This document shows, piece after piece, positions 1 through 64,000 of a DNA stretch of 64,000 nt (positions are counted from its first letter, which is position 1; every line of letters starts with the position of its first letter). The DNA comes from an uncultured Acidobacteriota bacterium (GTDB taxonomy: Bacteria; Acidobacteriota; Blastocatellia; RBC074). The stretch covers positions 160,001-224,000 of the forward strand of contig CAWCKY010000002.1 of the NCBI GenBank assembly GCA_963796275.1. The letters run 5' to 3'. Position numbers and translations under genes: made by a program. Below the pieces are notes generated by a model. It saw only the letters and a list, made by a program, of their open reading frames with translations, did not search any database and had not been told where the DNA came from.

Positions 1-96
1 CGCATAGTGAATTCCTCATCAGCGAAATAGCCAACCTCATTCTTGCAACTCGCTGTAATTCATCAATTTATCCGGTTCGCTTGTTCGGATCTGGTG

Positions 97-112
97 TGGC
101 AAGGCAATTGCG
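97..112 (+). promoter_or_regulatory. Candidate sigma-54 (-24/-12) promoter upstream of FecR-domain gene
   Basis: TGGCAAGGCAATTGCG has GG(98-99)-N10-GC(110-111), about 85 nt before the ATG at 198. Confidence 0.5.
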
Positions 113-197
113 ATTATTCATTGCGTGAGGTCGGATCCGCAGTGCCATCAATTAGACAGGCATGCACGATACACGATCGGCCTCGCGAGGAGGAGTT

Positions 198-1313
198 ATG
201 AAAGAACATATGTTGAGATTTTGGACGCTGAGTCTCATAGGTTTGTTAGTACTTTGGATAACCTTTATTCCTGTCAACGCCCAATCAGCGGGCGGAGCCA
301 ATCCGGGGCGGCCAGGCAGTATCAATTACATTGAGGGCCAGGTCTCGATCGGAACACAGTCTGTAGACCCAAAGTCGATTGGCTCAGCCGCGCTTGAGGC
401 GGAGCAATCGATCATGACTGAACAGGGCAAAGCGGAGATACTGCTGACACCCGGCGCGTTCTTGAGACTCGGAGACAACACATCAGTGGAGATGATTTCA
501 CCTAACCTGACGAACATCCAGGTGGAGGTGCAGAGGGGGCACGCGATAGTTGAAGTCACTGATGTTTATCAGGAGAACAATCTTCGCGTTGATTTAAATG
601 GCGCGACTGCCCTGCTACTGAAGACGGGCTTGTACGATTTCGACGCGGATCGTAATCTGGTTCGTGTAATTGAGGGCAAGACCGAAGTGCAGGAAAACGG
701 TGGGCAAATCGAGGTGAAGGAGGGACGTGAGCTCTATCTCAATGCCAGCGGCTCGCTGAAAGCGGAGAAGTTCGACAAGAAAAAGTATCAGGACGATTTA
801 TATAGCTGGAGCAGTCTGCGGGCCGAGTATCTGGCGAGAGCCAACGCCGATGCGGCGCAGGTATATGCCGGCGGCGGAGGCGGATGGATAGGCGCTGGCT
901 GGTACTGGAATCCCTGGTACGATGCATATACATTCATTCCGGGATCTGGATTCCTTTACAGCCCGTTCGGCTTTGGATTCTATTCACCGGGGGTTGTGTT
1001 TCTATCTCCGTTTATCGGATTCGGCCACTTTCACCATAACTTTGTCGGCCTTCGAGGCCGTGGCTTTGTAGCAGGCGGATTTCATGGTCACGGATTTCAC
1101 AGTCACGGATTCCATGGCGGATTCCACGGTGACGGATTCCATGGCGGTGGCTTCCACAGTGGCGGATTCCATGGCGGTGGATTCCACAGTGGCGGATTCC
1201 ATGGCGGTGGATTCCACAGTGGCGGATTCCATGGCGGTGGCTTCCACGGCGGCGGATTCCATAGTGGCGGTTTGGGGGGTGTTGGGTTTCACGGTGGCGG
1301 GCGAGGCCGCTAA
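198..1313 (+). CDS. Secreted FecR-domain protein with Gly/His/Phe low-complexity C-terminal tail
   Basis: AGGAGG RBS precedes ATG 198. The protein has an N-terminal signal peptide (VNA/Q), a FecR-like beta region (GKAEILLTPGAFLRLGDNT), a W/Y/P-rich segment and 14 GFH units. Confidence 0.75.
   Translation: MKEHMLRFWTLSLIGLLVLWITFIPVNAQSAGGANPGRPGSINYIEGQVSIGTQSVDPKSIGSAALEAEQSIMTEQGKAEILLTPGAFLRLGDNTSVEMISPNLTNIQVEVQRGHAIVEVTDVYQENNLRVDLNGATALLLKTGLYDFDADRNLVRVIEGKTEVQENGGQIEVKEGRELYLNASGSLKAEKFDKKKYQDDLYSWSSLRAEYLARANADAAQVYAGGGGGWIGAGWYWNPWYDAYTFIPGSGFLYSPFGFGFYSPGVVFLSPFIGFGHFHHNFVGLRGRGFVAGGFHGHGFHSHGFHGGFHGDGFHGGGFHSGGFHGGGFHSGGFHGGGFHSGGFHGGGFHGGGFHSGGLGGVGFHGGGRGR
1074..1296 (+). repeat. 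Coding tandem repeat (15-nt unit, GGFH[G/S])
   Basis: Repeated ggcggattccatggc / ggtggattccacagt units. Confidence 0.9.
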
Positions 1314-1342
1314 CGAGTGGTCTTCTCATGAAGAGGAAGAGG

Positions 1343-1371
1343 AACGGCGGGCACGTTCGCGTCCCGCCGTT
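1343..1371 (+). terminator. GC-rich hairpin, probable terminator
   Basis: AACGGCGGG...CCCGCCGTT stem followed by an A/T-rich run, 30 nt after the stop codon. Confidence 0.5.
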
Positions 1372-1731
1372 ATTCATTTCACCTCACAGCTATCGAAATA
1401 CTCATTTCTACTTCGAACCCTCCTCTTCCCCCATGCAAGTATGACGGGTTTGAATTAGGCCAAGCTGAGTGTGGTAACAAACCTGGAGAACCTTGTTTCC
1501 GTTGAGGTAAATGCATCGATGAGTCGTTCAACGGCTATCACTCTCTGAACTGGACCATCAACTGTTACGCCGATCTTACCAATAGGACTTCCCTCTATAT
1601 TCTCATAGTACTTCCCTTTATATCATCTCTAAATTTCCTGGTTCCATAGCACCTCTCCATGCGTCTCGCTCTGCTTTAATAAGTATTTCCTTTTACATAT
1701 ACCGGGCGCCGAAGGGCAAAGCTCGACCTCT

Positions 1732-1812
1732 TACATCACGATGCTCCATGCGCGGACAGCGATAGACGAAAGATACATCAAGATGCCATAGATGCGGACA
1801 AACGATAGATGC
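1732..1812. repeat. Imperfect direct repeat, 42-bp period, upstream of PQQ dehydrogenase
   Basis: tacatcacgatgc..gcggacagcgatagacg versus tacatcaagatgc..gcggacaaacgatagatg. Confidence 0.5.
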
Positions 1813-1914
1813 TAAGCAAAAGGATCATCTTCCTGGTGACAATTTGATGCGAATGTTCAGCGCTTTGCCAAACGGTTCCATTCAATGTCGATGCGTAACA
1901 TCCACAAATCATCA

Positions 1915-1930
1915 CGGCACTCGGCTTGCG
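1915..1930 (+). promoter_or_regulatory. Candidate sigma-54 promoter
   Basis: CGGCACTCGGCTTGCG has GG-N10-GC, about 100 nt upstream of ATG 2033. Confidence 0.4.
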
Positions 1931-2032
1931 GTCGGGAATGAATGGCTACATTTGCAATAGCCATATCGCCTATAGGTGCGAATCAATTCAGCAAGAATTA
2001 CGTATCAAATGAGATTGGAGGGTTAAAAGAGT

Positions 2033-3718
2033 ATGCGAGTACTATATCTCGGAGTAGCAGTTTTGCTTTGTATTGGACTCGCGATGGCAGCATTCGACAA
2101 TGACAGTGGCGACCAAACATCGAACGGTCCCGCAGGTTGGCGAATTGCCGGACGCGATCCGGACAACTCCAGAAATCAGCCGTCGGAGCGGCATATAAGT
2201 GCTGCGAATGTGCATCAACTCGTCGCCAAGTGGGTGTTTACGACTGGAAGCGATGTATCAGCCACTCCAACGGTCGCCGGAAACACAGTCTATTTTCCGG
2301 ATTGGGCTGGAAACTTATACGCGGTTCGGGCCGACAATGGAGACCTCCTCTGGTCGCGGAAGATATCCGACTACAACGGCAGGGCGGGAAGCATGTCGCG
2401 TGTCAGTCCGGCGATTTTCGAGGACTTGTTGATTATCGGCGACCACACAGGAGTAGGATGGCTCTCCGATGACGCGCCACTAGTTGGACATAACGGCGCG
2501 CATGTAATCGCCGTCGACCGCCACAGCGGTGAGTTACGCTGGATTACAAAAGTCGAATCGCATCCATCCGCGCTCATCACAGGATCGCCGGTCTTCTATG
2601 GGACCACAGTCTATGTGGGCGTCTCATCGGAGGAGGAGACGCTCGCCGTGAATCCCGCATATCCGTGTTGCACGTTTCGCGGGAGCATGGTGGCGCTGGA
2701 CATCTTCACCGGAGCGATGTTGTGGAAGACCTACACAGTGCCAGATAACGAAGGTCGGACGGATCGCTACAGCGGCAATGCGATATGGTCGCCGCCCGCA
2801 ATCGATCCCAGCCGTGGATCTCTATACATCGGCATTGGAAACAACTACACCGTACCGGATGATGTCCTGCAGTGTCAGGAGGAGGCGATCGAGACCGGCA
2901 ATCCAAACCCAAACTGTTCCGTGCCGGATAACTACTTCGACACTGTATGGGCGCTGGATTTGACGACTGGCGCGATCAAATGGGCGCGCAGGTTATCAGG
3001 CTTCGACGTCTGGACGGTGGCCTGTGTCTCATTGCCACCCGGCGTGAACTGCCCTTCGCCTCACGGATCCGACTTCGATTTCCCCGGCTCAGGCCCGAAC
3101 CTGCTGCACGTGCGCGACAATGGGCAACACGGACGCGATCGGCAGGCCGGGCATGCGGGAGAACACGATAGAGATCTCGTCGGCATAGGACAAAAGAGCG
3201 GGATGTACTGGGCGCTCAATCCCGACAACGGCGAGGTCGTCTGGAGCACCGTAGTCGGCCCCGGCGGCACCACCGGAGGCATTCAATGGGGTACGGCGAC
3301 TGATGGGACCCGCATCTACGTGGCGATTACAAACAGTCAGCACATGACCTACACGCTCGCGAACAATGGTCCCACGATCGACTGGGGCTCGTGGGCAGCT
3401 CTCGATCCACGGACTGGCAGAATTCTGTGGCAGGTCCCAGATCCGACGCCGGGCGCAATCGACCCCGGCGCGGTGAGCGTCGCAAATGGTGTCTTATATG
3501 CTGGGTCATACTCCGGAGCGATGTACGCGCTCGACGCGCGGACTGGAAATCTCCTTTTCACCTTCGACAGTGGCGGCTCGGTAATCGATGCTCCGTCAAT
3601 TGTGAATGGAACCGTGTATTGGGGCTCCGGATACCGAAACATTGCGCCTGGTATCGGCAACAATAAAGTGTATGCCTTCACCCTTCCGAAGGCCGGAACG
3701 TCAGTTGATTCCAAATAG
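2033..3718 (+). CDS. PQQ-binding beta-propeller dehydrogenase, polyvinyl-alcohol dehydrogenase-like
   Basis: Signal peptide, repeated Trp-docking motifs (ALD..TG...W), YVGVSS.EE, YPCCTFRGS, and a GGAGG RBS. Confidence 0.8.
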   Translation: MRVLYLGVAVLLCIGLAMAAFDNDSGDQTSNGPAGWRIAGRDPDNSRNQPSERHISAANVHQLVAKWVFTTGSDVSATPTVAGNTVYFPDWAGNLYAVRADNGDLLWSRKISDYNGRAGSMSRVSPAIFEDLLIIGDHTGVGWLSDDAPLVGHNGAHVIAVDRHSGELRWITKVESHPSALITGSPVFYGTTVYVGVSSEEETLAVNPAYPCCTFRGSMVALDIFTGAMLWKTYTVPDNEGRTDRYSGNAIWSPPAIDPSRGSLYIGIGNNYTVPDDVLQCQEEAIETGNPNPNCSVPDNYFDTVWALDLTTGAIKWARRLSGFDVWTVACVSLPPGVNCPSPHGSDFDFPGSGPNLLHVRDNGQHGRDRQAGHAGEHDRDLVGIGQKSGMYWALNPDNGEVVWSTVVGPGGTTGGIQWGTATDGTRIYVAITNSQHMTYTLANNGPTIDWGSWAALDPRTGRILWQVPDPTPGAIDPGAVSVANGVLYAGSYSGAMYALDARTGNLLFTFDSGGSVIDAPSIVNGTVYWGSGYRNIAPGIGNNKVYAFTLPKAGTSVDSK

Positions 3719-3768
3719 AGTAAGAACAATTCAAGGTCTTTATTGAAGCAGCCCCGGGTTGGAAATAA

Positions 3769-3873
3769 AACCACGGGGAATACTGGAACACAGGAGAATG
3801 AGGGAAATTCTTTGTCCGATGCTTCTCCGCTCTTTTCACGACCGTTTCCGTGTTCCCCGTGTTCCTCGTGGTT
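3769..3873. repeat. Inverted repeat built of 9-bp units (CACGGGGAA / TTCCCCGTG)
   Basis: aaccacggggaatactggaacacaggagaa ... tttccgtgttccccgtgttcctcgtggtt. Confidence 0.65.
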
Positions 3874-3874
3874 G

Positions 3875-4398
3875 ACCATTCAACTGATCAATGTTCCGGT
3901 ACCAGTTCAATGGGCCGCGGAAGCCGCTCTGCTCGAACTGTGCGACGTAATAATCAAGGTCTTCTTCGCTAAGCCAAGCGGGCAGACGCTCCGGATCGAT
4001 CATCCCATCGAGCGGTTTCGCTGTAGAAGGTTTGCGGACAAACCACGCCCCTTCGGGAGCATCGCTGGAAGCCGCGAAATAGATCGTTCGCAATGATTTC
4101 ATCGTGTCAGCTCCTAGTTCGTCCTCTGCCACACCTGGTTGCTGGAAGTAGACCATGTACAAGAGATTGTCACCGAGGTTTTTCTGCCTTGTGAAGGTTC
4201 CAACCCGCCCGCGTATATACGGGACGCTCATGCCGGCGAGCGCGCGCACTTGCTCTATATGCAAAAGCGTCGTGTGCCAGGCGATCGGCGCGCCCCAATC
4301 ATGACCCACAACGATGAACTACTCGTGGCCCAATGCCCGGGAGAGCCCGACGACGTTGCCGGTCAGCTCAATGATGTTGTAGCTTTCGACCGAGGATT
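3875..4398 (-). pseudogene. Epoxide hydrolase (alpha/beta hydrolase) internal fragment
   Basis: GHDWGAPIAW nucleophile motif and GFRGPLNWYRNID are present. There is an in-frame TAG near 4320, and both termini are missing. Confidence 0.75.
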
Positions 4399-4497
4399 CT
4401 CGGTCTTGAAACCGAGAGCGCTGCCACCCTTCGCGGTAATTTCCTTGACGAGGGCATCGATCCGATCCTTCCGTCTCGCTCCGAGCACGACTGGCGC
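4399..4497 (-). pseudogene. Short-chain dehydrogenase/reductase fragment
   Basis: Manual translation APVVLGARRKDRIDALVKEITAKGGSALGFKTE resembles an SDR beta2-alpha segment. Confidence 0.55.
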
Positions 4498-4617
4498 GGG
4501 CTCAGCCCAAAAAGGACTAGTTTAAAAGATTTCGACTCCGGGTTTTACTATAGCTTGTTGTCGCTTGTCTTCACCGACGACGGCAGTCGAGTCATCTCCT
4601 TGTCTCCTTGTTTTTTT

Positions 4618-5738
4618 TCAAATCGGTTGCGCCATCACATCCAGCATCTTTCTGATCAACCCCGGTCGGTCGGCATCGGGGGTCGAGTGCATCTCCCATT
4701 CGCCGAGTTGGAGCGAACCTTCGACAATGAATTTGCAGCGCTCGTAGCGGCGCCGCATAAATTGTCGAGCAAGTCCGCCAGCGGCTCATCGCGCGGGAGC
4801 AATTCGCCCAGCACCACGCCGTCTTCAACGGCTTGCGCGGCCCCCTGCCCCAGATGCGGCGTGGTTGAATGTGCGGCGTCGCCGATCAACAGCACGCGGC
4901 CCCGGTACCAGGGCGCGGGCATGAGCAGGGTTTTGAGTGGACGATAGATGACTAAAGACGAATCCGTGATTTGATCTCGCAAATCGGCCATGATTCCGGT
5001 GCAGGGGGCGAGGCGTTCCCGAAAAATCTCCGCGAGCCGATCCGAGGGATGACTTGGGTTACCGGGTTCGGCCTGCACCAGCAGCACATAGCCCGTATCC
5101 CGCGAGAGCGGGATGAAGCCGCAGGTGCCGCCTTCCAGCCCCGCACACAAAAAGGCGTAATCGATCACCTCCGGACGCCGCACGTTGTAACGCCACACCC
5201 CCTGACCGGTGAATCGGGGCTGAGGCTGATCGCCGAAGATTGTGCCGCGGACCTCGGAGTACAGGCCATCCGCGCCGATCACCAGATCGTATTCGCCGAT
5301 GACTCCGTCAGTGAAGGCCACCATCACGTTCTTCTCGTTCTGCCGGATTTCAGCGAAGGTGACGCCGATCCTGACCTTCGTTCCGGCCCCAATCGCCGCT
5401 TCCGAAAGGATCCGGTGCAGGGCCGGACGCGCCAAACCGAGATCGGTCGGATACTGCGGCCCCGCCATCGGGATGCCCGGAATCTCCGCCACCGTTTGCC
5501 CGTCCAACGTTTTAATTTTCAAGCCGGAATACGGGAAGCCAGCGGCGACGACTTGATCCGCAATGCCGAGCGCCGCCATGGCGCGGATGAAATTGCCTTG
5601 CACGACGATGCCGACGTGATAGACCTTCCATTCGGCCTTGATTTCGACGAGGTCCACGCTGATTCCCGCCCGACGCAGCGCAATAGCAGTGGACAAGCCT
5701 CCGATACCGCCGCCGACGATAAGAACTTTTTTGACCAT
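4618..5738 (-). CDS. FAD-dependent aromatic monooxygenase (UbiH/salicylate-hydroxylase-like), frameshifted near 4760
   Basis: GGGIGG, DG (GADGLYS) and GD (IGDAAH...GQGA) motifs are present. A natural-looking C-terminus FMRRRYERCKFIVEGS...MAQPI* continues in another frame to 4618. Confidence 0.8.
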
Positions 5739-5754
5739 GGCATTTCACCTTTTG

Positions 5755-5865
5755 TGGCCACCAGATCATGGTTGCCGAAGCGGCACTTCCATTCGCGCGG
5801 CACCCAGTTTTCATCCGGATAATTGCTGTTGGTGCCGTACTCGGCCTCGGCCCGGCCGGTCCCAA
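5755..5865 (-). pseudogene. Possible C-terminal remnant of a VOC/extradiol dioxygenase
   Basis: Manual translation AEAEYGTNSNYPDENWVPREWKCRFG lies directly upstream of the monooxygenase. Confidence 0.35.
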
Positions 5866-6858
5866 GAATAATCGATCTTGACTGAATCCAGAGTTTCAGC
5901 CATCCATTATGTTCGATTCTACTTTGAAATCGGCTGTATCCGTAACTGAGTTAGCTTATCAATGAGGACAAATATTTCTCATCTCATCGACAACATTAGG
6001 CCTTGAAGACGGGTTCCACAGCTAATTGGATATGTCGTGAATTTGGCAGTTGAGCAAACTCATCAACAACTTAAAGACGGTTTCCTCACATCTAATTCGA
6101 CCTGATTTCAAAGCTGAAGTGACACGTGTCTATTGGCGAAAACCTATCATTTGTCATCGATCAATTGCGTTATCACCACGGGTGGTGCTCCAATAGAGAT
6201 GTTGCGTCGATATATTGAGGAACAAGCTGTACCAGAGGATTAATGGCGGGCGAAGCGCCCTCGATACAAAATTCATCTCCAGCCAAGCTCGCAAAGATGC
6301 ACGCTACGGATGGAGTATTCTTTCGCGAACTTCAGATAAAAAAGCGAGAAATCAGGATACTTTAAGGAGTTTGGAGAAACATAACCATGCAATCAGTTCT
6401 CATTCGATTCTGCAAGATTTGAGCGTCGTATCAGCCAAGAGCCGCCCGTGTGGCGGAATTACTCAGGCGTGAGTTAGGAGTACAACCGGAATTAATCGAA
6501 GGCGACCGCGGTGAGTTCAGCGTCTGGGTAGGCAATCAGATAGTAGCCAAAAAGAGGTGGCTGAGATTTCCATCGGACAAGAAGGTACTTACAGCGGTGC
6601 GGCAATCCATCGCGGGTTAGACTCGTCAGCGTCAGTACTATCTAAATATCGGAGAATTGTACGATCAGTTTCCTGAAACCCGTGGTATACAAGACCTGGA
6701 GAGTTGGGAGCAAGATCATTCATTAATAATAGAGTGATAAGGATCGCTCCCTGAACCTTGGAGATGTGTGTAGGCTGCTCAGCAACTCAAAATACCATCA
6801 AGGTACACAGAAAACCTAACACACCGACAACACGTTTAAGCTATTTGGAGGACGGCTT

Positions 6859-7308
6859 ATGGCAATACCTACTAGCGAAATTGCTGTTGCAGATAGGTTG
6901 GCCATTGAAAAGAACGCTAAAAGCGTGCTGGACCGAGTTTGTTCAGGTGCAGCCCTTGATCCGCATTATCGTTATGACAGCCCAAACTTTGTCGATCACG
7001 TCAACGATTTGCAGTTTTATGGGCTCGAAGCAAATCCGGGAAAATTTATACGAGCGTTGTGCTTCGCCAAAACCCCATCCGGCTTGTATTTCAATAACTT
7101 TCGTCAAGCTGTGATGAAGTCCACCAATATTTCTCGATCACTGCCCCCAACTCCGGCGGCTGCTCTACTTTCGGCTCAGGTGCATCCTTGGCGAGCGATA
7201 AATCTTCGTATACTGCCGAGAGAGCCGACTGAGAAGTCGATTGATTTCTTCATTTTCGGAATTGTGGGGAGGGACAACTACCGGGTGCATATATCAAGAT
7301 TCTGGTAA
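6859..7308 (+). pseudogene. Possible SnoaL/ester-cyclase-like N-terminal fragment
   Basis: GGAGG RBS and SPNFVDHVN motif are present; the sequence degenerates after about 58 aa. Confidence 0.3.
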
Positions 7309-7376
7309 AATGTAAAAGGAAGGCTGGTTTCGACTAGCTCCGCTTGAGGACACGTTTCCACTAAGGAGGGAACACA

Positions 7377-7706
7377 ATGACCTTTCTACTATGGTTGCTC
7401 TTTACTGCGCTGGCAGTCGGCATTCCGCCGGGCCTCATCGCGCGACAGCTCACCAAAGGCCGAGGCCAGCGCGTGGAGATTCCCGGAAAAGCAGTAACCT
7501 GGGGCGTAGGCTCCTTTTTGCTGGTATACCTCGCCGTCACAGTACCTTGGCTGGTAATAAGCTGGACTGGTATCATCGACGCGCCCTGGCTGATTACAGG
7601 GCTTATTCTGGGCACCCCGGCTTCAGCCTGGGCCAGTAAGAAATGGTACCGCTCTTTTAAAGACGGTAACCTGATGGGAAGTGTAAGCAATAGATATCTT
7701 CCGTAA
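7377..7706 (+). CDS. Small membrane protein, about 3 TM helices
   Basis: AAGGAGG RBS and three hydrophobic segments. Confidence 0.55.
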   Translation: MTFLLWLLFTALAVGIPPGLIARQLTKGRGQRVEIPGKAVTWGVGSFLLVYLAVTVPWLVISWTGIIDAPWLITGLILGTPASAWASKKWYRSFKDGNLMGSVSNRYLP

Positions 7707-8034
7707 TCACAACGCCCCAGTTCGCACGATGCAAAATGCCTCGTAACGACTGCCACCAAAAATACAATATACTTCCCGACTTTCCCGATCATCGGCGCCC
7801 TCCTCCTCTTCGACCACAGGAAGTACGCCCGGCAAGCGGCCCTCGAATCAGAGCACGCGCATCTCATTTGGGAACCCATCGTTGCCCCGAATACGACGTC
7901 ATCGAGCTGCGCCAATTGCTCGAGCAAAATGGCAAATGCTTGCCCCGGATCCAAGTCGCACTATTTTTAGAAGTAAAGATTTTGTATATCTTGCATGTGA
8001 TTGATGTAGTGCGCGGCGCTCACAGTTGAATGCC

Positions 8035-8997
8035 ATGAACGAGGAACTCAACTCTGTCTGTAACTTCGCCACGGGGCTGCGATTCGAGCCTTACGGCATT
8101 GACCATCTGGTGGATGCCATTGGCCATCACCGCCTGCCGCTGGACCCGGAGTTTCCTTTCACCATCAAAGCCTTCTTCTACGAATCCTTCTCGCCCGGCG
8201 AACGGCTGACCTGGCACAACCGGCTGGAACTTTTCTGTCCCGTCAGCGGCTCCGGCAGCTTTCAGATGGGCGAGCGAGTCATTGACTTCAAGAACGGCGA
8301 TCTGCTGGTGGTGGACAATTTGAAGCTGCACGGCGCGCGCAGTTTTGCAGGCCCACGGAGCCAGGCGGCGGTCATCTACTTCCGGGGGGAATTGTTTTAT
8401 AATCTCGGCTCGGCTGTTTGCGATTACGCTTATCTGACGCCGTTCTACGGCCTGTCCGAAACGATTTCTCCGGTGCTACGCGCCGCTGATCCTGCAGCAG
8501 CGGCAGTCCACGAGGCCTTAGGCAAAATGATCCGCTGTTATTTCGAGGCTCCCGCCGACCAGTATTCGCGTATCGGCTGCAAAGCCTATCTGTCGGAAAT
8601 CCTCTACCTGTTGTCGAAGCATTTCGGCGCGTCGGATCTGGCGCGGGCTGAATACGTGCGCCGCCGTGAACAGGCGCGGCGGCTGGGTGCGCTGGTGGAA
8701 TACCTGAACACCAACTATGCTGAAAAGATTGCCGTCCCGCAGGCTGCGGCAATGGTCGGCATGAGCCAATCCACATTCAACCGCTTTTTCAAGCAAGCCG
8801 CCGGAATGACCTTCGTGGATTACCTGACGCATTTGCGCGTGACCAAAGCTCGCCAGATGTTACGCGACCAGAGCCTGAGCATCGCCGAAATTTCCAACCT
8901 GGTGGGCTACACCGATCAGAGCTATTTCGATAAACGCTTCAAGGAACATTTCGGTAAATCGCCGCGCGAATGCCGGGAAATGACAAAATCGTCGTAG
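8035..8997 (+). CDS. AraC-family transcriptional regulator with cupin sensor domain
   Basis: C-terminal AraC signature (SIAEISNLVGYTDQSYFDKRFKEHFGKSP) and an N-terminal cupin (WHNRLEL). Confidence 0.9.
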   Translation: MNEELNSVCNFATGLRFEPYGIDHLVDAIGHHRLPLDPEFPFTIKAFFYESFSPGERLTWHNRLELFCPVSGSGSFQMGERVIDFKNGDLLVVDNLKLHGARSFAGPRSQAAVIYFRGELFYNLGSAVCDYAYLTPFYGLSETISPVLRAADPAAAAVHEALGKMIRCYFEAPADQYSRIGCKAYLSEILYLLSKHFGASDLARAEYVRRREQARRLGALVEYLNTNYAEKIAVPQAAAMVGMSQSTFNRFFKQAAGMTFVDYLTHLRVTKARQMLRDQSLSIAEISNLVGYTDQSYFDKRFKEHFGKSPRECREMTKSS

Positions 8998-9172
8998 AAA
9001 AAAGCAAAATCTTTCTAGCCGCGATTGCCTCTCGCCCTCAATACTCGGCCTCATCAAAAATGCGCAGCGAATTCGCAAGCGTCAGCTGGCGCGCATAAAT
9101 TCCGCATGCGCATCTCTCGAACTGTCAGCGGCAGTTGCGGCTGAACCAAGCAAACCTGAATAGGAGATAACC

Positions 9173-12100
9173 ATGAGTATCAGAATCGCCGCAGTCCATC
9201 GGCTTGTCGCCGTTCTTTACGCACTCTGCCTACTCGCTTCGCTCGCATGGGCGCAATCCACCGGCGGCGCGCAGCTTTCCGGCACGGTGCTGGACGAAAG
9301 CGGCGGTGCCGTCGCGGGCGCGGAAGTCACGGTCACGCAAACCGCCACCGGGGGCTCGCGCACCGTCACGACCGATGCCGACGGGAGCTATACCTTCCCC
9401 AATCTGCCGGTCGGGCCCTATCAATTGCAGGTCAGGAAGCAGGGCTTCAGCGCTCACCTGCAAACTGGCATTGTTTTGCAGGTCAACGTCAACCCGACGA
9501 TCAATGCGACGCTCAAAGTCGGCGCGGTGACGGAACAGGTGCAGGTGACTTCGGATGCCGCGCTGGTCGAAACGCATAGCAACGGCGTAGGCCAGGTGAT
9601 TGATCAGCAGCGCGTTGTCGAATTGCCGCTCAACGGGCGGGTGGCGACCGAATTGATTTTCCTTTCGGGCCTGGCGACGGCGGCTCCGGTGGGGGATTTG
9701 AATACGAATAAAAACTATCCGACCGTCACCATCTCAGTCGCGGGCGGACTGGCGAACGGGATGACGTATGTGATGGACGGCGGCACGCATAACGACCCGT
9801 TCAATAACCTCAATCTGCCGATGCCCTTCCCTGACGCCTTGCAAGAATTCAAGGCCGAGACCAGCGCCCTGCCGGCGCGCTACGGCCATCATGCCGCGTC
9901 GACCGTCAACATCGTCACTAAATCGGGGACGAATAAATTTCATGGCGACTTGTTCGAGTTCGTGCGCAATTACAAATTCAACGCGCGGAACTTCTTTGCC
10001 GCGCAACGCGATAGTCTGAAACGCAATCAGTTCGGCGGGACGCTGGGCGGCCCGATCAGACAGAACAAGCTGTTTTTCTTCGGCGGCTATCAGGGGAAGA
10101 TAGAGAAATCGAATCCGGGCACGACCATCAGTTATGCGCCGACGGCGGCGATGCGCGCGGGTGATTTCACGGCATTCGCGTCGGCGGCCTGCAACGGCGG
10201 CGCGGCGCGCACGCTGGCTGCGCCCTTCGTCGACAACAGGCTCGATCAGTCGATGATCAATCAGCAGTCCTTGAACTTTTTGAACTACGTGCCCACGCCG
10301 ACCGACGCTTGCGGCAGGTTGCAATACGGCATTCTTGCCAACAACAACGAGCATCAGGCGATCGGCAAAATTGACTATTCGCTCAACGACAGGCACACGT
10401 TGTTCGGTCGTTACTTCTTTGCCGATTATGCCAGTCCCAATCCGTTTGACGGCGTGAACGTATTAGCCATGAGCCGCGTCGCCCAATTCAATCGTGCGCA
10501 TTCATTCGTGCTGGGCGATACCTATCTGCTCAGCGCAAACACGATCCTCTCGACGCGCGCGACGCTCAACCGCACGCGCAATCTTCGCGTAGTTGATCCG
10601 TACTTTTCGCCCGCCGATCTGGGTATTCAGGTCTACAGCCCGGTCACAGGTTTCACCGGCTTCACGGTCACTGGCAACGGATTTGCGATTGGCGCTGTCG
10701 CGACAAATCCCGGCTATTTCAATTCGACGAATTATCAGCTTGCCGAAGACGTTGATCTGATTCGTGGCTCGCATCAGATATCCCTGGGCGTAAATTTCAT
10801 TCACAACAACATCAACACCTCGAACAATCGACCGACCAATGGGCAATTTACTTTCAACGGCCAGGTGACGGGCTTGCCGATGGCGGATTTCATGGCGGGC
10901 ATTCTAAGCGGCGGGTTCTTGCAGGGCAATCCGATCTTTGACAACCAACGGCAGAATTACATCGGCGTTTACGTGCAGGATTCGTGGAAGCTGAATCCTC
11001 GGCTGACGATCAACGGAGGCGTACGCTGGGAGCCCTACCTGCCGATGGAACATCCATTCGGCTGGGTGAGCCACTTCGATCAGGCGGCTTTCGTCGCGGG
11101 CGCAAAGAGCGCGGTCTATAAAAACGCGCCAGCCGGATTGCGCTTCCCCGGCGACGCCGGCTATCCGGGGAAGTCGACAACATTCTCGCGCAAAGCGCAA
11201 TTTGCGCCGCGTCTGGGACTGGTCTTCGATCCGAAAGGCGACGGCAAGATGACGGTGCGCGCATCCTACGGCATTTTCTATGACAACCCGCATCTATTCT
11301 TCAACACGCGTTTTGCGAACAATCCGCCATGGGGCGCGCAGATCACACTCACTAATCCGGCGGGCGGTTTGACCAACCCCTATCAAACATACCCCGGCGG
11401 CAATCCTTTCCCCGGGCTGGCCAATATCTCCGCGGACAGCTTCTTCCCTTTGGCGGGGGTTTATGTCAACGCGCCGCTCGAGATCAAGCCGACTTACCTG
11501 CAGCAGTGGAATCTGAGCGTGCAGCGCCAGGTCGGCGAATGGCTTTTTGCGGGCACCTATCTCGGCAACAAATCCACGCACCTATGGACGGGACGCGAAG
11601 CGAACCCGGCGGTCTTCGGTGCGGGGGCGACGCTGGGCAATACCAATCAACGCCGCGTGCTTTCCCTGCTGAATCAAATGCAGGGGCAGTATTACGGCAC
11701 CATCGGACAGATTGATGACGGCGGCACGTCGAGTTACAACGGCATGCTGCTGTCGGCGCAGCGCCGCCTGGCGAACAGCTTCAGCGTGCTGGCGAATTAC
11801 ACTCTGTCGCATTGCATCAGCGATCCGGCGACGACCGAAATCACCGGCCCGACATACGTCAATCCCAACAATCGCCGCGCTGACCGGGCGAATTGCGATT
11901 CGGACCGGCGCCACGTCGTCAATCTTTCGTTTGTCGCGCGCACGCCGCGATTTGCTAATCGCGCGCTGAACCTGATCGCTTCGGGCTGGCAGCTTTCGGG
12001 CATCGTGCGCCGGCAAAGCGGGAACTATTCAACAGTCATGACCGGCGTGGACAACGCGCTCACAGGCGTCGTCGGCCAACGCGCTGTGCAGCTGCTGGCC

Positions 12101-12418
12101 GTTCCTTACGACGCGAGCCCGACAGTGGATCATTATTTGAATCGTGCGGCGTTCGGTTCACCCACGATGGGAACGTATAGCTCGCTCGGCGCATTCACGA
12201 TTGTGAATCCGAGCACCCTGCAGATTGATACGGGACTGTCGCGCACCTTCCGCGTGTTCGAAGGGCAAAGCATTCAGTTCCGTTGGGAACTCTTCAACGT
12301 CCCGAACCGGCTGAATGCGAATGCGCCGGTTACCGCACTGAACGATGCGAACTTCGGCAGGATTCTGAGCGCGCAAGACCCGCGTATTATGCAGTTTGCG
12401 CTGAAGTACGTGTTTTAG
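9173..12418 (+). CDS. TonB-dependent receptor, Oar/Cna-B type with carboxypeptidase-regulatory-like N-domain
   Basis: Signal peptide, LPLNGR, DALQEFK, KSGTNKFHG, FAPRLG, and C-terminal QFALKYVF. Confidence 0.9.
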   Translation: MSIRIAAVHRLVAVLYALCLLASLAWAQSTGGAQLSGTVLDESGGAVAGAEVTVTQTATGGSRTVTTDADGSYTFPNLPVGPYQLQVRKQGFSAHLQTGIVLQVNVNPTINATLKVGAVTEQVQVTSDAALVETHSNGVGQVIDQQRVVELPLNGRVATELIFLSGLATAAPVGDLNTNKNYPTVTISVAGGLANGMTYVMDGGTHNDPFNNLNLPMPFPDALQEFKAETSALPARYGHHAASTVNIVTKSGTNKFHGDLFEFVRNYKFNARNFFAAQRDSLKRNQFGGTLGGPIRQNKLFFFGGYQGKIEKSNPGTTISYAPTAAMRAGDFTAFASAACNGGAARTLAAPFVDNRLDQSMINQQSLNFLNYVPTPTDACGRLQYGILANNNEHQAIGKIDYSLNDRHTLFGRYFFADYASPNPFDGVNVLAMSRVAQFNRAHSFVLGDTYLLSANTILSTRATLNRTRNLRVVDPYFSPADLGIQVYSPVTGFTGFTVTGNGFAIGAVATNPGYFNSTNYQLAEDVDLIRGSHQISLGVNFIHNNINTSNNRPTNGQFTFNGQVTGLPMADFMAGILSGGFLQGNPIFDNQRQNYIGVYVQDSWKLNPRLTINGGVRWEPYLPMEHPFGWVSHFDQAAFVAGAKSAVYKNAPAGLRFPGDAGYPGKSTTFSRKAQFAPRLGLVFDPKGDGKMTVRASYGIFYDNPHLFFNTRFANNPPWGAQITLTNPAGGLTNPYQTYPGGNPFPGLANISADSFFPLAGVYVNAPLEIKPTYLQQWNLSVQRQVGEWLFAGTYLGNKSTHLWTGREANPAVFGAGATLGNTNQRRVLSLLNQMQGQYYGTIGQIDDGGTSSYNGMLLSAQRRLANSFSVLANYTLSHCISDPATTEITGPTYVNPNNRRADRANCDSDRRHVVNLSFVARTPRFANRALNLIASGWQLSGIVRRQSGNYSTVMTGVDNALTGVVGQRAVQLLAVPYDASPTVDHYLNRAAFGSPTMGTYSSLGAFTIVNPSTLQIDTGLSRTFRVFEGQSIQFRWELFNVPNRLNANAPVTALNDANFGRILSAQDPRIMQFALKYVF

Positions 12419-12428
12419 TTCGCACCGC

Positions 12429-12511
12429 ATCAGTATCGCGAGCAGTGGCGAGCGTGGCTCCTGCAAAAGGCTACTAACGGAAGCCACGTTCGCCGAGCTC
12501 GCGGTACTGAT
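12429..12511. repeat. REP-like long imperfect palindrome
   Basis: atcagtatcgcgagc..ggcgagcgtggct ... agccacgttcgcc..gctcgcggtactgat. Confidence 0.7.
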
Positions 12512-12531
12512 TCACTGCTTCATTCAAACCT

Positions 12532-13419
12532 ATGTCGACTCAACACAACCGCGAAGCCATTGCCGACGCCACCAACCCGTTGGGGCTGGACGGCATCGAG
12601 TACATCGAATATGCGACCAGCAAGCCGCAGGCCCTGGGGCAGGTTCTGGAGATGATGGGCTTTCGTCCGATCGCGCAGCATCGTTCCCGCGAAGTAATGC
12701 TTTATCGGCAAGGCCGGATGAACGTCATAGTCAACGCCCATGTAAGCGCCTTGCCGCGTGCCGTGCAGCCGGTTGAAACACCTGCGATTTCGGCGCTGGC
12801 CTTGCGCGTGCGTTCGGCAGCGGCGGCCTATCATCACGTCATTGAAAAAGGCGCATGGGCCGCGCCGACGCACGTGGAAGTGATGGAATTGAACATCCCC
12901 GCGATTCACGGAGCAGGCAACAGCCGCATCTATTTTGTTGATCGTTACCACGATTTTTCAATCTACGACGTTGATTTCACACTGATCCCGACCGTCGATC
13001 CGCATCCGACTGCGCTTGCGGGAATGCATTTGTTCGGCATCGTGCAATACATCGGTACGGAGCGAATGGAAGATTGGACGGAGTTTTATACGATGCTCTT
13101 TGCTTTCCAACTATTGCCGGACAACGAACGCTTCGGCATTCTGCACCAAGGCCGAGTCCTGCGCAGTCCCTGCGGTTCGTTTTACCTGCAACTGATCGGC
13201 CCCGATTCTGATATCGGCAACGTGGAGGGGGACGAATTACTGCAGCGGGTCGGCTTCGGCGTGCCCGACGTGCCCGACGCCATCGCCGCCTTGCGCGCGC
13301 GCGGCATCAGCTTCGTCTCCGCCAGCGACCACCAGACAAACGCACACGGCGCGTTGACTCAAAGTTATCTGGGCGGCTTGATGTTCGAGATTGTTCACGA
13401 CGAGCGTAACGGCATATGA
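12532..13419 (+). CDS. 4-hydroxyphenylpyruvate dioxygenase-like VOC protein (Fe ligands apparently lost)
   Basis: NPLGLDGIEYIEYA and MELNIPAIHGAG.SRIYFVDRY match the HppD N-domain. The His ligand positions read FG and QR. Confidence 0.75.
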   Translation: MSTQHNREAIADATNPLGLDGIEYIEYATSKPQALGQVLEMMGFRPIAQHRSREVMLYRQGRMNVIVNAHVSALPRAVQPVETPAISALALRVRSAAAAYHHVIEKGAWAAPTHVEVMELNIPAIHGAGNSRIYFVDRYHDFSIYDVDFTLIPTVDPHPTALAGMHLFGIVQYIGTERMEDWTEFYTMLFAFQLLPDNERFGILHQGRVLRSPCGSFYLQLIGPDSDIGNVEGDELLQRVGFGVPDVPDAIAALRARGISFVSASDHQTNAHGALTQSYLGGLMFEIVHDERNGI

Positions 13420-14327
13420 AACAGTTCAGCAGCAGCATCGACGATTTTGGGATGGATACAATTACGCTCACCGGGCCATTGCCCGCCAAGTTACAGGCTG
13501 TGCGCGCTGCCGGGTTCTCCCAAATCATGTTGCTGGCGCGCGATATTGTGGGCCACGATGCGGGCGTCGAAGCGGCTATCCGCGCCGTGCGCGAAAGCGG
13601 TTTGCGCGTGACGGGCTTTCAGGTGCTGCGCGATTTTGAAGGGCTGTCCGGCCACTTGCACGAATACAAAATTGATGTAGCGAAATCCATGCTGGAAATG
13701 TGCGGGGCGCTCGGCGCGCGCGTGTTGCTGGTCTGTTCATCGATTTCGACCCACGCGACGGACGACCGAGATGCGCTCGCGCGCGATTTGCGCAAGCTGG
13801 CGATGCTGGCCGTGCCGCTCGGCATCAGGATCGCTTACGAAGGATTGTCGTGGGGGCGCACGATCAACGAATTTCATGACGCCTGGGATATCGTTTGCCG
13901 CGCAAACGCGCCGAATCTCGGCATTGGGATTGATTCGTTTCACATCTTCGCCACGAAAACGCCGCTCGATAAGCTGGATGCGCTCGACCCGAAAAAGATT
14001 TTCCTCGTGCAGTTGGCCGATTTTATGTGGAACGAAATTCGTTCGGTCGAGGAGCGCATCACCACGGCGCGCCACTTCCGCGTCTTTCCCGGCGAAGGCG
14101 TGCATAGCGATCAAGTTGCCGAGTTAGTGATGCGTCTTGACAAACTGGGCTATCGCGGCGATTACAGCTTCGAGGTCTTCAACGACGATTACCAGCAAAT
14201 GCCGATGGACCGCGTCTGCGCGCGCGCCTTCCGCGCGGCGGAATGGTTGGGTGAAGATGTGCTGCGACGCTCCGTGCCGCTGCCCAATCGCATGCGGCTC
14301 AAATCCAGTGAACCGTTATCCCCTTAA
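13416..14327 (+). CDS. Sugar-phosphate isomerase/AP-endonuclease-2 TIM barrel, probable 3-dehydroshikimate dehydratase (QuiC1 N-domain-like)
   Basis: FQVLRDFEG, AYEGLSWG, DSFH, LVQLAD, RHFRVFPGEG and SFEVFND motifs; the ATG overlaps the upstream stop. Confidence 0.75.
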   Translation: MKQFSSSIDDFGMDTITLTGPLPAKLQAVRAAGFSQIMLLARDIVGHDAGVEAAIRAVRESGLRVTGFQVLRDFEGLSGHLHEYKIDVAKSMLEMCGALGARVLLVCSSISTHATDDRDALARDLRKLAMLAVPLGIRIAYEGLSWGRTINEFHDAWDIVCRANAPNLGIGIDSFHIFATKTPLDKLDALDPKKIFLVQLADFMWNEIRSVEERITTARHFRVFPGEGVHSDQVAELVMRLDKLGYRGDYSFEVFNDDYQQMPMDRVCARAFRAAEWLGEDVLRRSVPLPNRMRLKSSEPLSP

Positions 14328-14473
14328 AGAAAGAAGGCAAAGGAGTCAAAACCTAGCTGCTCATTGTTCCTGACGTCGGGGGCAAGGTTACCCGAAGCTA
14401 CTCACGCCGATACTGATCAGGCGCTCAAGAAAACGCTCGAATTCATCGAGGCCATTGAGGGAGGGATGGCGAA

Positions 14474-16390
14474 ATGAAACGACGGCTTTTATTGTTGGTT
14501 ATTGCTATCGGCTTGTTGCTCCCGTCCGTGCGGGGACAGAAGAGAACGGCAACCGACTGGCCGACTTTCGGCAATGATCACGGCGGACAGCGTTACGCTC
14601 CGCTAACGCAGATCAACGCCGACAACGTAACGAAGCTCGTGCGCGCGTGGACATATCACATGAAACCCGCCGGCGCCGCGCCGCCCATCGCCGAAAGCCG
14701 CCCATCCGCGCGCGGCCCGCGTCGCCGCGGCAATCCAGAATCGCAAGCCGTGCCGCTAGTGGTCAACGGTGTGATGTATCTGACGACGGCTTATCGCCGC
14801 GTCGTCGCGCTCGAACCCGAAACGGGCAAGTGCCTGTGGGAATACATGCTCAAGAGCGGCTCGCCTGCCACGCGAGGTTTGGAGTACTGGGCGGGGGATG
14901 CGCAAACGCCGCCGCGCTTGTTCTTCGGCACGTCCAACGGCGAACTGATCGCACTCGATGCCAGGACGGGACAGCCTGCGACGAGCTTCGGCGCGGGCGG
15001 CATCGTGGATATGAAAATCGGGGTGATGAATGGTTACGATCAGATTCCTTATGGTCTGTCGTCGCCGCCGATTATGTACAAAAGCCTCGTGATCACGGGC
15101 GCGCATACACAGGAGTCACCGATGCTGGGTTCTTCGGGCGACGTGCGCGCTTGGGATGCGCGGACGGGCAAGCTGGTCTGGACGTTTCACACAGTGCCGC
15201 GTCCAGGCGAAGCGGGGCACGGGACATGGGAAGGCGACAGTTGGAAAGACCGTTCCGGCGCGAATGTCTGGAGTATGATGACCGTTGACGTAGCGCGCGG
15301 CCTGGTTTTTCTGCCGCTCGGTTCGCCGACATACGATTATTACGGCGGCGACCGCAAAGGCGCGAACCTTTACGGCGACACGCTGGTTGCGCTCGATGCC
15401 AACACCGGCCAAATGAAATGGCATTTCCAAGCCGTGCATCATGACTTGTGGGATTATGATCTTTGCACGCCGCCAACTTTGTTTGATGCCACGGTCAAAG
15501 GCCGAAAGATTCCGGCTGTGGCGGTGATGTCGAAAATGGGTCTGCTCTTCATTCTGGATCGCAGCGACGGCAATCCGATTTATGGCATCGAGGAAAGACC
15601 GATTCCAAAAACTGACGTGCCTGGCGAAGCGAGCTGGCCCACGCAACCCTTTCCGCTCAAGCCAGCGGCGCTCGCGCGCAACAGCTTCAAGCGCGAAGAA
15701 CTCGCCAATCTGACGCCTGAACACCGCAAATATTGCGAAGCAATGTTCGACCGCGACGGGGGCATGCACAACGAAGGGCCGTACACGCATTACACTACCA
15801 AACCTTCGGTCGTCTTCCCCGGCACGCTCGGCGGCGGCAATTGGAATCCGATGTCGTTCGATCCGAAGCTGGGCTACCTGTTCATCAACACACAGGATTT
15901 GGGCGGCATCGGACAGATGCAGCGGAATCTTGAAGGTGGGCGCACGCCGTGGTCACGCACGAGTCCGCTGGGGCCGGCCGGCCGATTCTGGAATCCCGAT
16001 ACGCGCTGGCCTTGCCAGCAACCGCCCTGGGGCAGATTGTTCGCGGTCAATGTCAATACCGGCGAAATCGTCTGGCAAGCCGTGTTGGGAATTACGGAAG
16101 GATTGCCTGAGGACCAGCAAAAAACCGGCAGGCCGAATATCGGCGGCTCGCTCGCCACGGCCAGCGGATTGGTCTTCATCGGTGCGACCGATGACAGCCG
16201 CTTCCGTGCCTTCGACGCCAAGACCGGGAAGGAATTATGGGTGACGAAAATTGACGCGGGCGCGCATTCCGCGCCGATCACATACTATGGTAGAGACGGC
16301 AAGCAATACGTGGTGATTACGGCAACCGGTGGCGGCTTCATCGCAGACCCTTCAAGCGCCGACACGGTGATTGCGTTTGCCTTGCCGTAA
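14474..16390 (+). CDS. Periplasmic PQQ-dependent dehydrogenase (glucose/quinate/shikimate family, no membrane anchor)
   Basis: Signal peptide, QRYAPLTQIN, HHDLWDYD, PTQPFP, GGGNW, PCQQPPWG and GKQYVV motifs. Confidence 0.85.
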   Translation: MKRRLLLLVIAIGLLLPSVRGQKRTATDWPTFGNDHGGQRYAPLTQINADNVTKLVRAWTYHMKPAGAAPPIAESRPSARGPRRRGNPESQAVPLVVNGVMYLTTAYRRVVALEPETGKCLWEYMLKSGSPATRGLEYWAGDAQTPPRLFFGTSNGELIALDARTGQPATSFGAGGIVDMKIGVMNGYDQIPYGLSSPPIMYKSLVITGAHTQESPMLGSSGDVRAWDARTGKLVWTFHTVPRPGEAGHGTWEGDSWKDRSGANVWSMMTVDVARGLVFLPLGSPTYDYYGGDRKGANLYGDTLVALDANTGQMKWHFQAVHHDLWDYDLCTPPTLFDATVKGRKIPAVAVMSKMGLLFILDRSDGNPIYGIEERPIPKTDVPGEASWPTQPFPLKPAALARNSFKREELANLTPEHRKYCEAMFDRDGGMHNEGPYTHYTTKPSVVFPGTLGGGNWNPMSFDPKLGYLFINTQDLGGIGQMQRNLEGGRTPWSRTSPLGPAGRFWNPDTRWPCQQPPWGRLFAVNVNTGEIVWQAVLGITEGLPEDQQKTGRPNIGGSLATASGLVFIGATDDSRFRAFDAKTGKELWVTKIDAGAHSAPITYYGRDGKQYVVITATGGGFIADPSSADTVIAFALP

Positions 16391-16413
16391 CCTCTGACTT
16401 TCAAAGACCCATT

Positions 16414-16989
16414 ATGAACTCTATCAGAATTCTTCTGCTCGCGGCGTTACTCGGCATGCCGATGCTCGCTTCCGATGTTCAATCAAAGATGCAAAACAAC
16501 CAAAATGCGCGGTTGAAAATCCTGGTCGTTCACGGCCCGAATCTGAACCTGCTCGGAAGGCGCGAGCCGAATATTTACGGCGTGACGACGCTACCGCAAA
16601 TCAACGAGCAGTTGCAGAAACTGGCGGCGGAACTGAATGTCGAGCTGATCATCGTGCAATCCAATCACGAAGGCGTCATCGTGGACACGTTCCAACAACA
16701 CATTGATGATGTGGCCGGCGCGATTATCAACCCGGCAGGGCTGAGCTTTCACAGTGTTGCATTGCACGACGTCATCAAAGCGGTGCCGTTTCCAGTGATC
16801 GAAACGCACATCTCTAACCTCGGCACGCGTGATGCGATCCACCAGGGTTCGATCATCACGCCCGCGGCGCGGGCTTCGATTATGGGGCTGGGCTGGCGAT
16901 CTTACACGGCGGGCTTGCGCGCGCTGGTCGAGCTTGTACGCGAAGAAAAAAACGCCAAGGAAGTGGGAAAAGAAGGGAGTAAGAAGTGA
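16414..16989 (+). CDS. aroQ: Type II 3-dehydroquinate dehydratase with predicted signal peptide
   Basis: HGPNLNLLGRREPNIYG, QSNHEG, INPA and ETHISN motifs. N-terminal extension is MNSIRILLLAALLGMPMLA. Confidence 0.85.
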   Translation: MNSIRILLLAALLGMPMLASDVQSKMQNNQNARLKILVVHGPNLNLLGRREPNIYGVTTLPQINEQLQKLAAELNVELIIVQSNHEGVIVDTFQQHIDDVAGAIINPAGLSFHSVALHDVIKAVPFPVIETHISNLGTRDAIHQGSIITPAARASIMGLGWRSYTAGLRALVELVREEKNAKEVGKEGSKK

Positions 16990-17846
16990 TGCGTTACCTG
17001 ATTTGTCTGTTTGCGATTGTTTTACTGTTCAGCCTGTCGCCGGCGCAATCGGCCCAACAAGCTCCGCCGCAACGTCGGCCACAGCCGCGTCCTACGCGCA
17101 AACAGGTGTTGGCGTGGGGCGATGTGCGTTACGGCTTCCAACACGATTCCGTCTCGCACGCGATGGCTACGATTGAACGTCTGGGCCGCGAATCGGGTAT
17201 GTACGATACGTACATCCGCACCGATTCGCAGCTCATCACGAAACAGCCGATTATAACGGGTGGCCGTCCCAGCAATGCCAAAAATCTGAATTACTTCGAC
17301 GCTATCTTCTTTTTCGGGCTGCGCGAAATTGAGCTGAGCGCCCAGCAAAAGGTCGACCTGATGACTTTCATCAAAGAGGACGGCAAGGGATTCGTCGGCG
17401 CGCACACGGCGACGACCGCGTTTTTCTCGTGGCCGGAGTTCGGCGAAATGATCGGCGCGCGCTTTGACGAACATCCCTGGAATGTCATTGACGGAAGCGT
17501 CGTGATTGACGACCCGCTGTTTCCCGCCATGAAGCATTTCCCCGGCGTTTCGGTCATCAAGGACGAGCATTACCAGCACAAGGATTTTGCGCGCGATAAA
17601 ATCCGCGTGCTGGCGCATCTGGATGTGAGCAATTTGGATATGAAAAATCCTCGCGTCCATCGAACCGACGGCGACTATCCCGTCGCCTGGTCGAAGATGC
17701 ACGGCAAAGGCCGCGTCTTTTACGCCACGCTCGGACACGCGCCGGAAAGCTGGGACAACCCGCAAATCCAGAAAATGTATTTCGAGGCGCTCAAATGGGC
17801 CATGGGCTTGAGCGAAGGTGAGACCACACCGCTCCCGGGAAAGTGA
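16989..17846 (+). CDS. Secreted ThuA-domain (class I glutamine amidotransferase-like) protein
   Basis: Signal peptide, FQHDS, GKGFVGAH, FDEHP, DEHY and GKGRVFYATLGH motifs. Confidence 0.8.
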   Translation: MRYLICLFAIVLLFSLSPAQSAQQAPPQRRPQPRPTRKQVLAWGDVRYGFQHDSVSHAMATIERLGRESGMYDTYIRTDSQLITKQPIITGGRPSNAKNLNYFDAIFFFGLREIELSAQQKVDLMTFIKEDGKGFVGAHTATTAFFSWPEFGEMIGARFDEHPWNVIDGSVVIDDPLFPAMKHFPGVSVIKDEHYQHKDFARDKIRVLAHLDVSNLDMKNPRVHRTDGDYPVAWSKMHGKGRVFYATLGHAPESWDNPQIQKMYFEALKWAMGLSEGETTPLPGK

Positions 17847-18334
17847 TGCGTAAGGTCATCAAAATTGCCTTAGCGGCAATCGCCATCTCCGTCGGAATTC
17901 TGGCGCAAACGCCCGAAACGCCGAAGCAGCCGCTACCATTCAGCCACAAGCTGCACGTCGCGCAGGGGCTGAATTGCCAAACCTGCCACGTCAATCCCGA
18001 CCCCGGCGAACAGATGGCCTTTCCGGCGACGGCCGAATGCATGACCTGTCACGCCGAGATCGCCACGGACAAAGCCGCGATCCAGGAACTCGCCAAATAT
18101 CATCAGGACAAAGCCGCTATCCCGTGGGTGCGGATTTATCAAAACCCCGACTGGGTCTGGTTCAGTCACCGCGTACATTTGGAGGCGGGTGCGAAATGTG
18201 AGCGCTGTCACGGCGCGGTCGCCGAGCGCGACGCGCTCTGGAAAGAGAAGCCACTCACGATGGAAAGCTGCATGAATTGCCACCGCGAAACCAACGCCAG
18301 CAACGCATGCAATTATTGCCATCAAGCGCATTGA
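17846..18334 (+). CDS. Periplasmic pentaheme cytochrome c (c3/c7-like, ActA paralogue)
   Basis: Five CxxCH motifs (CQTCH, CMTCH, CERCH, CMNCH, CNYCH), QPLPFSHKLH and a signal peptide. Confidence 0.85.
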   Translation: MRKVIKIALAAIAISVGILAQTPETPKQPLPFSHKLHVAQGLNCQTCHVNPDPGEQMAFPATAECMTCHAEIATDKAAIQELAKYHQDKAAIPWVRIYQNPDWVWFSHRVHLEAGAKCERCHGAVAERDALWKEKPLTMESCMNCHRETNASNACNYCHQAH

Positions 18335-18343
18335 AGTCGTGGT

Positions 18344-19201
18344 ATGGAAAAACACTTTCCCAAATCGTTGCAGGTTGGTTTAATCGGCGCAGGCATTCAG
18401 GCTTCGCGCTCGCCACATCTCCACGAATGCGAGGCCCGCGCGGCAGGCATCGTCTGCTCCTATCGATTGATCGATCTGGTGCAACTCGGCGTCGGCGTCG
18501 AATCCTTGCCGCAGCTGCTGGACGCTGTCCAGCAGCAGGGATTCGCCGGAGTCAATATCACACATCCCTGCAAACAATCGGTCATTCCGCTGCTAGACGA
18601 ACTGTCGGAGGATGCCACCATCATCGGTGCGGTCAACACGGTGGTTTTTTCCGCAGGCAAACGAATCGGGCACAATACCGATTGCTGGGGGTTTGCCGAA
18701 AGTTTCCGGCGAGGCCTTGCCGATGTTGCACGCAACCAAGTAGTCCTGCTCGGCGCGGGCGGCGCGGGATCCGCCGTAGCCAGCGCCGCACTACAAGTCG
18801 GTGTCACAAGGTTGGTGATTCACGATGTGATTTATTCGCGCGCCATTGCGCTTGCCGAACGATTGCGCCCACGTTTTGGCGCGGATCGCATCGCCATCGT
18901 CACTGACCTCTCGTCGGCAATGGCCGCGGCTGATGGATTGATTCAAGCGACACCCATCGGTATGCTCGGCCATCCTGGATTGCCGTTGCCCATTGAATTG
19001 CTGCGGCCTGCACATTGGGTCGCCGAGATCATTTACTTTCCGCTCGAGACAGAATTGCTGAAGTTAGCGCGCCTGCTGGGTTGCCGCACACTGGACGGTA
19101 GCGGAATGGTTGTCTTTCAGGCCGCCGAAGCGTTCCGCCTATTTACTGGCGTGGCGCCGGATTACGAAAGGATGCTGAGATGTTTCGCCATCCTGAGCTA
19201 A
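18344..19201 (+). CDS. aroE: Shikimate/quinate dehydrogenase (AroE/YdiB family)
   Basis: SRSP.LH, GVNITHPCK, GAVNTV, GHNTD, LLGAGGAG, ATPIGM and GMVVFQA motifs. Confidence 0.9.
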   Translation: MEKHFPKSLQVGLIGAGIQASRSPHLHECEARAAGIVCSYRLIDLVQLGVGVESLPQLLDAVQQQGFAGVNITHPCKQSVIPLLDELSEDATIIGAVNTVVFSAGKRIGHNTDCWGFAESFRRGLADVARNQVVLLGAGGAGSAVASAALQVGVTRLVIHDVIYSRAIALAERLRPRFGADRIAIVTDLSSAMAAADGLIQATPIGMLGHPGLPLPIELLRPAHWVAEIIYFPLETELLKLARLLGCRTLDGSGMVVFQAAEAFRLFTGVAPDYERMLRCFAILS

Positions 19202-19249
19202 TCACGGCCGTAGAACAAATAAAGTATGGGCTTCCGGACAGCATTAAGT

Positions 19250-19281
19250 CCAGGTGTGGAGCGCAAAGCGCTCCCACCTGG
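19250..19281. terminator. Hairpin between convergent genes
   Basis: ccaggtgtggagcgc-aaa-gcgctcccacctgg. Confidence 0.5.
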
Positions 19282-19314
19282 CTGTTATCTGTGCGACCCG
19301 CTGGGGGCTCGTCG

Positions 19315-21537
19315 CTAACGATAACGAAGGTTACCAACTTTTGTAATGAAAGCATCATCGGAGACGCCTCGAAGTTCCTTCTGAAAAGCCTCCGGCGTAG
19401 TCGGGAAGTCGGCCGAGCTTGTGCTCCCAACTACATAGGCATTCCCACGAATATCCAATGCAATTCCCTGCCCGAATTCCGAGGCGCTCCCGCCCAGGTG
19501 TGTGGAATAGACAAAACCATATCCATCGTCCTTCAACTTGCTCACGAAAGCATTTAGAGATGGTGTGACCGGAGCAGGCTGTACGGGATTGAGAGTCGGG
19601 AAGTCATTCGAATTAGTCGAACCTATGACGTAGGCGTTGCCTCGCGCATCCACCGCTATGCCTGTTCCACCATCGAGGAGGCTTCCACCTAGATAGGTAG
19701 AGTAGTGAATTTTCGTTCCAGATTGATCTATCTTGGCCACGAAGGCATCGTTGCCACCGGCCAAAGATGGTTGCCAGGGATTCATTGTGGGAAAATTGGT
19801 TGAACTGGTGGTCCCAGTAACATAAACATTACCACGAGCGTCCAAGGCGAGGCCATTCCCTATATCCGCGCCGTTACCTCCGAAGTAGGTTGAATAGATG
19901 AAGGCCGTGCCGCTGACGTCCAGCTTCGTCACGAAGGCATCTCCCCCTCGAATAAACTCTGAGTCGGCGAGCCTGGGCTGCAGCGGATCGGCGGTCGGGA
20001 AATCCATGGAAAAGGTCCCACCCACCAGATAGATGTTGCCGCTGCGATCTACCGCGATGTCACTGCCGAGATCGGCATCGCTGCCTCCGAGGTAGGTCGA
20101 GTAGACGAGCGCCGAACCCGCAGAGTTCAACTTGGTCACGAATGCATCCTGGGAGTTTGCGCGAGCCGGTTGCAGAGGATTCATCGTCGGGAAGTCGATC
20201 GACAGGGTAGAACCAGTCAGGTAGACGTTCCCCTGCCTATCAATCGCCAGGCCCAGACCTCGTTCTATTGAGCTGCCTCCCAGATAGGTCGAATAGATGA
20301 GCGCTGACCCGACAGGGTTCAACTTGGTTACAAAGACGTCTACAGCGCCTGAGAGAGCCGGTTGCAGAGGATTCATCGTCGGGAAATCGCCCGAGGCAGT
20401 ATAACCGGTCAGATAGGCATTTCCTTCCCGGTCAACCTCAATGTCAAGACCCTCTTCGCTGCCGTTGCCCCCGAGATAGGTCGAGTAGACCAGCGCCGAC
20501 CCATTCGCGTTGAGTTTGGTCACAAAAACATCAGAAGCCAGGCCCCCGCCGGGAGCCGGCTGTAGAGGATCGGCTGTCGGGAAGTCCGGTGAAAAGGTAA
20601 GCCCGCTGACATAGGCATTTCCGGCGGCATCGACGGCAACCCCCTGAGCGACATCAGACGCGGTGCCTCCGAGGTAGGTGGAGTAGCCCAGGACAGGATC
20701 GATCACCAGTGACTGGGCCGTATCATAAGCAGCCACCTCGAATCCGACATGTTGCCCTCCTCTCAGCACATAACGGCTGAGTATCTCCCGTCTACGGCCA
20801 TTCATTTCCTGATAGGTCACAGGTTTGCGCTGACGCAGCTCACCGCCCTCTATGTGCAGGATGAGATCACCTTGCCCATCCACCTCCATCCGGTCCGCCC
20901 CATCAAAGGTGAGCGTGATGGCATTGGGATCGGCGCCGGGCGATACGACGAAGTCATACTCGAGTTGCTGCTGGTTGCCATAGTAGATCAGATCGATTCC
21001 GGGATAGACACTACTGTAACGCACCTGTGCATAGTTCGTAACATTCCTGCGCCATCGGCTCGGATCGTTGCCGATGAAATAGTTGCTCTTACCCGGAAGC
21101 GCATCCACCCCTTCGATATGCGGTGCAGAGTTGGCGCCGGTGAGCTTCATTCGGACCACCGATCGCAGATCGGCACAGCTCACCGCTCTTTCACTTCGTA
21201 GCGCCAGTACGGCCTCGGTTGGAGTCAGAAACAGGTTGTAGCCATTGCCGCGGGAGAAAAATTTAACCCGCGCATCAGTCTGGCCCGCATTGGCTTCGAA
21301 CCTCATGGGCAGGTTGCCGTATGCCTCAGTCGTGCGAGCCCTGGACTGTTGATCGGCACCTGACAACGGTGTGCGGAAACTATATTTTTCGGTATTCACT
21401 GTAGGGGCAACGGAGAATCGGTCAGGCGCCCCTGACCGGCGCCAGGCAAATGCCGGTCCTGCCGGAAGATGGAAAAGGCCAATCATGATCAGAGTGAGCG
21501 TGATTATCCGCCGAACGGAATTTCCCGAAAGTTGCAT
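19315..21537 (-). CDS. Secreted SBBP (beta-propeller repeat) protein
   Basis: FEANAGQTD and LVIDPVL.YSTYLGG, then about seven YSTYLGG...IAVD..GNAYV.G.T.S.DFPT repeats. AGGAG RBS precedes ATG 21537. Confidence 0.85.
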   Translation of the reverse strand: MQLSGNSVRRIITLTLIMIGLFHLPAGPAFAWRRSGAPDRFSVAPTVNTEKYSFRTPLSGADQQSRARTTEAYGNLPMRFEANAGQTDARVKFFSRGNGYNLFLTPTEAVLALRSERAVSCADLRSVVRMKLTGANSAPHIEGVDALPGKSNYFIGNDPSRWRRNVTNYAQVRYSSVYPGIDLIYYGNQQQLEYDFVVSPGADPNAITLTFDGADRMEVDGQGDLILHIEGGELRQRKPVTYQEMNGRRREILSRYVLRGGQHVGFEVAAYDTAQSLVIDPVLGYSTYLGGTASDVAQGVAVDAAGNAYVSGLTFSPDFPTADPLQPAPGGGLASDVFVTKLNANGSALVYSTYLGGNGSEEGLDIEVDREGNAYLTGYTASGDFPTMNPLQPALSGAVDVFVTKLNPVGSALIYSTYLGGSSIERGLGLAIDRQGNVYLTGSTLSIDFPTMNPLQPARANSQDAFVTKLNSAGSALVYSTYLGGSDADLGSDIAVDRSGNIYLVGGTFSMDFPTADPLQPRLADSEFIRGGDAFVTKLDVSGTAFIYSTYFGGNGADIGNGLALDARGNVYVTGTTSSTNFPTMNPWQPSLAGGNDAFVAKIDQSGTKIHYSTYLGGSLLDGGTGIAVDARGNAYVIGSTNSNDFPTLNPVQPAPVTPSLNAFVSKLKDDGYGFVYSTHLGGSASEFGQGIALDIRGNAYVVGSTSSADFPTTPEAFQKELRGVSDDAFITKVGNLRYR

Positions 21538-22043
21538 GAAACGTCTCCTATTGTAGATGGGAAAACCTAAACCAACGCACACCGGACCGATACAGTGGTG
21601 ATTGACCGAAGATCGACATTCACCAGACTACCTGCGCCGATCTGCAAGATCAGCGTCGATCCGAGGTTTCACCGACATTCAACTATCTTCAGATGTACCA
21701 ATCCATGGTGTTCTAATTTAGGTTCAAAAAGGGGTATTCATTGGCATAAAGTTGCTGACTGAGGATGGATATTACCATGAGGTAAAATATTCTGGCATTT
21801 CTAAACCTGATACCATAGCCCGGCATTAGTTCTAAATGGTTTTCAAAAGAACGTCACACTTCATCCCTGCCCTTCGCCAAAATTCGTTTTTGCCCTGGCG
21901 ACATCTCTTTTTCTTCAGTATTTTTTGTCACCCTGGAATAGAATGAAACATGACTGAGCTGATTATAAACGTCTTCGGATTAATCGGTTCATTAAAACTT
22001 CACATTGGCTTTGACGTTGGAAGTGCCGGTACAACTAAGCTGA

Positions 22044-23282
22044 ATGAAATCTGAGATCATCACCACCCACCTACATCTCACGCTGAGCGAGGCGCGTCGA
22101 ATCGCGTTATCGGCACAGGGCTTTGATCGCCCACGTCCGAAAAGAAAAGTGAATGCGAATCATATCAGCGACGCGATACGCCGGCTCGGCCTTGTGCAGA
22201 TCGATTACGTCAACGTCCTGACGCCAGCGCACTATCTGGTACTCTTCTCGCGGCTCGGCCCATACGAAAATTCGATCTTCGATGATCTTATTTACCGGCG
22301 GCGCGTATTCACCGAGCAGTGGGCGCACGAGGCGTCGATCCTGCCGATGGAGAGTTGGCCATTGTTGCGCCATCGTATGGAAACGCACAGAGTACGCCCG
22401 TGGGGTTTTGAATCGTTTATAAAAGAGCGTGGGGATTACGTCGATCGGGTGCTCGACGAAGTGCGTTCGCGCGGGCCGCTCGGCGCCGACGATCTGCAGG
22501 CGCCGGAAGGAATGTCTCATCGTCTTCCTGTGACCTGGGGAGGGACAGTTAGCAGGGCCTCCAGGGCCGTGCTCGAAGCGCTGTTCGGACGTGGCAAGCT
22601 TGCGGTAGCGGAAAGGCGTCCCAATTTCTCGCGTACCTATGACCTGGCGGAGCGCGTGATCCCGACTGAGCATCACGGCCGCAAGATAGAACGCGATGAA
22701 GCTCAGCGTGAATTGCTGCGACTGGCTACCCGTTCGCACGGCGTCGGCACGGCCGGCGATCTGGCCGATTATTACCGCATGCCAATTCGAGAAGCCCGTC
22801 AGCGCATTTCCGAACTGGTCGAGGCGGGAGAATTACACGAGGCGCGCGTCGAAGGCTGGCGTGAACCGGCTTATCTTCACCCCAAGGCGCAAGCGCCCAA
22901 GCGAATCAATTCCTCGGCGTTGCTGTCGCCGTTCGATCCAGTGGTTTGGAATCGCCAGCGCGCGGCGCGGCTCTTTGGATTTGATTATCGCATAGAGATA
23001 TACACACCGCAGGAGAAGCGCCGTTGGGGTTACTACGTATTACCTTTTCTGCTCGGCGAGCGCATTGCCGCTCGCGTTGACCTTAAAGCTGACCGTGCCG
23101 CGCGCCGATTGCTAGCACCAGCGGCCTACCTTGAGCCTGGAGCCGATCCTGGCGAGGCTGCCGATGCGCTCGCGACGGAGTTGCTTAGAATGGCGATCTG
23201 GCTAGGGCTCGACTCCGTCCATGTTGAAAATCGCAACGGTTTTGCCCGGAGGCTCGCCGCCGCCGTTCGCGCTCGCGTTTGA
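22044..23282 (+). CDS. ycaQ: YcaQ/AlkZ-family winged-helix crosslink-repair DNA glycosylase
   Basis: LVQIDYVN (QxD), EQWAHEAS, LLSPFDP and YRIEIYTP..KR.WGYYVLPFL motifs. Confidence 0.85.
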   Translation: MKSEIITTHLHLTLSEARRIALSAQGFDRPRPKRKVNANHISDAIRRLGLVQIDYVNVLTPAHYLVLFSRLGPYENSIFDDLIYRRRVFTEQWAHEASILPMESWPLLRHRMETHRVRPWGFESFIKERGDYVDRVLDEVRSRGPLGADDLQAPEGMSHRLPVTWGGTVSRASRAVLEALFGRGKLAVAERRPNFSRTYDLAERVIPTEHHGRKIERDEAQRELLRLATRSHGVGTAGDLADYYRMPIREARQRISELVEAGELHEARVEGWREPAYLHPKAQAPKRINSSALLSPFDPVVWNRQRAARLFGFDYRIEIYTPQEKRRWGYYVLPFLLGERIAARVDLKADRAARRLLAPAAYLEPGADPGEAADALATELLRMAIWLGLDSVHVENRNGFARRLAAAVRARV

Positions 23283-23407
23283 TTAAGCAGGATGGATAGA
23301 TGACGATTATCACAAATGCCGAGAACTATTGTCCTTACCTGCGCAGGTATCGAAAGAACTCAAAAAAAAGACCAGTGGTTAAGTAGTAATCAGCTTGCTA
23401 TAAGTTG

Positions 23408-25393
23408 TTAATAATCTATCTTGACCGTCAGGTTCCTTGTCTCCTCGGTGTTGCCGGCGCGGTCGACCGACCGGTAATTGACGGTAGTGATGCCTTCATT
23501 GCTGATTACCAGCCTGCCGGCATAAGGCAGCCAGGTCGCTCCGCCGTCGGTCGAAAACTCTGTTCCGGCTACGCCTGAGCAATTGTCTATCCCCCTCAAC
23601 GTTACAGTAACATCCCGGGTGTACCACCCGTTAGCATCATTCGGTGCGGCTGGCGAGATAGTGGCACTGGTCACCGGTGCGATCTTTTCCGGCTGCAGAT
23701 CGGCATTCGCCACAGTCCCGGCTGTTACCGAGATGAGGCACGAATGAAGACTCTCTGATCCCAGTTCAGCTCTCACCAGATATCGGCCGGGAGTTAAATC
23801 GACACCACCAAAAAATCCGCCGCCGTCCGTCGCAGTTATGTGTCTGGCGGAGTTATCCAGATTCTCAATGGTCACCTTTGCCGTATCGAGCGGCGTTCCG
23901 CCAGGTCGTTTCGCAAAGCCCATCAGATGGCCGAGCGCCGGTGAGGCTTTCCAGGGGAGAGTCGGGATAGCGGCTGTTTGCTCGAAAACGGGAGCATGGT
24001 AAGTAGCGGGGTTTTCGTAGAGTCGGCTGCCGTCGATCGATTTGCCTGTGGTCAGTCCCGCGGCCAGCTCGGTGAATGGGCGCGGCGGCGGCTTCTTCTC
24101 CGTGGGGATCGAACGCAGATTCGCGGAAACCGCGGCGTTCGAACTCGCCATTGAATAGAAGATCGTTCCGAGGGTGCTTTTTCCTGTAGTCGATGGCGAG
24201 AGCGCGCGCCGGGTCTGTCTCAGGGTTCCCTCGATCGAGTTGAGATAAACGCCGATCCCAACCAGCGCGGAGCGGTTGTATTGGTGATTCTTCACCCATT
24301 CGCTCCACCGATCGAATTGCCTCACACCGGATGAAGCATTCTCGCGTTTATAGTTCATCGGCATGGCGATGTCCAGAACGCCCTCCTCGATCCATGCCCT
24401 CCAATCCTGAAAGACACGCCAATAGGGTTCTGCCGCCCGCCATGATGTTTCCGTGGTTGGGCGGCCGCCGAATGCGATGAGCGCCGCAGATACTTTCACG
24501 CGAGGCTTGAGAGCGACGGTGTTGAGATAGATGCGACGAACCAGATTGGTCACCTGATCACGGCGCCACTGGCTCCAGCGCGGATCGTTCTGAGCCGGCG
24601 GCGGAGATCCTGCGGCGATGCCATGGCGCCGCTGAAACCGCGCCACGTTGGTTTCGTTATAACCGATATTCGTCCCCGTAGACGGCGTTTGACCCGAGAT
24701 GGATATTTCAGGATATCGAATTCGATCCAGATGCAGACCATCTATATCGTAGCTGCGGACGAGATGCATCAGCGCATTGACGGTGTAGGCCGCCGCGTCC
24801 GGGTGGCCCGGCTCCATCCAGAATTCCGATCCGATGCGATGCCCCTGAAAGGTGACACCGCCGGCCCCATCCGGGAGAAGCGTGCGGGTCAGCCAGTTGT
24901 TCGGTCCGGGTATCACTTGCATCGTAATCGGATCATAGCCGCCGTGCAGGTTGAAGATATGATTCGGATTGGTCGGCGGCCCCAGGGTGGCGGTCGGAGC
25001 AAAGGTTGGATTCTTGTTCCAGACCGCACCGATGATGACGAAGGCATGTACTTCGATACCGTGGGCGTGAGCGTGGGTAATCAGATCGTGCAGAGGATCG
25101 AAGCCGGGCGCAATCGGAATAAAGTCCGGCAGAGGCTCGAGCGATTCTAGGTACCAGGAATCGCCGCGCCGCCGCACCTGTGCGATGATCGCGTTTGCTT
25201 TGGCCATCCGGGCATTATTCACTACCGCGACGATATCGTCGTGGTTGTTGAGCGCTGTATTGAAGGTGTCGACCCAGAATGCGCGATACCGGCTGAGGGA
25301 TTTTGCCGGTGTCGAAGGAACGATCAGGATAACGCCGATTAAAAGTCCAATGAAATGCCGGTAAAAATGATAAATATTAATCGAGATGGCCAT
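23408..25393 (-). CDS. GHL10 (DUF187/YngK-like) glycoside hydrolase with carboxypeptidase-regulatory-like and Ig-like C-terminal domains
   Basis: RAFWVD, QVRRRGD, HGIEVHA, YDIDGLHLD.IRYP and QDW..W motifs; C-terminal YRSVDRAGNTE. Confidence 0.85.
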   Translation of the reverse strand: MAISINIYHFYRHFIGLLIGVILIVPSTPAKSLSRYRAFWVDTFNTALNNHDDIVAVVNNARMAKANAIIAQVRRRGDSWYLESLEPLPDFIPIAPGFDPLHDLITHAHAHGIEVHAFVIIGAVWNKNPTFAPTATLGPPTNPNHIFNLHGGYDPITMQVIPGPNNWLTRTLLPDGAGGVTFQGHRIGSEFWMEPGHPDAAAYTVNALMHLVRSYDIDGLHLDRIRYPEISISGQTPSTGTNIGYNETNVARFQRRHGIAAGSPPPAQNDPRWSQWRRDQVTNLVRRIYLNTVALKPRVKVSAALIAFGGRPTTETSWRAAEPYWRVFQDWRAWIEEGVLDIAMPMNYKRENASSGVRQFDRWSEWVKNHQYNRSALVGIGVYLNSIEGTLRQTRRALSPSTTGKSTLGTIFYSMASSNAAVSANLRSIPTEKKPPPRPFTELAAGLTTGKSIDGSRLYENPATYHAPVFEQTAAIPTLPWKASPALGHLMGFAKRPGGTPLDTAKVTIENLDNSARHITATDGGGFFGGVDLTPGRYLVRAELGSESLHSCLISVTAGTVANADLQPEKIAPVTSATISPAAPNDANGWYTRDVTVTLRGIDNCSGVAGTEFSTDGGATWLPYAGRLVISNEGITTVNYRSVDRAGNTEETRNLTVKIDY

Positions 25394-25614
25394 GTCGAAG
25401 ACACTTGGGACCAGTGCGATCTTGCATTCTTTCTCTTCTTCAATCTCCTTTCAATGGTGTGATTCAATTGTTCGATTGTTCAATTAAGGTCTGAAAGCAG
25501 GGGAAGTCGTGAGATCGGGCAGAGTCTATGGTAGTGAGAGACGTTCGGTCAATAGAACATGGGCCGAATTATCAGCATTTCATCTAAAATTGCGATACGC
25601 GATCTCGTCGGGTT

Positions 25615-25770
25615 TTCAACAGAAGCGAAATCTACAAATCAGACTGCAGGCGATATTTGACTCCCAGCTCCAGTACTCCGATGATCTTTTATGGCCTCCC
25701 ATCCAGGTGTGTCACGACCGATGACGCAGGGATCAGAGCCGAATCGCTCGCACCAGAGCCGAGACTATCG
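25615..25770 (-). pseudogene. Decayed ADOP/MacB-type ABC permease fragment
   Basis: Manual translation across a frameshift gives LWCERFGSDPCVIGR / HLDGRP*KIIGVL...SDL*ISL. Confidence 0.5.
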
Positions 25771-26383
25771 GTCCAAGCCTTCAAATCGTATTTGGCACGC
25801 GAGCGGTCGTTGCGACGTGAAATGGCAGGGTTCGAAAAAATCTTGTGACTAAGCGAAGCTTTTTCGCTTTTCGTGTGTATTAAGTAACGAGCAGATTTTT
25901 CAGACTACTGGTCAGGCAATTACTGGTATTGTTCTCCGTTACCGTTGATTAAACTTGTTTCAGGTATCCCACTCCGTATGCCATCATTGCCTATCCTCTA
26001 GCCACTCATCTGACGTCTGGTTCTCTGTCTAAACCGTCAGATATTTCTAGAGCTGCGACCTGATGTTATTCCCCGCAGGTCCGCGAGGGCCGTGGCGCGT
26101 CTGTGAGCATAGCCGCAAAAACACTTGGCCGGACGAAGCTTCTCTCTTAAGGGCCGAATTTGTGAAACGCGTTTTACCACGATCGCTAGCTGGCGATCCT
26201 GAGATCAAGGCCGCAGTGAACATGAGATCAAGCTTCCAACTTTCTAGTTGGTCCGCCTCGGACGTCTGTGATCGGCATCGTATGCAGGCGCCAGAGCCGG
26301 GAATTCTAAATCAACGATGCTATCTCTTACGCTATAGGGTCAGAGTGACTACCAGATTTCGATGAAGGAAAGGAGGCGATTGA

Positions 26384-27274
26384 GTGGCGAAAGATTTCAA
26401 TATTATTCAATGGGTTGTCCCGTTGGCGCTGATCCTCGGTGGCCCGATCCTCGGCGTGTTCGTTGACAAATTTGTCCTCGGCAGGGTCCGGAAGTCCCTT
26501 GCACGGACCGGGTGGGGCGGGGATGAGTTTGTCGTCAACGCGCTGCGTGGCATGCCGATACTGTGGCTGACGCTGCTCGGCGCATATTCAGCTCTGCAAA
26601 GCCTGCCGCTCAGCCCGTCGTTGCAAAGCCTCGCGATGAACGCGTTGCTCGTCGGCGCCATTCTGTCGGTCACGATCACTGCGGCGAAGGTCGCCGCCGG
26701 GCTGGTCGGGGTATATGCGCGTCACATCGAGGGGGCGCTGCCCGCCACAACGCTCTTCACAAATTTGACGAAGCTGCTCGTCTTTTTAATCGGCTCGATG
26801 ATCATCCTTCAGACGCTGAACATCTCGATCACACCGATTCTCACAACGCTGGGTGTGGGCGGGCTGGCGGTCGCTCTGGCGTTACGGGACACGCTTTCGA
26901 ATCTCTTCTCGGGCCTGCAAGTCGTCGCCTCGAGGCAGGTCAAGCCGGGCGATTACGTTAAGCTCGAGTCCGGCGAGGAAGGGTATGTCAATGACATCAC
27001 CTGGCGCAACACGGCGATTCGCGCGCTGCCGAACAACATGGTGATCGTGCCCAACTCCAAGCTGGCTTCCGGCCTTGTCACCAATTACTACCAGCCCGAA
27101 AAAGAGATGTCCGTGCCTGTACAGATCGGGATCAGCTACCAGAGCGATCTGAATAAGCTCGAGCAGGTTACGATTGATGTGGCGAAAGAAGTGACCGGAA
27201 ACACCGTAGATGCCGAACTCCTGCTTCAGCAAGAATATCCACCAACAAGTCCGTCACTTTTTACTTCGCCATAG
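26384..27274 (+). CDS. mscS: Small-conductance mechanosensitive channel, C-terminally truncated
   Basis: LGVGGLAVALALRDTLSNLFSG, GDYV, EG.V.DITWR.T and VPNSKL motifs. The C-terminal domain breaks off after about AKEV. Confidence 0.8.
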   Translation: MAKDFNIIQWVVPLALILGGPILGVFVDKFVLGRVRKSLARTGWGGDEFVVNALRGMPILWLTLLGAYSALQSLPLSPSLQSLAMNALLVGAILSVTITAAKVAAGLVGVYARHIEGALPATTLFTNLTKLLVFLIGSMIILQTLNISITPILTTLGVGGLAVALALRDTLSNLFSGLQVVASRQVKPGDYVKLESGEEGYVNDITWRNTAIRALPNNMVIVPNSKLASGLVTNYYQPEKEMSVPVQIGISYQSDLNKLEQVTIDVAKEVTGNTVDAELLLQQEYPPTSPSLFTSP

Positions 27275-27306
27275 GGCTATCCTCTCCGAGGGAATGGAAG
27301 TAGATT

Positions 27307-27855
27307 TCACTTTTTCCCCGAATGCGTGTCTTCCCTCTCCGGCAACACCTTCGCTAACACCAGCGCCACTCCAATTCCGATAGAAACCTCGGCGAACCGA
27401 TGAAAGGCGATTCGCCATGAAGGAATCTCCGTCCGCGGCACCATCAACACAATCGCCAGCGTAATGCCTCCGAACCGATATGCAGTAAGATCCGCGCGCG
27501 CCACGGCGCAAAGCAGTCCCAGGATGAACACGCAAGTGCCGAATACAAGCATGTATGGCCCGAAGTAACTTGCCGCAATCGCGCCAACTACCGCACCAAG
27601 CCCCGTCCCGACAAAACGCTGTCGGGAAACGGCTAGCGCCGAACCCAGCGATGACTGTGTAATTGCCAGGGTGGTAATCGGCGCCCAGTATGATTCCGGC
27701 AGCCGGAACAACCGCGCTACCAACAGCGAAGCTACACACGCCATGGCTGTCCGCACGGATTGCACCAAAACCGGCCACTTGACTCTATTATTACTCTGCA
27801 CATTTCCTCTCACCGCCGTGACGACCTTCACTTCTCGTGAGTAAGAACCTGTCAT
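27307..27855 (-). CDS. FUSC/aromatic acid exporter family membrane protein
   Basis: YWAPITTL...QS, RFVGT.LG and RFAEVSIGI motifs. Confidence 0.75.
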   Translation of the reverse strand: MTGSYSREVKVVTAVRGNVQSNNRVKWPVLVQSVRTAMACVASLLVARLFRLPESYWAPITTLAITQSSLGSALAVSRQRFVGTGLGAVVGAIAASYFGPYMLVFGTCVFILGLLCAVARADLTAYRFGGITLAIVLMVPRTEIPSWRIAFHRFAEVSIGIGVALVLAKVLPEREDTHSGKK

Positions 27856-28018
27856 CTCTCACCACTTAGCAGCCGCGAGGTACGATTGGCGGTCCTACAA
27901 CAATCCACGCCCACAATGCGAAACTTTATGTATGGTCGTAAGCCGCCGACCTGTGCTTACTTCAACCCCAACTTCTCTCAAATTCTCGATGTCAATTTGC
28001 ATGTCTCATCGTTTGAGG

Positions 28019-28034
28019 GGCAAGCTCTGTGCCA
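28019..28034 (-). promoter_or_regulatory. Consensus sigma-54 promoter pointing to the FUSC gene
   Basis: Minus strand reads TGGCACAGAGCTTGC, matching TGGCAC-N5-TTGC. Confidence 0.6.
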
Positions 28035-28212
28035 CTTGCAGGTAATTTGAACCACCAGTCCTCCTGAGTCATCAGCTCGTGTTCGATTTCGGCAATCGCG
28101 GTTTCGGCATATCTCGGTAGGACTTCGCAGACGGATTGCGGGAAGAAAAGGGGAGTACAACGGATAATATGTCGGTAGATGATTGGTGTACGGCTGATGC
28201 TAAGACATTTTG

Positions 28213-28280
28213 ATGGGCTCGGTCATCCTTATCGGCGATGAAATCAACGCTGAGATCGCCCACTCCGCGGACAAACCCAT
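28213..28280 (+). pseudogene. Possible YihY/BrkB C-terminal remnant
   Basis: GSVILIGDEINAEIAH resembles the YihY motif IL.GAE.NAEI.H. Confidence 0.35.
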
Positions 28281-28969
28281 AATTCCAAAGAGTCCTCCGA
28301 GCAACCGCATGCTGCCTCAAGGAATGTCCCGGCAATCTCACGCCTATTCCCGAAAAGTTTGACACCCGGCAGTCCCAGCAATTACGTTCCTAACCTCATT
28401 GTCACGGAAGCTGTTACCAAGGCAAATGTTCCCACAACTAAGTATATTATAGAAGCGTGTATTCTTGAGTTCACCGCTCGGCGTAAAGATTCGTCGCCGC
28501 AGTTGCCATTCGCTGGTGTCTTATGGCAGTGGCCCATGTAATCCCGGCGGCTTGAGAGGCCGTCAGATATTTGTTGACGACGCCGAGCGAAAGACGGAGC
28601 GTTATCACCGCTCCCTGTCGCCAGCCGCATCCCTCGGGTGAGAAGGCCACTGAAATAACGCCGCAGCTTGAATGATGTACTAATGATTATGTAAACGTTG
28701 GCTGAATCTCCCAAAAGCCTACAGAAATGATAGGCGGGCGTAACACAAGAAAACGTTCGGCGCATAAAAACCATCGCAACAGCAGAAAAGCTGAAGGAGC
28801 TTTGTTCACTGAGTCTTCTTCCCTCCCCTCCCATAAACTGTCTATGCTTAGCACATCCACAACCAAGTTAACAACGAGTCGCTGGGGATGTGAAGTCCTT
28901 GTCTCACCTGGAAGCGATGAATGCGCATGGTCTAAAATGGGCCCTTCAGGTTATCAATGAGGACAGCAT

Positions 28970-30443
28970 ATGCCCCAGGTTATGCGCTCAATGCTGCTGC
29001 GCTACGGGACTTCAGTTTTGGCCGTAGTGCTTGCCTTGCTACTCACACTCCTGCTCAAGCCGCTGCTGGAACATGGTATCTTCGTGCTGTTTTTACCAGC
29101 CGTGATGGTGGGCGCCTGGTATGGAGGTCTGGGATCAGGTCTTCTCGCCACTCTCCTATCTGTCCTGTCCATCGACTACTTCTTGCTATCCCCACCCGGA
29201 AGGCTGACTCCAGGTTGGAGCGATATCCCGCAGCTGGCCATCTTTGTGTTGATCGCGGTCTTGATTAACTGGCTCGACGAAGCGCGTCATCGAGCCGAGG
29301 AAAGGTTGCGCGAAAGCGAGGCTCGCTACCGCGTCGTGGCCGAATCAGCAATTGATGCCGTCGTTTCCGCTGACAGCGCGGGCAGAATTATCTCCTGGAA
29401 TAGAGCGGCACAGCACATGTTTCTATTCACAGAAGATGAGGTGTTGGGCCGCCCGCTAACTATGATCATGCCCGGAACGCTATCGACAAGCTCATCAGCA
29501 AGGTTGGGAGCGATATCGGCGCACCGGCATTCAGCACATCATGGGGAGAGCGGTGGAACTGCATGGACTGAGAAAGGATGGCAGCGAATTCCCATTAGAG
29601 CTGTCCTTATCGTCTTGGGAAACAGAACGTGGCGTATTGTTCAGTGGGATCATCCGCGATATCACCGAGCGCAAGCGAAATGACCAAGCGCTGCGCGCGC
29701 TCTCTGACTCGCTCAAGAAGAGCGATGAGCTGAAGTCAGCCTTGCTCGCCTCGGTCTCCCACGACCTGCGATCCCCGCTCACTTCAATCCGCGCCGCGGC
29801 CGACAGCTTACTCAACCGGGATTTAACTTTGGATCCGGCCACACTTCACGAGCTTCACCTCATCGTCAGCGAGGGAGTCAGCCGCCTGACGCGATTGGTC
29901 GAGGACCTGCTGGCGATGGCTAGAGTTGAAGCGGGCGCTCTACACCTATCTATGCAGTGGGCATCACCCGAGGAGATATGCAGCGATGTGCTCGACCGCT
30001 GTGCCACCGAACTTCGCGACCACAGGGTGAGCGTCGAGTGTGCTGAAGACTTGCCTTCAGTCAAGGTCGATCCGCGGCTGGTGGCAGAGGCCCTGACTCA
30101 CCTGGTCGAGAACGCAGCCAAGTATTCGCCGAGAGGCAGTGAAATTACCGTGCGGGCGCAATTCCGGGGTGATGAACTCCTGATGAGCGCCACGGATCAG
30201 GGGCCGGGGATCGCTCCGGAGGAGAGGGAGCGCATCTTTGACAAGTTCTACCGCAGCACTCTTCGGTCTACGCAACAGAGCGATGGAACGGGGATGGGGC
30301 TGGCCATCGCCCGTGGGATTATCGAGGCGCACGGAGGAAGAATCTGGGTGGAGAGTACGCCGAACAGGGGAGCCACTTTCACCTTTGCGTTGCTGGCAGA
30401 GCATAAGACAGAACCCAGAGAGGCCGGTAACAAACCATGGTGA
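28970..30443 (+). CDS. KdpD-like sensor histidine kinase (DUF4118-PAS-HisKA-HATPase), +1 frameshift near 29474
   Basis: Removing one G in cccGGaa joins ORFs 28970 and 29541 into IMPERYRQAHQQGWERYRRTG. SVSHDLRSPL, NAAKYS, DQGPG and GTGMGLAI motifs follow. Confidence 0.85.
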
Positions 30444-30461
30444 GAAATTCGATCACTCCGC

Positions 30462-31901
30462 CTATTCGATGAGGGTCTCAATCATTGTTTGAATCATGCG
30501 GATGAGTGGCGCTGGATAGACTCCCAGCCACACCAGCAAAAAGGTCAGCCCGGCCAGCGCTATGCTCCCTGCAAGCGATAAAGATGGAACAGCAACTGAA
30601 ATCTCTCTGGTTGTATCTCTATACATAGCGACCACGATGCGCAGGTAATAGTAGAGCCCGATGGCGCTGTTCGATATCAAGATGATGACTAACAACCAGA
30701 GAGCCGACCCGGTGCCGGCGGCCAGGACGTAAAATTTCCCTACAAACCCGGCGGTCAGTGGGAGGCCCGCCAATGAGAGCAACGACGCAATGAAGATGCT
30801 GGCCAACCAGGGCCGGCGCCAGAGCAGCCCCCGGAAATCATCCATAGTATCTGCATCGCGTTCCGGCCCGGACAACACAGTGATGACGCCGAAGGCGCTC
30901 AAGGTCGTCACGAAATATGCTACGAGATAGAAGGTCACGGCCGTCGCCCCCCTCCTCTCTCCTGCCAGAAAAGCGACGAGTAAGTAACCGAGGTGCGCGA
31001 TAGATGAGTAGGCCAGAATCCGTTTGACATTATTTTGCATCAAGGCCAGCAGGTTGCCGACGAACATCGAGGCGATAGCAATGAGGGTGAAGGCCAGATA
31101 TAACGAACCAGAGGCCTGTATCCTAATTTCAGTGAAGTACCGCAACAAGATGGCAAATACCGCCCCCTTAGATACGGTCGCGACGAAAGCGGCCACCGGT
31201 GCAGGAGCGCCCTCGTACACATCCGGCGTCCACATATGAAATGGCACCACCGCCAACTTGAATCCAGCGCCGATGACAATCATTGCCAGACCTGCCAGGA
31301 ACATCTCCTGGTTAGTACTACTACTCAGGCTTTCCGACGGCATCCGAGCGAACTCCAGCGTCCCAAGATCGGCGTAGACCAGTGCCATGCCAAAGAGTAA
31401 AAATGCGGCCGAGACCGCCGCCAGGATCAGGTACTTGATCCCGGCTTCGATACTTCGCTCGCTGGTCCCCAAGTAGGCGATCAGGGCATAAAGAGCCACG
31501 CTGAGTGTCTCCAGACCGAGAAAGAAAGAGACGAAATGGCTGCTCGCAACCAACACTGCCGAGCCCAGGGTCACCAGGAGTAATAGAAGATAGAACTCCT
31601 CAGGATTATCTTGGCGCCTCGCGAGATAGCCATAAGACAGCAAAGCTACAAAAAAACTAGCTGCAAGGAGCAAGCCAATATAGAAGAGCGCATAACTGTC
31701 GAGAACCAGAAGCGGCGTTATTTGGCGTGGTACTTTAGCTGACACAAGTGGGAGCATAATGAATGCCAGGGCGAGTCCGATCAGCGTTATGACGGCTGTA
31801 ATTCTATGATTACGATAGAAAGCGATCACCAGCAGGAGCGCGACAGAGGCAACAGCTACCACAATCAGAGGTAACAGAGCGACTAAATCGCCGGAGGTCA
31901 T
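30462..31901 (-). CDS. nuoN: NADH-quinone oxidoreductase subunit N
   Basis: EAGIKY, FKL..VPFHMWTPDVYEGAP and KRILAYSSIAH motifs. Confidence 0.95.
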   Translation of the reverse strand: MTSGDLVALLPLIVVAVASVALLLVIAFYRNHRITAVITLIGLALAFIMLPLVSAKVPRQITPLLVLDSYALFYIGLLLAASFFVALLSYGYLARRQDNPEEFYLLLLLVTLGSAVLVASSHFVSFFLGLETLSVALYALIAYLGTSERSIEAGIKYLILAAVSAAFLLFGMALVYADLGTLEFARMPSESLSSSTNQEMFLAGLAMIVIGAGFKLAVVPFHMWTPDVYEGAPAPVAAFVATVSKGAVFAILLRYFTEIRIQASGSLYLAFTLIAIASMFVGNLLALMQNNVKRILAYSSIAHLGYLLVAFLAGERRGATAVTFYLVAYFVTTLSAFGVITVLSGPERDADTMDDFRGLLWRRPWLASIFIASLLSLAGLPLTAGFVGKFYVLAAGTGSALWLLVIILISNSAIGLYYYLRIVVAMYRDTTREISVAVPSLSLAGSIALAGLTFLLVWLGVYPAPLIRMIQTMIETLIE

Positions 31902-33496
31902 GGCTTACCTCCGTGATCCGATTTGCCGGATCGTGTTGCCATCATCAAGTCTCTTTGAGATAAACCGGAGCTACTCGCAGTTCCCTGCACCCTGACTGGA
32001 GCTGCGACTCGCATCATCGATGCGCCCAGCCTCAAGCTTTTTAGAAAAGGCCCGGCTGTGTTAAGGACAGGTTGCGGAAAGAGCCCTAACCAGACGATTG
32101 CGATAATCATCACACCCATGACGGCCATCTCACGGGCTGAGAGATCGGAGAAAGCCAGAGAATGCTCCCTCGGTCCGTGGAAAACCCGCTGGATGATCCA
32201 CAATGAATAGACGGTCGCGAAGACTAAACCTGTTGCCGCGAGCACGGTCAGAGATACACTCGACCGGTAAGAGCCGAATAACACCAGGAACTCGCCGAGG
32301 AAATTGCCCAACCCGGGCAGGCCGAGAGAGGCTAATGCAAAGAAGAGTGTGACCGCACCCATGCGCGGTGCGACAGACCAGAATCCGCCCATCCGATTCA
32401 GATCGCGTGTATGGATACGCTCCTGAAGCGCACCCGCCAGGATGAACAGCGCGCCCGTGCTGATCCCATGACAGAGGATTTGAATCACCGCGCCTTGCAG
32501 CGCCAGATCATTCGCGGCGAAGACTCCGAGAAGCACGAAGCCCATATGGCTGATGCTCGTGTATGCCACGAGCCGCTTGAGATCGGTTTGCGCGAAGGCC
32601 AGGATTGCGCCATACAGAATCCCAATCACGCCAAGCGCCATCGCGACTGGGGCGAAATCGAGAGCCGCTTGAGGAAACAAAGGCACGGCGAAGCGGATCA
32701 ATCCGTATGCCCCGGTTTTGAGCAAGAGGCCGGCCAGGATGACGCTGCCCGCCGTGGGAGCCTCGGTGTGGGCGTCAGGCAACCAGCTATGCACCGGTAC
32801 GACCGGAAGCTTGACGGCGAAAGCGATGAAGAAACCGAGCATCAGGAGCATCGCTGTTTGCGGATTCATCGCAGTGCCAAGCAGTTGCGAATAATCGAAC
32901 GTATAAGTGCCGGTATTCTGTCCATGGATAAAATAGAGCCCTAAAATCGCAGCGAGCATAAGCAAGCCGCCGGCCTGTGTGAAGATGAAGAACTTGATAG
33001 CAGCATAGATGCGATTTTCATGCCCCCAGATGCCGATGAGAAAGTACATCGGCACCAGCATCAACTCCCAGAAGAAGTAGAAAAGGAAGAGGTCTAAGGA
33101 GAGAAAGACGCCGACAATCCCGGCCAGAATCCACATGAGGTTGAAATGGAAGAAACCAACCCGCTCCCGAACCTCCGTCCACGATGCGACCACGGCCATG
33201 ATCCCAAGGAACAAAGTGAGCACGACCAATAGTAGACTCAGGCCATCTATGGCGAGGTGAAAGCTGATACCCAATTGCGGAATCCACTCTCGATTCAGCT
33301 CGGCCAGCAGCCATGAGCTTTCAGACGAGAACCGAGCCTGACCGAAATACCGTCCCCACAGAACCACCGCCAGGATAGAATCGACGCCCAGCGCGAGGAG
33401 CGAAATGTAGCGCGGCCACAAAGTATTCCAGCGACTGAGCAGCCACGCCAGAAGTCCGCCTGTCAGCAGAATGATGATAAGCCACGCCAGGATCAT
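31898..33496 (-). CDS. nuoM: NADH-quinone oxidoreductase subunit M
   Basis: FWELMLVPMY, PVHSWLPDAHTEAPTAGS and DLKRLVAYTS motifs. Confidence 0.95.
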   Translation of the reverse strand: MILAWLIIILLTGGLLAWLLSRWNTLWPRYISLLALGVDSILAVVLWGRYFGQARFSSESSWLLAELNREWIPQLGISFHLAIDGLSLLLVVLTLFLGIMAVVASWTEVRERVGFFHFNLMWILAGIVGVFLSLDLFLFYFFWELMLVPMYFLIGIWGHENRIYAAIKFFIFTQAGGLLMLAAILGLYFIHGQNTGTYTFDYSQLLGTAMNPQTAMLLMLGFFIAFAVKLPVVPVHSWLPDAHTEAPTAGSVILAGLLLKTGAYGLIRFAVPLFPQAALDFAPVAMALGVIGILYGAILAFAQTDLKRLVAYTSISHMGFVLLGVFAANDLALQGAVIQILCHGISTGALFILAGALQERIHTRDLNRMGGFWSVAPRMGAVTLFFALASLGLPGLGNFLGEFLVLFGSYRSSVSLTVLAATGLVFATVYSLWIIQRVFHGPREHSLAFSDLSAREMAVMGVMIIAIVWLGLFPQPVLNTAGPFLKSLRLGASMMRVAAPVRVQGTASSSGLSQRDLMMATRSGKSDHGGKP

Positions 33497-35385
33497 AGGA
33501 ACACCGCGATCGCTATTATCGCTGCCGCGCCGACAGCGATTCCCATTGCGTACCATCGCACTTGCCCTGTCACGGTACGGCTCAGCGCGCGATAGGTAGT
33601 TTGACTCAGCCAGGCTATCGCCTCATAGATGAGATCAATGAAATCGTTTTTGTAAGTCTGAGCCATCCAGATAAAAGGCCGGACAAATAACTTGTCGTAC
33701 AACCAATCGAAGCCCCATCCCGCATACCAAAACCTGTGCAACGCCGTGCCGAAATACGAGTGTGTCAAGCTTTCGGCCAGGCGAGGACGGCTTAGGTAGA
33801 AGAGATACGCGAGGTAAATTCCGATTAACGTAGTCATAGCGGCGATGACCTGAAATGCCAGTTCGATGCTCGTCTCAGCATGTCCAGAGCTCACTGCCGG
33901 TAAGGCGTTTTGCATTAACTCAGAGAAAAGTGGCCGGTTGCCCAGGGTGCGCGGCAATTCTACCAATCCGCCAGCTATCGACAGGAAGGCCAGAATGATC
34001 AATGGAATCTGCATCGGGATTCCGGGCGTTTGACCGACCTGACTCCTGGCCTCCCCGAAGAAAGTGATGAAGACCATGCGAAAGGTATAAATCGCAGTCA
34101 GCAAGGCGCCGATCAAACCTGCAGCCCAAAGCCACGGACTCCCTTTCGGCGAAGACCACGCTTCCCAGAGGATCATATCTTTGCTGTAGAAGCCGGCCGT
34201 CACCAGCGGCATTGCGGCCAGCGACGCGGCGCCGATGAGAAAAGTCACGAATGTAAGCGGAAGTTGCCTGCGCAAACCGCCCATCTCAAACATATCGTGC
34301 TCTTGCTGCAGACTCAGGATCACGACACCGGCGCCTAGGAAGAGAAGAGCTTTGAAGAAAGAATGGGTCATCAAGTGGAAGATGGCCGCTGACCACGCCC
34401 CAACTCCGAGAGCCAGAAACATATAACCGATCTGACTGATGGTGGAGTAAGCGAGGACGCGCTTGAGGTCCCGCTGCATGAGAGCGCTGAAGCCCGCCAT
34501 CAGCAGCGTTGCAGCCCCGATAATCGCCACAGCTGACTGCACGATCGGCGCGAGAGTGAAAAGCACGTTCATACGAGCGATCAAATAGACGCCAGCCGTC
34601 ACCATCGTAGCGGCATGGATGAGGGCGCTCACCGGTGTGGGACCAGCCATTGCATCCGGCAGCCACGTCTGTAAAGGGAGTTGTGCCGACTTACCCAAAG
34701 CGCCGCCCAGGAGCAGAGCTGCGGCGGCCACAGCGAGCGGCGAGCCAATCGGCCATTGCTGCGAGGCGCGTCCCATCAACTCCTGCATCTGCAAAGTACC
34801 CAAATGAGTGAAGAGCAGGAAGAGACCGACGGCCATCGCGGTATCGCCAACGCGGGTGACGATAAACGCTTTGCGAGCCGCGCTACCGTTGGCCGGCTCT
34901 TTGTACCAGAACCCAATGAGGAGATAACTACAAAGACCTACGCCCTCCCATCCCAGATAAAGCAGCAGCAAATTGTCGGCCAGCACCAGGGTCAGCATCG
35001 ATCCGACAAAGAGATTCATATATGCGAAGAAGCGGCTGTATCCTTCTTCAGCGATCATAAATTCCGCTGAATAGAGATGAATGAGAAACCCGACGAAAGT
35101 GATGACCAGCATCATCACTAACGATAACGCGTCGAGATAGAGAGTTATTGTGGGGGCGAAGCCTCCAATCGCGATCCATGTCCAGAGGGTTTGTGAGTAG
35201 GCATGACTTGCCGGCGGCGAACCGATGAAGCCGATGCTGAGGAGGATCGTCAGAATCGCTGAGGCACACACCGAACCGACACCGATGCCCGCCACGCCGG
35301 TGCGCGAGAGTCGAGAGCCTGCCAGCACCAGCACCAGGAACCCGGCGAAGGGCGAAACGGGTATTAACCACAATAACTCGAACAT
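33493..35385 (-). CDS. nuoL: NADH-quinone oxidoreductase subunit L
   Basis: GWEGVGLCSYLLIGFW and GKSAQLPLQTWLPDAMAGPTPVSALIHAATMV motifs. Confidence 0.95.
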   Translation of the reverse strand: MFELLWLIPVSPFAGFLVLVLAGSRLSRTGVAGIGVGSVCASAILTILLSIGFIGSPPASHAYSQTLWTWIAIGGFAPTITLYLDALSLVMMLVITFVGFLIHLYSAEFMIAEEGYSRFFAYMNLFVGSMLTLVLADNLLLLYLGWEGVGLCSYLLIGFWYKEPANGSAARKAFIVTRVGDTAMAVGLFLLFTHLGTLQMQELMGRASQQWPIGSPLAVAAAALLLGGALGKSAQLPLQTWLPDAMAGPTPVSALIHAATMVTAGVYLIARMNVLFTLAPIVQSAVAIIGAATLLMAGFSALMQRDLKRVLAYSTISQIGYMFLALGVGAWSAAIFHLMTHSFFKALLFLGAGVVILSLQQEHDMFEMGGLRRQLPLTFVTFLIGAASLAAMPLVTAGFYSKDMILWEAWSSPKGSPWLWAAGLIGALLTAIYTFRMVFITFFGEARSQVGQTPGIPMQIPLIILAFLSIAGGLVELPRTLGNRPLFSELMQNALPAVSSGHAETSIELAFQVIAAMTTLIGIYLAYLFYLSRPRLAESLTHSYFGTALHRFWYAGWGFDWLYDKLFVRPFIWMAQTYKNDFIDLIYEAIAWLSQTTYRALSRTVTGQVRWYAMGIAVGAAAIIAIAVFL

Positions 35386-35386
35386 C

Positions 35387-35701
35387 TCACCCCCGCATCT
35401 TACTGGCCGCATCCACATCCAGAGTCTTCAGCCTGTGATAGAGCTGGAGTACCAGGGCCAAACCGACCGACACTTCTGCCGCGGCCACTGCCAGAATAAA
35501 GATGAACATAACCTGGCCATCGACCTGTTCCCATCGAGATCCGGCGACAACAAAGGCCAGCCCTGCCGCATTCAACATGATCTCAATGGACATCAGAATG
35601 AAGATGATGTTGCGACGCACCAACACGCCGATCAGCCCCAGGACAAAGAGCAACCCGGAAAGGAGCAGCCCGTATTCGACAGTCAGCGACGGCATGATCA
35701 T
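35387..35701 (-). CDS. nuoK: NADH-quinone oxidoreductase subunit K
   Basis: RRN...[10 protein letters not shown] and [11 protein letters not shown] motifs. Confidence 0.95.
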
Positions 35702-36201
35702 TACCTCTCTCTATATATATTTCGGCCGAGATGATAAGCGCCCACCAGACCCGCCAGTAGCAGCATGGCAGCCAACTCCACACCCAACAGGTAAGGGCCA
35801 AAAAGCGCAACCCCCACCTGTCGCGGCTCTATACTGATGACTCCGGATTGTTGGCGACCTGCGCGAGTGATCATGTAGACCAGCTCCGCCATCAGAATGA
35901 TCGCCAGGATCGCCGGCCCAATCCACATTCGCGCTTTCAACCACTGACTTTCCCGCATGACGGCCTCATGACCCAGGTTGAGCAGCATGATCACGAATAC
36001 GAAGAGCACCATGATCGCTCCTGCATAGATGATCACCTCCAGGGCAGCGATGAATGGGGCGCCCAGGCGGAAGAAGATCAATGCCACCGAGAGTAACGAC
36101 ACGATCAAGTAAAGCAAGGCATGCACGGCATTCAGCCGGGTGATCACCATCACCGTCGAAACAATCGCCACTGCTGCTGCGATGAAAAATACTGCGTCCA
36201 T
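35701..36201 (-). CDS. nuoJ: NADH-quinone oxidoreductase subunit J
   Basis: [17 protein letters not shown] motif. Confidence 0.95.
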
Positions 36202-36231
36202 AGACTACAACTCTGTCTCGCCACTACTTGA

Positions 36232-36747
36232 TCACGGCATCAGACTGTGCACGTCTATAGGCGGCTCCTCATTCTTGGCCTCGCCTTTATCCTTCCCCCC
36301 AATTGCCAATCCGGCCACCCGGTAAAAGTTATAACCCGGATACTTGCCGGGGCCGTCGATCAGCAGATCCTCCTTCTCATAGACCAGGTTTTGCCGTTTG
36401 TATTCAGACATCTCGAAATCGGGAGTGAGCTGGATCGCATATGTGGGACACGCCTCCTCGCAAAAGCCGCAAAAGATGCAGCGCGAGAAGTTGATGCGAA
36501 AGAACTCCGGGTAACGCCGGCCATGCTCGTCCTCCGTCGCTTGCAAGGCGATGCAATCGACCGGACAGGCGACCGCGCACAAGTAGCAAGCAACACATCG
36601 CTCGCCTCCGTCAGGATCGCGCGAGAGGATGATACGCCCTCGCCACCTGGGCGGCAGATAAGGCTTCTCATCGGGATACTGAATTGTCTCCCGCCGTCGA
36701 AACATATGCAGAAATACCAACCACATGCTCTTCAGAATACTGATCAT
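36232..36747 (-). CDS. nuoI: NADH-quinone oxidoreductase subunit I
   Basis: Two CxxCxxCxxxCP ferredoxin motifs. Confidence 0.95.
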
Positions 36748-36762
36748 CGTTTTCTCCTTCTA

Positions 36763-37722
36763 TCAGGCCGCGAGCACAATCGCTCCGGTGACGACAATGT
36801 TGAGCAATGTCAGCGGAAGCATAACCTTCCAGCCGTAAGCCATCAGTTGATCATAACGCGGCCTGGGAAGCGCGGCCCGCAGCAAGATGAACCCGCAAAT
36901 AAAGACGAAGGTCTTGAGAAGAAACAAGACCACCGGCGGCAGCACCGGCCCCAGCCATCCGCCGAAGAACAGCGACACGATCATGGCAGAGATCAGCGTG
37001 ATGCCGAGATATTCCCCGACGAAGAACATGCCGAATTTCATGCCGGAATATTCGGAATGATAACCGGCCACCAGCTCGCTTTCGGCTTCCGGCAGATCGA
37101 AAGGCAGCCGATGCGTCTCTGCGATACCGGCAATGAGGAAAGTTACCAGACCGAGAAACTGGGGGATGCAGAACCACAGGCCCCGCTGCGCTTCCACGAT
37201 CTCGCGCAAGTTAAATGACCCGGCAAGCATGACCACCCCCATGAGCGACAGCCCCATGAACACTTCATAGCTCAACATTTGAGCTGAGGCTCGCAAGCCG
37301 CCCAGCAACGAGTATTTGTTCCCCGACGCCCATCCAGCCAGCACCACGCTATAGACACCCAACGACGACATCCCCAGGAAGAAGAGCAGGCCTATGTTCA
37401 GGTCCACCACCTGAATACCTGGGGCAAACGGGATGATGGAGAAGGACATCAACATCGTCACTACGATTACAGCCGGGGCGATAATGAACACCGGCTTGTC
37501 GGCGAAGGGCGGATTCCAATCCTCTTTGGCAAATATCTTGATCATATCGGCCAGCACCTGCAGCAAACCGAAAGGGCCGACGCGATTAGGGCCATAACGG
37601 TCTTGCCAGAGCGCCAGCAGCCGGCGCTCCAGCCAGATCAGCCCTGCGGCGATGGTGAGTATGGCGATCAGCACGCCGGCGATAGTCATGAGTGATCGGA
37701 TGATTTCATTCATCTCCCTCAT
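36763..37722 (-). CDS. nuoH: NADH-quinone oxidoreductase subunit H
   Basis: [11 protein letters not shown] and [24 protein letters not shown] motifs. Confidence 0.95.
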
Positions 37723-40430
37723 CCTCTCGATAGACTGCCCCAGGCAGGCAAAGCAATCTCCGTTAGCTCCCGCAAGTCGGCGGGCAACCCGGCGACCCCT
37801 CTCGGTAATGCCGGTTGGAGCTTTACGGGAAGGCGATGTACAGAGCCATCCAGCGCCAGCTCTATCTCTTCCCCATCATTTACCCGAAGACCGGACGCAT
37901 CATCGGGATTTAGCGCCAGGTAAGGCTGTGGAGATCGTTCAGCAATGCCAGGTGACAAGATGCTTAACTCCTCCGAACCGAAGATATGGTAGAGAGGCAC
38001 AATCAACCACTCGCTTTCGCGAGACTTAAAGGCTGCCGGTACATCGCGGAAGTAATATACTTCCGCACCCGACGCAGGCTCGATCATGCGCTGACCAGGA
38101 TCCCCGCCTAGCAGCGGGCCGCCCACTTCATCCTGGAACTTATTTAATGCCTGCACTGAGTTCCACCCCGGCGCCCAGTAATGCGTGATGAACGGCGGCG
38201 GCGGCTCGCCTTCATAACCTTCCATTGAGAAAGCGAGCGGAGAGTCGGGGTCATTTGGCGGTCGAGGCTCGTTAACATCGATCTGAACCAGCATAGCTGT
38301 GCGCCCGCTGTACCGGTGTGGTTGGCGGGGTATCTTTTGTCCCGCGATGCGAAATCCTGCGGGCGGTGCGACCTTCAAAATCGGCGAACAGATAGGAATC
38401 GCCGCGGCCAGGGCGGAAGCGACGTCATCGAGGTTATACCAGGCCGCACCCTCAGAGTGGTTAGTGGCGATCATCACATCGCGCAGCCAGCGCCAGCTCT
38501 CCTGGATCTCCCCATTCGGCACAAATACCTGATAGAAGCGCTGCGCGCGCCCTTCGCTGTTCACCAGCGTGCCATCGCCCTCGGCAAAGGTAGCCGCCGG
38601 GAGAATCACATCAGCTTTAGACGTGGTGGGATTGGATAAGTGATCGATCGCAATAATATGCCTGGCAGCATTCAGCATCGTATCCACTGACTTCGCATCC
38701 GCCCGCCGATAGAGATCATTCTCCAGAATAATCACGGTCTCTGCAGCCTTCTGCTCCATAATTTTGAAAGTATCGTTGAGGCTATTTCCGCCGATGAGAG
38801 CTACGCCCAGGCTATTGCATTCAGGCACAGTGAAACATAGTTCGGCAGTTCGGCCGTTTTCGCACAAAGCCCGCGCCACGTTAGCGGCCGCCAGCATCAC
38901 TTCTTCGGAGCCGCAACTTGTTCCGGAGATGATCAAAGGCCGCTTGGCCCCTTTGAGCGCCTGAGCGATCCTGCCGGCCAATGAATGCAACTCCTCCGGC
39001 AGGTCTCTGACCGGCGGAGCGCCACCATTCAGCGCATGAGCCACCGCAAAACCCAGACGGGCCAGATCATCGGGCGCTGCGCGGTACTTCTCAGCAGCGA
39101 TATCGTCAAGTCTTGTGCTGCAGGTCGTCGCGATGAAAAGCGGCCCCTTCTCACCCTGAATTGCCTCGCGTACAGCGGCATCGTCCCACTCGGGGATTTT
39201 CAGCCTCGCAGCAATCTCCAGAGGCTTGCGCAGCACCGATCGGCGCAGGGCGAGCGCCAACCTCGGCGCTACATTTGTGAGATCCTCTCCCAGCAGCAGA
39301 ACCGCGTCAGCGAGCTCCGCGTCGTGCAGCGACGGCGAGCGCGCGGGACCTATCCTTAAAATGTTCCGCGCTGTAGCAATCAGGCGAGAATCGCGCTCGG
39401 ACATTCCAAGACAGAAGTGCTCCGGCCCGACCAGAGTACGCAGCGCAAAATTGGCCTCCAGCGACGCGCGCGGAGATCCGATCCCGATCACTCTGGAACT
39501 CTCGGAAAGGAGCGGCTTCAAGTATTGAATGATGAAATCTTTTGCAGCCGGCTCTAACAAGCCGCTTCCCTGCTTCCGAAGCAATGGCTGGCGAATTCTC
39601 CGATCTCTGTTCACAAACTCATAGCCGTAACGCCCGCGATCGCACAGGAAGTACCCATTGACTTCACCGTTATACCGGTTGTAGACCCGCCGCAGCTCAC
39701 CGTAACGCTCGCCGGGAATTGTGTTGCAGCCCAGACCGCAGTGCACGCAGATGGACGGCGCAGTCTGCAAATCCCACTTGCGCGTGTAGTGTTGCTTCAA
39801 TGTTTTATCGGTGAAGACTCCCGTAGGACACACCTCAACCAGGTTGCCGCTGAACTCATTCTCCAGAATGCCATCCTCAAAGCGGCCGAAGTAGACGTGA
39901 TCGTGCGCAGCAAAGACGTCCAGATCGCGCCCCCCGGCGTAGTCGCGATAGAATCGAATACAACGATAGCATTCGATACAACGGTTCATCTCGTGGTTGA
40001 CGAACGGGCCGAGATACTGATTGCGAAATGTCCGCTTCCGGAAACGGAAGCGCCGGTAAGTATGTCCGGTCATTACCGTCATATCCTGAAGGTGGCACTC
40101 GCCACCCTCATCACAGACCGGGCAATCGTGCGGATGGTTGACCATGAGCCATTCGATCACGCTCGCACGAAATGATCTCGCTTCCGAATCGTCGATTGAG
40201 ATGCGCGTGTTGCTGGCGGCCGGGGTCATGCAAGCCATCATCAGCCTGCCATGCGTATCCTTCTCGTCCCTGAACTGTTTCACCGCGCACTGGCGGCAGG
40301 CGCCGACCGAACCCAAAGCCGGATGCCAACAGAAGTAGGGTAGATCGAAGCCTAACGAAAGGCAGCTGTGAAGCAGGTTCTGACCATCTTCGACGGTGTA
40401 AGGTTGGTTATCGATATAGATAATCGCCAT
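37719..40430 (-). CDS. nuoG: NADH-quinone oxidoreductase subunit G (long, E. coli type)
   Basis: FCWH...[20 protein letters not shown], and an extra CxxCxxxC (N7-type) cluster motif; 903 aa. Confidence 0.95.
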
Positions 40431-40433
40431 TCG

Positions 40434-41708
40434 CTATCTCCACGGACACCGACGCTCGTGAATGTGCCGCTCAAAATCATCTTTGAAATACTGCAGAGCG
40501 CTCTGCAACGGCTCCACCGCACCGGGAGCGAGCGCGCAAAAAGTAAGACCGGGCCCGAGAAATCTGGCATGCCAGGCCAGTCTCTCAAGGTCATCCGGCT
40601 GCCCCTGGCCATTCTCGATAGCCTGGAGAATTCGCGCTGTCCACGGCAGACCTTCGCGGCATGGCGTGCACCAGCCGCAAGACTCCTGGGCGAAGAAGTG
40701 TTCGAGGTTATGCACCAGACCGACCGGGCAGGTTTGATCGTCGAGTACGATCATTGTTCCGGTGCCCATCCGGCTGCCCGCTCTCTGCACCGAGGCATAA
40801 TCCATCCTCACATCCAGATGCTCCTCAACCAGGAAGTCGGTCGAAGCTCCACCCGGGATCACGCCACGGAATTTAAGACCATCGCGCATTCCGCCGGCAT
40901 GCTCTTCCAATATCTCCCGGATGGTAGTGCCCACCGGCAGCTCCCAGGCACCGGGCCGTTTGACCTTGCCGCTGACGCCATAGATTTTCGTCCCGCCTTC
41001 GCCGGTCAGGCTCAAGCCTTTGAACCATTCAGCTCCCTGGTTGATGATGTGGGGCACATTACAGAGGGTTTCGACGTTATTCACGATCGTCGGCTTGCCC
41101 CAGAGTCCGCTGACTTGCGGGTAGGGAGGTTTGGACCGCGGCGTAGCGCGTTTCCCTTCCAGGGCATTGAGCAGGCCCGTCTCTTCACCGCACATATAGC
41201 GGCCGGCGCTGATGTGGAGATGCAGCTCAAGGCTATAGCCAGACCCCACAATGTTTTTGCCCAGGTAGTTGCCCTCGTAAGCCTCGGCCAGTGCCTTTCG
41301 TAACCGTTTCGCCGCCAGCGTGTATTCCCCGCGCAAGAAGATATAAGCAACATCGGCCTGGATGGCATAGGAGCTGACGATCATGCCTTCGATCAGGTGG
41401 TGCGGATCGCCTTCGAGGAACAATCGGTCTTTGAATGTGCCCGGCTCCATCTCGTCAGCATTGGCAATTAGGTACTTGGGATGCGGAGCATCCGGGCCCA
41501 TTGGCACGAAGCTCCATTTTGTACCGGTCGGGAAACCGGCGCCGCCGCGACCCAGCAGATTGGATTGCTTAACCAGCTCCACCACTTCTTGTGGCCCCAT
41601 GCTTTGCAGAGATTTGCGCACCGCCTGATAGCCGCCTGCCTGTTCGTATTCTTTCAGATTCGGCGGCTCTCGATCGGGCCGGATGTTCCTGGTGAGCGGT
41701 CTTTCCAT
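40434..41708 (-). CDS. nuoF: NADH-quinone oxidoreductase subunit F
   Basis: GRGGAGFPTG, NADEMEPGTFKD, GRYMCGEET and ESCGWCTPCR motifs. Confidence 0.95.
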   Translation of the reverse strand: MERPLTRNIRPDREPPNLKEYEQAGGYQAVRKSLQSMGPQEVVELVKQSNLLGRGGAGFPTGTKWSFVPMGPDAPHPKYLIANADEMEPGTFKDRLFLEGDPHHLIEGMIVSSYAIQADVAYIFLRGEYTLAAKRLRKALAEAYEGNYLGKNIVGSGYSLELHLHISAGRYMCGEETGLLNALEGKRATPRSKPPYPQVSGLWGKPTIVNNVETLCNVPHIINQGAEWFKGLSLTGEGGTKIYGVSGKVKRPGAWELPVGTTIREILEEHAGGMRDGLKFRGVIPGGASTDFLVEEHLDVRMDYASVQRAGSRMGTGTMIVLDDQTCPVGLVHNLEHFFAQESCGWCTPCREGLPWTARILQAIENGQGQPDDLERLAWHARFLGPGLTFCALAPGAVEPLQSALQYFKDDFERHIHERRCPWR

Positions 41709-42187
41709 TAGATTTCTACCTTTGCTTCTATCGATTCGATGATCTGGCCGATCTTATGAATATCCAGATCCTGGTAAAGCTCGTCATCTATCATAAGTGC
41801 TGGGGCATGATCACAAGCTCCAAGGCATGGAATGGGTAACATCGTAAACTCCCCATCCGGACTGGTCTCGCCCAGCTTGATCCTCAGGCGGGCCGTCAGA
41901 TTCTCGCGGATCCGGTCGTACCCCATGATCCAGCAACTGACGCTATCGCAAATGAGGATTACATGCTTCCCGACGGGTTTGCGGAAGATCAAGTTGTAAA
42001 AAGTCGCGACGCTATCTAACTCATCAGGCGTCATCTCCAGAAACCCGGCCAGATCCCTGATGCCCTCATCGGAGACCCAGCCCCGGTGACGCTGGATAAT
42101 CTTCAGCGCATCAATGCACACGGCTCGCTTCTGAGCATAGTGTTGAAACTCAGCCTCGATCTCCCGTCTCTCCTCTTCAGTGAGCAT
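41708..42187 (-). CDS. nuoE: NADH-quinone oxidoreductase subunit E
   Basis: VATFY, CDSVSC and CLGACDHAP motifs. Confidence 0.95.
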   Translation of the reverse strand: MLTEEERREIEAEFQHYAQKRAVCIDALKIIQRHRGWVSDEGIRDLAGFLEMTPDELDSVATFYNLIFRKPVGKHVILICDSVSCWIMGYDRIRENLTARLRIKLGETSPDGEFTMLPIPCLGACDHAPALMIDDELYQDLDIHKIGQIIESIEAKVEI

Positions 42188-42215
42188 ATTTCTACCTATT
42201 TCTCTCCCTTACGCT

Positions 42216-43964
42216 TCAGCGATCCACATCGGCCAGAACAAAATCTATGCTGCCCAGGATCGCGAGCAGATCGGGCACCATCAGACCGCGACTGATCAGC
42301 GGAACCATTTGCATGTGCGGAAATGAAGGCGCGCGGATGCGGACGCGATAGGCCATCGTGCCGCCGTCGCTTATCAGGTAGTAACTGTTGGTACCCTTGG
42401 TCGCTTCAATTGTGACTTCGGCCTCGCCCGGCGGTATCACCGGCCCCCAACTGACGCTCAGGAAATGGGTGATGAGGGTCTCGATGTCATACATAGTGCG
42501 CTCTTTGAGCGGCGGAGTCGTTAAGGGATGGTCTGATTTGTACAGGCCGGACGGCAGATGATTCATGCATTGCTCGACGATTCTCAGGCTCTGGCGCATC
42601 TCTTCAACGCGCACGACGGACCGGTCATAGCAATCACCATGCTGGGCAGTGGGAATGTCGAACTCGAATTGATCGTAGCCGGAATAAGGCCGTCTCTTGC
42701 GGAAATCCCACTCTAGCCCACAGGCGCGCAAGCCAGGCCCTGTCACGCCCCATTCGATGGCCTCGTCCAGGCTGTAGGCTCCGATGCCTATGGTGCGCGC
42801 CCTGAAAATACGGTTCTGCATCACCAGTTTGTCATACTCTGCTAGCCTGCGATTCATGTAAGGGATGAAGTCTCGCACCAGCTTGTCCCATCCTTCAGGC
42901 AGGTCTTGCGCCACTCCCCCTATGCGGAACCAGCTCGGGTGCATGCGGCCGCCGCAAATAGCTTCGACAATGTCGAAGATCCGCTCGCGGTCGGTGAACA
43001 TATAAAACACCGGCGAGAGCGCTCCGACATCCTGAGCGAATGTGCCGTACCAGACCAGATGGCTGGCGAGTCGAAAGAATTCCGCCATCATGACGCGAAT
43101 CACCTTCACTCGGTCGGGCACCTCGATCCCAGCCAGTTTCTCGATCGATAAGACGTAGGCGAGGTTATTCATCACCCCGCCGAGGTAATCGACCCGATCG
43201 GTATAAGGAAGGTAGGTATGCCATGACTGCCGTTCGCCCATCTTTTCGGCTCCCCGGTGATGGAAGCCGATCTCCGGCACGGCATCGACGATCTGTTCGC
43301 CGTCGAGTTGCAGCACGATGCGCAGCACGCCATGGGTTCCGGGATGTTGTGGCCCCAGATTGAGGAACATGAAATCGGCATCTTCACTGCTTCGTTTCAG
43401 TCCCCATTCTTCTGGGTGGAATCGCAGCGCTTCTTGTTCAGCTTCCTGCTTCTCCTCGGATAGGCGGAAAGGCTCCATCTCAGTGGCGCGTGCGGGATGC
43501 TCTTTACGGAGAGGATGGCCTATCCATGTGGGTGGCATTAGGATCCTACGGAGATGAGGATGGCCGGTGAAGGTGATGCCGAACATGTCCCAGACCTCGC
43601 GCTCATACCAATTCGCCGCAGGCCAGAGGTCGGTAACCGTCGGCAACGAGGGGTACTCACCTGCGAGCGGTACTTTGAGCCGGATGTCCTGGTTCCGTTC
43701 GAAGGAGAGGAGATGGTAAACGACTGTAAAATCGCTCGGCGGTCGGCTTTCGCGATGGCCCCGGAATCGCTCGTCAATGGCTGTGAGGTCATAGAGCATG
43801 AGATAAGGTCTGACTGCCTCAGTTTTGAGGTACCGTAGTATTTCATGCGCTTTGTCCTGAGCCACCCACAAGGTAGGGATGTCATCGCGCGTGGATTGCG
43901 GCACGAAAGCTATATCAGCAAAGACTTGCCCCAATTCCTCGAAGATTGTCGATGAACTATTCAT
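42216..43964 (-). CDS. nuoCD: Fused NADH-quinone oxidoreductase subunit C/D
   Basis: [11 protein letters not shown] (C) and [14 protein letters not shown] (D) occur in one ORF ending DVDR. Confidence 0.95.
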
Positions 43965-44599
43965 ACCTCATTGGGGGAGCGTAAAATTGTGATCTGCTGC
44001 CTCTCTGCACGTTTCATATCCTTCATAGAGGGAGGCGTTGGTCGCACCACGCCCTGCGGGCCAATCACCCAACTGAGCGGACGTTGTTCTTTCCCCACTG
44101 CCTGTTGAAGCAGTGTTAAGCCTTCCATAAAAGTGCTTGGGCTCGGCGGACAACCCGGCACGTAGAGGTCTACTGGAAGAAACTTATCCACACCCTGAAC
44201 AACGCTGTAGATATCATACATCCCGCCGGAATTGGCGCATGACCCCATGGATATCACCCAGCGCGGTTCCATCATCTGCTCATGAAGTCGTTTGATGATC
44301 GGCGCCATCTTTATGAACACGGTGCCGGCAATTACCATCAGGTCGGCTTCGCGCGGCGTACCGCGAATCACCTCAGCTCCAAAACGCGCGATGTCGTACT
44401 TGCTCGTGATGCTCGTTGCCATCTCGACAAAACAGCACGAGAGGCCAAAATTAAACGGCCAGATGGAGTTCTTTCGCCCCCACGCCAGAAGGTCTTGCAA
44501 CCGTGCGAGCATGAGGTTGCGCCGCACTGCGCTCTCGAAAGAACCGTCACCATCGGCAGATGGTAGGGGGGCAGTCGTTTTACTCAACTTCCATTGCAT
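43961..44599 (-). CDS. nuoB: NADH-quinone oxidoreductase subunit B
   Basis: [19 protein letters not shown] and VPGCPP motifs. Confidence 0.95.
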
Positions 44600-44673
44600 A
44601 CTTTTGAATGTCACAGGGGGGTGCGAGAGGGATATGTCTCATCTCGCACCTTTGGACTTCGATCAATCCCCGC

Positions 44674-45066
44674 CTATGTTCTCCTCCTCCTACTTCCCCA
44701 GTCGAGCGCGCCTATCCGCCATTCGTAAATCAGGGCGGCGACCAGCACGCCGATGAAAATCAAGGCTCCCACGTAACCTGTCCAGCCCAGTTCGCGGAAA
44801 GCTACCGCCCAAGCGAAGATGAATACAGCTTCCAGATCGAAGATCAGAAAGAGAATCGCGATCAAATAAAATTTGGCAGAAAACCGTAGCCGGGCGGAAC
44901 CGGTTGAGACGATCCCCGACTCATAAGGCTCGCCCGTCGCTCTCTCCCGATGACGCTGACCCAGAAGGTATGACAGCGCCAGCATCCCGGCGACCATCAC
45001 AATCACAGCCACGAAGTAGACCGCGAGAGGCCAAAGAGTAATAGTCTCTGTTGCGGGAGAGTTCAA
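44674..45066 (-). CDS. nuoA: NADH-quinone oxidoreductase subunit A
   Basis: PYESG and FYLIAILFLIFDLEA motifs; TTG start. Confidence 0.92.
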   Translation of the reverse strand: MNSPATETITLWPLAVYFVAVIVMVAGMLALSYLLGQRHRERATGEPYESGIVSTGSARLRFSAKFYLIAILFLIFDLEAVFIFAWAVAFRELGWTGYVGALIFIGVLVAALIYEWRIGALDWGSRRRRT

Positions 45067-45204
45067 ATTAATACCCTCTTGATCAGGTCATCGGTTTTGC
45101 CGGAGCGGGCTATCAAATGGGAGGATGAATAGTGAACGCACGATCAAATAACGTGTAATTCAGATAACCACAGGAGATTGCACAAGCTATTTACCGTACG
45201 ATTA

Positions 45205-45259
45205 ACTCTAACAGGAAAGAGCTAAGGAAGTCATAAATGAGCCATCAAGATTCCATAAG
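45205..45259 (-). promoter_or_regulatory. nuo promoter with 11-bp-periodic OmpR/KdpE-type boxes and extended -10
   Basis: Minus strand reads cttatggaatc-ttgatggctca-tttatgacttc, then 16 nt ending TGt, then TAGAGT. Confidence 0.7.
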
Positions 45260-45312
45260 GGAGCTGGAAAAGACTGTTAGCACGGAAGTTGAATGAAGAA
45301 ACTAATAGACTT

Positions 45313-45378
45313 TTTACGCTGCCTTTATGGAATCTTGATGGTTTATTTATGACTTCCTTAACCTGTCACTGATAAAGT
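45313..45378 (+). promoter_or_regulatory. Kinase/regulator promoter with the same boxes
   Basis: tttacgctgcc-tttatggaatc-ttgatggttta-tttatgacttc, then 16 nt ending TGa, then TAAAGT. Confidence 0.7.
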
Positions 45379-45526
45379 TAAGCGTTATCATAAATCTTAC
45401 TTGAGCACCGGCTAATTGACCTGTCGAGAGCTACGCTGACAGACTGTTAAAAGAGCGACGTAAAACTATAATCAGACAAACATTCATCAAGTTCATCAAT
45501 CAGTTATCTCTTCTATCTCTTCGCTT

Positions 45527-46603
45527 ATGTTACAAGTGATGCGATCTAAGCTGTTGCGCTATGGTGTTGCGGTACTGCTCGTAACGCTCGCGTTGCTATT
45601 GGCGGTGCTGGTTAGATCGTGGCTTGAGCAGAGCGTTTTCCTTCTATTTTTTGGGGCAGTAATGATGAGCGCCTGGTATGGCGGACTGGGGCCAGGGTTG
45701 CTGGCTACACTTCTGTCCGTGGGCATGATCGAATCCTACCTGCTTTCTCCAGCCCGGGGCCAGGCCATTCCGCGGTTGATCATCTTTGTGTTCATGGCTG
45801 TCCTGGTAAGCTCGCTCAATGAGGCGCGCAAACGGTCCGAAGAGAGGCAGCGCTCCCTGACCGAAGCTCTCAAACAAAGTAACGAACTGAAAAGCGCATT
45901 GCTTGCCTCCGTCTCTCACGACTTGCGAACGCCGCTCACTTCTATTCGCGCAGCGATTGACAGCCTGATGAATGAGGAATTCAACTGGGATAAGGCCACG
46001 CTTCGGGAACTCCATCTGATCATCAGCGAAGAAATTCATCGGTTGACGAAGCTGGTCGAGAATCTGTTGGAGATGGCCCGGATCGAATCGGGCGAGTTGC
46101 ACTTCTCACCGCAATGGGGATCGGTTGTTGAGATTTGCGACAATGCACTTGAGCAATGCGCCGTCGAGCTTCGCCATCACATGGTGCATGTGGATTGCCC
46201 CGAGAATCTTCCCGGAGTTAAAGTTGATTCGCGGCTGATAGCGGAAGCGCTGACCCACGTGGTCGAGAACGCTGCCAGATATTCGCCGCGTGGCAGCGAG
46301 ATACTCGTGCGCGGAAGACTCGACGGCAATCAACTGTTGATAAGCGTCGCGGATCAAGGACCAGGATTTGCGCCGGAAGACATAGATCGCATCTTTGATA
46401 ATTTGTACCGCAGCTCGCATCCGAACATTCATAGCAGCCACGGCACAGGCATGGGGCTTGCCATCGCGCGCGGGATGATCGAGGTACACGGCGGTAAAAT
46501 CCGGGTTGAGAGCGAGTCCGGTCGGGGGGCTACTTTCATCTTCGAGTTGCCGGTCGAGTATAGCGGGACGTCAGAATCCAAAGTTGCAAAGGAGACGCTG
46601 TAA
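45527..46603 (+). CDS. Short KdpD-like sensor histidine kinase (DUF4118-HisKA-HATPase)
   Basis: About 4 TM helices, SVSHDLRTPLTSI, NAARYSP and GTGMGLAI. It lacks the KdpD N-terminal, Usp and GAF domains. Confidence 0.9.
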   Translation: MLQVMRSKLLRYGVAVLLVTLALLLAVLVRSWLEQSVFLLFFGAVMMSAWYGGLGPGLLATLLSVGMIESYLLSPARGQAIPRLIIFVFMAVLVSSLNEARKRSEERQRSLTEALKQSNELKSALLASVSHDLRTPLTSIRAAIDSLMNEEFNWDKATLRELHLIISEEIHRLTKLVENLLEMARIESGELHFSPQWGSVVEICDNALEQCAVELRHHMVHVDCPENLPGVKVDSRLIAEALTHVVENAARYSPRGSEILVRGRLDGNQLLISVADQGPGFAPEDIDRIFDNLYRSSHPNIHSSHGTGMGLAIARGMIEVHGGKIRVESESGRGATFIFELPVEYSGTSESKVAKETL

Positions 46604-47292
46604 TGAAGAATCCGGTCATCCTCATAGTAGACGATGAATTACAAATCCTGCGCGTAATGCGGGCGAGCCTTCCAGCGCGCGGTTATGAAGTGCGGACGGC
46701 GCCCGGCGGCGAGGAGGCTCTCGACGAAATTAGCAAGGAAATGCCTGATCTGATCATTCTCGATCTGGTCATGCCCGGGATGTCGGGGCTGGAAGTTTGT
46801 CGTCGAGTACGCGAATTCTCTTCAGTACCGATCATCGTCCTTTCAGCGAAAGAGGCGGAAAGCGACAAAGTGGCGGCGCTCGAAATGGGCGCTGACGATT
46901 ACGTGACCAAGCCTTTTGGCTTAGATGAATTGTTCGCGCGCATGCACGCGGTACTCCGGCGCATCTCCGCTGCCGAAGCTCATTCTTCGGTGCTCACCGC
47001 TGGCGACTTGACGATTGAGACTGACGAGCGGCGGGTGACGGTAGCCGGGCGGGAAGTGAAATTGACGCCAAAAGAGTTCGAGGTGCTCAAGTACCTGGTG
47101 AGCAACGCCGGCAAGGTGGTCACCCATCGTGCGCTGCTGCAAGCTGTCTGGGGCTCCGAAGCCACGGAACAGACCGATTACCTGCGCGTCTTCGTCAACC
47201 AGCTGCGCGGTAAAATCGAGCCTGTTCCGCGACACCCCCAGTACATCTTAACTGAACCGTGGGTCGGTTATCGTTTTACCCCCAATGGATAA
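46603..47292 (+). CDS. kdpE: KdpE-like OmpR-family response regulator
   Basis: VDDE, DLIILDL, GADDYVTKPF, GKVVTHR.LL..VWG, YLRVFVNQLR.KIE and ILTEPWVGYRF motifs. Confidence 0.85.
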   Translation: MKNPVILIVDDELQILRVMRASLPARGYEVRTAPGGEEALDEISKEMPDLIILDLVMPGMSGLEVCRRVREFSSVPIIVLSAKEAESDKVAALEMGADDYVTKPFGLDELFARMHAVLRRISAAEAHSSVLTAGDLTIETDERRVTVAGREVKLTPKEFEVLKYLVSNAGKVVTHRALLQAVWGSEATEQTDYLRVFVNQLRGKIEPVPRHPQYILTEPWVGYRFTPNG

Positions 47293-47302
47293 AGATATGT
47301 AG

Positions 47303-47340
47303 TAAAGAAGTCATAAACAAACCATGAAAAACCTATTAAG
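47303..47340 (-). promoter_or_regulatory. Orphan copy of the 11-bp boxes facing the 3' end of the regulator
   Basis: Minus strand reads ttaataggttt-ttcatggtttg-tttatgacttc-ttta, with no good -10 at the 16-nt distance. Confidence 0.55.
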
Positions 47341-47934
47341 GCACTAGATATTATCCCTGAATACATTCATCGATGCCTCCTGGTGCGGCCGAATATCTAC
47401 TCACTGCTGGACGATTCCTGGGATGGACGAATGGGAAGTCATTAGCGTCGTTGAAATGAATAGGAAGAGGAGCAGGTGGTTGATGCGGGCGCCTCATAAC
47501 AGGGTAGACACATTACCATTATCAACTCGTCCTCCTCCAGTAATACTTGTTGGCCAGTGGGTGTATAGAATAGGTAAGGATGGCGTGCCTGTGAACACCC
47601 GGATAGAACGGATAGCATCGGCGTTTACACTCGCCTTTTGCAGCGCGCGATTTCAACACGGTTGCTGACTACAATACTCACGCTGAGGTTGAACGACAGA
47701 GAGCTTACCGGCTTCGGTCTCTAGACATTCCCCGGACTTTTTGCGCCGCATCGAGTTGCGCTGATGAGAGCAAATTCGCCGAGCAAAATCCGAACGTTAG
47801 ATATTTACGACTAAAGGATTCCTTCACTTGGGCCACACATCTTGATCTATTATATAAAACATACTCTCCTTCCCATGGATTTCGCGTGCTTCGCGTTCTC
47901 GTACTTTCTACTTCAGTCCCGCGCTAACAACCTC

Positions 47935-48000
47935 TTTACGGTTTCCTGATGATCTCTTAACGGCTTGTTTATGACTTCTTTATCTCTTTCCTGCTAGATT
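47935..48000 (+). promoter_or_regulatory. act-cox promoter with the same boxes
   Basis: tttacggtttc-ctgatgatctc-ttaacggcttg-tttatgacttc, then 16 nt ending TGc, then TAGATT. Confidence 0.72.
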
Positions 48001-48087
48001 CGAATTTCCAATGAACATCACCAGCTCCTTCGAGATATTAAAGAAGCTCGAACGCCGTGGACAGACAGAAGTGAAAGAGGCGGTGAT

Positions 48088-48747
48088 ATGCCTCAGATTT
48101 TTCATCGCAGCACCAATACGATTTCGAGGGTGAGTATTTTCGGCAGCGTATTCATTTTGTCTTTTCTGATCTGGACGCTTTACCAATTGCAAAGCTCATC
48201 CTACAACACGCGTGCATTTGTCGCACGCGAGCAGCCAGTGCAGTTCAGTCATAAGCATCACGCGGGCGATGACGGAATAGACTGTCGGTATTGCCATACG
48301 ACAGTCGAGACCTCCGCTTTCGCCGGAATTCCACCGGTCAAGACTTGCATGAACTGCCACTCGCAGCTATTCGCCGACAGTGACTATCTGGCGCTGGTGC
48401 GCGATAGCTTCAAAAGCGGCAAGCCTATCAGGTGGACGCGCGTCCACGATCTTCCCGACTTTGCCTACTTCAACCACAGCATTCACGTCAACAAAGGCAT
48501 AGGCTGCTCGACCTGTCACGGGCGCGTGGACCAGATGCCGCTGACGTGGCAAGTGGCTTCGCTTCAGATGGAGTGGTGTCTTCAGTGCCATCGCAACCCC
48601 GCGGCATATGTCAGGCCTCGCGATCAGGTCTTCAATATGGAATGGCAATCGCCGCGCAATCAAATCGAAGAAGGAAAGAGGCTGGTCGAGCAGTACCACA
48701 TACAAAGTCCGAATGTGATTACGAATTGTTCAACCTGCCATCGCTGA
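48088..48747 (+). CDS. actA: Alternative complex III pentaheme cytochrome c subunit
   Basis: MPQIF N-terminal TM, QPVQFSHKHH and five CxxCH motifs. Confidence 0.92.
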   Translation: MPQIFHRSTNTISRVSIFGSVFILSFLIWTLYQLQSSSYNTRAFVAREQPVQFSHKHHAGDDGIDCRYCHTTVETSAFAGIPPVKTCMNCHSQLFADSDYLALVRDSFKSGKPIRWTRVHDLPDFAYFNHSIHVNKGIGCSTCHGRVDQMPLTWQVASLQMEWCLQCHRNPAAYVRPRDQVFNMEWQSPRNQIEEGKRLVEQYHIQSPNVITNCSTCHR

Positions 48748-48763
48748 CAGTGAGGGCAAGCCG

Positions 48764-51700
48764 ATGTCTACAAAACACAATCAGCTCGATCTCGCTGCGA
48801 TTCGCGAGCGGCTCGGCACCGCGCGAGGAAAAGAATACTGGCGCAGCTTAGAAGAGTTGGCGGATATCGAGGAGTTCAGAGAGTTGCTGCACCGCGAATT
48901 TCCGCGACAGGCGTCGGAATGGCAGGATGGGGTTGGCCGCCGCAGATTTTTACAGTTGATGAGCGCATCGCTAGCTCTGGCCGGACTCACGGCCTGTACG
49001 CGCCAGCCGACCGAGCAGATAGTGCCTTACGTACATCCTCCGGAAGCAATCGTGCCCGGCAGACCACTCTTTTTCGCCACGGCAATGCCTATGGGCGGAA
49101 TTGCCGAAGGATTGCTCGTCGAAAGTCACGAAGGAAGGCCAACCAAAATAGAAGGCAATCCCGATCATCCGTCGAGTCTGGGCGCTACGAGCGTCTTCGC
49201 TCAAGCATCGGTGCTGACGCTTTACGATCCCGATCGTGCGCAAACAATAACCTATCTCGGCGACATTCGCCCGTGGGGCGCATTCCTGGGTGAAGTGCAG
49301 TCTGCGCTGGAGACGCAACGTGCGGGTAATCAAACGGGGGGCGCAGGGCTGCGCATTCTGACTGAAACCATCTCGTCGCCAACACTTGCCAATCAGATCA
49401 AAACTCTGTTCACTGAATTTCCTGCCGCGAAGTGGATTCAATACGAGCCGGTCAATCGGGACAACGCTCGAACTGGTGCAGCAATGGTGTTCGGGGAAGA
49501 CGTCAATCCGATCTATCACTTCGACATGGCCAATGTGATTCTCTCGCTCGACGCCGATTTTCTCTCCTGTGGGCCCGGCAATCTGCGTTACGTGCGCGAG
49601 TTTGTGGCGAAGAGAAGAGTGGAGGAGGGGCGCAGCGAGATGAGTCGGCTCTATGTGGTCGAAAGCACGCTCACCAATACCGGGGCAGCGGCTGATCATC
49701 GCCTGCCACTCGTCCCAGGTGATATTGAAAACTTCGCGCGCGCTGTCACAGTGGGGCTTGGCGTTCGGGGAGTCGGGGCAGAGATGATGCCCTCTTACTC
49801 GAAATGGGTTGCGGCGCTCGCGCGCGATCTCGGTCGACATCGTGGCCGCAGCCTGGTCATTGCCGGCGACAGTCAACCGCCCATCGTTCATGCACTGGCG
49901 CACATGATGAATCACGCGCTGGGCAATATTGGTAATACCGTCATCTTCACTTCTCCCGTCGAGGCTGAATCAATTGATCAGACCACACGCCTACGCGAGC
50001 TGGTGCAGGAAATGGAAGACGGTCAGATCGATACGCTCGTTATCGTTGGGGGCAATCCCGTTTATAACGCGCCCGCCGACCTGAAATTCGCCGAGCGCAT
50101 GAACAAAGTCCGGCTGCGAATCCATCTGGGTCTCTATCACGACGAGACCTCGGACCTCTGTCACTGGCATATTCCCGAAGCGCATTACCTGGAATCCTGG
50201 AGCGATGCGCGCGCTTTCGACGGCACAGTCAGCATCATCCAGCCGCTGATCGCGCCGCTTTATCAAGGCAAATCAGCGCACGAACTGCTCGAGGCTTTCA
50301 GCAATCAGCCGGAAAAATCGGGCTACGAGATCGTCCGCGATTACTGGGAGAGCCAACACCGAGCAGGCGATTTCGATCAGTTCTGGCGCGCGGCGCTTCG
50401 CCATGGGTTTATTGAAAATTCCGCGCTGCCACCTAAGCCGGTGACCTTGAAGTCGCCGGAATCGCAATTGCAGGCGGGCAGTAAGCCTGCGCCCCCGGGT
50501 TTGGAGATTATCTTCCGACCTGATCCATACATTCACGACGGACGCTTTGCAAATAACGGATGGCTGCAGGAACTGCCGAGGCCGATCACCAAACTGACAT
50601 GGGACAATGCGGCGCTCATCAGCCCCGCGACCGCGCAGCGTCTCGGTCTGACCTATGAAATCAGCTCGCGCGGAGGGGAGCACGGCCAGGTCTTCGCCGA
50701 TGTAGTTGAGATGCAATACGAGGGACGCTCGGTGCGCATGCCAATCTGGATTATGCCCGGCCACGCCGATGATTGCGTGACTGTGTATCTGGGCTTTGGC
50801 CGCACGCGAGCTGGGAACACGGGTACGGGCGCGGGATTCAATGCTTATGCAATTCGCACGTCCGATGCGCCATGGTTCGACTCCGGCCTCAATCTGCGCA
50901 AAACGGGCGAACAGTACGCATTAGCCACGACACAGTTACATCATAATATGGAAGGGCGTGAATTGGTGCGCTCAGCAACAATTGATGAATATCGCAAGGA
51001 TCCGTACTTCGCGCACGGGAAAGAGCCGGCGCCTTCGAAAGACCACACACTGTATCAGAACTTCGCGTATCCGGGCTATGCCTGGGGGATGACGATCGAT
51101 TTGAATGCCTGTGTTGGATGCAACGCCTGCGTGGCGGCCTGCCAGGCCGAAAACAACATTCCCATCGTCGGCAAGACCGAGGTGATGCACGGGCGAGAGA
51201 TGCACTGGCTGCGCATTGACCGTTACCACCAGGGCAGTCCCGAAAATCCGCGAACCTTCTTTCAGCCGGTTCCCTGCATGCATTGTGAAAATGCCCCGTG
51301 TGAAGAAGTGTGCCCCGTCGGCGCGACGCTGCACAGTTCAGAAGGCTTGAACGACATGGTCTATAACCGGTGCGTCGGCACGCGATACTGCTCGAATAAC
51401 TGCCCGTACAAAGTGCGCCGCTTCAACTTTCTGCTCTTCCAGGATTGGAACACACCAAGTTTGAAACTGCTACGCAACCCCGATGTCTCTGTGCGCAGCC
51501 GCGGTGTGATGGAGAAATGCACCTACTGCGTACAGCGTATCAATGCTGCCAGGATTCAGGCGGAGAAGGAGGAACGCCCCATCCGCGACGGCGAGATCGT
51601 CACGGCCTGTCAGGGTGCGTGCCCGGCTGAAGCCATCACTTTCGGCGATATCAACGATAAGAACAGTCGCGTCGCGAAGCTCAAAGGAGAGCCGCGCAAT

Positions 51701-51790
51701 TACGAGCTGCTCGCCGAACTCAATACGAGGCCGCGCACGACTTATCTCGCTTCGGTGCGCAATCCGAACCCTGAGCTCGAGGAGATTTGA
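48764..51790 (+). CDS. actB: Alternative complex III ActB (molybdopterin-oxidoreductase-like plus Fe-S domain, Tat-variant signal)
   Basis: [14 protein letters not shown]...[17 protein letters not shown] and a C-terminal DmsB-like Cys cluster domain. Confidence 0.92.
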
Positions 51791-51795
51791 ACTGG

Positions 51796-53227
<1,432 letters not shown>

Positions 53228-53722
53228 TGGCCGAGTTCGACAATCCGACCTCTCTGGTAGCCGCGACCAGCCGCGCATACAGCGAAGGCTATCGGCAGAT
53301 GGACGCCTACAGTCCGTTTCCGATTGAAGAGCTTTCTGAAGCGCTGGGATTTCGTTGGTCAGGCGTCCCGCTGATCGTGCTCATTGGCGGTCTGGTCGGA
53401 TGCCTGGGTGGATATTTACTGCAGTATTACATCGCGGCGATCTACTGGCCGGTCAATGTCGGTGGGCGCCCGTTCAATAGCTGGCCTATGTTCATCCCGG
53501 TGACATTCGAGCTGACGGTATTGTGCGCGGCGCTCTTCGGATTCTTCGGGATGCTGGCGCTCAACGGTCTGCCGAAGCCGCACCATCCGGTCTTCAACGC
53601 GCCGCGCTTCGAGTTCGCGTCGCGCGACCGATTCTTTCTTTGCATTGAAGCCACCGATCCGAAGTTTGATCAGGCGGCGACACGAGGCTTTCTGGAGAGC
53701 CTGGGTGCGCGTGAGGTGAGTG

Positions 53723-54499
53723 ATGTCGCGAGCTGAAAAATCAAATATCGAAAACCGAAAGTCGAGGGTCAAAAGTGCAGGATTCTATTGCGAGCATTTT
53801 ATTTCACCCCGAACCGGCGTCATCGAAGCGACAAAAAATATCGGAAGCAGCAGGCGATCATTTTTGCTATTCGCCTTTTGCCTTTTGCCTTTCGCCTTTC
53901 TACTCGCTGGCTGCCGTCAGGATATGCACGATCAGCCAAAGTATACGCCGCTCAGACCCAGCACGTTTTTTGAGGATGGCAAGTCAGCACGTCCCCTAGT
54001 CGATGGTACAGTGCCGCGCCGCAACTTGAGAGAAGACCCATCCCAATCCGACGGCGATTCGAATGGAGGACGGTCACTTCGGATCGATTTAGCTTCTGGG
54101 CCTCAACAAACACAGCAACCGGATATTTCAAAAGCTATTACTCCCCCGATTCAGGTCACGCAGGATGTGCTGGATCGCGGGGAGGAACGATTCAACATTT
54201 CTTGCACCCCGTGTCACGGGCGAGTGGGCGACGGCAACGGGATGATTACGCAGCGCGGTTTCCGCCGCCCGCCGTCGTATCACATTGACCGATTGCGTGG
54301 CGCTCCCATTGGTCATTTCTTCGACGTGATGACGAACGGCTTCGGCGCAATGCCGAGCTACGCCGATCAGGTTGCACCGCAAGACCGCTGGGCCATCGCG
54401 GCTTACATTCGCGTCCTGCAACTGAGCCGCAATGCAACGCTCGCCGACGTGCCCCCTGGAGAGCGCAGCCGATTGAATGCAAGAGGGCAGGCGCGATGA
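53723..54499 (+). CDS. actE: Alternative complex III monoheme cytochrome c lipoprotein
   Basis: Lipobox LLAGC, RQDMHDQPK, CTPCH, MPSYA.Q and DRWAI..YIR.LQ motifs. Confidence 0.9.
   Translation: MSRAEKSNIENRKSRVKSAGFYCEHFISPRTGVIEATKNIGSSRRSFLLFAFCLLPFAFLLAGCRQDMHDQPKYTPLRPSTFFEDGKSARPLVDGTVPRRNLREDPSQSDGDSNGGRSLRIDLASGPQQTQQPDISKAITPPIQVTQDVLDRGEERFNISCTPCHGRVGDGNGMITQRGFRRPPSYHIDRLRGAPIGHFFDVMTNGFGAMPSYADQVAPQDRWAIAAYIRVLQLSRNATLADVPPGERSRLNARGQAR
53737..53903. repeat. Heptamer tandem repeats inside the actE N-terminus
   Basis: aaaatca-aatatcg-aaaaccg-aaagtcg (53737-64) and ttttgct-attcgcc-ttttgcc-ttttgcc-tttcgcc (53862-96). Confidence 0.7.
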
Positions 54500-55677
54500 C
54501 CGAGATTACCACTTACGCGGCGCCGGCGGAGCTTGGCCGTTTTCAACGAAACGCGCTGATCGTCGGCATCATCGGCATCATGCTGTGCGTAGCTGGATGG
54601 CTCATAAACCCGGAACAGTTCTTTCAGTCTTACCTGATCGGCTATCTGTTCTGGATGGGCATTGCGCTTGGCTGTCTGGCCATCATGATGCTGCAGCACC
54701 TGACTGGCGGCGAGTGGGGGTTGGTGATTCAACGCCTGCTTGAATCGGCGACGCGCACACTGCCACTGATGGCAGTGTTGTTCGTGCCGCTTGCGCTCGG
54801 CATGAGCTATCTCTATGCGTGGTCGCGTTCGACCTCCGCTGAAGAGGCCGGAAATCATCAGGATACCTGGCTCAGCGTTCCGTTCTTTCTGATGCGTGCA
54901 GGCTTGTACTTTGCGATCTGGCTTGTCATGGCCTACTTCCTCAATCGCTGGTCGCACGAGCAGGATCGCGATGGGGACCCGCAATTGAAACGGCGCTTGC
55001 AGGTGTTGAGTGGTCCTGGGCTTGTGATTTATGGATTGACGGCGACGTTTGCCGCGACCGACTGGCTGATGTCGCTCGTGCCCGAATGGTATTCAACGAT
55101 CTTTGGGCTGCTCGTCATCGGCGGCCAAGTGCTTTCGGCGATGGCGTTCGCGGTGGCCGTTGCTGTTGTATTGGCTGAGCGCGAGCCGATGAATCATGTT
55201 TTTGCGACGAAGCATTTTCACGACCTCGGCAAGCTGCTGCTGGCTTTTGTCATGATCTGGGCATATCTCGCCTTTTCGCAACTATTGATCATCTGGGCGG
55301 GCAACCTCCCGGAAGAGATTCCGTTTTATCTGCCGCGCATGCAGACGAGCTGGCGCTGGATCGGAGCGCTGCTGGTCGTTTTTCAGTTTGCGCTGCCGTT
55401 TCTACTGTTGCTTTCGCGCGAACTGAAACGTCACGCGCGGCGATTGATCGCAGTCGCGGCACTCGTCATCGTGATGCGTTTCATTGATCTCCTCTGGCTC
55501 GTGGCACCGGAGTTTCGTCGTCAGGGATTCAAGTTTCACTGGCTCGACATTGTCGCGGTGATCGCGCTCGGAGGGGTATGGCTGGCGTTTTATTTGTGGC
55601 AACTGCGGAGATGGCCGCTCATGCCCCTGCACGATCCGCGATTGGAGGCAGCTTTGGCGCATGATGCGCGGCATTAA
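54496..55677 (+). CDS. actF: Alternative complex III ActF membrane subunit
   Basis: DWLMSL.PEWYSTIFG, HDLGKLL.AF and FSQLLIIWAGNLPEE motifs; about 10 TM helices. Confidence 0.88.
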   Translation: MTEITTYAAPAELGRFQRNALIVGIIGIMLCVAGWLINPEQFFQSYLIGYLFWMGIALGCLAIMMLQHLTGGEWGLVIQRLLESATRTLPLMAVLFVPLALGMSYLYAWSRSTSAEEAGNHQDTWLSVPFFLMRAGLYFAIWLVMAYFLNRWSHEQDRDGDPQLKRRLQVLSGPGLVIYGLTATFAATDWLMSLVPEWYSTIFGLLVIGGQVLSAMAFAVAVAVVLAEREPMNHVFATKHFHDLGKLLLAFVMIWAYLAFSQLLIIWAGNLPEEIPFYLPRMQTSWRWIGALLVVFQFALPFLLLLSRELKRHARRLIAVAALVIVMRFIDLLWLVAPEFRRQGFKFHWLDIVAVIALGGVWLAFYLWQLRRWPLMPLHDPRLEAALAHDARH

Positions 55678-55696
55678 GATTTCAGGGGAGGTTGCA

Positions 55697-56143
55697 ATGA
55701 CGGATCAAGTCGAACAATCGGATGTCGCGCACGAAGCGAGTGATGTGAGCGTTCCGACCATCGTCAAATTCGGCCTTGCGCTGATCGTCGCAATTGGATT
55801 GGTGTGTCTACTGGTCTGGGGATTGTTCGCAGTCTTCTATGCGCGCGCCGTGAAGACCGAACCGACGCCGCCACCGCTCTATCGTGGTGAGCGGCTGCCG
55901 CCTGAGCCGCGACTGCAGGGCATGCCGGGACATCAGAGCATTCCGTCAGAAGACATCAAAGAGTTTCGCAAGAGAGAAAACATCGAACTCAATTCATATG
56001 GCTGGGTCATCAAGCCGTCCGGGCAACAAGCTGGGATTATTCACATCCCGATCGAGCGGGCAAAGAAGTTGATCCTCGAGAGAGGGCTGCCTGCCCCAAC
56101 CGCTAGCTCTGGGCAAAACAGGCCGCCGGAGAAGAAGCAATAA
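55697..56143 (+). CDS. Single-TM ACIII-associated protein (ActG-like)
   Basis: HE.SD, PPEPRLQ, LNSYGW and HIPIERA motifs; located after actF. Confidence 0.7.
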   Translation: MTDQVEQSDVAHEASDVSVPTIVKFGLALIVAIGLVCLLVWGLFAVFYARAVKTEPTPPPLYRGERLPPEPRLQGMPGHQSIPSEDIKEFRKRENIELNSYGWVIKPSGQQAGIIHIPIERAKKLILERGLPAPTASSGQNRPPEKKQ

Positions 56144-56235
56144 CGAGGTGGATCGTGAAGATAGAAAACAGAGCGGAAGGCTATCAACAATATGCGTCAT
56201 GCAGAAAGCGAATTGTCATAAAGGAGGAGCGTAAG

Positions 56236-58143
56236 ATGCGTCGACTCGCTTTCCGCCTAATGCCTGGTGCTCGATGGACGCTGTTCTCCGCCTTCTGCCT
56301 CCTGCTTTTCGCCGCGCCGGCCTTCGCCCAGGCGGGCAAGCCTTTGCGGCCTTCGGATATTCGCTTCGAGCAGCGGCTAGATGAACGGGTTTCGCTCGAT
56401 CTCAACTTTCGTGATGATGAGGGGCAGACGGTCAGATTAGGCGATTACTTCAGGAGCAAGCCGGTCATCCTCGCGCTCGTCTATTACGAATGCCCGATGC
56501 TCTGCAGTCAAGTGCTGACCGGGCTGACCCACAGCCTCAAGACCATCTCATTCGACGCCGGCAAAGAGTTCGAGGTAGTCATCGTCAGCTTCAACCCCCG
56601 CGAGACACCTGAGCTGGCGAGCGCAAAGAAAGAAACGTACCTGCGGGATTACTCGCGTCCCGGAACGGCTGCGGGCTGGCACTTCCTGACCGGCGATCCG
56701 AAAGCGATTGAGGAGATCACTCAGGCTGTGGGCTTTAGTTATGTCTACGACTCGGCGCTCAACCAGTATGCTCACGCTTCTGGCATCATGGTTTTGACGC
56801 CGGAGGGGAGACTCTCGCGCTATTTCTACGGCATCGAGTATGCGCCGCGCGATCTGCGGTTGGGTCTGGTCGAAGCCTCGGCAAACAGGATCGGCACATC
56901 GGTAGATCAGATTTTACTGCTCTGCTACCAATACGATCCGACGACAGGAAAATATGGTGCGGCGGTAATAAATGCACTGCGGTTCGGTGGAATCATAACA
57001 TTGTTGTTTGTGGTGATACTTCTTTTTGTACTGGAGCGAAAGTCAAAAGGGCAAAATCGATCTGACACAACAGTCAAGCCGATCAACCTTTGCCTTTTGC
57101 CGTTTTATTTCTTCCTCCTGCCGTTTGCTCCTGAAGAAGCCTCCACTGTCGCCGGCAAAGTGGATGAGCTATACATTTTTCTGGTGGTGATCGCGATCTT
57201 CTTCAGCGTGCTGATCGCCGGGCTGGAGATTTTCTTTGCCATCAAATATCGCCGCCGCTCGCCGGATGAATTCCCACCCGCCTCGGTCCCTTCGCTCAAG
57301 CTCGAAATAACCTGGACCGTTATTCCGTTCATAATCGCCATGGTCATATACGTGTGGGGCGCCAAGCTCTACTTTGACATCTATCGTAATCCGAGCGACG
57401 CGATCGATGTTTACGTCATGGCTAAACAATGGATGTGGCGGTTCCAGCACCCTGACGGGAAGCGCGAAATCAATGAGCTGCACGTGCCACTGGGCCGGCG
57501 GGTCAAGCTAACTATGTCGAGCGAAGATGTGATCCACAGCTTCTACGTGCCCGCTTTTCGTGTCAAGGCAGATGTCGTCCCGGGCAAGAACCGCTATACA
57601 ACGGCATGGTTCGAGGCGACCAAGCCCGGCAGGTACCACCTTTTCTGCGCTGAATACTGCGGCACTAGCCATTCTGGGATGATCGGCTGGGTTGATGTGA
57701 TGGAACCCGCCGAGTATCAGGCCTGGCTTGGCGGCGGCACGGAGACAGGCTCATTAGCCGCGAATGGAGAACGGTTGTTTCAGCAAATGGCCTGTGTGAC
57801 CTGCCATCGGAGCGACGGAACGGGGCGCGGGCCGAAGCTTGAAGGGTTGTTCGGCGGCAAGGTAATGCTCGACAACGATCAGACGGTCGCATTCGATGAA
57901 AGCTATCTGCGCGAATCAATCCTCAACCCGCAGGCGAAGATCGCCGCCGGATACAAACGTCCCTCGGAGATGCCGACGTTTGACACGCTGGTGAGCGAAG
58001 AACAGTTGTTGCAACTCATCGCATACATCAAATCCATCGGCCCGCAAAGTAAGACAGCCGAAGACGCAAAACCGACGCCGGTTCATAATAAAGCGGCCGC
58101 CCAGACTCCTGCGCAGCCAAAGCAGGAAGGTCTCAAGCAATAG
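56236..58143 (+). CDS. coxB: Fusion of SCO1/SenC copper chaperone, cytochrome c oxidase subunit II and cytochrome c (caa3-type)
   Basis: AAGGAGG RBS. One frame carries SCO CPMLC plus YAH, CuA ligands DVIHS and CAEYCGTSHSGM, and heme c CVTCH. Confidence 0.88.
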   Translation: MRRLAFRLMPGARWTLFSAFCLLLFAAPAFAQAGKPLRPSDIRFEQRLDERVSLDLNFRDDEGQTVRLGDYFRSKPVILALVYYECPMLCSQVLTGLTHSLKTISFDAGKEFEVVIVSFNPRETPELASAKKETYLRDYSRPGTAAGWHFLTGDPKAIEEITQAVGFSYVYDSALNQYAHASGIMVLTPEGRLSRYFYGIEYAPRDLRLGLVEASANRIGTSVDQILLLCYQYDPTTGKYGAAVINALRFGGIITLLFVVILLFVLERKSKGQNRSDTTVKPINLCLLPFYFFLLPFAPEEASTVAGKVDELYIFLVVIAIFFSVLIAGLEIFFAIKYRRRSPDEFPPASVPSLKLEITWTVIPFIIAMVIYVWGAKLYFDIYRNPSDAIDVYVMAKQWMWRFQHPDGKREINELHVPLGRRVKLTMSSEDVIHSFYVPAFRVKADVVPGKNRYTTAWFEATKPGRYHLFCAEYCGTSHSGMIGWVDVMEPAEYQAWLGGGTETGSLAANGERLFQQMACVTCHRSDGTGRGPKLEGLFGGKVMLDNDQTVAFDESYLRESILNPQAKIAAGYKRPSEMPTFDTLVSEEQLLQLIAYIKSIGPQSKTAEDAKPTPVHNKAAAQTPAQPKQEGLKQ

Positions 58144-58155
58144 ATGGAGGGAGAA

Positions 58156-59817
58156 ATGCCAGCAGAAACAATCATCGAGCAGCCGGGCGTTCATTACCTC
58201 AACGCAGATTACGGCTGGAAATCATGGCTGTTCACGACCGATCACAAGCGAATAGGCATTCTTTACCTGATCTCGATCACTCTCTTCTTCTTTCTCGGCG
58301 GACTGTTCGCGGCGCTGATTCGCTTCGAGCTGGCGACGCCGAAAGGTGACATGGTTTCATCGGAGACATACAACAAGCTCTTCTCGATGCACGGTATCAT
58401 CATGGTCTTCTTCTTCCTGATTCCATCAATTCCCGCCGTGCTCGGAAATTTCCTGGTGCCGCTCATGATCGGCGCGCGCGATGTCGCCTTTCCAAGGCTC
58501 AATCTACTGAGCTGGTATCTCTTGAACTTGGGCGGACTGTTTATGCTATATGCAGTCCTGCACGGCGGCGTCGATACCGGCTGGACTTTTTATCCGCCGT
58601 ACAGCTCCAACTTCGCCAACACCAATGTCGCAGCAACTGTCCTAGCGGTCTTCATCGCTGGGTTCTCATCTATCCTGACGGGATTAAATTTCGTCGTGAC
58701 TATTCATTCAATGCGCGCACCGGGAATGACGTGGTTTCGCTTACCGCTCTTCATCTGGTCGATGTATGCGACGAGCATTATTCAAGTGCTGGGCACGCCG
58801 GTGCTGGCGATCACGCTCGCACTCGTGGCCGCTGAAAGGCTGCTGCATCTCGGCGTCTTCGATCCGGACTATGGCGGTGATCCAGTGCTGTTTCAGCACC
58901 TCTTCTGGTTCTACTCGCATCCGGCGGTTTACATCATGGTATTGCCTTCCATGGGTGTGGTCAGCGAGTTGGTCGCCACGTTCACGAGGAAGAATATTTA
59001 CGGCTACAAGTTCGTCGCGTTTTCCAGCATTGCCATCGCGGTCTTCGGTTTTCTCGTCTGGGGACATCACCTTTTCGTCAGCGGCCAGTCAGTCTATGCT
59101 GGCATGGTCTTTTCGTTCCTGAGCTATGCCGTGGCGATTCCGTCTGCCATCAAAGTCTTCAACTGGACGGCCACAATGCACAAAGCCTCGGTCTCTTATC
59201 AAACGCCGATGCTCTATGCCTTCGGCTTCATCGGGTTGTTCACGATTGGTGGATTGACCGGGCTCTTTGTGGCGGCGCTGGGTATAGACATCCACGTGAC
59301 CGACACCTACTTCGTCATCGCGCACTTTCACTACATTATGGTTGGCGGCGCAGTGATGGGGTATCTGGGGGGGTTGCATTACTGGTGGCCGAAAATTTCG
59401 GGGCGCATGTATCCCGAAGGCTGGGCGAAACTCGCCGCGTTGATCGTCTTCATCGGATTCAACCTGACGTTCTTCCCGCAGTTTCTGCTGGGCTATATGG
59501 GAATGCCGCGGCGCTATCACGTTTACCCGCCGGAGTTCCAGGTCTTGAACGTGATGTCTTCGGCGGGCGCGACGATTCTGGGCGTCGGTTACGTGCTGCC
59601 GATGGTCTATCTGATCTGGTCAATGAGGTACGGGCCGATGGCTTCGGCCAATCCGTGGCCCTCAACCGGCCTGGAATGGCAGACTTCATCACCGCCGCTG
59701 ACCGAAAATTTCGATGTTACGCCGGTCGTAACCGGGGGTCCATACGACTTCCCTTCACTGGCGCACGGCGAGTATGGAAGCAGACAGCAGTTTGAGCCCG
59801 GCAAGCTGCCCGCCTGA
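58156..59817 (+). CDS. ctaD: Cytochrome c oxidase subunit I, type A2
   Basis: [20 protein letters not shown] (YS motif marks A2), WGHH, AHFHY and GMPRRY. Confidence 0.95.
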
Positions 59818-59828
59818 GGAGAGCAATA

Positions 59829-60491
59829 TTGTCTGTGGATCATGCGACAAGCTCTTCGGCGCTCGCGCATCAGTTCGATAACCTCGAACAACAACGCGAG
59901 GCGTCCACGCTGGGAATGTGGGTCTTCCTGGTAACCGAGGTGTTGTTCTTCGGGGGGCTCTTCACATCCTATATCGTCTACCGCTCCTTGAACCCTTTTG
60001 CCTTCGCCGAGGTCAGCCGGCATCTGGACATAGCGCTCGGCACGATCAATACGGCGGTACTGATCTGCAGCAGCCTCACTATGGCGCTGGCTGTTTACGG
60101 CGCGCAGAAGGGAAAGCAGCTGATGATCGTCGGATACCTGATACTGACCATTCTGCTTGGTCTGGTTTTCATCGGTATTAAGTTCTATGAGTATTACCAG
60201 AAGTTCGTCGAGCATTTCGTGCCAGGCAGTTCATTCAGCTTCCCTCCCCCTTACATGCAGGAAGCGGAGATGTTCTTTTCGCTCTACTTCGCGATGACCG
60301 GATTGCACGCTTTACACATGATCATCGGAGTCGGACTGCTGACGTGGCTCATTCTGCTCGCGCGTCACGGACGATTCACACCAGAATATCACTCACCCGT
60401 TGAGTTGACTGGACTCTACTGGCACTTCGTAGACATCATCTGGATATTTCTTTATCCGCTGCTCTACCTGATCGGCCGCCATCTGGAATGA
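59829..60491 (+). CDS. ctaE: Cytochrome c oxidase subunit III
   Basis: GMWVFLVTE, MTGLHALH and GLYWHFVDIIW motifs. Confidence 0.92.
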   Translation: MSVDHATSSSALAHQFDNLEQQREASTLGMWVFLVTEVLFFGGLFTSYIVYRSLNPFAFAEVSRHLDIALGTINTAVLICSSLTMALAVYGAQKGKQLMIVGYLILTILLGLVFIGIKFYEYYQKFVEHFVPGSSFSFPPPYMQEAEMFFSLYFAMTGLHALHMIIGVGLLTWLILLARHGRFTPEYHSPVELTGLYWHFVDIIWIFLYPLLYLIGRHLE

Positions 60492-60515
60492 TCTACGAAA
60501 CGAAAGGATTGAGTT

Positions 60516-60809
60516 ATGCCTGAACACATCGTCCATATCAAAGTCTACGTTATCATCTTTATTGCACTGCTGATATTGACTGCTACGACCTGCGCGATTT
60601 CGTTCATCAATCTGGGACGATTGAATGCAATCGTGGCGTTGGTGATCGCGTTCGGTAAAGCCTTGCTGGTGGCGCTTTTTTTCATGCATCTGCGTTACAG
60701 TCGCCGCCTCATGCAAGTCGTTGTCGCTGGCGGGCTGTTCTGGCTGGGTATTATGATCGCACTGACGATGAGCGATTTTCTGACCAGAGGCTGGCTGACG
60801 TATAGATGA
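60516..60809 (+). CDS. ctaF: Cytochrome c oxidase subunit IV (caa3-type)
   Basis: IA..KA.LV.LFFMHL motif; 3 TM helices. Confidence 0.88.
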
Positions 60810-60946
60810 ACATCATCAAACAAGACGTCCGACGTGGTGTCGAAAAACGGCCAATCAGCAGGAGAAGCCCAAAAGAACACTTTGGAACTTTTGTAAAAAC
60901 GCTCTGTGCAGAACAACCATCGCCGGAGCAGAGAAGGCGAACCAAG

Positions 60947-61291
60947 ATGATCAAGCTGAAACGCGCCTATGAAAAACCCACCAAAGATGACGGGGAGCGC
61001 ATCCTCGTCGAGCGGCTTTGGCCGCGCGGTCTGACCAAGCTAGAGGCCAAGATAGATATGTGGCTGAAGGAGATCGCGCCGAGCACAGAACTGAGACGGT
61101 GGTTCGGGCATGATCCAGATAAGTGGGATGATTTCCGCCAACGTTATCAAAAGGAGCTGAAGCACAAAGACGATCTGATCAAGCTGCTCAAGCGAAAAGC
61201 CAAAGCAGGAACGATCACCCTGATTTATTCGGCGCGAGATGAGGAGCACAATGGCGCTCTAGTTTTGAAGCGGTTTCTTCAAAATCACTAA
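60947..61291 (+). CDS. DUF488 (YeaO-like) protein
   Basis: KRAYE...[14 protein letters not shown] and [13 protein letters not shown] motifs. Confidence 0.88.
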
Positions 61292-61559
61292 AGCAGGTTA
61301 GTTAGAGGAATTTGGGAGGCTTGGGAGGTATAAAAGTTTGGTGTTCATTTCTAATGATAAGAATTGCATTGACCGCTGAGCGTTGCAGCCCGGATTAGCG
61401 AAATCGTTTCAGTTCATGGCCAACGTCCGTGGCCAGCGCGTTTTTGCTCGAACTCTCAGGATACGCCGGCAGCTATCAGTTACATTGTTTCATTAAGCTG
61501 ATCCATTGGCGCCTGTCGGCGTATCCTGATCTCGCCTCACTATGTTCATGCGCAGGCGT

Positions 61560-62390
61560 TTAATTCTTGCCCGTCTTGATGAACTGCTCCGGGGCATGCT
61601 CAAAATCGCTTTTGCACTCCTGCCTGCAAAAGTAATATGTTTTCTCCTTATAGTTTGTCTTAAAGGCCGTCTTCTTGCTGACCTGCATATTGCAAACCAG
61701 ATCTTCAACTTCTTCTTCGGGGGGATTCGTGGCTGCCGGCGCGGCGCCCGCTGGCTCACCTGACGACGAATGCGCTTCCGCAGCTTCGCGGCTTTTCTGC
61801 GCTTTGAGGTATCCAGGGTTTAGCGTGCCTTTTTCCTTCGCAACGGCGAAAACGGTCGGGTAAAACTGCGCAAAGGTGTTTTCGACGGCGGCGTTCGCAC
61901 TGTGACAGGTGAAGCATGACTCGGTCTTCGGGATGGCTCTGGCAGACTCGGCGTTTCTTCCGAGCCCGAAATATGCCCATTTTTCGGGAAAACGGCCTTC
62001 GTCTTTGACCGCCGCCTCCAATGTCACCAGCTCACCTTGGTAACGTCCCCCCTGGGCGAAAGTGCCTTTTTCCATTGAACTGCGAATCTCCAGGACTAAG
62101 ATCGTTTTGTCGGGCCACTTTCCGGATTTCATAAACTCGCTGTAGGCCGACGGATTTACATAAACGTTCTCAAATGTCGGATTGGCCGGATTGGCGTCCG
62201 GCCCGTATTGAAGGCCGAGACTGCTGCTCAAATAGATCCAGTTGCGATAGTTCGCCGGGCGCATCAATCGGTCATCACTCGTATATTGTGGCTCGTCCGT
62301 AGGCGTCTGCTTCGCGGTCTGCGAAGCGCCCCCCAGGCTCTGGATCAGCATCAATGCGGCCGCCGCGAACACAATCATCTTGGTTTTCAT
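61560..62390 (-). CDS. Cytochrome P460/c'-beta family protein fused to a C-terminal YHS domain
   Basis: Signal peptide, RP.NYR.W, NVYVNP, WPDKT, AVKD..RF...WAYF and CFTCH..NA...FAQFYP, then DLVCNM...YYFCRQEC. Confidence 0.8.
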   Translation of the reverse strand: MKTKMIVFAAAALMLIQSLGGASQTAKQTPTDEPQYTSDDRLMRPANYRNWIYLSSSLGLQYGPDANPANPTFENVYVNPSAYSEFMKSGKWPDKTILVLEIRSSMEKGTFAQGGRYQGELVTLEAAVKDEGRFPEKWAYFGLGRNAESARAIPKTESCFTCHSANAAVENTFAQFYPTVFAVAKEKGTLNPGYLKAQKSREAAEAHSSSGEPAGAAPAATNPPEEEVEDLVCNMQVSKKTAFKTNYKEKTYYFCRQECKSDFEHAPEQFIKTGKN

Positions 62391-62677
62391 CGCGATCTCC
62401 TTTGATTGGAAGGCGCACGTATAGCGCATGCGGCCCTCTCCTCAGTTCAAGTGGAGCGTCAGGCCCGGCTATTAGAGCTATAGGTGCTTTGTTTTTTATT
62501 ATGCGACTGCGAGGGCTTGCGCCATCGGTCGCGGTTCCGCCTCTGCAATTACGGGACTACCCCGGGGCCGCATTCAGGCAGCGCTTCGACGGGTCCCAGG
62601 CTTGTAAATCGAATTTCATCACCCATCGGCAAAGCTTATTGGAAGCCATATTTCCTGATGAGCCGTCTGCGTCAAAT

Positions 62678-64000
62678 TCATTCGGACTTCAAGACGAGGT
62701 GCGGCTCAATCCGCAAGGCTCTGGCCGCCGGAATGTAGCAGGCGACCAACCCGGCCAGCACCAACAAAGACGAGACTCCCAAAAAGATTAACGAATCAGT
62801 GGGGGAAACATTGTAGAGCAGCTCGTGCAAACCGCTGGTCAGCAGCGCGGCTCCTCCCCAACCCAGGGCTATGCCGACAAGGACCTGAATCATTCCTTGG
62901 CGAATGATCAAACCGAGCACATTTGCCGCGCTTGCTCCTAACGCCCTCCGGACCGCTATCTCGCGCACGCGGTGGCTCACAGACAGAGAAAGCATGCCGC
63001 TGACCCCGGAGACGGCGATCACCAGTGCCAATATCGCGAAGAGCGAGAGGAGATGAGTGGCCAGCTTGTTGAGAGAGAGAGAGTCGCTGCTCGTCTGGTT
63101 CAATGTTTCGACCCGGGTAATCGCGATCTCCGGATCGACATCGCGAATCGCTCTACGGACGGCCCTTATAGTTGGCTCGGGGTCGCCGGCGGAGCGAACG
63201 AGGACGGCCCCTACATGTTCCGGATGCTGCGCGGCAGGAGCATATACTTCGTCCGGCGCAGCGCGGTTAAGGCCGAACTCCTTAACGTCACCGACCACTC
63301 CGACAATCGTCGCGCTCCTCTCTTCGCCGCTGCGAGAAATAGGTTTGCCGATCGCACTCTCTTCGCCCCAGTGCCGCCGTGCGAACGATAGACTAACAAC
63401 GGCCACCAAAGGGCCGCTTTCATTATCGGAGTCCTCAAAACTCCTTCCCCTCAGAATCGGAATGCCAAGGGTCTCGAAGTAACCCGGCGTCACGACCCTG
63501 ACCACCGCTGTTCCGCTAGGGAGCCCCAAGCCGGTATCAAAATGCTCGATCCAGGGTCTGTAGGCGACGGCGTCCGGATCAAGCGGAAAACTCGACGATA
63601 CGGCGGCGCTCAGGAGCTCGGGGTGGTTCCGTAACCTGTCAAGCAGGCGCGCTCCTACATTACGCCAATCCTCTCCCGTAACGTAACGGGCCCAGTTTAA
63701 ATCGACATTCGCGGCCACCACGTTCTGGCGGACAAAGCCGGGATCGACCATCCAGAGGTTGATCAGACTTCGGGTAAGAAGCCCCGCTCCGATCAATAGC
63801 ATGAATGAGAACGCTACCTGGCCAATTACCAACACAGATTGCAGAGAGAGTCGTCTTGATCGCCAGGCGACATACCCGGTGCCCTCCTTGAGGCCCTGGC
63901 TGAGATTCCTTCGCGAAGAAAGGGCGGCGAGCGATCCGAAGATTATGCTGACCAATATGGCCCCTGCGAACGCAAAGAGGAATGCTGACCGATCGAGGCT
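62678..64000 (-). CDS. ADOP/MacB-FtsX ABC permease (5' part beyond window)
   Basis: LVIGQVA.S..LLIGAGLL.RS, IVGVVGDV, REIAVRRALGA and ACYIPAARA motifs. Confidence 0.88.
   Translation of the reverse strand, partial: SLDRSAFLFAFAGAILVSIIFGSLAALSSRRNLSQGLKEGTGYVAWRSRRLSLQSVLVIGQVAFSFMLLIGAGLLTRSLINLWMVDPGFVRQNVVAANVDLNWARYVTGEDWRNVGARLLDRLRNHPELLSAAVSSSFPLDPDAVAYRPWIEHFDTGLGLPSGTAVVRVVTPGYFETLGIPILRGRSFEDSDNESGPLVAVVSLSFARRHWGEESAIGKPISRSGEERSATIVGVVGDVKEFGLNRAAPDEVYAPAAQHPEHVGAVLVRSAGDPEPTIRAVRRAIRDVDPEIAITRVETLNQTSSDSLSLNKLATHLLSLFAILALVIAVSGVSGMLSLSVSHRVREIAVRRALGASAANVLGLIIRQGMIQVLVGIALGWGGAALLTSGLHELLYNVSPTDSLIFLGVSSLLVLAGLVACYIPAARALRIEPHLVLKSE

Follow-up and report, generated by a model that had tools for sequence, protein, structure and literature searches.

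What would a soil bacterium do with a type II dehydroquinase that it exports, and on which substrate would such an enzyme act? The question is raised by a cluster of nine genes in the stretch of DNA analyzed here, 64,000 nucleotides from an uncultured Acidobacteriota bacterium (the window). All nine open reading frames (ORFs) were confirmed in place, every one on the + strand (Table 1), and three of the eight gene junctions are overlaps of 4 bases, the remaining gaps being 175, 113, 146, 23, and 9 bases; the co-oriented genes with overlapping stop and start codons described in the initial annotation are thus real. The export that it had assigned to the middle genes also held up, with N-terminal hydropathy used as a proxy in place of a signal-peptide predictor: the best nine-residue score was 2.7–3.5 for the barrel, the PQQ dehydrogenase, the dehydroquinase variant (denoted AroQ*), ThuA, and the cytochrome and only 0.8–1.6 for the AraC regulator, the HppD-like protein, the TIM-barrel enzyme, and the shikimate dehydrogenase (SDH). 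Judged by sequence comparison, the locus is a mosaic of a Betaproteobacteria-like cytoplasmic quinate/shikimate cassette (a split QuiC-like pair plus a catabolic-type SDH) and an acidobacterial exported module (outer-membrane barrel, soluble PQQ dehydrogenase, AroQ*, ThuA, and ActA-like pentaheme cytochrome).

Table 1. Features of the cluster, in window coordinates
Position	Strand	Feature	Evidence
8035..8997	+	AraC-family regulator	PF12833 E 1e-24; ORF open from TTG 8026
9173..12418	+	Acidobacterial outer-membrane barrel, TonB-receptor-like, N-terminal carboxypeptidase-regulatory-like domain	PF25183, PF13620
12422..12518	.	Long intergenic hairpin between barrel and HppD-like gene	-60.5 kcal/mol, z -7.6
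12532..13419	+	HPPD-fold protein without both iron histidines	PF14696 and alignments
13416..14327	+	TIM-barrel dehydroshikimate-dehydratase-like protein (AP_endonuc_2; QuiC1 N-terminal half), cytoplasmic	5hmq E 3e-44
14474..16390	+	Soluble exported PQQ dehydrogenase, glucose/quinate/shikimate fold, no membrane anchor	PF01011
16414..16989	+	Exported type II dehydroquinase variant AroQ*	Catalytic residues kept, C5-hydroxyl ligands replaced
16986..17846	+	Exported ThuA-like protein	PF06283
17843..18334	+	Soluble pentaheme c-type cytochrome, ActA/QrcA-like	5 CxxCH; 8k9e E 4e-30
18344..19201	+	Cytoplasmic quinate/shikimate dehydrogenase, catabolic type (SDH)	PRK12549 429 vs cut-off 235

The AraC-family regulator is the probable activator of the cluster; it matched no NCBIfam equivalog above cut-off (best 25 of 32). 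The next gene had been called a TonB-dependent receptor, and this stands in part: PF25183 identifies a barrel (650 bits), but PF00593 stays under its cut-off (20.7 vs. 27). Paralogues of the barrel occupy 13 and 10 places on two Granulicella plasmids, at 35% identity. None of 200 shuffles was as stable as the hairpin that follows it, which is presumably REP-like. Promoter and terminator scans gave chance-level results, repeats within genes were chance-like, and Rfam had zero matches at positions 3000–23000. The window was said to lack pca, pqq, and inner-membrane transporter genes, and we agree: four pca queries and seven transporter queries returned zero matches in the window at E ≤ 1e-3, and Pfam scans of 59 of its ORFs (54 of the 103 with at least 120 aa, plus five shorter ones) revealed no pqq synthesis gene. 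Outside the cluster, the window encodes unrelated membrane proteins (mechanosensitive channel, FUSC-like, MacB-like).

A quinate/shikimate assignment of the cytoplasmic genes was well founded. SDH is closest to the C. glutamicum quinate/shikimate dehydrogenase (3jyo, E 7e-76; next unrelated entry, 7e-40) and is 60% identical to a Ralstonia gene annotated qsuD, and betaproteobacterial qui-type clusters repeat the pair of HppD-like and TIM-barrel genes with its order unchanged. SDH and dehydroquinase genes accompanied the pair in all three plasmid loci opened (Vitreoscilla, Massilia, and Azoarcus shikimate/quinate clusters, with TIM enzymes 43%–66% identical to ours). Those clusters differ from the present one in having cytoplasmic dehydroquinases and TRAP/MFS/porin uptake, as far as automatic annotation tells. 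The TIM enzyme is 78%–79% identical to proteins named Rhizobacter, Sphaerotilaceae, and Burkholderiaceae, and the HppD-like protein is 58% and 54% identical to its Vitreoscilla and Massilia counterparts.

The iron triad of 4-hydroxyphenylpyruvate dioxygenase is His/His/Glu. In alignments, the HppD-like protein keeps the Glu and has both His positions substituted, so the earlier label survives as a fold (PF14696) and not as an enzyme; the lost histidines and a TIGR01263 score of 91 (cut-off 277) rule out a working dioxygenase. The protein is probably the noncatalytic half of a split QuiC-type dehydratase, as its alignments suggest. Its TIM-barrel partner retains nine of the ten QuiC1 active-site residues tabulated in PMC7442255, the exception being Ser206 (Ala218 here), a position that is Ala in 119 of the 120 TIM homologs listed. 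Pseudomonas QuiC1 and Corynebacterium QsuB join the TIM and HPPD halves in one chain; here, they are two ORFs in reversed order, and the N-terminal domain of QsuB is active alone (PMC7442255). Since Massilia carries a fused QuiC as well as the split pair, the pair may not be a plain dehydroshikimate dehydratase. Massilia also has a membrane PQQ dehydrogenase ∼4 kb from the pair when its circular record is read through the origin, which gives a precedent for the set of PQQ dehydrogenase, SDH, AroQ, DSD, and outer-membrane channel. At 35–60 kb of S. meliloti pSymB, there was an SDH match and no AroQ.

The PQQ enzyme (638 aa) has no internal hydrophobic helix by hydropathy. Its E91, W266, D327, and K354 align with E217, W404, D466, and K493 of E. 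coli Gcd, of which we take D466 and K493 to be the catalytic Asp and Lys and W404 and E217 the PQQ-contact Trp and Glu. Identity is 32% to Gcd and 36%–38% to four QuiA-type proteins, three of which are 56%–67% identical to the fourth. With this fold-level identity, no anchor, and 486 bits against TIGR03074 (QuiA membrane quinate dehydrogenase; cut-off 833), it is not a QuiA orthologue, and a model score of 256 versus 650 excluded an acido-empty-quinoprotein. Relatives at 60%–68% identity occur across Acidobacteria.

The cytochrome shares its five-heme domain with QrcA and with ActA of alternative complex III (ACIII). It differs in being a stand-alone protein whose short N-terminus is export-like and whose gene lies apart from any act operon. 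The window has a separate act operon (48088–55677), whose ActA (48088–48747) is 32% identical to the cluster cytochrome; genes for ACIII and cytochrome c oxidase lie within the same window. The cluster pentaheme is a candidate electron acceptor of the PQQ enzyme. Pentaheme matches also turned up near PQQ genes on rhizobial plasmids, and the one case opened was an ordinary ActA in an act operon.

We mapped the residues of AroQ* through an alignment with the H. pylori enzyme and PMC6011038, which gives Arg19, Tyr24, and Asp88' as essential in type II dehydroquinases and His101 as the acid. The counterparts R50, Y55, D119, and H132 are present in 120, 119, 120, and 120 of the 120 homologs listed, and R139 in 119–120. 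The pocket for the carboxylate and C1 hydroxyl (Asn75, Ser103) is kept as well (N106, 120/120; S134, 119/120). A structure model (pLDDT 78) had type II dehydroquinases as its top Foldseek matches throughout; the TIGR01088 equivalog score is 150 (cut-off 169.85), and two broader subfamily models pass. An N-terminus resembling a signal was seen in 115 of the 120 homologs listed, and these proteins form a distinct clade of type II dehydroquinases that appear to be exported.

Fold and catalytic residues are common to AroQ* and MtDHQ2/HpDHQ2; the differences, besides the signal-like N-terminus and an Arg87 to His change, lie in the binding of the C5 hydroxyl. This group is held by His81 and Arg112, and Arg112 also assists in lowering the pKa of the catalytic tyrosine (PMC6011038). 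AroQ* has Phe (F112) and His (H143) instead: position 112 is Phe in 110, Gln in eight, and His in two of the 120 homologs listed, and position 143 is His in all 120, compared with His81 and Arg112 in 78 of 78 loci of ordinary AroQs. With the tyrosine's helper gone and no solute-binding protein in the cluster, AroQ* could be a weak or inactive dehydroquinase that acts as a periplasmic binder or sensor, only shikimate being catabolized, via SDH and the TIM enzyme. We regard this as highly improbable, as near-invariance of three essential residues and the acid His is unexpected in a pure binder.

Because the C5 pocket is altered, the earlier guess of a quinate ester as substrate gains a clue. In one version, the substrate would be a quinate substituted at the future C5 of dehydroquinate (chlorogenate, a 5-O-glycoside, or an ether; by numbering, we take the chlorogenate substituent to be at this carbon). 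It would be taken up intact, oxidized at C3, and dehydrated by AroQ*, and the C5 substituent would then be eliminated, with ThuA or the TIM enzyme helping and no esterase needed, to give protocatechuate and the acyl or sugar part. The two altered residues are precisely the C5-hydroxyl binders of PMC6011038, a large barrel fits a bulky ligand, and Pfam and NCBIfam scans found no esterase in the cluster. Furthermore, the double ligand loss arose twice, once separately in proteobacterial quinate clusters (AU p 0.019 in a tree of 43 hand-picked rows; a wider, 102-row tree was run in quick mode only). AroQ* falls outside the proteobacterial Phe81 clade in the 43-row tree, so their likeness is convergent only. 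AroQs without both C5 ligands (Phe81, Tyr/His112) are the sole dehydroquinase in the fetched stretches of five qui-type clusters (L089, L090, L095, L102, and L105), the similar R. phaseoli cluster (L096) having a His81/Arg112 enzyme instead. However, the qui clusters with Phe81 variants look ordinary and have no extra processing genes, a His lies one position past F112 (H113; 117/120 homologs listed), a hydroxyl could still find hydrogen-bonding partners in H143 and H118, and none of the papers listed by a literature search pointed to such a route. We consider a substituted substrate unlikely.

Conservation elsewhere had been proposed as a check on the cluster, and a neighborhood search found it in part. 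AroQ* and ThuA are linked in one genome (L001), where ThuA again directly follows AroQ* (54% identity) and the other seven genes are absent within 10 kb. AroQ* and PQQ homologs share three further contigs, a co-location inferred from equal contig sizes, with adjacency not read; two of the three have no TIM enzyme among the 120 matches listed, and TIM, PQQ, and AroQ* homologs meet on one second contig (50,656, again inferred from equal size only). A genome scan with the AroQ* alignment used generic patterns and listed at least 600 rows, filled with ordinary AroQs; just two of 80 loci (L001 and L002) fell in variant clades. The sister Gln81 clade belongs to IclR-TRAP operons, and in all four loci SDH and QuiC matches were absent within 12–14 kb. 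A ThuA-PQQ pair adjoins the Gln81 operon in two of three Variovorax loci and is absent in Cupriavidus; at 29% and 34% identity to the window genes, it is convergent and lends weak support.

The exported module might instead act on a non-hydroaromatic acid that shares the HOOC-C(OH)-CH2-C=O motif; a 4-keto-ulosonate (Kdo, Dha, or sialic-acid type) and an acyclic 4-hydroxy-2-oxo diacid are examples. AroQ* and ThuA occur without SDH or DSD in L001, and the Gln81 operons have no SDH or QuiC match nearby. On this view, the cassette for quinate would be a later insertion for another substrate, in keeping with the betaproteobacterial look of the cytoplasmic genes. ThuA elsewhere also adjoins unrelated PQQ enzymes, and C4 oxidation, elimination, and water addition on an ulosonate are described for RgNanOx (PMC7535918). 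Yet hydroaromatic genes, three in all, lie on either side of the module, a gap of only 9 bases separating the cytochrome from SDH, and the TIM-PQQ-AroQ* set recurs on the size-inferred second contig. Moreover, the Gln81 operons encode TRAP binding proteins that share 49%–57% identity with that of the Vitreoscilla shikimate cluster, and the cluster encodes no glycosidase or sialidase, leaving this reading improbable in our view.

The reading that we prefer, at about an even chance of being right, is a locus under AraC control for the catabolism of plant acids of the quinate/shikimate type (quinate or a close derivative), built from two sources and beginning outside the inner membrane. The barrel would carry the acid into the periplasm, where the soluble PQQ enzyme, with ThuA as an accessory, would oxidize the C3 hydroxyl of quinate to 3-dehydroquinate and pass electrons through the pentaheme to the respiratory chain. 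AroQ*, with its C5 pocket loosened, would follow the usual type II mechanism in eliminating water from C1, and the resulting 3-dehydroshikimate would be taken up by an importer encoded elsewhere. The split QuiC-like TIM barrel, with its HPPD-fold partner as a structural subunit, would make protocatechuate, and the NAD-type SDH would deal with shikimate or quinate that enters unoxidized. Gene content, residue conservation, clade-wide export-like N-termini, and partial linkage are consistent with this plan, and so is the finding of AroQs without both C5 ligands as the sole dehydroquinase in the fetched stretches of qui-type clusters. Against it, the likeness of the PQQ enzyme to QuiA types is no more than the fold predicts, L001 has AroQ* and ThuA without the other seven genes within 10 kb, two of the three AroQ*-PQQ contigs have no TIM enzyme among the 120 matches listed, and Massilia's two QuiC forms and the convergence with the Phe81 clade may weaken the analogies; neither an importer nor a pca gene was matched in the window (E ≤ 1e-3). 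A complex prediction for the AroQ* trimer with ThuA scored 0.00, with just two rows in the ThuA alignment, and carries no weight either way.

To our knowledge, type II dehydroquinases have been treated as cytoplasmic, single-substrate enzymes. The combination had not been recognized as a described system, but its plan has a precedent: PMC4213383 describes oxidation and dehydration of quinate in the periplasm of Acinetobacter (QuiA, QuiB, QuiC, and a porin), as proposed here. The notable part is AroQ*. In A. baumannii (L100), the genes after pcaHG encode a dehydroquinase of type I, whose N-terminus resembles a signal, together with an OprB porin and a membrane PQQ enzyme. In contrast, the present cluster has a type II dehydroquinase whose pocket is altered and a soluble, nonorthologous PQQ enzyme; a large barrel serves as the channel, and ThuA and the pentaheme are added. 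All three steps are periplasmic in Acinetobacter, and the last dehydration appears cytoplasmic here, with no hydrophobic N-termini in the TIM enzyme, HppD-like protein, or SDH.

The AroQ* clade is well represented in the protein collection (113 of the 120 top matches, at ≥67% identity, have contig records, mostly short). Its plain annotation, aroQ, would lead genome models to assign it wrongly to the synthesis of aromatic amino acids. AroQ* (17 kDa) offers a cheap, direct test of plant quinate use by Acidobacteria, and its cluster provides an entry point to the ThuA family, still unexplained, and to a large acidobacterial PQQ family. A bolder proposal, which we think quite unlikely, is that, in soil Acidobacteria, a hitherto undescribed clade of exported AroQs with a remodeled C5 pocket processes 5-O-substituted quinates such as chlorogenate by periplasmic oxidation and elimination, without an esterase, the PQQ enzyme feeding a freed ActA-like pentaheme and ThuA releasing or handling the substituent. 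If true, the type II dehydroquinase fold would gain a new substrate class, and ThuA would get its first role outside sugars.

All nine co-oriented genes reported by the initial annotation were recovered, and the overlapping stop and start codons it described occur at three of the eight junctions (4 bases each), the others having gaps of 9 to 175 bases. Hydropathy, used here with no dedicated predictor, indicated hydrophobic N-termini in five products: the TonB-receptor-like outer-membrane barrel, the PQQ enzyme, the type II dehydroquinase variant (AroQ*), ThuA, and the cytochrome. By this measure, the claimed export of AroQ* and ThuA held up; the AraC, HppD-like, dehydroshikimate-dehydratase-like (TIM), and quinate/shikimate dehydrogenase (SDH) products had no such N-terminus. 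Four pca and seven transporter queries, all from related clusters, gave no match within the window, in agreement with the reported absence of these genes.

The suggestion that the combination is undescribed does not extend to its overall plan. Conversion of quinate to protocatechuate occurs in the periplasm of Acinetobacter baylyi, according to the accessible part of PMC4213383, and therefore the plan is known, although the parts differ. In an A. baumannii locus, pcaHG is followed by genes for a type I dehydroquinase whose N-terminus looks like a signal sequence, for an OprB porin, and for a PQQ enzyme of the membrane type. PMC9171043 (partial text) reviews how acetic acid bacteria oxidize quinate. 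A literature search in which most subscription journals were out of reach found no acidobacterial quinate pathway, and the accessible portions of work on periplasmic type II dehydroquinases, on AroQ in rhizobial quinate catabolism, on TonB with quinate, on ThuA, and on chlorogenate oxidation described neither the AroQ* clade nor the gene combination; PMC3333776, where accessible, does not mention quinate and has no bearing on the rhizobial cluster. The locus is real, and its organization is less surprising than first supposed.

Features of the window
Feature	Positions	Strand	Remarks
PQQ-like beta-propeller	2033-3718		After FecR-domain gene; distant, 21% identity to cluster PQQ enzyme
PRK06847-type FAD monooxygenase	4656-5865		C-terminus appears to leave frame near 4745; low-GC DNA upstream, apparent IS200 transposase remnant near 6030-6240 (by eye)
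Nine-gene cluster	8035-19201	+
Intergenic hairpin	12422-12518		Very stable (z -7.6), presumably REP-like; left edge of betaproteobacterial-like HppD-like/TIM pair; arm motif matches 6 times in window vs 1.1 expected, two being its own arms
AroQ*	16414-16989	+
DUF4118-PAS ORF overlapping histidine-kinase ORF	28970-30443		Probably one frameshifted sensor kinase
nuo (complex I) operon	30462-45066	-	Fused C/D subunit
Alternative complex III and cytochrome c oxidase operon	48088-60491
NrfD/ActC gene	51787-52476, 52385-53227		Split over overlapping frames: frameshift or sequencing error

The cytoplasmic genes resemble known quinate enzymes. SDH, annotated initially as a shikimate dehydrogenase, scores above the PRK12549 cut-off, and its closest solved structure is the quinate/shikimate dehydrogenase of C. 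glutamicum (E = 7e-76, against 7e-40 for the next unrelated entry). For the TIM barrel, the match is to the N-terminal half of P. putida QuiC1, in line with the dehydratase-like assignment. It keeps nine of the 10 site residues given for QuiC1-type enzymes in the accessible part of PMC7442255; at the Ser206 position, 119 of 120 homologs have Ala. A dioxygenase role for the HppD-like protein was ruled out because alignment showed both iron histidines to be lost, at positions we take to be those of the HPPD triad. At the sequence level, the HppD-like/TIM pair is a split, reversed QuiC, and each of the three plasmid loci examined (Vitreoscilla, Massilia, Azoarcus) has it in the same order, together with SDH and a dehydroquinase. 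Since the Massilia putida plasmid (L082, 2262-10876) holds a fused QuiC as well as the split pair in a single cluster, the latter may have its own substrate or a distinct activity. TIM is 78%-79% identical to proteins named Rhizobacter, Sphaerotilaceae, and Burkholderiaceae; these identities, rather than a tree, suggest transfer from Betaproteobacteria.

The PQQ enzyme lacks a membrane anchor, as first proposed, and scores under the TIGR03074 cut-off. It is 32% identical to E. coli Gcd and 36%-38% to four QuiA-type proteins, and retains the residues aligned with Gcd E217, W404, D466, and K493, to which we presume functional roles. The cytochrome has the predicted five CxxCH motifs and an ActA/QrcA-like domain, and is 32% identical to ActA of the operon at 48088. 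ThuA adjoins unrelated PQQ proteins in Variovorax and Ketogulonicigenium, and so looks like a general companion of PQQ-type enzymes. The PQQ enzyme belongs to a large family of 60%-68% relatives, the NCBI-named ones all acidobacterial; the nearest Atlas clusters of AroQ and of ThuA are mostly Acidobacteriota, one AroQ homolog carries the name Blastocatellia, and barrel matches are confined to Granulicella and Acidisarcina plasmids. The last three observations make an acidobacterial host probable.

Conservation of this neighborhood, which had been proposed as a check, was partial. Matches listed in a genome scan with AroQ* were mostly ordinary AroQs; they included a stand-alone Gln81 form (L002) and an acidobacterial locus (L001) in which an exported AroQ* is followed by an exported ThuA (73% and 54% identity), with no other cluster gene found within 10 kb. 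Among homologs listed, AroQ* and PQQ enzymes fell on contigs of equal size three times (28,055; 38,194; 50,656), where 0.07 such coincidences would be expected among contigs of at least 5 kb (23 and 85 rows), a co-location read from contig size and not gene adjacency; listed TIM homologs shared only the 50,656 contig. The exported core therefore appears to predate, and to be more widespread than, its combination with the quinate cassette (HppD-like, TIM, SDH), a combination seen in the window and probably in one other record. In an alternative that we consider unlikely, suggested by analogy with RgNanOx (PMC7535918, partial text), the exported core would act on a keto acid that is not hydroaromatic, for example a 4-keto-ulosonate, and the cassette would have been inserted later.

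AroQ* has a predicted type II dehydroquinase fold. In the accessible part of PMC6011038, catalysis depends on Arg19, Tyr24, Asp88', and His101, Asn75 and Ser103 hold the carboxylate and C1-OH, and His81 and Arg112 bind the C5-OH. Mapped via an H. pylori alignment, each of the first six positions is conserved in 119 or 120 of the 120 best homologs (the top 58 are >90% identical, so counts are not of independent lineages), and a role in binding only is very improbable. The C5 pocket is changed: position 81 is Phe in 110, Gln in eight, and His in two, and position 112 is His in all 120, as against His81 and Arg112 in 78 of 78 ordinary AroQs among the scan matches listed. A hydrophobic N-terminal extension, variable in sequence at lower identity, is present in 115 (hydropathy). 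The pocket could point to a C5-substituted quinate such as chlorogenate, processed by oxidation-elimination, a reading we consider doubtful; a His one position along in 117 of 120 homologs warns against overreading it, as do several qui clusters of ordinary appearance whose fetched stretches have a proteobacterial variant of this kind and no other dehydroquinase. One such variant adjoins pca genes; in R. phaseoli, a cluster of similar make-up carries the His/Arg enzyme instead.

In a tree of 43 hand-selected rows, AroQ* falls in a 10-row clade (support 100/98) nested within a Gln81 group whose other members include Cupriavidus and Variovorax proteins and one from Terriglobia that lacks a signal peptide. 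Proteobacterial proteins with Phe81 and Tyr or His at 112 (L088-L093, L095, L098, L102, L104, L105), many in quinate-type clusters, form a separate clade (95/87). Uniting the two was rejected (AU p = 0.019, 145 columns; constrained group chosen after a preliminary quick tree), and on these alignments the proteobacterial clade has a separate origin. In Cupriavidus and Variovorax (L084-L086, L106), a cytoplasmic Gln81/His87 AroQ lies in an IclR-TRAP operon, adjoined in two Variovorax strains by ThuA-PQQ-cupredoxin genes; with no SDH or QuiC match found close by, AroQ may act directly on the imported compound.

For the window, we give roughly even chances to a quinate route. Quinate would enter through the barrel and be oxidized in the periplasm to 3-dehydroquinate, with electrons passing to the pentaheme cytochrome; AroQ* would dehydrate this to 3-dehydroshikimate, which an unlinked carrier would import for conversion to protocatechuate in the cytoplasm. 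The part that deserves experiment is the exported dehydroquinase clade with its changed C5 pocket.

Follow-up and report, generated by a model that had tools for sequence, protein, structure and literature searches.

Gene content of the locus

The window analysed here is a stretch of 64,000 nt from the 9.46-Mb genome of a soil acidobacterium (G000), and it carries an operon for complex I, an operon for alternative complex III (ACIII) and a caa3-type oxidase, two histidine kinases (HK1 and HK2) and one response regulator (RR1), as listed in Table 1. HK1, RR1 and the act-cox operon run opposite to the nuo operon, and on re-annotation this layout was the same as in an earlier note on the DNA, which had described nuo and act/sco-coxB/ctaDEF as diverging around a short KdpD-like kinase and a KdpE-like regulator.

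Table 1 Genes and promoter elements of the respiratory locus (positions within the window).
Feature	Position	Strand	Description
HK2	28970..30443	+	Membrane histidine kinase: DUF4118, FixL-like PAS (predicted haem-type), HisKA, HATPase; convergent with nuoN
nuoN-M-L-K-J-I-H-G-F-E-CD-B-A	30462..45066	-	Pfam and NCBIfam assignments; 13/13 genes intact; nuoCD fused
Box A and -10 (nuoA)	45205..45259	-	CTTATGGAATC / TTGATGGCTCA / TTTATGACTTC (45227-45259), 16 nt, TAGAGT (45205-45210); about 140 nt upstream of nuoA
Box B and -10 (HK1-RR1)	45324..45378	+	TTTATGGAATC / TTGATGGTTTA / TTTATGACTTC (45324-45356), 16 nt, TAAAGT (45373-45378)
HK1	45527..46603	+	358 aa; DUF4118, HisKA, HATPase; H-box SHDLRTPL
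RR1	46603..47292	+	OmpR/PhoB-type response regulator; REC and OmpR-type winged helix
Strain-variable stretch	47294..47910		About 617 nt; holds box C
Box C	47307-47339	-	At RR1 stop codon; no convincing -10; no obvious gene served
Box D and -10 (actA)	47924..48000	+	Array CTAACAACCTC / TTTACGGTTTC / CTGATGATCTC / TTAACGGCTTG / TTTATGACTTC (core 47946-47978), 16 nt, TAGATT (47995-48000); about 90 nt upstream of actA
actA-actG (ACIII)	48088..56143	+	actA 5 CxxCH; actB TAT signal and Fe-S; actC NrfD-like, split; actE 1 CxxCH; also actD, actF, actG
SCO1/SenC-CoxB-cytochrome c fusion	56155..58143	+	662 aa; CuA site; one CxxCH
Fusion with ctaD, ctaE, ctaF (caa3 oxidase)	56155..60809	+	CtaD YSHP motif, A2-type
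DUF488 gene	60806..61291	+	Overlaps ctaF stop codon

The fused NuoCD scored 1044.9 bits against the NCBIfam model NF008728 (cut-off 840) and NuoG matched TIGR01973. With its NuoCD fusion and 13 genes, nuoA-N, the operon is of the E. coli type, named NUO13 in the definition given in PMC4758237. The second operon follows the order of the ACIII-A2 caa3 superoperon, actABCDEF(G) and then coxB and ctaDEF, and its CtaD has the YS motif. We take this motif, here YSHP, as the marker of the A2 type. Most likely the DUF488 gene is the last gene of the act-cox operon; its orthologue in the related genome G020 (81%) lies within an operon driven by the promoter element described below, and the homologue in G286, a relative from another family, adjoins the regulator there.

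The earlier note had spoken of a complete respiratory chain; in this assembly actC is frameshifted (+1) at about 52427-52430. The gene is unbroken in the relative G006 and in the paralogue of G000, and the extra base at 52430 is missing from contigs of relatives, one each in two soil runs, while a near-identical run had no coverage at the site. HK2 reads as two ORFs, 28970-29683 and 29541-30443, and alignment with the G286 orthologue places the cause, an additional C in a CCC run, at about 29474-29476. Both frameshifts look like assembly errors.

As reported before, kdpFABC is absent from the window. In the genome KdpA matches were found only on contig C6, where kdpA, kdpB and kdpC lie at 2.705-2.723 Mb with a kinase and a regulator of their own. 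There is also a second nuo operon (nuo14) on C6 and a second act-cox operon at C2:655-669 kb, so that the kdp genes and the further nuo and act copies for which the note had proposed a search all exist outside the window; the same goes for the heme O/A synthases (ctaB and ctaA), which it had noted as absent from the window.

A promoter element shared by three transcription units

It is clear from Table 1 that the four boxes, located in two intergenic regions, follow one grammar, in which phased 11-bp TTnAYG repeats end in TTTATGACTTC and are followed after 16 nt by a -10 box, with box C alone lacking a good -10. With up to one mismatch allowed, the window has 5 occurrences of TTTATGACTTC where 0.67 would be expected, and 0 of 100 shuffles gave as many; this bears out the previous claim that the three units share a promoter signature. 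The exact copies in the window (n=4; 45227(-), 45346(+), 47307(-) and 47968(+)) span 2.8 kb, each inside a 41-64-nt repeat, and the whole 9.46-Mb genome holds eight. With a weight matrix derived from the window boxes these four sites scored 40-46 bits, and the next-best match in the genome was a site of 28.5 bits (C6:284881) in front of a gene for a CBS-pair protein. The element is absent from the second nuo operon on C6 and from the second act-cox operon on C2. T-rich direct 6-bp half-sites with an 11-bp period, as in KdpE-type sites, are present at all four window copies, which we regard as putative binding sites.

Boxes A and B form an inverted pair with arms that are 81% complementary and 60 nt apart, and box C is similar to box B read in reverse complement, as is box D to box A (pairs I2 and I3; 77-80% complementary). 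In the stretch around box C neither a convincing ORF nor an Rfam family exceeding its gathering score was found, and in a soil-metagenome contig of a relative position 47293 is joined to 47911 via 117 other letters.

RR1 and its KdpE ancestry

The best NCBIfam model for RR1 is KdpE, at 221.5 bits and thus under the equivalog cut-off of 325, and among solved structures the closest is 4KNY, E. coli KdpE (E 8.4e-57), with which it is collinear over residues 6-225. Alignment to 4KNY shows that R193 and R200 of helix alpha-8 and T215 of the wing are kept in RR1. In the account of E. coli KdpE in PMC3264566 these three residues are DNA contacts, and the half-sites are TTTATA and TTTACA with 5 bp between them.

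Homologues 71-77% identical to RR1 are encoded directly downstream of kdpABC in four relatives (G029, G031, L099 and L101), at three of which the KdpD N-terminal domain is also present. In the tree RR1 groups with the regulators of G006, G020, G025 and G001 (support 92/95), and this group is nested in a clade of kdp-linked KdpE proteins (97/98), while the kdp-linked KdpE of G000 itself falls in another clade. On this phylogenetic evidence RR1 is a descendant of a kdpFABC-linked KdpE. The kdp promoters of related Acidobacteria have the same element architecture as the window boxes: upstream of kdpA in L101 we found TTTATAAAATC TTTATGCTGTC TTTAAGACTTC followed after 16 nt by AAAGTT, and upstream of kdpF in G031 an array ending in CCTATGACTTC, again with 16 nt, before TAAGGT.

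Two kinases with different sensor parts

HK1 consists of a DUF4118 four-helix membrane module joined directly to the DHp domain, and a domain search found none of the KdpD N-terminal, Usp and linker domains in it. The KdpD N-terminal sensor (PF02702) and the Usp domain are absent from HK2 as well, and in this genome PF02702 is matched only once, on C6. HK2 is 54-61% identical to HK1. The region covered by the earlier note started at 28970, which is the start of HK2, a paralogous kinase that the note had missed.

The additional PAS domain of HK2 resembles that of FixL. For its C-terminal half in G000 the top 7 PDB matches are all FixL haem domains (E 1.2e-10 to 5.5e-8), and these are also the top PDB matches for the PAS of the G286 orthologue (E 2.3e-22). 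The proximal His and two propionate-binding residues of FixL have aligned counterparts in the HK2 PAS, for which haem binding is predicted. R220 of B. japonicum FixL, the distal Arg, contacts bound O2. At this position, which was checked against the R220A entry 1Y28, HK2 has Val and the G286 kinase Ile, and the replacement makes it uncertain whether O2 would be sensed in the manner of FixL. Because of the FixL-type PAS with its predicted haem, O2 or redox is favoured over K+ as the signal; from the list proposed earlier (K+, pH, membrane potential or O2), O2/redox now leads and K+ has become less favoured.

The DHp helix SVSHDLR(T/S)PLTSIRAA is common to HK1, HK2 and the clade-I kdp kinases, and the canonical kdp kinase of the genome has AVTHDLRTPLTSIKAS instead. 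We count this difference in favour of HK1 and HK2 being insulated from the canonical kinase.

Conservation in relatives

Of 401 genomes of the class, only G006 and G020 yielded a full-length HK1 orthologue, and the kinase adjoining HK1 in G006 is without the FixL-like PAS. The element itself is present upstream of the orthologous actA (G006) and nuoA (G286), of regulator operons and of the CBS-protein gene. Upstream of actA, G000 and G006 are near-identical across the boxes and the -10 but divergent beyond, and upstream of nuoA the boxes and the -10 are kept between G000 and G286 but the 5' UTR is not. The best matches of the CBS gene in G020 and G286, 47-51% identical, likewise lie behind an element. 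The layout is repeated in G286, with a kinase convergent with nuoN, a box at nuoA and, on the other side, a second box before a kinase-RR pair. Other box-driven genes in the relatives encode a hemerythrin, a cupredoxin, an FNR-like reductase and, in a kinase operon, MgtC, and these predicted targets fit a theme of O2, redox and energy.

The nuoA upstream regions of six genomes of genus g5 have a different conserved promoter and no boxes; the parts of the locus are dispersed in this genus, with nuo13 on another promoter, and no HK1-like match at E <= 1e-60 was found in any of five further g5 genomes with nuo13 (80-96% complete). In G020 the box is absent at all three actA copies. The putative wiring is plastic rather than universal, and the "island" is no conserved unit.

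Alternative explanations for the promoter element

The boxes could be ordinary KdpE boxes read mainly by a canonical K+-responsive KdpDE, encoded on C6 or by a third pair on C1, in which case the extra chain would be induced by K+ limitation so as to supply energy for the ATP-driven Kdp pump, and HK1/RR1 would only modulate. The canonical kdp promoters of the genome carry 3-4 phased TTTATG/TTTACG repeats that score 20-22 bits with the window-box matrix, and RR1 closely resembles the canonical KdpE in its recognition helix, which differs at few positions and keeps the Arg contacts, so cross-binding by the K+-responsive KdpE is possible. However, the box grammar of proximal TTTATGACTTC, 16 nt and -10 is that of the promoters of clade-I KdpE, to which RR1 belongs, and differs from the C6 kdp promoter, which has no -10 at that spacing. 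The DHp helices by which HK1 and HK2 differ from the canonical kinase speak against it too, and so does the placement of RR1 between the operons with a box of its own, which indicates autoregulation. We consider this explanation unlikely.

Only slightly less probable is that RR1 acts in the opposite direction, as a repressor which when phosphorylated shuts off a spare chain that is expressed by default. The proximal repeat spans about -39 to -29, the ATGACT within it is a 4/6 match to a -35 hexamer with an 18-nt spacer, and a site at this position could occlude RNA polymerase. Against this, phased upstream repeats overlapping the -35 are typical of class II activation by PhoB/OmpR-type regulators. 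The -10 boxes (TAGAGT, TAGATT) are also weak, as one would expect for activator-dependent promoters, and the same architecture is found at the kdpFABC promoters of the relatives, where KdpE is an activator (PMC3264566).

That the boxes are mere duplicated promoter DNA with no dedicated regulator, arisen by a segmental inverted duplication of A/B into C/D while HK1-RR1 controls unrelated genes, is improbable: the mutual reverse complementarity of the boxes and the strain variability around box C would agree with it, but G006, G020 and G286 keep the element at orthologous promoters amid divergent flanks, and it precedes the unlinked CBS gene in three genomes and has the 11-bp phased half-sites of a response-regulator site.

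Discussion

We lean, at somewhat better than an even chance, towards HK1, HK2 and RR1 being a two-component system that derives from KdpDE, has lost its link to the K+ pump and drives the respiratory operons. Phosphorylated RR1 would bind as tandem dimers to the phased 11-bp TTnAYG repeats, with the promoter-proximal TTTATGACTTC overlapping the -35 position 16 nt before a TAnAnT -10, and would activate the nuo13 operon, HK1-RR1 and the ACIII/A2-type caa3/DUF488 operon, as well as the distant CBS-pair protein gene. In this way a second, inducible NADH-to-menaquinone-to-O2 chain could be turned on next to the nuo14 and act-cox copies that lack boxes. The main input would come from HK2, where a FixL-like haem-PAS is placed between the KdpD-type membrane module and the kinase core, hence an O2 or redox signal, and HK1, with no sensor beyond its membrane helices, may add a membrane or ion input or act as a phosphatase. 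The repurposed Kdp-type control put forward in the earlier note thus gains from the ancestry and conserved contact residues of RR1, the kdp-like promoter grammar and its conservation, the separate kdpFABC-KdpDE of the genome and the second nuo and act-cox clusters that have no element, with the control itself still a prediction, but the island is not conserved, HK2 was overlooked and K+ is not the leading signal.

A more far-reaching proposal, which we offer tentatively and ourselves rather doubt, is that a chimeric sensor set, made up of the KdpD membrane stub HK1 and the KdpD-membrane/FixL-haem kinase HK2 on one KdpE-derived RR1, switches the cell between two complete, paralogous NADH-to-O2 chains and integrates O2/redox with a signal from the membrane or from ions. 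Acidobacteria rank among the most abundant bacteria in soil and encode ACIII-caa3 and complex I in several copies, and for one respiratory-chain copy the locus offers a candidate regulator, a predicted binding motif and a candidate haem sensor. It would be an example of two-component rewiring in which KdpDE was duplicated, sensor domains were lost or swapped and the element spread to new operons, with targets that depend on the genus. If the proposed switch between chains is real, a K+-homeostasis circuit has been rebuilt, cis-elements included, as a master switch for the replacement of whole-chain isozymes in abundant soil Acidobacteria.

Compared with E. coli KdpD/KdpE (structures 4KNY and 4KFC), the system is alike in the RR1 contacts, the DUF4118 module, the KdpD-like DHp/CA core and the 6-bp half-sites at 11-bp spacing. 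It differs in that the kinases lack the KdpD N-terminal and Usp domains, one of them having an added PAS with putative haem, in that kdpFABC is not nearby and the predicted targets are respiratory operons, and in having three to five phased repeats, the last overlapping the -35, instead of two.

In rhizobia the oxygen-sensing FixL/FixJ system, with its haem-PAS kinase, controls fixK and the cbb3 oxidase genes. The best solved relatives of the HK2 PAS are FixL haem domains and the predicted output is again respiratory genes, but RR1 is of the OmpR/KdpE type and not of the NarL type like FixJ, HK2 lacks the distal Arg and has a KdpD-type module as its membrane anchor, and control is predicted for complex I, ACIII and a low-affinity A2 caa3 rather than for cbb3. 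ResDE of Bacillus subtilis and SrrAB of Staphylococcus aureus pair OmpR-family regulators with PAS kinases and control respiratory genes in response to oxygen or redox. The logic, a membrane PAS kinase and an OmpR-type regulator acting on oxidase and cytochrome genes, would be the same here, whereas the KdpDE origin, the sensor architecture, the motif, the proposed pairing of two kinases with one regulator and the predicted targeting of whole complex I and ACIII operons are different.

The ACIII-A2 caa3 superoperon of Acidobacteria was described by Trojan et al. 2021 (PMC8407424), who report that its transcription in cultured strains depends on O2. The main text of that paper contains neither "regulator" nor "two-component", and our literature search found no paper with both "KdpE" and "alternative complex III" or with both "FixL" and "DUF4118". 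The operon in the window has the same gene order and a YSHP CtaD, and several copies per genome are usual; compared with the superoperon as it is presented in PMC8407424, one copy here carries a response-regulator element and lies beside its predicted regulator and a NUO13 operon.

Gene content and paralogous clusters

The genes of the window were assigned from an ORF listing together with Pfam and NCBIfam scans, and their positions are collected in the table below. Gene set and layout agree with the island that had been described from the sequence, with nuo and act-cox genes on either side of a kinase/regulator pair. ActA carries five CxxCH motifs, ActE one and the CoxB fusion one, the CuA site is present in CoxB, and CtaD holds a YSHP motif, the mark of the A2 type. 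The act/cox/cta gene set matches the ACIII-A2 caa3 superoperon of cultured Acidobacteria as presented in PMC8407424. The complex I operon is of the E. coli-type 13-gene form (NUO13), whose definition is found in PMC4758237; the same paper, citing Spero et al. 2015, mentions that this type perhaps serves mainly under anaerobic conditions.

Features of the window with their positions, strands and assignments
Feature	Position	Strand	Remarks
HK2	28970-30443	+	DUF4118-PAS-HisKA-HATPase; reads as two ORFs
nuoN to nuoA (13 genes)	30462-45066	-	fused NuoCD, NF008728 score 1044.9 bits (cut-off 840); NUO13 type
Box A	45227	-	exact TTTATGACTTC; towards nuoA
Box B	45346	+	exact TTTATGACTTC; towards HK1-RR1
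HK1	45527-46603	+	358 aa; DUF4118 directly joined to HisKA-HATPase
RR1	46603-47292	+	REC + Trans_reg_C; best NCBIfam match KdpE, 221.5 bits, below the cut-off of 325
Box C	47307	-	exact TTTATGACTTC; at the RR1 stop codon, oriented into RR1
Box D	47968	+	exact TTTATGACTTC; towards actA
actA-G	48088-56143	+	alternative complex III (ACIII)
SCO-CoxB-cytochrome c fusion	56155-58143	+	SCO1/SenC copper chaperone + CoxB + cytochrome c domain, 662 aa
ctaD, ctaE, ctaF	to 60809	+	caa3 oxidase
DUF488	60806-61291	+	overlaps the ctaF stop
Cytochrome P460 + YHS domain protein	61560-62429	-	just downstream of the oxidase operon

The source genome G000 (Acidobacteriota; 9.46 Mb in 7 contigs), in which the window spans C2:160001-224000, was searched with the window proteins by tblastn. 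Further nuo and act copies and a kdp locus, for which the earlier note had proposed looking elsewhere in this genome, were all found: a second nuo cluster on contig C6 (about 34-51% identity to the window proteins), a second act/sco-coxB/cta cluster at C2:655-669 kb (38-66%), and a canonical kdp locus at C6:2.705-2.723 Mb with KdpA, KdpC and a KdpE 57% identical to RR1. A third KdpDE-like pair is located on C1, and the genes ctaB and ctaA are found elsewhere in the genome, in line with the reported absence of heme O/A synthases from the window. The kdp locus (2705000-2722500; L045, L046) is unusual in that KdpD is split into a separate KdpD-N/Usp protein and a 428-aa DUF4118 kinase. An extra 4HB-HAMP-PAS kinase is encoded there too, and the kdp genes are interspersed with a VWA gene and two genes for porins of the BBP2 (OmpL-like) type. 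The SCO-CoxB-cytochrome c fusion recurs in the paralogous cluster with 52% identity over residues 2-631, and two to four ActA copies per genome are present in the Blastocatellia G006, G020, G001, G025 and G000.

Frameshifts and the assembly

The actC gene contains one extra base at about 52427-52430, outside any homopolymer, and is intact in the related genome G006 and in the G000 paralogue. The extra base is missing from one contig each, about 93-95% alike, in two soil runs, which makes up a depth of 9.21 of 12.1 in the one run and 5.39 of 11.9 in the other; the run X1, near-identical to the window, lacks coverage of the site. In HK2 the frame is shifted by one surplus C within a CCC run. Fragmentation also affects kdpA and kdpB (through frameshifts), the paralogous ctaD and one copy of ctaB. 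With actC and HK2 frameshifted as well, the assembly looks indel-prone, and indel errors are likely. Three soil DNA runs contained small shares of the window (0.07-0.18), and no RNA run was listed among the runs carrying window sequence.

A phased promoter element

The boxes consist of phased 11-bp TTnAYG repeats ending in TTTATGACTTC. Allowing at most one mismatch, TTTATGACTTC occurs 5 times in the window against 0.67 expected, a count reached by none of 100 shuffles, and the genome holds 8 exact copies. Every exact window copy is the final one of at least three repeats phased at 11 bp, in box A CTTATGGAATC / TTGATGGCTCA / TTTATGACTTC. Exactly 16 nt past the last repeat follow TAGAGT (box A), TAAAGT (box B) and TAGATT (box D), so the promoter signature said to be shared by the nuo, HK1-RR1 and act-cox units is indeed there, with a -10 at constant spacing. 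Transcription is predicted to start at about 45198 (-), 45385 (+) and 48007 (+). Divergent and 60 nt apart, boxes A and B make up an inverted pair. Box C is without a good -10, and the 617 nt holding it differ between strains, since a relative's soil-metagenome contig joins 47293 to 47911 via 117 different letters while keeping the HK1-RR1-actA adjacency. With a weight matrix built from the window boxes alone, one more G000 site was retrieved as the fifth, at 28.5 bits; it precedes a CBS-pair gene. When the box-driven CBS genes of the relatives G020 and G286 are compared with G000, this gene is their best match (49-51% identical). The element is absent from both the second nuo and the second act-cox cluster of G000.

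The kdp promoters on C6 have 3-4 phased TTTATG/TTTACG repeats. A near copy of the array at C6:2715983 is found at C2:724540-724583 (L047), far from any kdp gene and upstream of a 105-aa REC-domain fragment.

Several other signals were set aside. An Rfam scan of 44900-48200 gave MIR172 as its sole match (28.6 bits, below the threshold of 70); it coincides with the A/B inverted repeat and is taken as chance. The same repeat carries an "opposite strands" joint (45223/45390) in the soil run X2, probably an assembly effect. Box-core matches lacking upstream TTnAYG repeats (G006, G020, G025, G029, G031) were likewise taken as chance. Sigma-70 and terminator consensus scans gave counts not above shuffles, and the search of the 800-nt RR1-actA gap for ORFs produced none that was convincing. 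Another phased element, in which two or three copies of GTTACnnnnnn are followed by TTTACnnnnnn and finally by TTTATGACTTC/A (L069, L199, L200, i.e. G029:C9, G187:C89, G286:C93), adjoins a gene for a different winged-helix protein that is Trans_reg_C-like in its C-terminus only; it probably belongs to a separate regulon sharing the last repeat and was kept apart from the RR1 boxes.

Ancestry of RR1

Among 40 relatives, a tally that includes one unpublished genome (G004) on which none of the conclusions depends, regulators at least 70% identical to RR1 occur in G020 (84%), G006 (82%), G029 (77%), G025 (73%), G031 (71%) and G001 (70%), every other match being at most 62% identical. Homologues lie directly downstream of kdpABC in G029, G031 and the MAG loci L099 (74%) and L101 (70%), with a KdpD N-terminal domain also at the first three. 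Over 21 homologue loci, 11 have kdpA/B/C, one only the KdpD-N domain, and nine neither (including G006, G020 and G025). In a maximum likelihood tree of 24 regulators, RR1 groups with those of G006, G020, G025 and G001 (92/95) within a kdp-linked KdpE clade (97/98); the kdp-linked KdpE of G000 itself belongs to the other of the two clades from Acidobacteria (97/99). The actual kdp promoters of L101 and G031 follow the grammar of the window boxes, including the 16 nt to the -10. The closest solved structure is E. coli KdpE (4KNY, E 8.4e-57), of which R193, R200 and T215 are conserved in RR1; PMC3264566 gives these as DNA-binding residues and places the E. coli half-sites TTTATA and TTTACA 5 bp apart. 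Among the matches listed in a search for RR1 homologues, most were canonical KdpE and unrelated OmpR-family regulators, with no further nuo- or act-linked copy.

Wiring in relatives

In G006 (same family, genus g5) a near-identical box array with TAGATT precedes actA-F orthologues (72-89% identical), and a contig opening with the end of ctaF (90%) continues with a box, an ORF, MFP, an RND pump, GH15, MgtC, a 508-aa DUF4118 kinase, an HK1 orthologue (65%) and the response regulator (82%). In G020 of the same genus, one box leads into an ORF, DUF2231, MgtC, a kinase, HK1 and the regulator, a second precedes a CBS-pair gene and a third an FNR-like reductase with DUF488. The MgtC-family gene stands immediately 5' of the kinase genes in both operons (L037:7363-8034, L039:17336-18013); MgtC is elsewhere a modulator of ATP synthase.

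G286, from another family, has on one strand a box, DUF4142, a cupredoxin and a 618-aa kinase (DUF4118-PAS-PAS) upstream of the regulator (79%), and about 2.7 kb away a second box, which precedes the nuoA gene of a NUO13 operon by 210 nt. Aligned with G000, the nuoA upstream region is conserved over the repeats and the -10 and then decays. A second contig has a box followed by genes for a soluble kinase, a CBS-pair protein and a 529-aa DUF4118 kinase, the last of these convergent with nuoN; behind nuoN, a further box is followed by genes for a hemerythrin and a single REC domain.

NUO13 (E <= 1e-200) was found in 10 of 401 class genomes (G000, 7 of 8 genus-g5 genomes, G187 and G286), and full-length HK1 only in G000, G006 and G020 of the 401 sampled. 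None of five further g5 genomes with NUO13 (80-96% complete) had an HK1-like match at E <= 1e-60. Six g5 genomes have in common a different conserved promoter upstream of nuoA, without paired half-sites; for G187, 417 nt of mostly coding sequence were available there. The box is absent from all three G020 actA copies. The nuo-regulator-act island of G000 does not hold as a fixed unit: NUO13 of six g5 genomes uses another promoter and G020 actA lacks the box. Box-driven NUO13 is seen in G000 and G286 and box-driven act-cox in G000 and G006. Since box-driven targets and promoters differ between G000, G006, G020, G286 and g5, the regulon is plastic. In the G020 NUO13 operon (G020:C26; L080:19138-20000, L081:1-978) the nuoN orthologue follows about 108 nt after nuoK, and the stretch between them contains nothing that matches nuoL or nuoM at 45% identity or more.

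Kinases and the candidate signal

HK1, HK2 and the kdp-linked kinases of RR1's clade have in common the DHp helix SVSHDLR(T/S)PLTSIRAA, and the canonical G000 kinases have AVTHDLRTPLTSIKAS at this position, a difference that fits two insulated pathways. Comparison with the G286 orthologue shows that, after ...LTMIMP, the PAS domain of HK2 runs on in another frame as PERYRQAHQQGWERYRRTGIQHIMG..., and the seven best PDB matches of this out-of-frame half are FixL haem domains (E 1.2e-10 to 5.5e-8). The intact G286 PAS2 matches FixL at E 3.6e-23 and 2.3e-22, followed by DosP. The proximal His and both propionate-binding residues of FixL align with both PAS domains, and the distal Arg is replaced by Val in G000 HK2 and by Ile in G286. 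FixL-like kinases were found in exactly the two lineages with box-driven NUO13 (G000 and G286; n=2), and O2 or redox state is the leading candidate signal. The 508-aa kinase adjoining HK1 in G006 was also considered and rejected: its middle domain bears only a weak resemblance to PAS domains and does not resemble FixL (E 0.7).

Collectively, the in silico results lend good support to a repurposed Kdp-type system that would control a spare respiratory chain. Our literature searches found no publication treating KdpE together with alternative complex III, or FixL together with DUF4118, and for KdpDE with respiratory terms the search returned, as judged from the entries listed, only unrelated work. 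Rewiring of two-component systems and haem-PAS control of respiration are both known already, and the system described here is a variant of these.

Follow-up and report, generated by a model that had tools for sequence, protein, structure and literature searches.

The locus analysed here raises the question of why one short sequence, TTTATGACTTC, occurs four times within 2.8 kb around the genes of a two-component system flanked by two respiratory operons, when the whole genome (9.46 Mb, both strands) holds just eight exact copies. A sequence-only reading of this DNA had reported the copies at 45227-45237(-), 45346-45356(+), 47307-47317(-) and 47968-47978(+), and our search found them again at these positions. 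The window, that is the whole stretch analysed, comprises 64,000 nucleotides of an uncultured soil acidobacterium of the Blastocatellia (genome G000); among the relatives compared with it, G286 represents another genus in another family and G006 another genus. The genes concerned are the following:

30462..45066, minus strand: nuoA-N operon with a fused nuoCD (Pfam), presumed target of the nuo promoter module
28970..30443, plus strand: second KdpD-type kinase, DUF4118-PAS-HisKA-HATPase_c (Pfam), in two overlapping frames
45527..46603, plus strand: sensor kinase, 358 aa, DUF4118 joined directly to HisKA and HATPase_c (Pfam)
46603..47292, plus strand: response regulator, 229 aa, receiver and Trans_reg_C domains (Pfam), KdpE lineage
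48088..60809, plus strand: actA-F (alternative complex III, ACIII), then SCO1-COX2-cytochrome c, COX1, COX3 and COX4 (Pfam and NCBIfam annotation), presumed target of the act promoter module

Results

The boxes belong to arrays with an 11-bp period

When up to one mismatch is allowed, five matches to the box lie in the window, compared to a mean of 0.67 in 100 shuffled versions, none of which reached five. The units of TTnATG type that had been described around each copy at a phase of 11 bp were borne out by a spacing scan: three TTTAYG hexamers spaced 11 bp apart score at least 14/18 at 13 positions of the window, all inside the four arrays, versus one position each for control spacings of 10 and 12 bp. 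Genome-wide, 19 positions reach at least 16/18 at 11-bp spacing, versus 3, 2, 1 and 4 at spacings of 9, 10, 12 and 13 bp, respectively; 17 of them fall at the loci of three KdpE-like regulators or in a near-duplicate array (C2:724572), with C1:1101669 and C3:1378187 as the two exceptions. The array consensus is TTnATGnCTyn, present as five to six direct repeats per array, and the four boxes are best explained, on the sequence evidence, as the best-conserved units (U0) of helically phased arrays. Read in this way, an array consists of five to six units and not of a pair, which adds to the earlier reading. OmpR/PhoB-family regulators, including KdpE, bind tandem direct repeats of about one helical turn near -35, and direct repeats with this period are what the arrays contain.

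Three arrays end in a common promoter-like module

Three of the arrays belong to a module of about 95 bp, consisting of units U-4 to U+1 followed by nCTGn and then TAnAnT; predicted starts were placed about 7 nt after TAnAnT.

45198..45281, minus strand: nuo promoter module, with the same CCTGT-TAGAGT as ahead of nuoA in G286; U-4 45271-45281, U-3 45260-45270, U-2 45249-45259, U-1 45238-45248, U0 (TTTATGACTTC) 45227-45237, U+1 45216-45226, CCTGT 45211-45215, -10 TAGAGT 45205-45210 preceded by TGT, predicted start near 45198
45302..45385, plus strand: promoter module of the kinase/regulator operon, an inverted repeat with the nuo module; U-4 to U-1 45302-45345, U0 45346-45356, U+1 45357-45367, ACTGA 45368-45372, -10 TAAAGT 45373-45378 preceded by TGA, predicted start near 45385
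47923..48018, plus strand: act (ACIII-cox) promoter module, conserved in G006; U-4 to U-1 47924-47967, U0 47968-47978, U+1 47979-47989, CCTGC 47990-47994, -10 TAGATT 47995-48000 preceded by TGC, predicted start near 48007

As the sequence-only reading had proposed, these three of the four copies are followed exactly 16 nt later by a TGn-TAnAnT extended -10. Between the last unit's hexamer and this TG-extended -10 lie 10 bp, and there is no good -35. A simple sigma-70 scan gave two sites versus 2.7 expected. One of the two, CTGTCA-17-TATCAT at 45363-45391, is an alternative promoter for the kinase operon; since the remaining aligned modules do not share it, we did not take it for the principal promoter. 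The sigma-54 consensus has GG at -24 and GC at -12, spaced as TGGCAC-N5-TTGC; a sigma-54 reading of the conserved CTGC-TA was rejected because, by eye, the GG at -24 is missing from the required place in 14 of 14 modules.

The nuo and kinase copies share an inverted stretch of 36 bp with 34 identical bases, as described earlier, and the similarity extends to 64-nt arms at 81% in a repeat search and to about 190 nt at 74% by blastn; being inverted duplicates, these two modules are not independent witnesses of the geometry. The sequence CTCTTTCCTG[T/C]TAGA, likewise pointed out before, is indeed common to the nuo and act copies. The copies could in principle be non-regulatory, as remnants of an inverted duplication at this locus, of a mobile element or of a hairpin palindrome (RNA or cruciform). 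In keeping with this, the DNA between nuo and the kinase gene forms a palindrome of some 190 nt, which accounts for the single sub-threshold Rfam match in 44900-48300, to a plant microRNA hairpin (28.6 bits for a gathering score of 70). However, the palindrome itself would not be transcribed, as the starts are predicted at its outer edges, the arrays have an internal 11-bp periodicity, and the module is kept across genera before orthologous genes while the flanking DNA is not (see below). Both intergenic regions are moreover unique in the genome, which led us to reject the mobile-element reading, and we regard a non-regulatory origin as a whole as very improbable.

The fourth copy lies behind the regulator gene:

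47296..47339, minus strand: fourth copy; U-2 47329-47339, U-1 47318-47328, U0 47307-47317, U+1 47296-47306

It has ATCCAT at the -10 place, with neither TG nor -10, and its would-be -10 overlaps the regulator's final codons. Behind the regulator gene of G006 no counterpart was found, and in a relative's soil-metagenome contig positions 47294-47910 are replaced by 117 other letters, the match resuming at 47911. The fourth copy is most likely a decayed or accessory binding site and not a promoter. An 81-aa ORF at 47423-47668, within the replaced stretch, has no Pfam or NCBIfam match and is probably not a gene.

The adjacent regulator derives from KdpE

The locus encodes the kind of protein expected at OmpR/PhoB-type operators, a nearby regulator with a receiver and a winged-helix Trans_reg_C domain. 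Among proteins of solved structure its closest relative is E. coli KdpE (4KNY, E 8.4e-57), and it keeps the counterparts of R193, R200 and T215, which are needed for DNA binding by KdpE (PMC3264566). Among NCBIfam models it scores best with KdpE, at 221.5 bits, which is below that model's equivalog cut-off of 325, and reaches 191.1 with PhoB and 125.7 with ArcA. In the regulator tree, it belongs to a clade of six regulators (support 97/96), none of which (6/6) has a kdp gene in its flanks, and this clade is nested in a larger one (95/96) that includes four regulators encoded within kdpFABC operons. We read the window's regulator as a derivative of a kdp-linked KdpE rather than as its plain ortholog, and the linkage to and control of kdpFABC that characterise KdpD/KdpE are not apparent from the locus. 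The single kdpA found in the genome is on another contig, 5.6 kb from a paralogous regulator, and no module of the TTTATGACTTC type was found at the kdpA locus.

Over residues 110-344 the sensor kinase shares 58% identity with residues 649-883 of a KdpD of 904 aa, and its residues 36-109 match positions 430-512 of that protein, whose residues 1-429 and 513-648 have no counterpart. The N-terminal sensor (PF02702) and Usp domains that mark KdpD are absent, as is the linker, and the alignment identifies the protein as a KdpD-type kinase of which only the membrane and catalytic parts are kept. The second kinase, at 28970-30443, is convergent with the end of nuo; it is the counterpart of the first of two tandem kinases adjoining the G006 regulator, with 49% identity in the N-terminal and 64% in the C-terminal part.

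The genome encodes two further KdpE-like regulators (at the C6 kdp locus and a C1 locus), and both carry the recognition helix YLRVF-x-x-LR with one position changed (N to G), so that cross-binding is possible and the assignment of the arrays to the adjacent regulator rests on adjacency, orthology and co-occurrence. It is conceivable that the modules are mainly bound by one or both of these paralogs, which would place nuo and act under classical potassium control, or by an unrelated factor. The paralogs' own arrays indeed use the same TTTAYG unit at the same distance to TAnnnT. Yet G006 (89% complete) has four modules and one KdpE-like regulator among the matches listed, the window-type regulator is present in all eight module-bearing genomes (see below), and an ACTTC tail on U0 is peculiar to the arrays that go with the window-type regulator. 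We therefore think it improbable that another regulator is the main ligand, and retain the adjacent one as the candidate.

The module is conserved across genera

The act module is identical at 82 of 96 bases between G000 and G006, while the remaining intergenic DNA cannot be aligned. In G286, a module with the CCTGT-TAGAGT of the nuo module precedes an orthologous nuoA (76-78% identical), and another precedes an operon encoding a DUF4142 protein, a cupredoxin, a kinase and the regulator. The G006 ortholog of nuoA (77% identical) has no module upstream, so that the link to nuo is seen in just two genomes, G000 and G286. The autoregulation proposed by the sequence-only reading gains support from G006, G166 and G286, since all three carry a module before the operon that holds the regulator gene. 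An anchored alignment of 14 modules from five genomes keeps U-2, U-1, U0, U+1, CTG and TAnAnT; the distance from the end of U0 to TAnAnT is 16 nt in 14/14, nine of which were found with a pattern demanding that distance.

A strict version of the module, scanned across 301 genomes of the class, gave 16 matches in eight genomes versus three matches for the backward control. All eight belong to the 31 genomes with a regulator of this type (match at E <= 1e-95), versus none of the 270 without it; the counts overstate the association, since relatives in the set cannot be treated as independent samples. G019, whose regulator falls in the clade, gave no strict module, and at the five closest regulator loci the exact box was not found near the regulator, modules being present elsewhere in those genomes. 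Other module targets in the relatives are largely electron-transfer genes, encoding a cupredoxin/COX2-like protein with cytochrome c, a second cupredoxin, a hemerythrin and a NAD-binding oxidoreductase.

Among the four kdp-linked sisters, two show units of the GACTTC type at their kdp promoter, TAnnnT following at an unchanged distance in G025 and one base closer in L011, which speaks for an ancestral box; in the other two (L009 and G023) no array was recognised in the readable upstream DNA. The kdp-type arrays have the same layout of last unit, 5 nt and TAnnnT. The earlier proposal that the arrays are operators of the adjacent regulator is supported by the KdpE-type regulator, the fit to KdpE half-sites (see Discussion), the conservation between genera and the co-occurrence of module and regulator.

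The presumed targets are second copies

The nuoA-N operon encodes the genome's second complex I, another nuoB being present elsewhere at 50% identity, and another actA likewise occurs elsewhere at 64% identity. In the assembly actC is split by a frameshift near 52430, which, if real, means that the act target is damaged in this genome. Other candidate frameshifts concern 29541-29683, inside the second kinase, and the kdpA locus. We found no literature on control of nuo, ACIII or cytochrome oxidase by KdpE or a KdpE-like regulator, nor on KdpDE regulation in Acidobacteria, in a search that covered sources other than subscription journals.

Discussion

Our analysis suggests that the arrays are operators of the KdpE-derived regulator, which probably activates nuo, its own operon and the ACIII-cox operon from a site that replaces the -35. 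We infer binding, activation, start sites and signal as follows. Phosphorylation of the regulator would come from the truncated KdpD-type kinase, possibly aided by the PAS-bearing one at 28970-30443; dimers of the regulator would fill the array and recruit RNA polymerase, the bound regulator standing in for the -35 element as in PhoB-type, class II activation. The second complex I, the regulator's own operon (a positive feedback) and the operon for ACIII and cytochrome c oxidase would then be switched on jointly.

The pho box offers a parallel to this geometry: direct repeats of 11 bp stand there where the -35 would be and stop some 10 bp short of the -10, strong promoters have several adjacent boxes, and the system controls its own expression. 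The window's arrays share with it the 11-bp repeats in the place of the -35, their end about 10 bp ahead of the predicted -10 and the adjacency of several units, but differ in the sequence of the unit, in the lack of phosphate genes and in a regulator that scores higher with KdpE than with PhoB. The proposed coordination of several respiratory complexes by a two-component system resembles that by ArcB/ArcA and RegB/RegA-PrrB/PrrA, and ArcA, too, reportedly binds direct repeats in arrays. The regulator is nevertheless not orthologous to ArcA, as its much lower score with the ArcA model indicates, and in contrast to ArcB, RegB and PrrB the kinases have a membrane domain of the KdpD type, accompanied by PAS or not.

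The same arrays could also serve repression by the same regulator: the TG-extended -10 promoters would be constitutive and an array occupied from -80 to -20 would block RNA polymerase, shutting off the second respiratory chain on signal. Promoters with a TG-extended -10 can work without a -35, which is why an array in this position could also repress, and the region of the -35 and the spacer is occupied by U0 and U+1; ArcA, an OmpR-family regulator, reportedly acts as a repressor through several direct repeats at icdA. On the other hand, the promoter-proximal hexamer 10 bp before the -10 corresponds to the classical activation geometry of PhoB, and negative autoregulation combined with three repressed operons would be a less usual design. 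The same layout is found, moreover, at the kdp-type promoters, which must be KdpE-induced, and since the kdp operon of E. coli is induced by KdpE (PMC3264566), this analogy favours activation; we consider repression unlikely.

The same study describes the E. coli KdpE site as one pair of half-sites at -72 to -50, TTTATA and TTTACA, two 6-bp hexamers with a 5-bp spacer (PMC3264566). The units TTTATG, TTTACG and TTGATG at their 11-bp period fit this TTTAYA type of 6 bp plus a 5-bp spacer, and both systems accordingly have T-rich hexamers directly repeated every 11 bp, along with a winged-helix OmpR/PhoB-family regulator, for which KdpE is the best solved relative, and a kinase with the DUF4118 membrane domain and catalytic core of KdpD. 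Unlike the single half-site pair described there for E. coli (PMC3264566), the window's arrays have five to six units and reach to 10 bp before the -10. The presumed targets also differ, being nuo, ACIII-cox and the regulator's own operon instead of kdpFABC, the kinase has dropped the N-terminal, Usp and linker domains of KdpD, and the window's genome, unlike E. coli, retains a kdp locus elsewhere that has a paralogous regulator of its own.

The presence of the conserved module on respiratory promoters and on the regulator's own promoter suggests that an old potassium switch has been rewired to respiration. In a broader scenario, to which we give about even chances, a KdpE subfamily in the Blastocatellia left the kdp operon, lost the sensor domains of KdpD, with some members gaining a PAS domain, kept the box it had inherited from KdpE and took charge, as master switch, of an accessory aerobic respiratory chain made up of complex I, alternative complex III and cytochrome c oxidase along with cupredoxins and cytochromes c, new targets being recruited by copying of the module of about 95 bp.

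The mechanism itself is ordinary, and it is the wiring that is new. Acidobacteria are among the most abundant soil bacteria and, to our knowledge, almost nothing is known about how their branched respiratory chains are regulated. The locus provides a concrete and testable candidate regulon, with one regulator, one module with a sharp consensus and respiratory targets, which can be tested without cultivation using recombinant protein, and the module consensus could serve for annotating the regulon in metagenome-assembled genomes. It would also be an example of regulatory rewiring in which a potassium regulator and its DNA box are kept, sensor and targets are changed, and the system spreads through duplicated promoter modules. 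Should the membrane domain of the kinase still report potassium or membrane energisation, potassium status would be coupled directly to respiratory capacity in these bacteria.

Results

We read three copies of an invariant 11-mer, TTTATGACTTC (the box), as parts of promoter modules of about 95 bp through which a KdpE-like response regulator would act on nuo, on its own operon and on an operon for alternative complex III (ACIII) and a cytochrome oxidase. The genes and boxes are arranged as follows.

45066 down to 30462, (-): nuoA to nuoN, with nuoCD fused
45227-45237, (-): box, nuo copy
45346-45356, (+): box, kinase copy
45527-46603, (+): kinase, 358 aa, DUF4118 + HisKA + HATPase_c
46603-47292, (+): OmpR-type regulator, 229 aa
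47307-47317, (-): box, fourth copy, 15 nt past the regulator stop codon and oriented back into the gene
47968-47978, (+): box, act copy
from 48088, (+): actA-F (ACIII), then a SCO1-COX2-cytochrome c fusion, COX1, COX3 and COX4

The source genome (G000, an acidobacterium of the class Blastocatellia; 9.46 Mb in 7 contigs, C2:160001-224000 being the window) has additional copies of nuoB (50% identity) and actA (64% identity) elsewhere, so the island is a supplementary aerobic chain, complete and with a two-component system at its centre. In this assembly actC (NrfD family, 51787-53227) falls into two overlapping frames of 229 and 280 aa; its ortholog in G006, a genome of another genus, is a single 476-aa protein, and relatives' contigs from two soil metagenomes have one letter fewer at 52430. 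The split near 52430 reflects an indel introduced in assembly or else a genuine frameshift, and a frameshifted gene in the act operon counts against our reading. A second KdpD-type kinase (28970-30443; DUF4118-PAS-HisKA-HATPase_c), convergent with nuoN, likewise occupies two overlapping frames. It corresponds to the first member of the tandem kinase pair next to the G006 regulator, so that the nuo operon looks as if it had been placed between two kinase genes that adjoin each other in G006. The only kdpA of G000 (C6:2713185-2714952; locus L007, 1133-2953) matches its Pfam model in three separate frames, and as the third split gene in the assembly it suggests indel errors or a decaying kdp operon.

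The four boxes lie exactly where the sequence-only reading had placed them. Five matches with at most one mismatch occur in the window, against an average of 0.67 in 100 dinucleotide-preserving shuffles, none of which reached five, and half of the eight exact copies in the genome (both strands) fall within these 2.8 kb. The 11-bp periodicity proposed for the surrounding arrays was borne out: three TTTAYG hexamers at this spacing score at least 14/18 at 13 window positions, all within the four arrays, and at one position each for control spacings of 10 and 12 bp. Read in register, the arrays comprise five to six units each (U-4 to U+1), with U0 being the invariant 11-mer, and the last unit is followed after 5 nt by TAnnnT. 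We also recovered the hexamers described 16 nt past the box and preceded by TGn in three copies (TAGAGT, TAAAGT and TAGATT), the 34/36 identity of the nuo copy to the kinase copy, and the stretch CTCTTTCCTG[T/C]TAGA that the nuo copy has in common with the act copy. The modules of nuo and the kinase duplicate one another in inverted orientation, which counts against treating them as separate support. The nuo/kinase intergenic region (45198-45385) forms a palindrome of about 190 nt, with 74% identity over 197 aligned columns; its Rfam match to a plant microRNA precursor, below threshold, was rejected as spurious.

The fourth copy is different. It comprises units U-2 to U+1 and has ATCCAT, without TG, at the place of the -10, where it overlaps the final codons of the regulator gene. 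No counterpart was found 3' of the G006 regulator gene, and the stretch is missing from the soil-metagenome contig (run X3) of a relative about 90% identical. The simplest reading makes it a module copy in decay, or else an accessory site for binding; it may also loop with the act module, 650 bp distant, or serve as a roadblock. In the X3 contig the 617 letters of 47294-47910, which include the fourth box and an 81-aa ORF without family match, are replaced by 117 others, the regulator end being joined to 47911. This segment seems particular to G000, either inserted or evolving fast.

The array grammar extends beyond the window. Across G000, three TTTAYG-type hexamers at 11-bp spacing score at least 16/18 at 19 positions, compared with 3, 2, 1 and 4 positions for spacings of 9, 10, 12 and 13 bp. 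All but two low-scoring positions lie in the window, at the kdp locus on contig C6, at a regulator locus on C1 or in a near-duplicate array at C2:724572. Outside the window, arrays of three to six perfect TTTAYG units at an 11-bp period, each with TAnnnT 5 nt later, are found at C6:2716015-2716026, C6:2716572-2716583, C6:2722684-2722695, C2:724572-724583, C1:250827-250838 and C1:244600-244632, the last consisting of six near-identical TTTATGCCCCG units. These six sit at the kdp locus, 5' of paralogous kinase-regulator pairs and as the C2 near-duplicate. The rule of last unit, 5 nt and TAnnnT also applies to the C6 and C2:724572 arrays (TAGCAT, TAGCTT and TAGTCT) and to the kdp-type arrays of three other genomes (G006, G002 and G003). 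GACTTC-type units stand at the kdp promoter of two kdp-linked sister regulators: G025, with TTTATAACTTC, TTTATGGGCCC, CCTATGACTTC, 16 nt and TAAGGT, and L011, with a final unit TTTAAGACTTC, 15 nt and TAAAGT. Counting against the reading, the readable upstream DNA of two others (G023 and L009) yielded no array.

A genome scan for the box (up to one mismatch) with phased flanking hexamers returned five of 164 matches, four of them the window copies; eight shuffled-motif controls gave 0, 0, 0, 0, 1, 0, 0 and 2. The fifth, at C1:542548 (L090, 4537-4570), has TTTACGTAATT followed by TTTATGACTTA about 200 nt 5' of a futalosine-pathway menaquinone gene (VitK2_biosynth). It lacks a proper TAnnnT or -10 at module distance and is only a candidate, the sole extra one for the box in the genome. 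The bare 11-mer also arises by other routes: in locus L099 (G019:C32:14498-14544) two exact copies 36 nt apart fall in a short ORF of repeated MTSDG(F/Y) peptide units, and this pair was rejected as an operator because it is a coding repeat.

The module is conserved in relatives. In G006, whose regulator is 82% identical, the act promoter shares 82/96 bases with window 47923-48018, and the remaining act intergenic DNA does not align. Three further G006 modules with CTGC-TAnAnT lie 5' of a co-directional cluster (RND efflux, GH15, MgtC, two kinases and the regulator), of a cupredoxin/COX2-like protein with cytochrome c, and of a HAMP kinase with a sigma-54-dependent regulator. Two of these recur in G166, of the same genus, together with one 5' of an NAD-binding oxidoreductase. 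In G286, from a different family (regulator 79% identical), a module with CCTGT-TAGAGT, as in the window, precedes the nuoA ortholog (76-78% identical); a divergent module precedes DUF4142, cupredoxin, DUF4118-PAS-PAS kinase and regulator genes, and a third, past nuoN, precedes hemerythrin and receiver protein genes. The X3 contig retains kinase, regulator and act module. No module was found upstream of the G006 nuoA ortholog, which counts against the reading. An anchored alignment of 14 modules from five genomes gives the consensus yTGATGnnCTC, TTnATGnCTnG, TTTAtGACTTC, CTTAnnnCnnT, nCTGn, TAnAnT; nine were found by patterns requiring the 16-nt distance, and in those nine independent support comes from the remaining conserved columns only.

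The strict module pattern (at most one mismatch) gave 16 matches in 8 of 301 sampled genomes of the class Blastocatellia; a backward control gave three, in three other genomes. A regulator of this type (E <= 1e-95) is present in 31 of the 301, and the module occurs in eight of these versus none of the remaining 270, an association rather than a probability, since related genomes are not independent. G019 has the regulator, and the strict module was not found there, again counting against the reading.

Discussion

The array units and the regulator probably both descend from KdpE. Among solved structures the regulator comes closest to E. coli KdpE (4KNY, E 8.4e-57), with RegX3, RpaA, MtrA and PhoP ranking below, and its top NCBIfam model is KdpE, at 221.5 bits against an equivalog cut-off of 325. 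In an ungapped alignment with 4KNY it retains the counterparts of R193, R200 and T215, required for DNA binding according to PMC3264566. The units described here (TTTATG, TTTACG and TTGATG every 11 bp) are of the same type as the E. coli half-sites, TTTATA and TTTACA with a 5-bp spacer (PMC3264566). In a maximum-likelihood tree of 22 regulators, those of the window, G006, G166, G019, G001 and G286, with no kdp gene in the fetched flanks, form a clade (support 97/96) nested within another (95/96) that includes four regulators inside kdpFABC operons (G023, G025, L009 and L011); more distant acidobacterial relatives are mostly kdp-linked. A change from kdp-linked to unlinked can be inferred only, given the midpoint root and one long outgroup branch. 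G000 holds two further KdpE-like regulators, each 57% identical, near kdpA on C6 and on C1, and the recognition helices of the three paralogs differ at one position (N versus G), which counts against our reading.

In the modules, 10 bp separate the last unit's hexamer from the TG-extended -10, and no good -35 was found, ATGACT or TGACTT being the best available. With such geometry PhoB-type regulators stand in for the -35 and recruit RNA polymerase. Since the layout is shared with kdp-type promoters in these bacteria, and kdp must be induced by KdpE, we read the modules as activator-dependent promoters. The opposite sign, repression through the same modules, would place the regulator on the same arrays, and we consider it unlikely, if by no means negligible. 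Under activation, the phosphorylated regulator would switch on nuo jointly with its own operon and the ACIII-oxidase operon. Candidate signals are potassium or membrane energisation, or redox/oxygen. Of KdpD's sensory part the window kinase keeps the membrane domain alone, a PAS-bearing kinase of the same type (28970-30443) sits at the other end of nuo, and the G286 operon kinase has two PAS domains.

In its predicted mode of action, the element would work like the class II operators of PhoB/OmpR-type regulators. It does not belong to the KdpD/KdpE system in the strict sense, because the defining sensor domains are missing from the kinase, the regulator is unlinked to any kdp gene, and the operator sits at another position than in E. 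coli, where the KdpE site lies at -72 to -50 (PMC3264566). The kinase aligns to the membrane domain and catalytic core of a relative's 904-aa KdpD, and has no counterpart of its residues 1-429 and 513-648 (KdpD N-terminal, Usp and linker parts). ArcA and RegA-type respiratory regulators resemble the regulator in function and are not orthologous to it. Full-text literature searches listed no paper that places nuo, ACIII or cytochrome oxidase under the control of a KdpE-type regulator. The mechanism is ordinary and the wiring new; the growth of a regulon by copying of a promoter module, here a visible route, is new as well.
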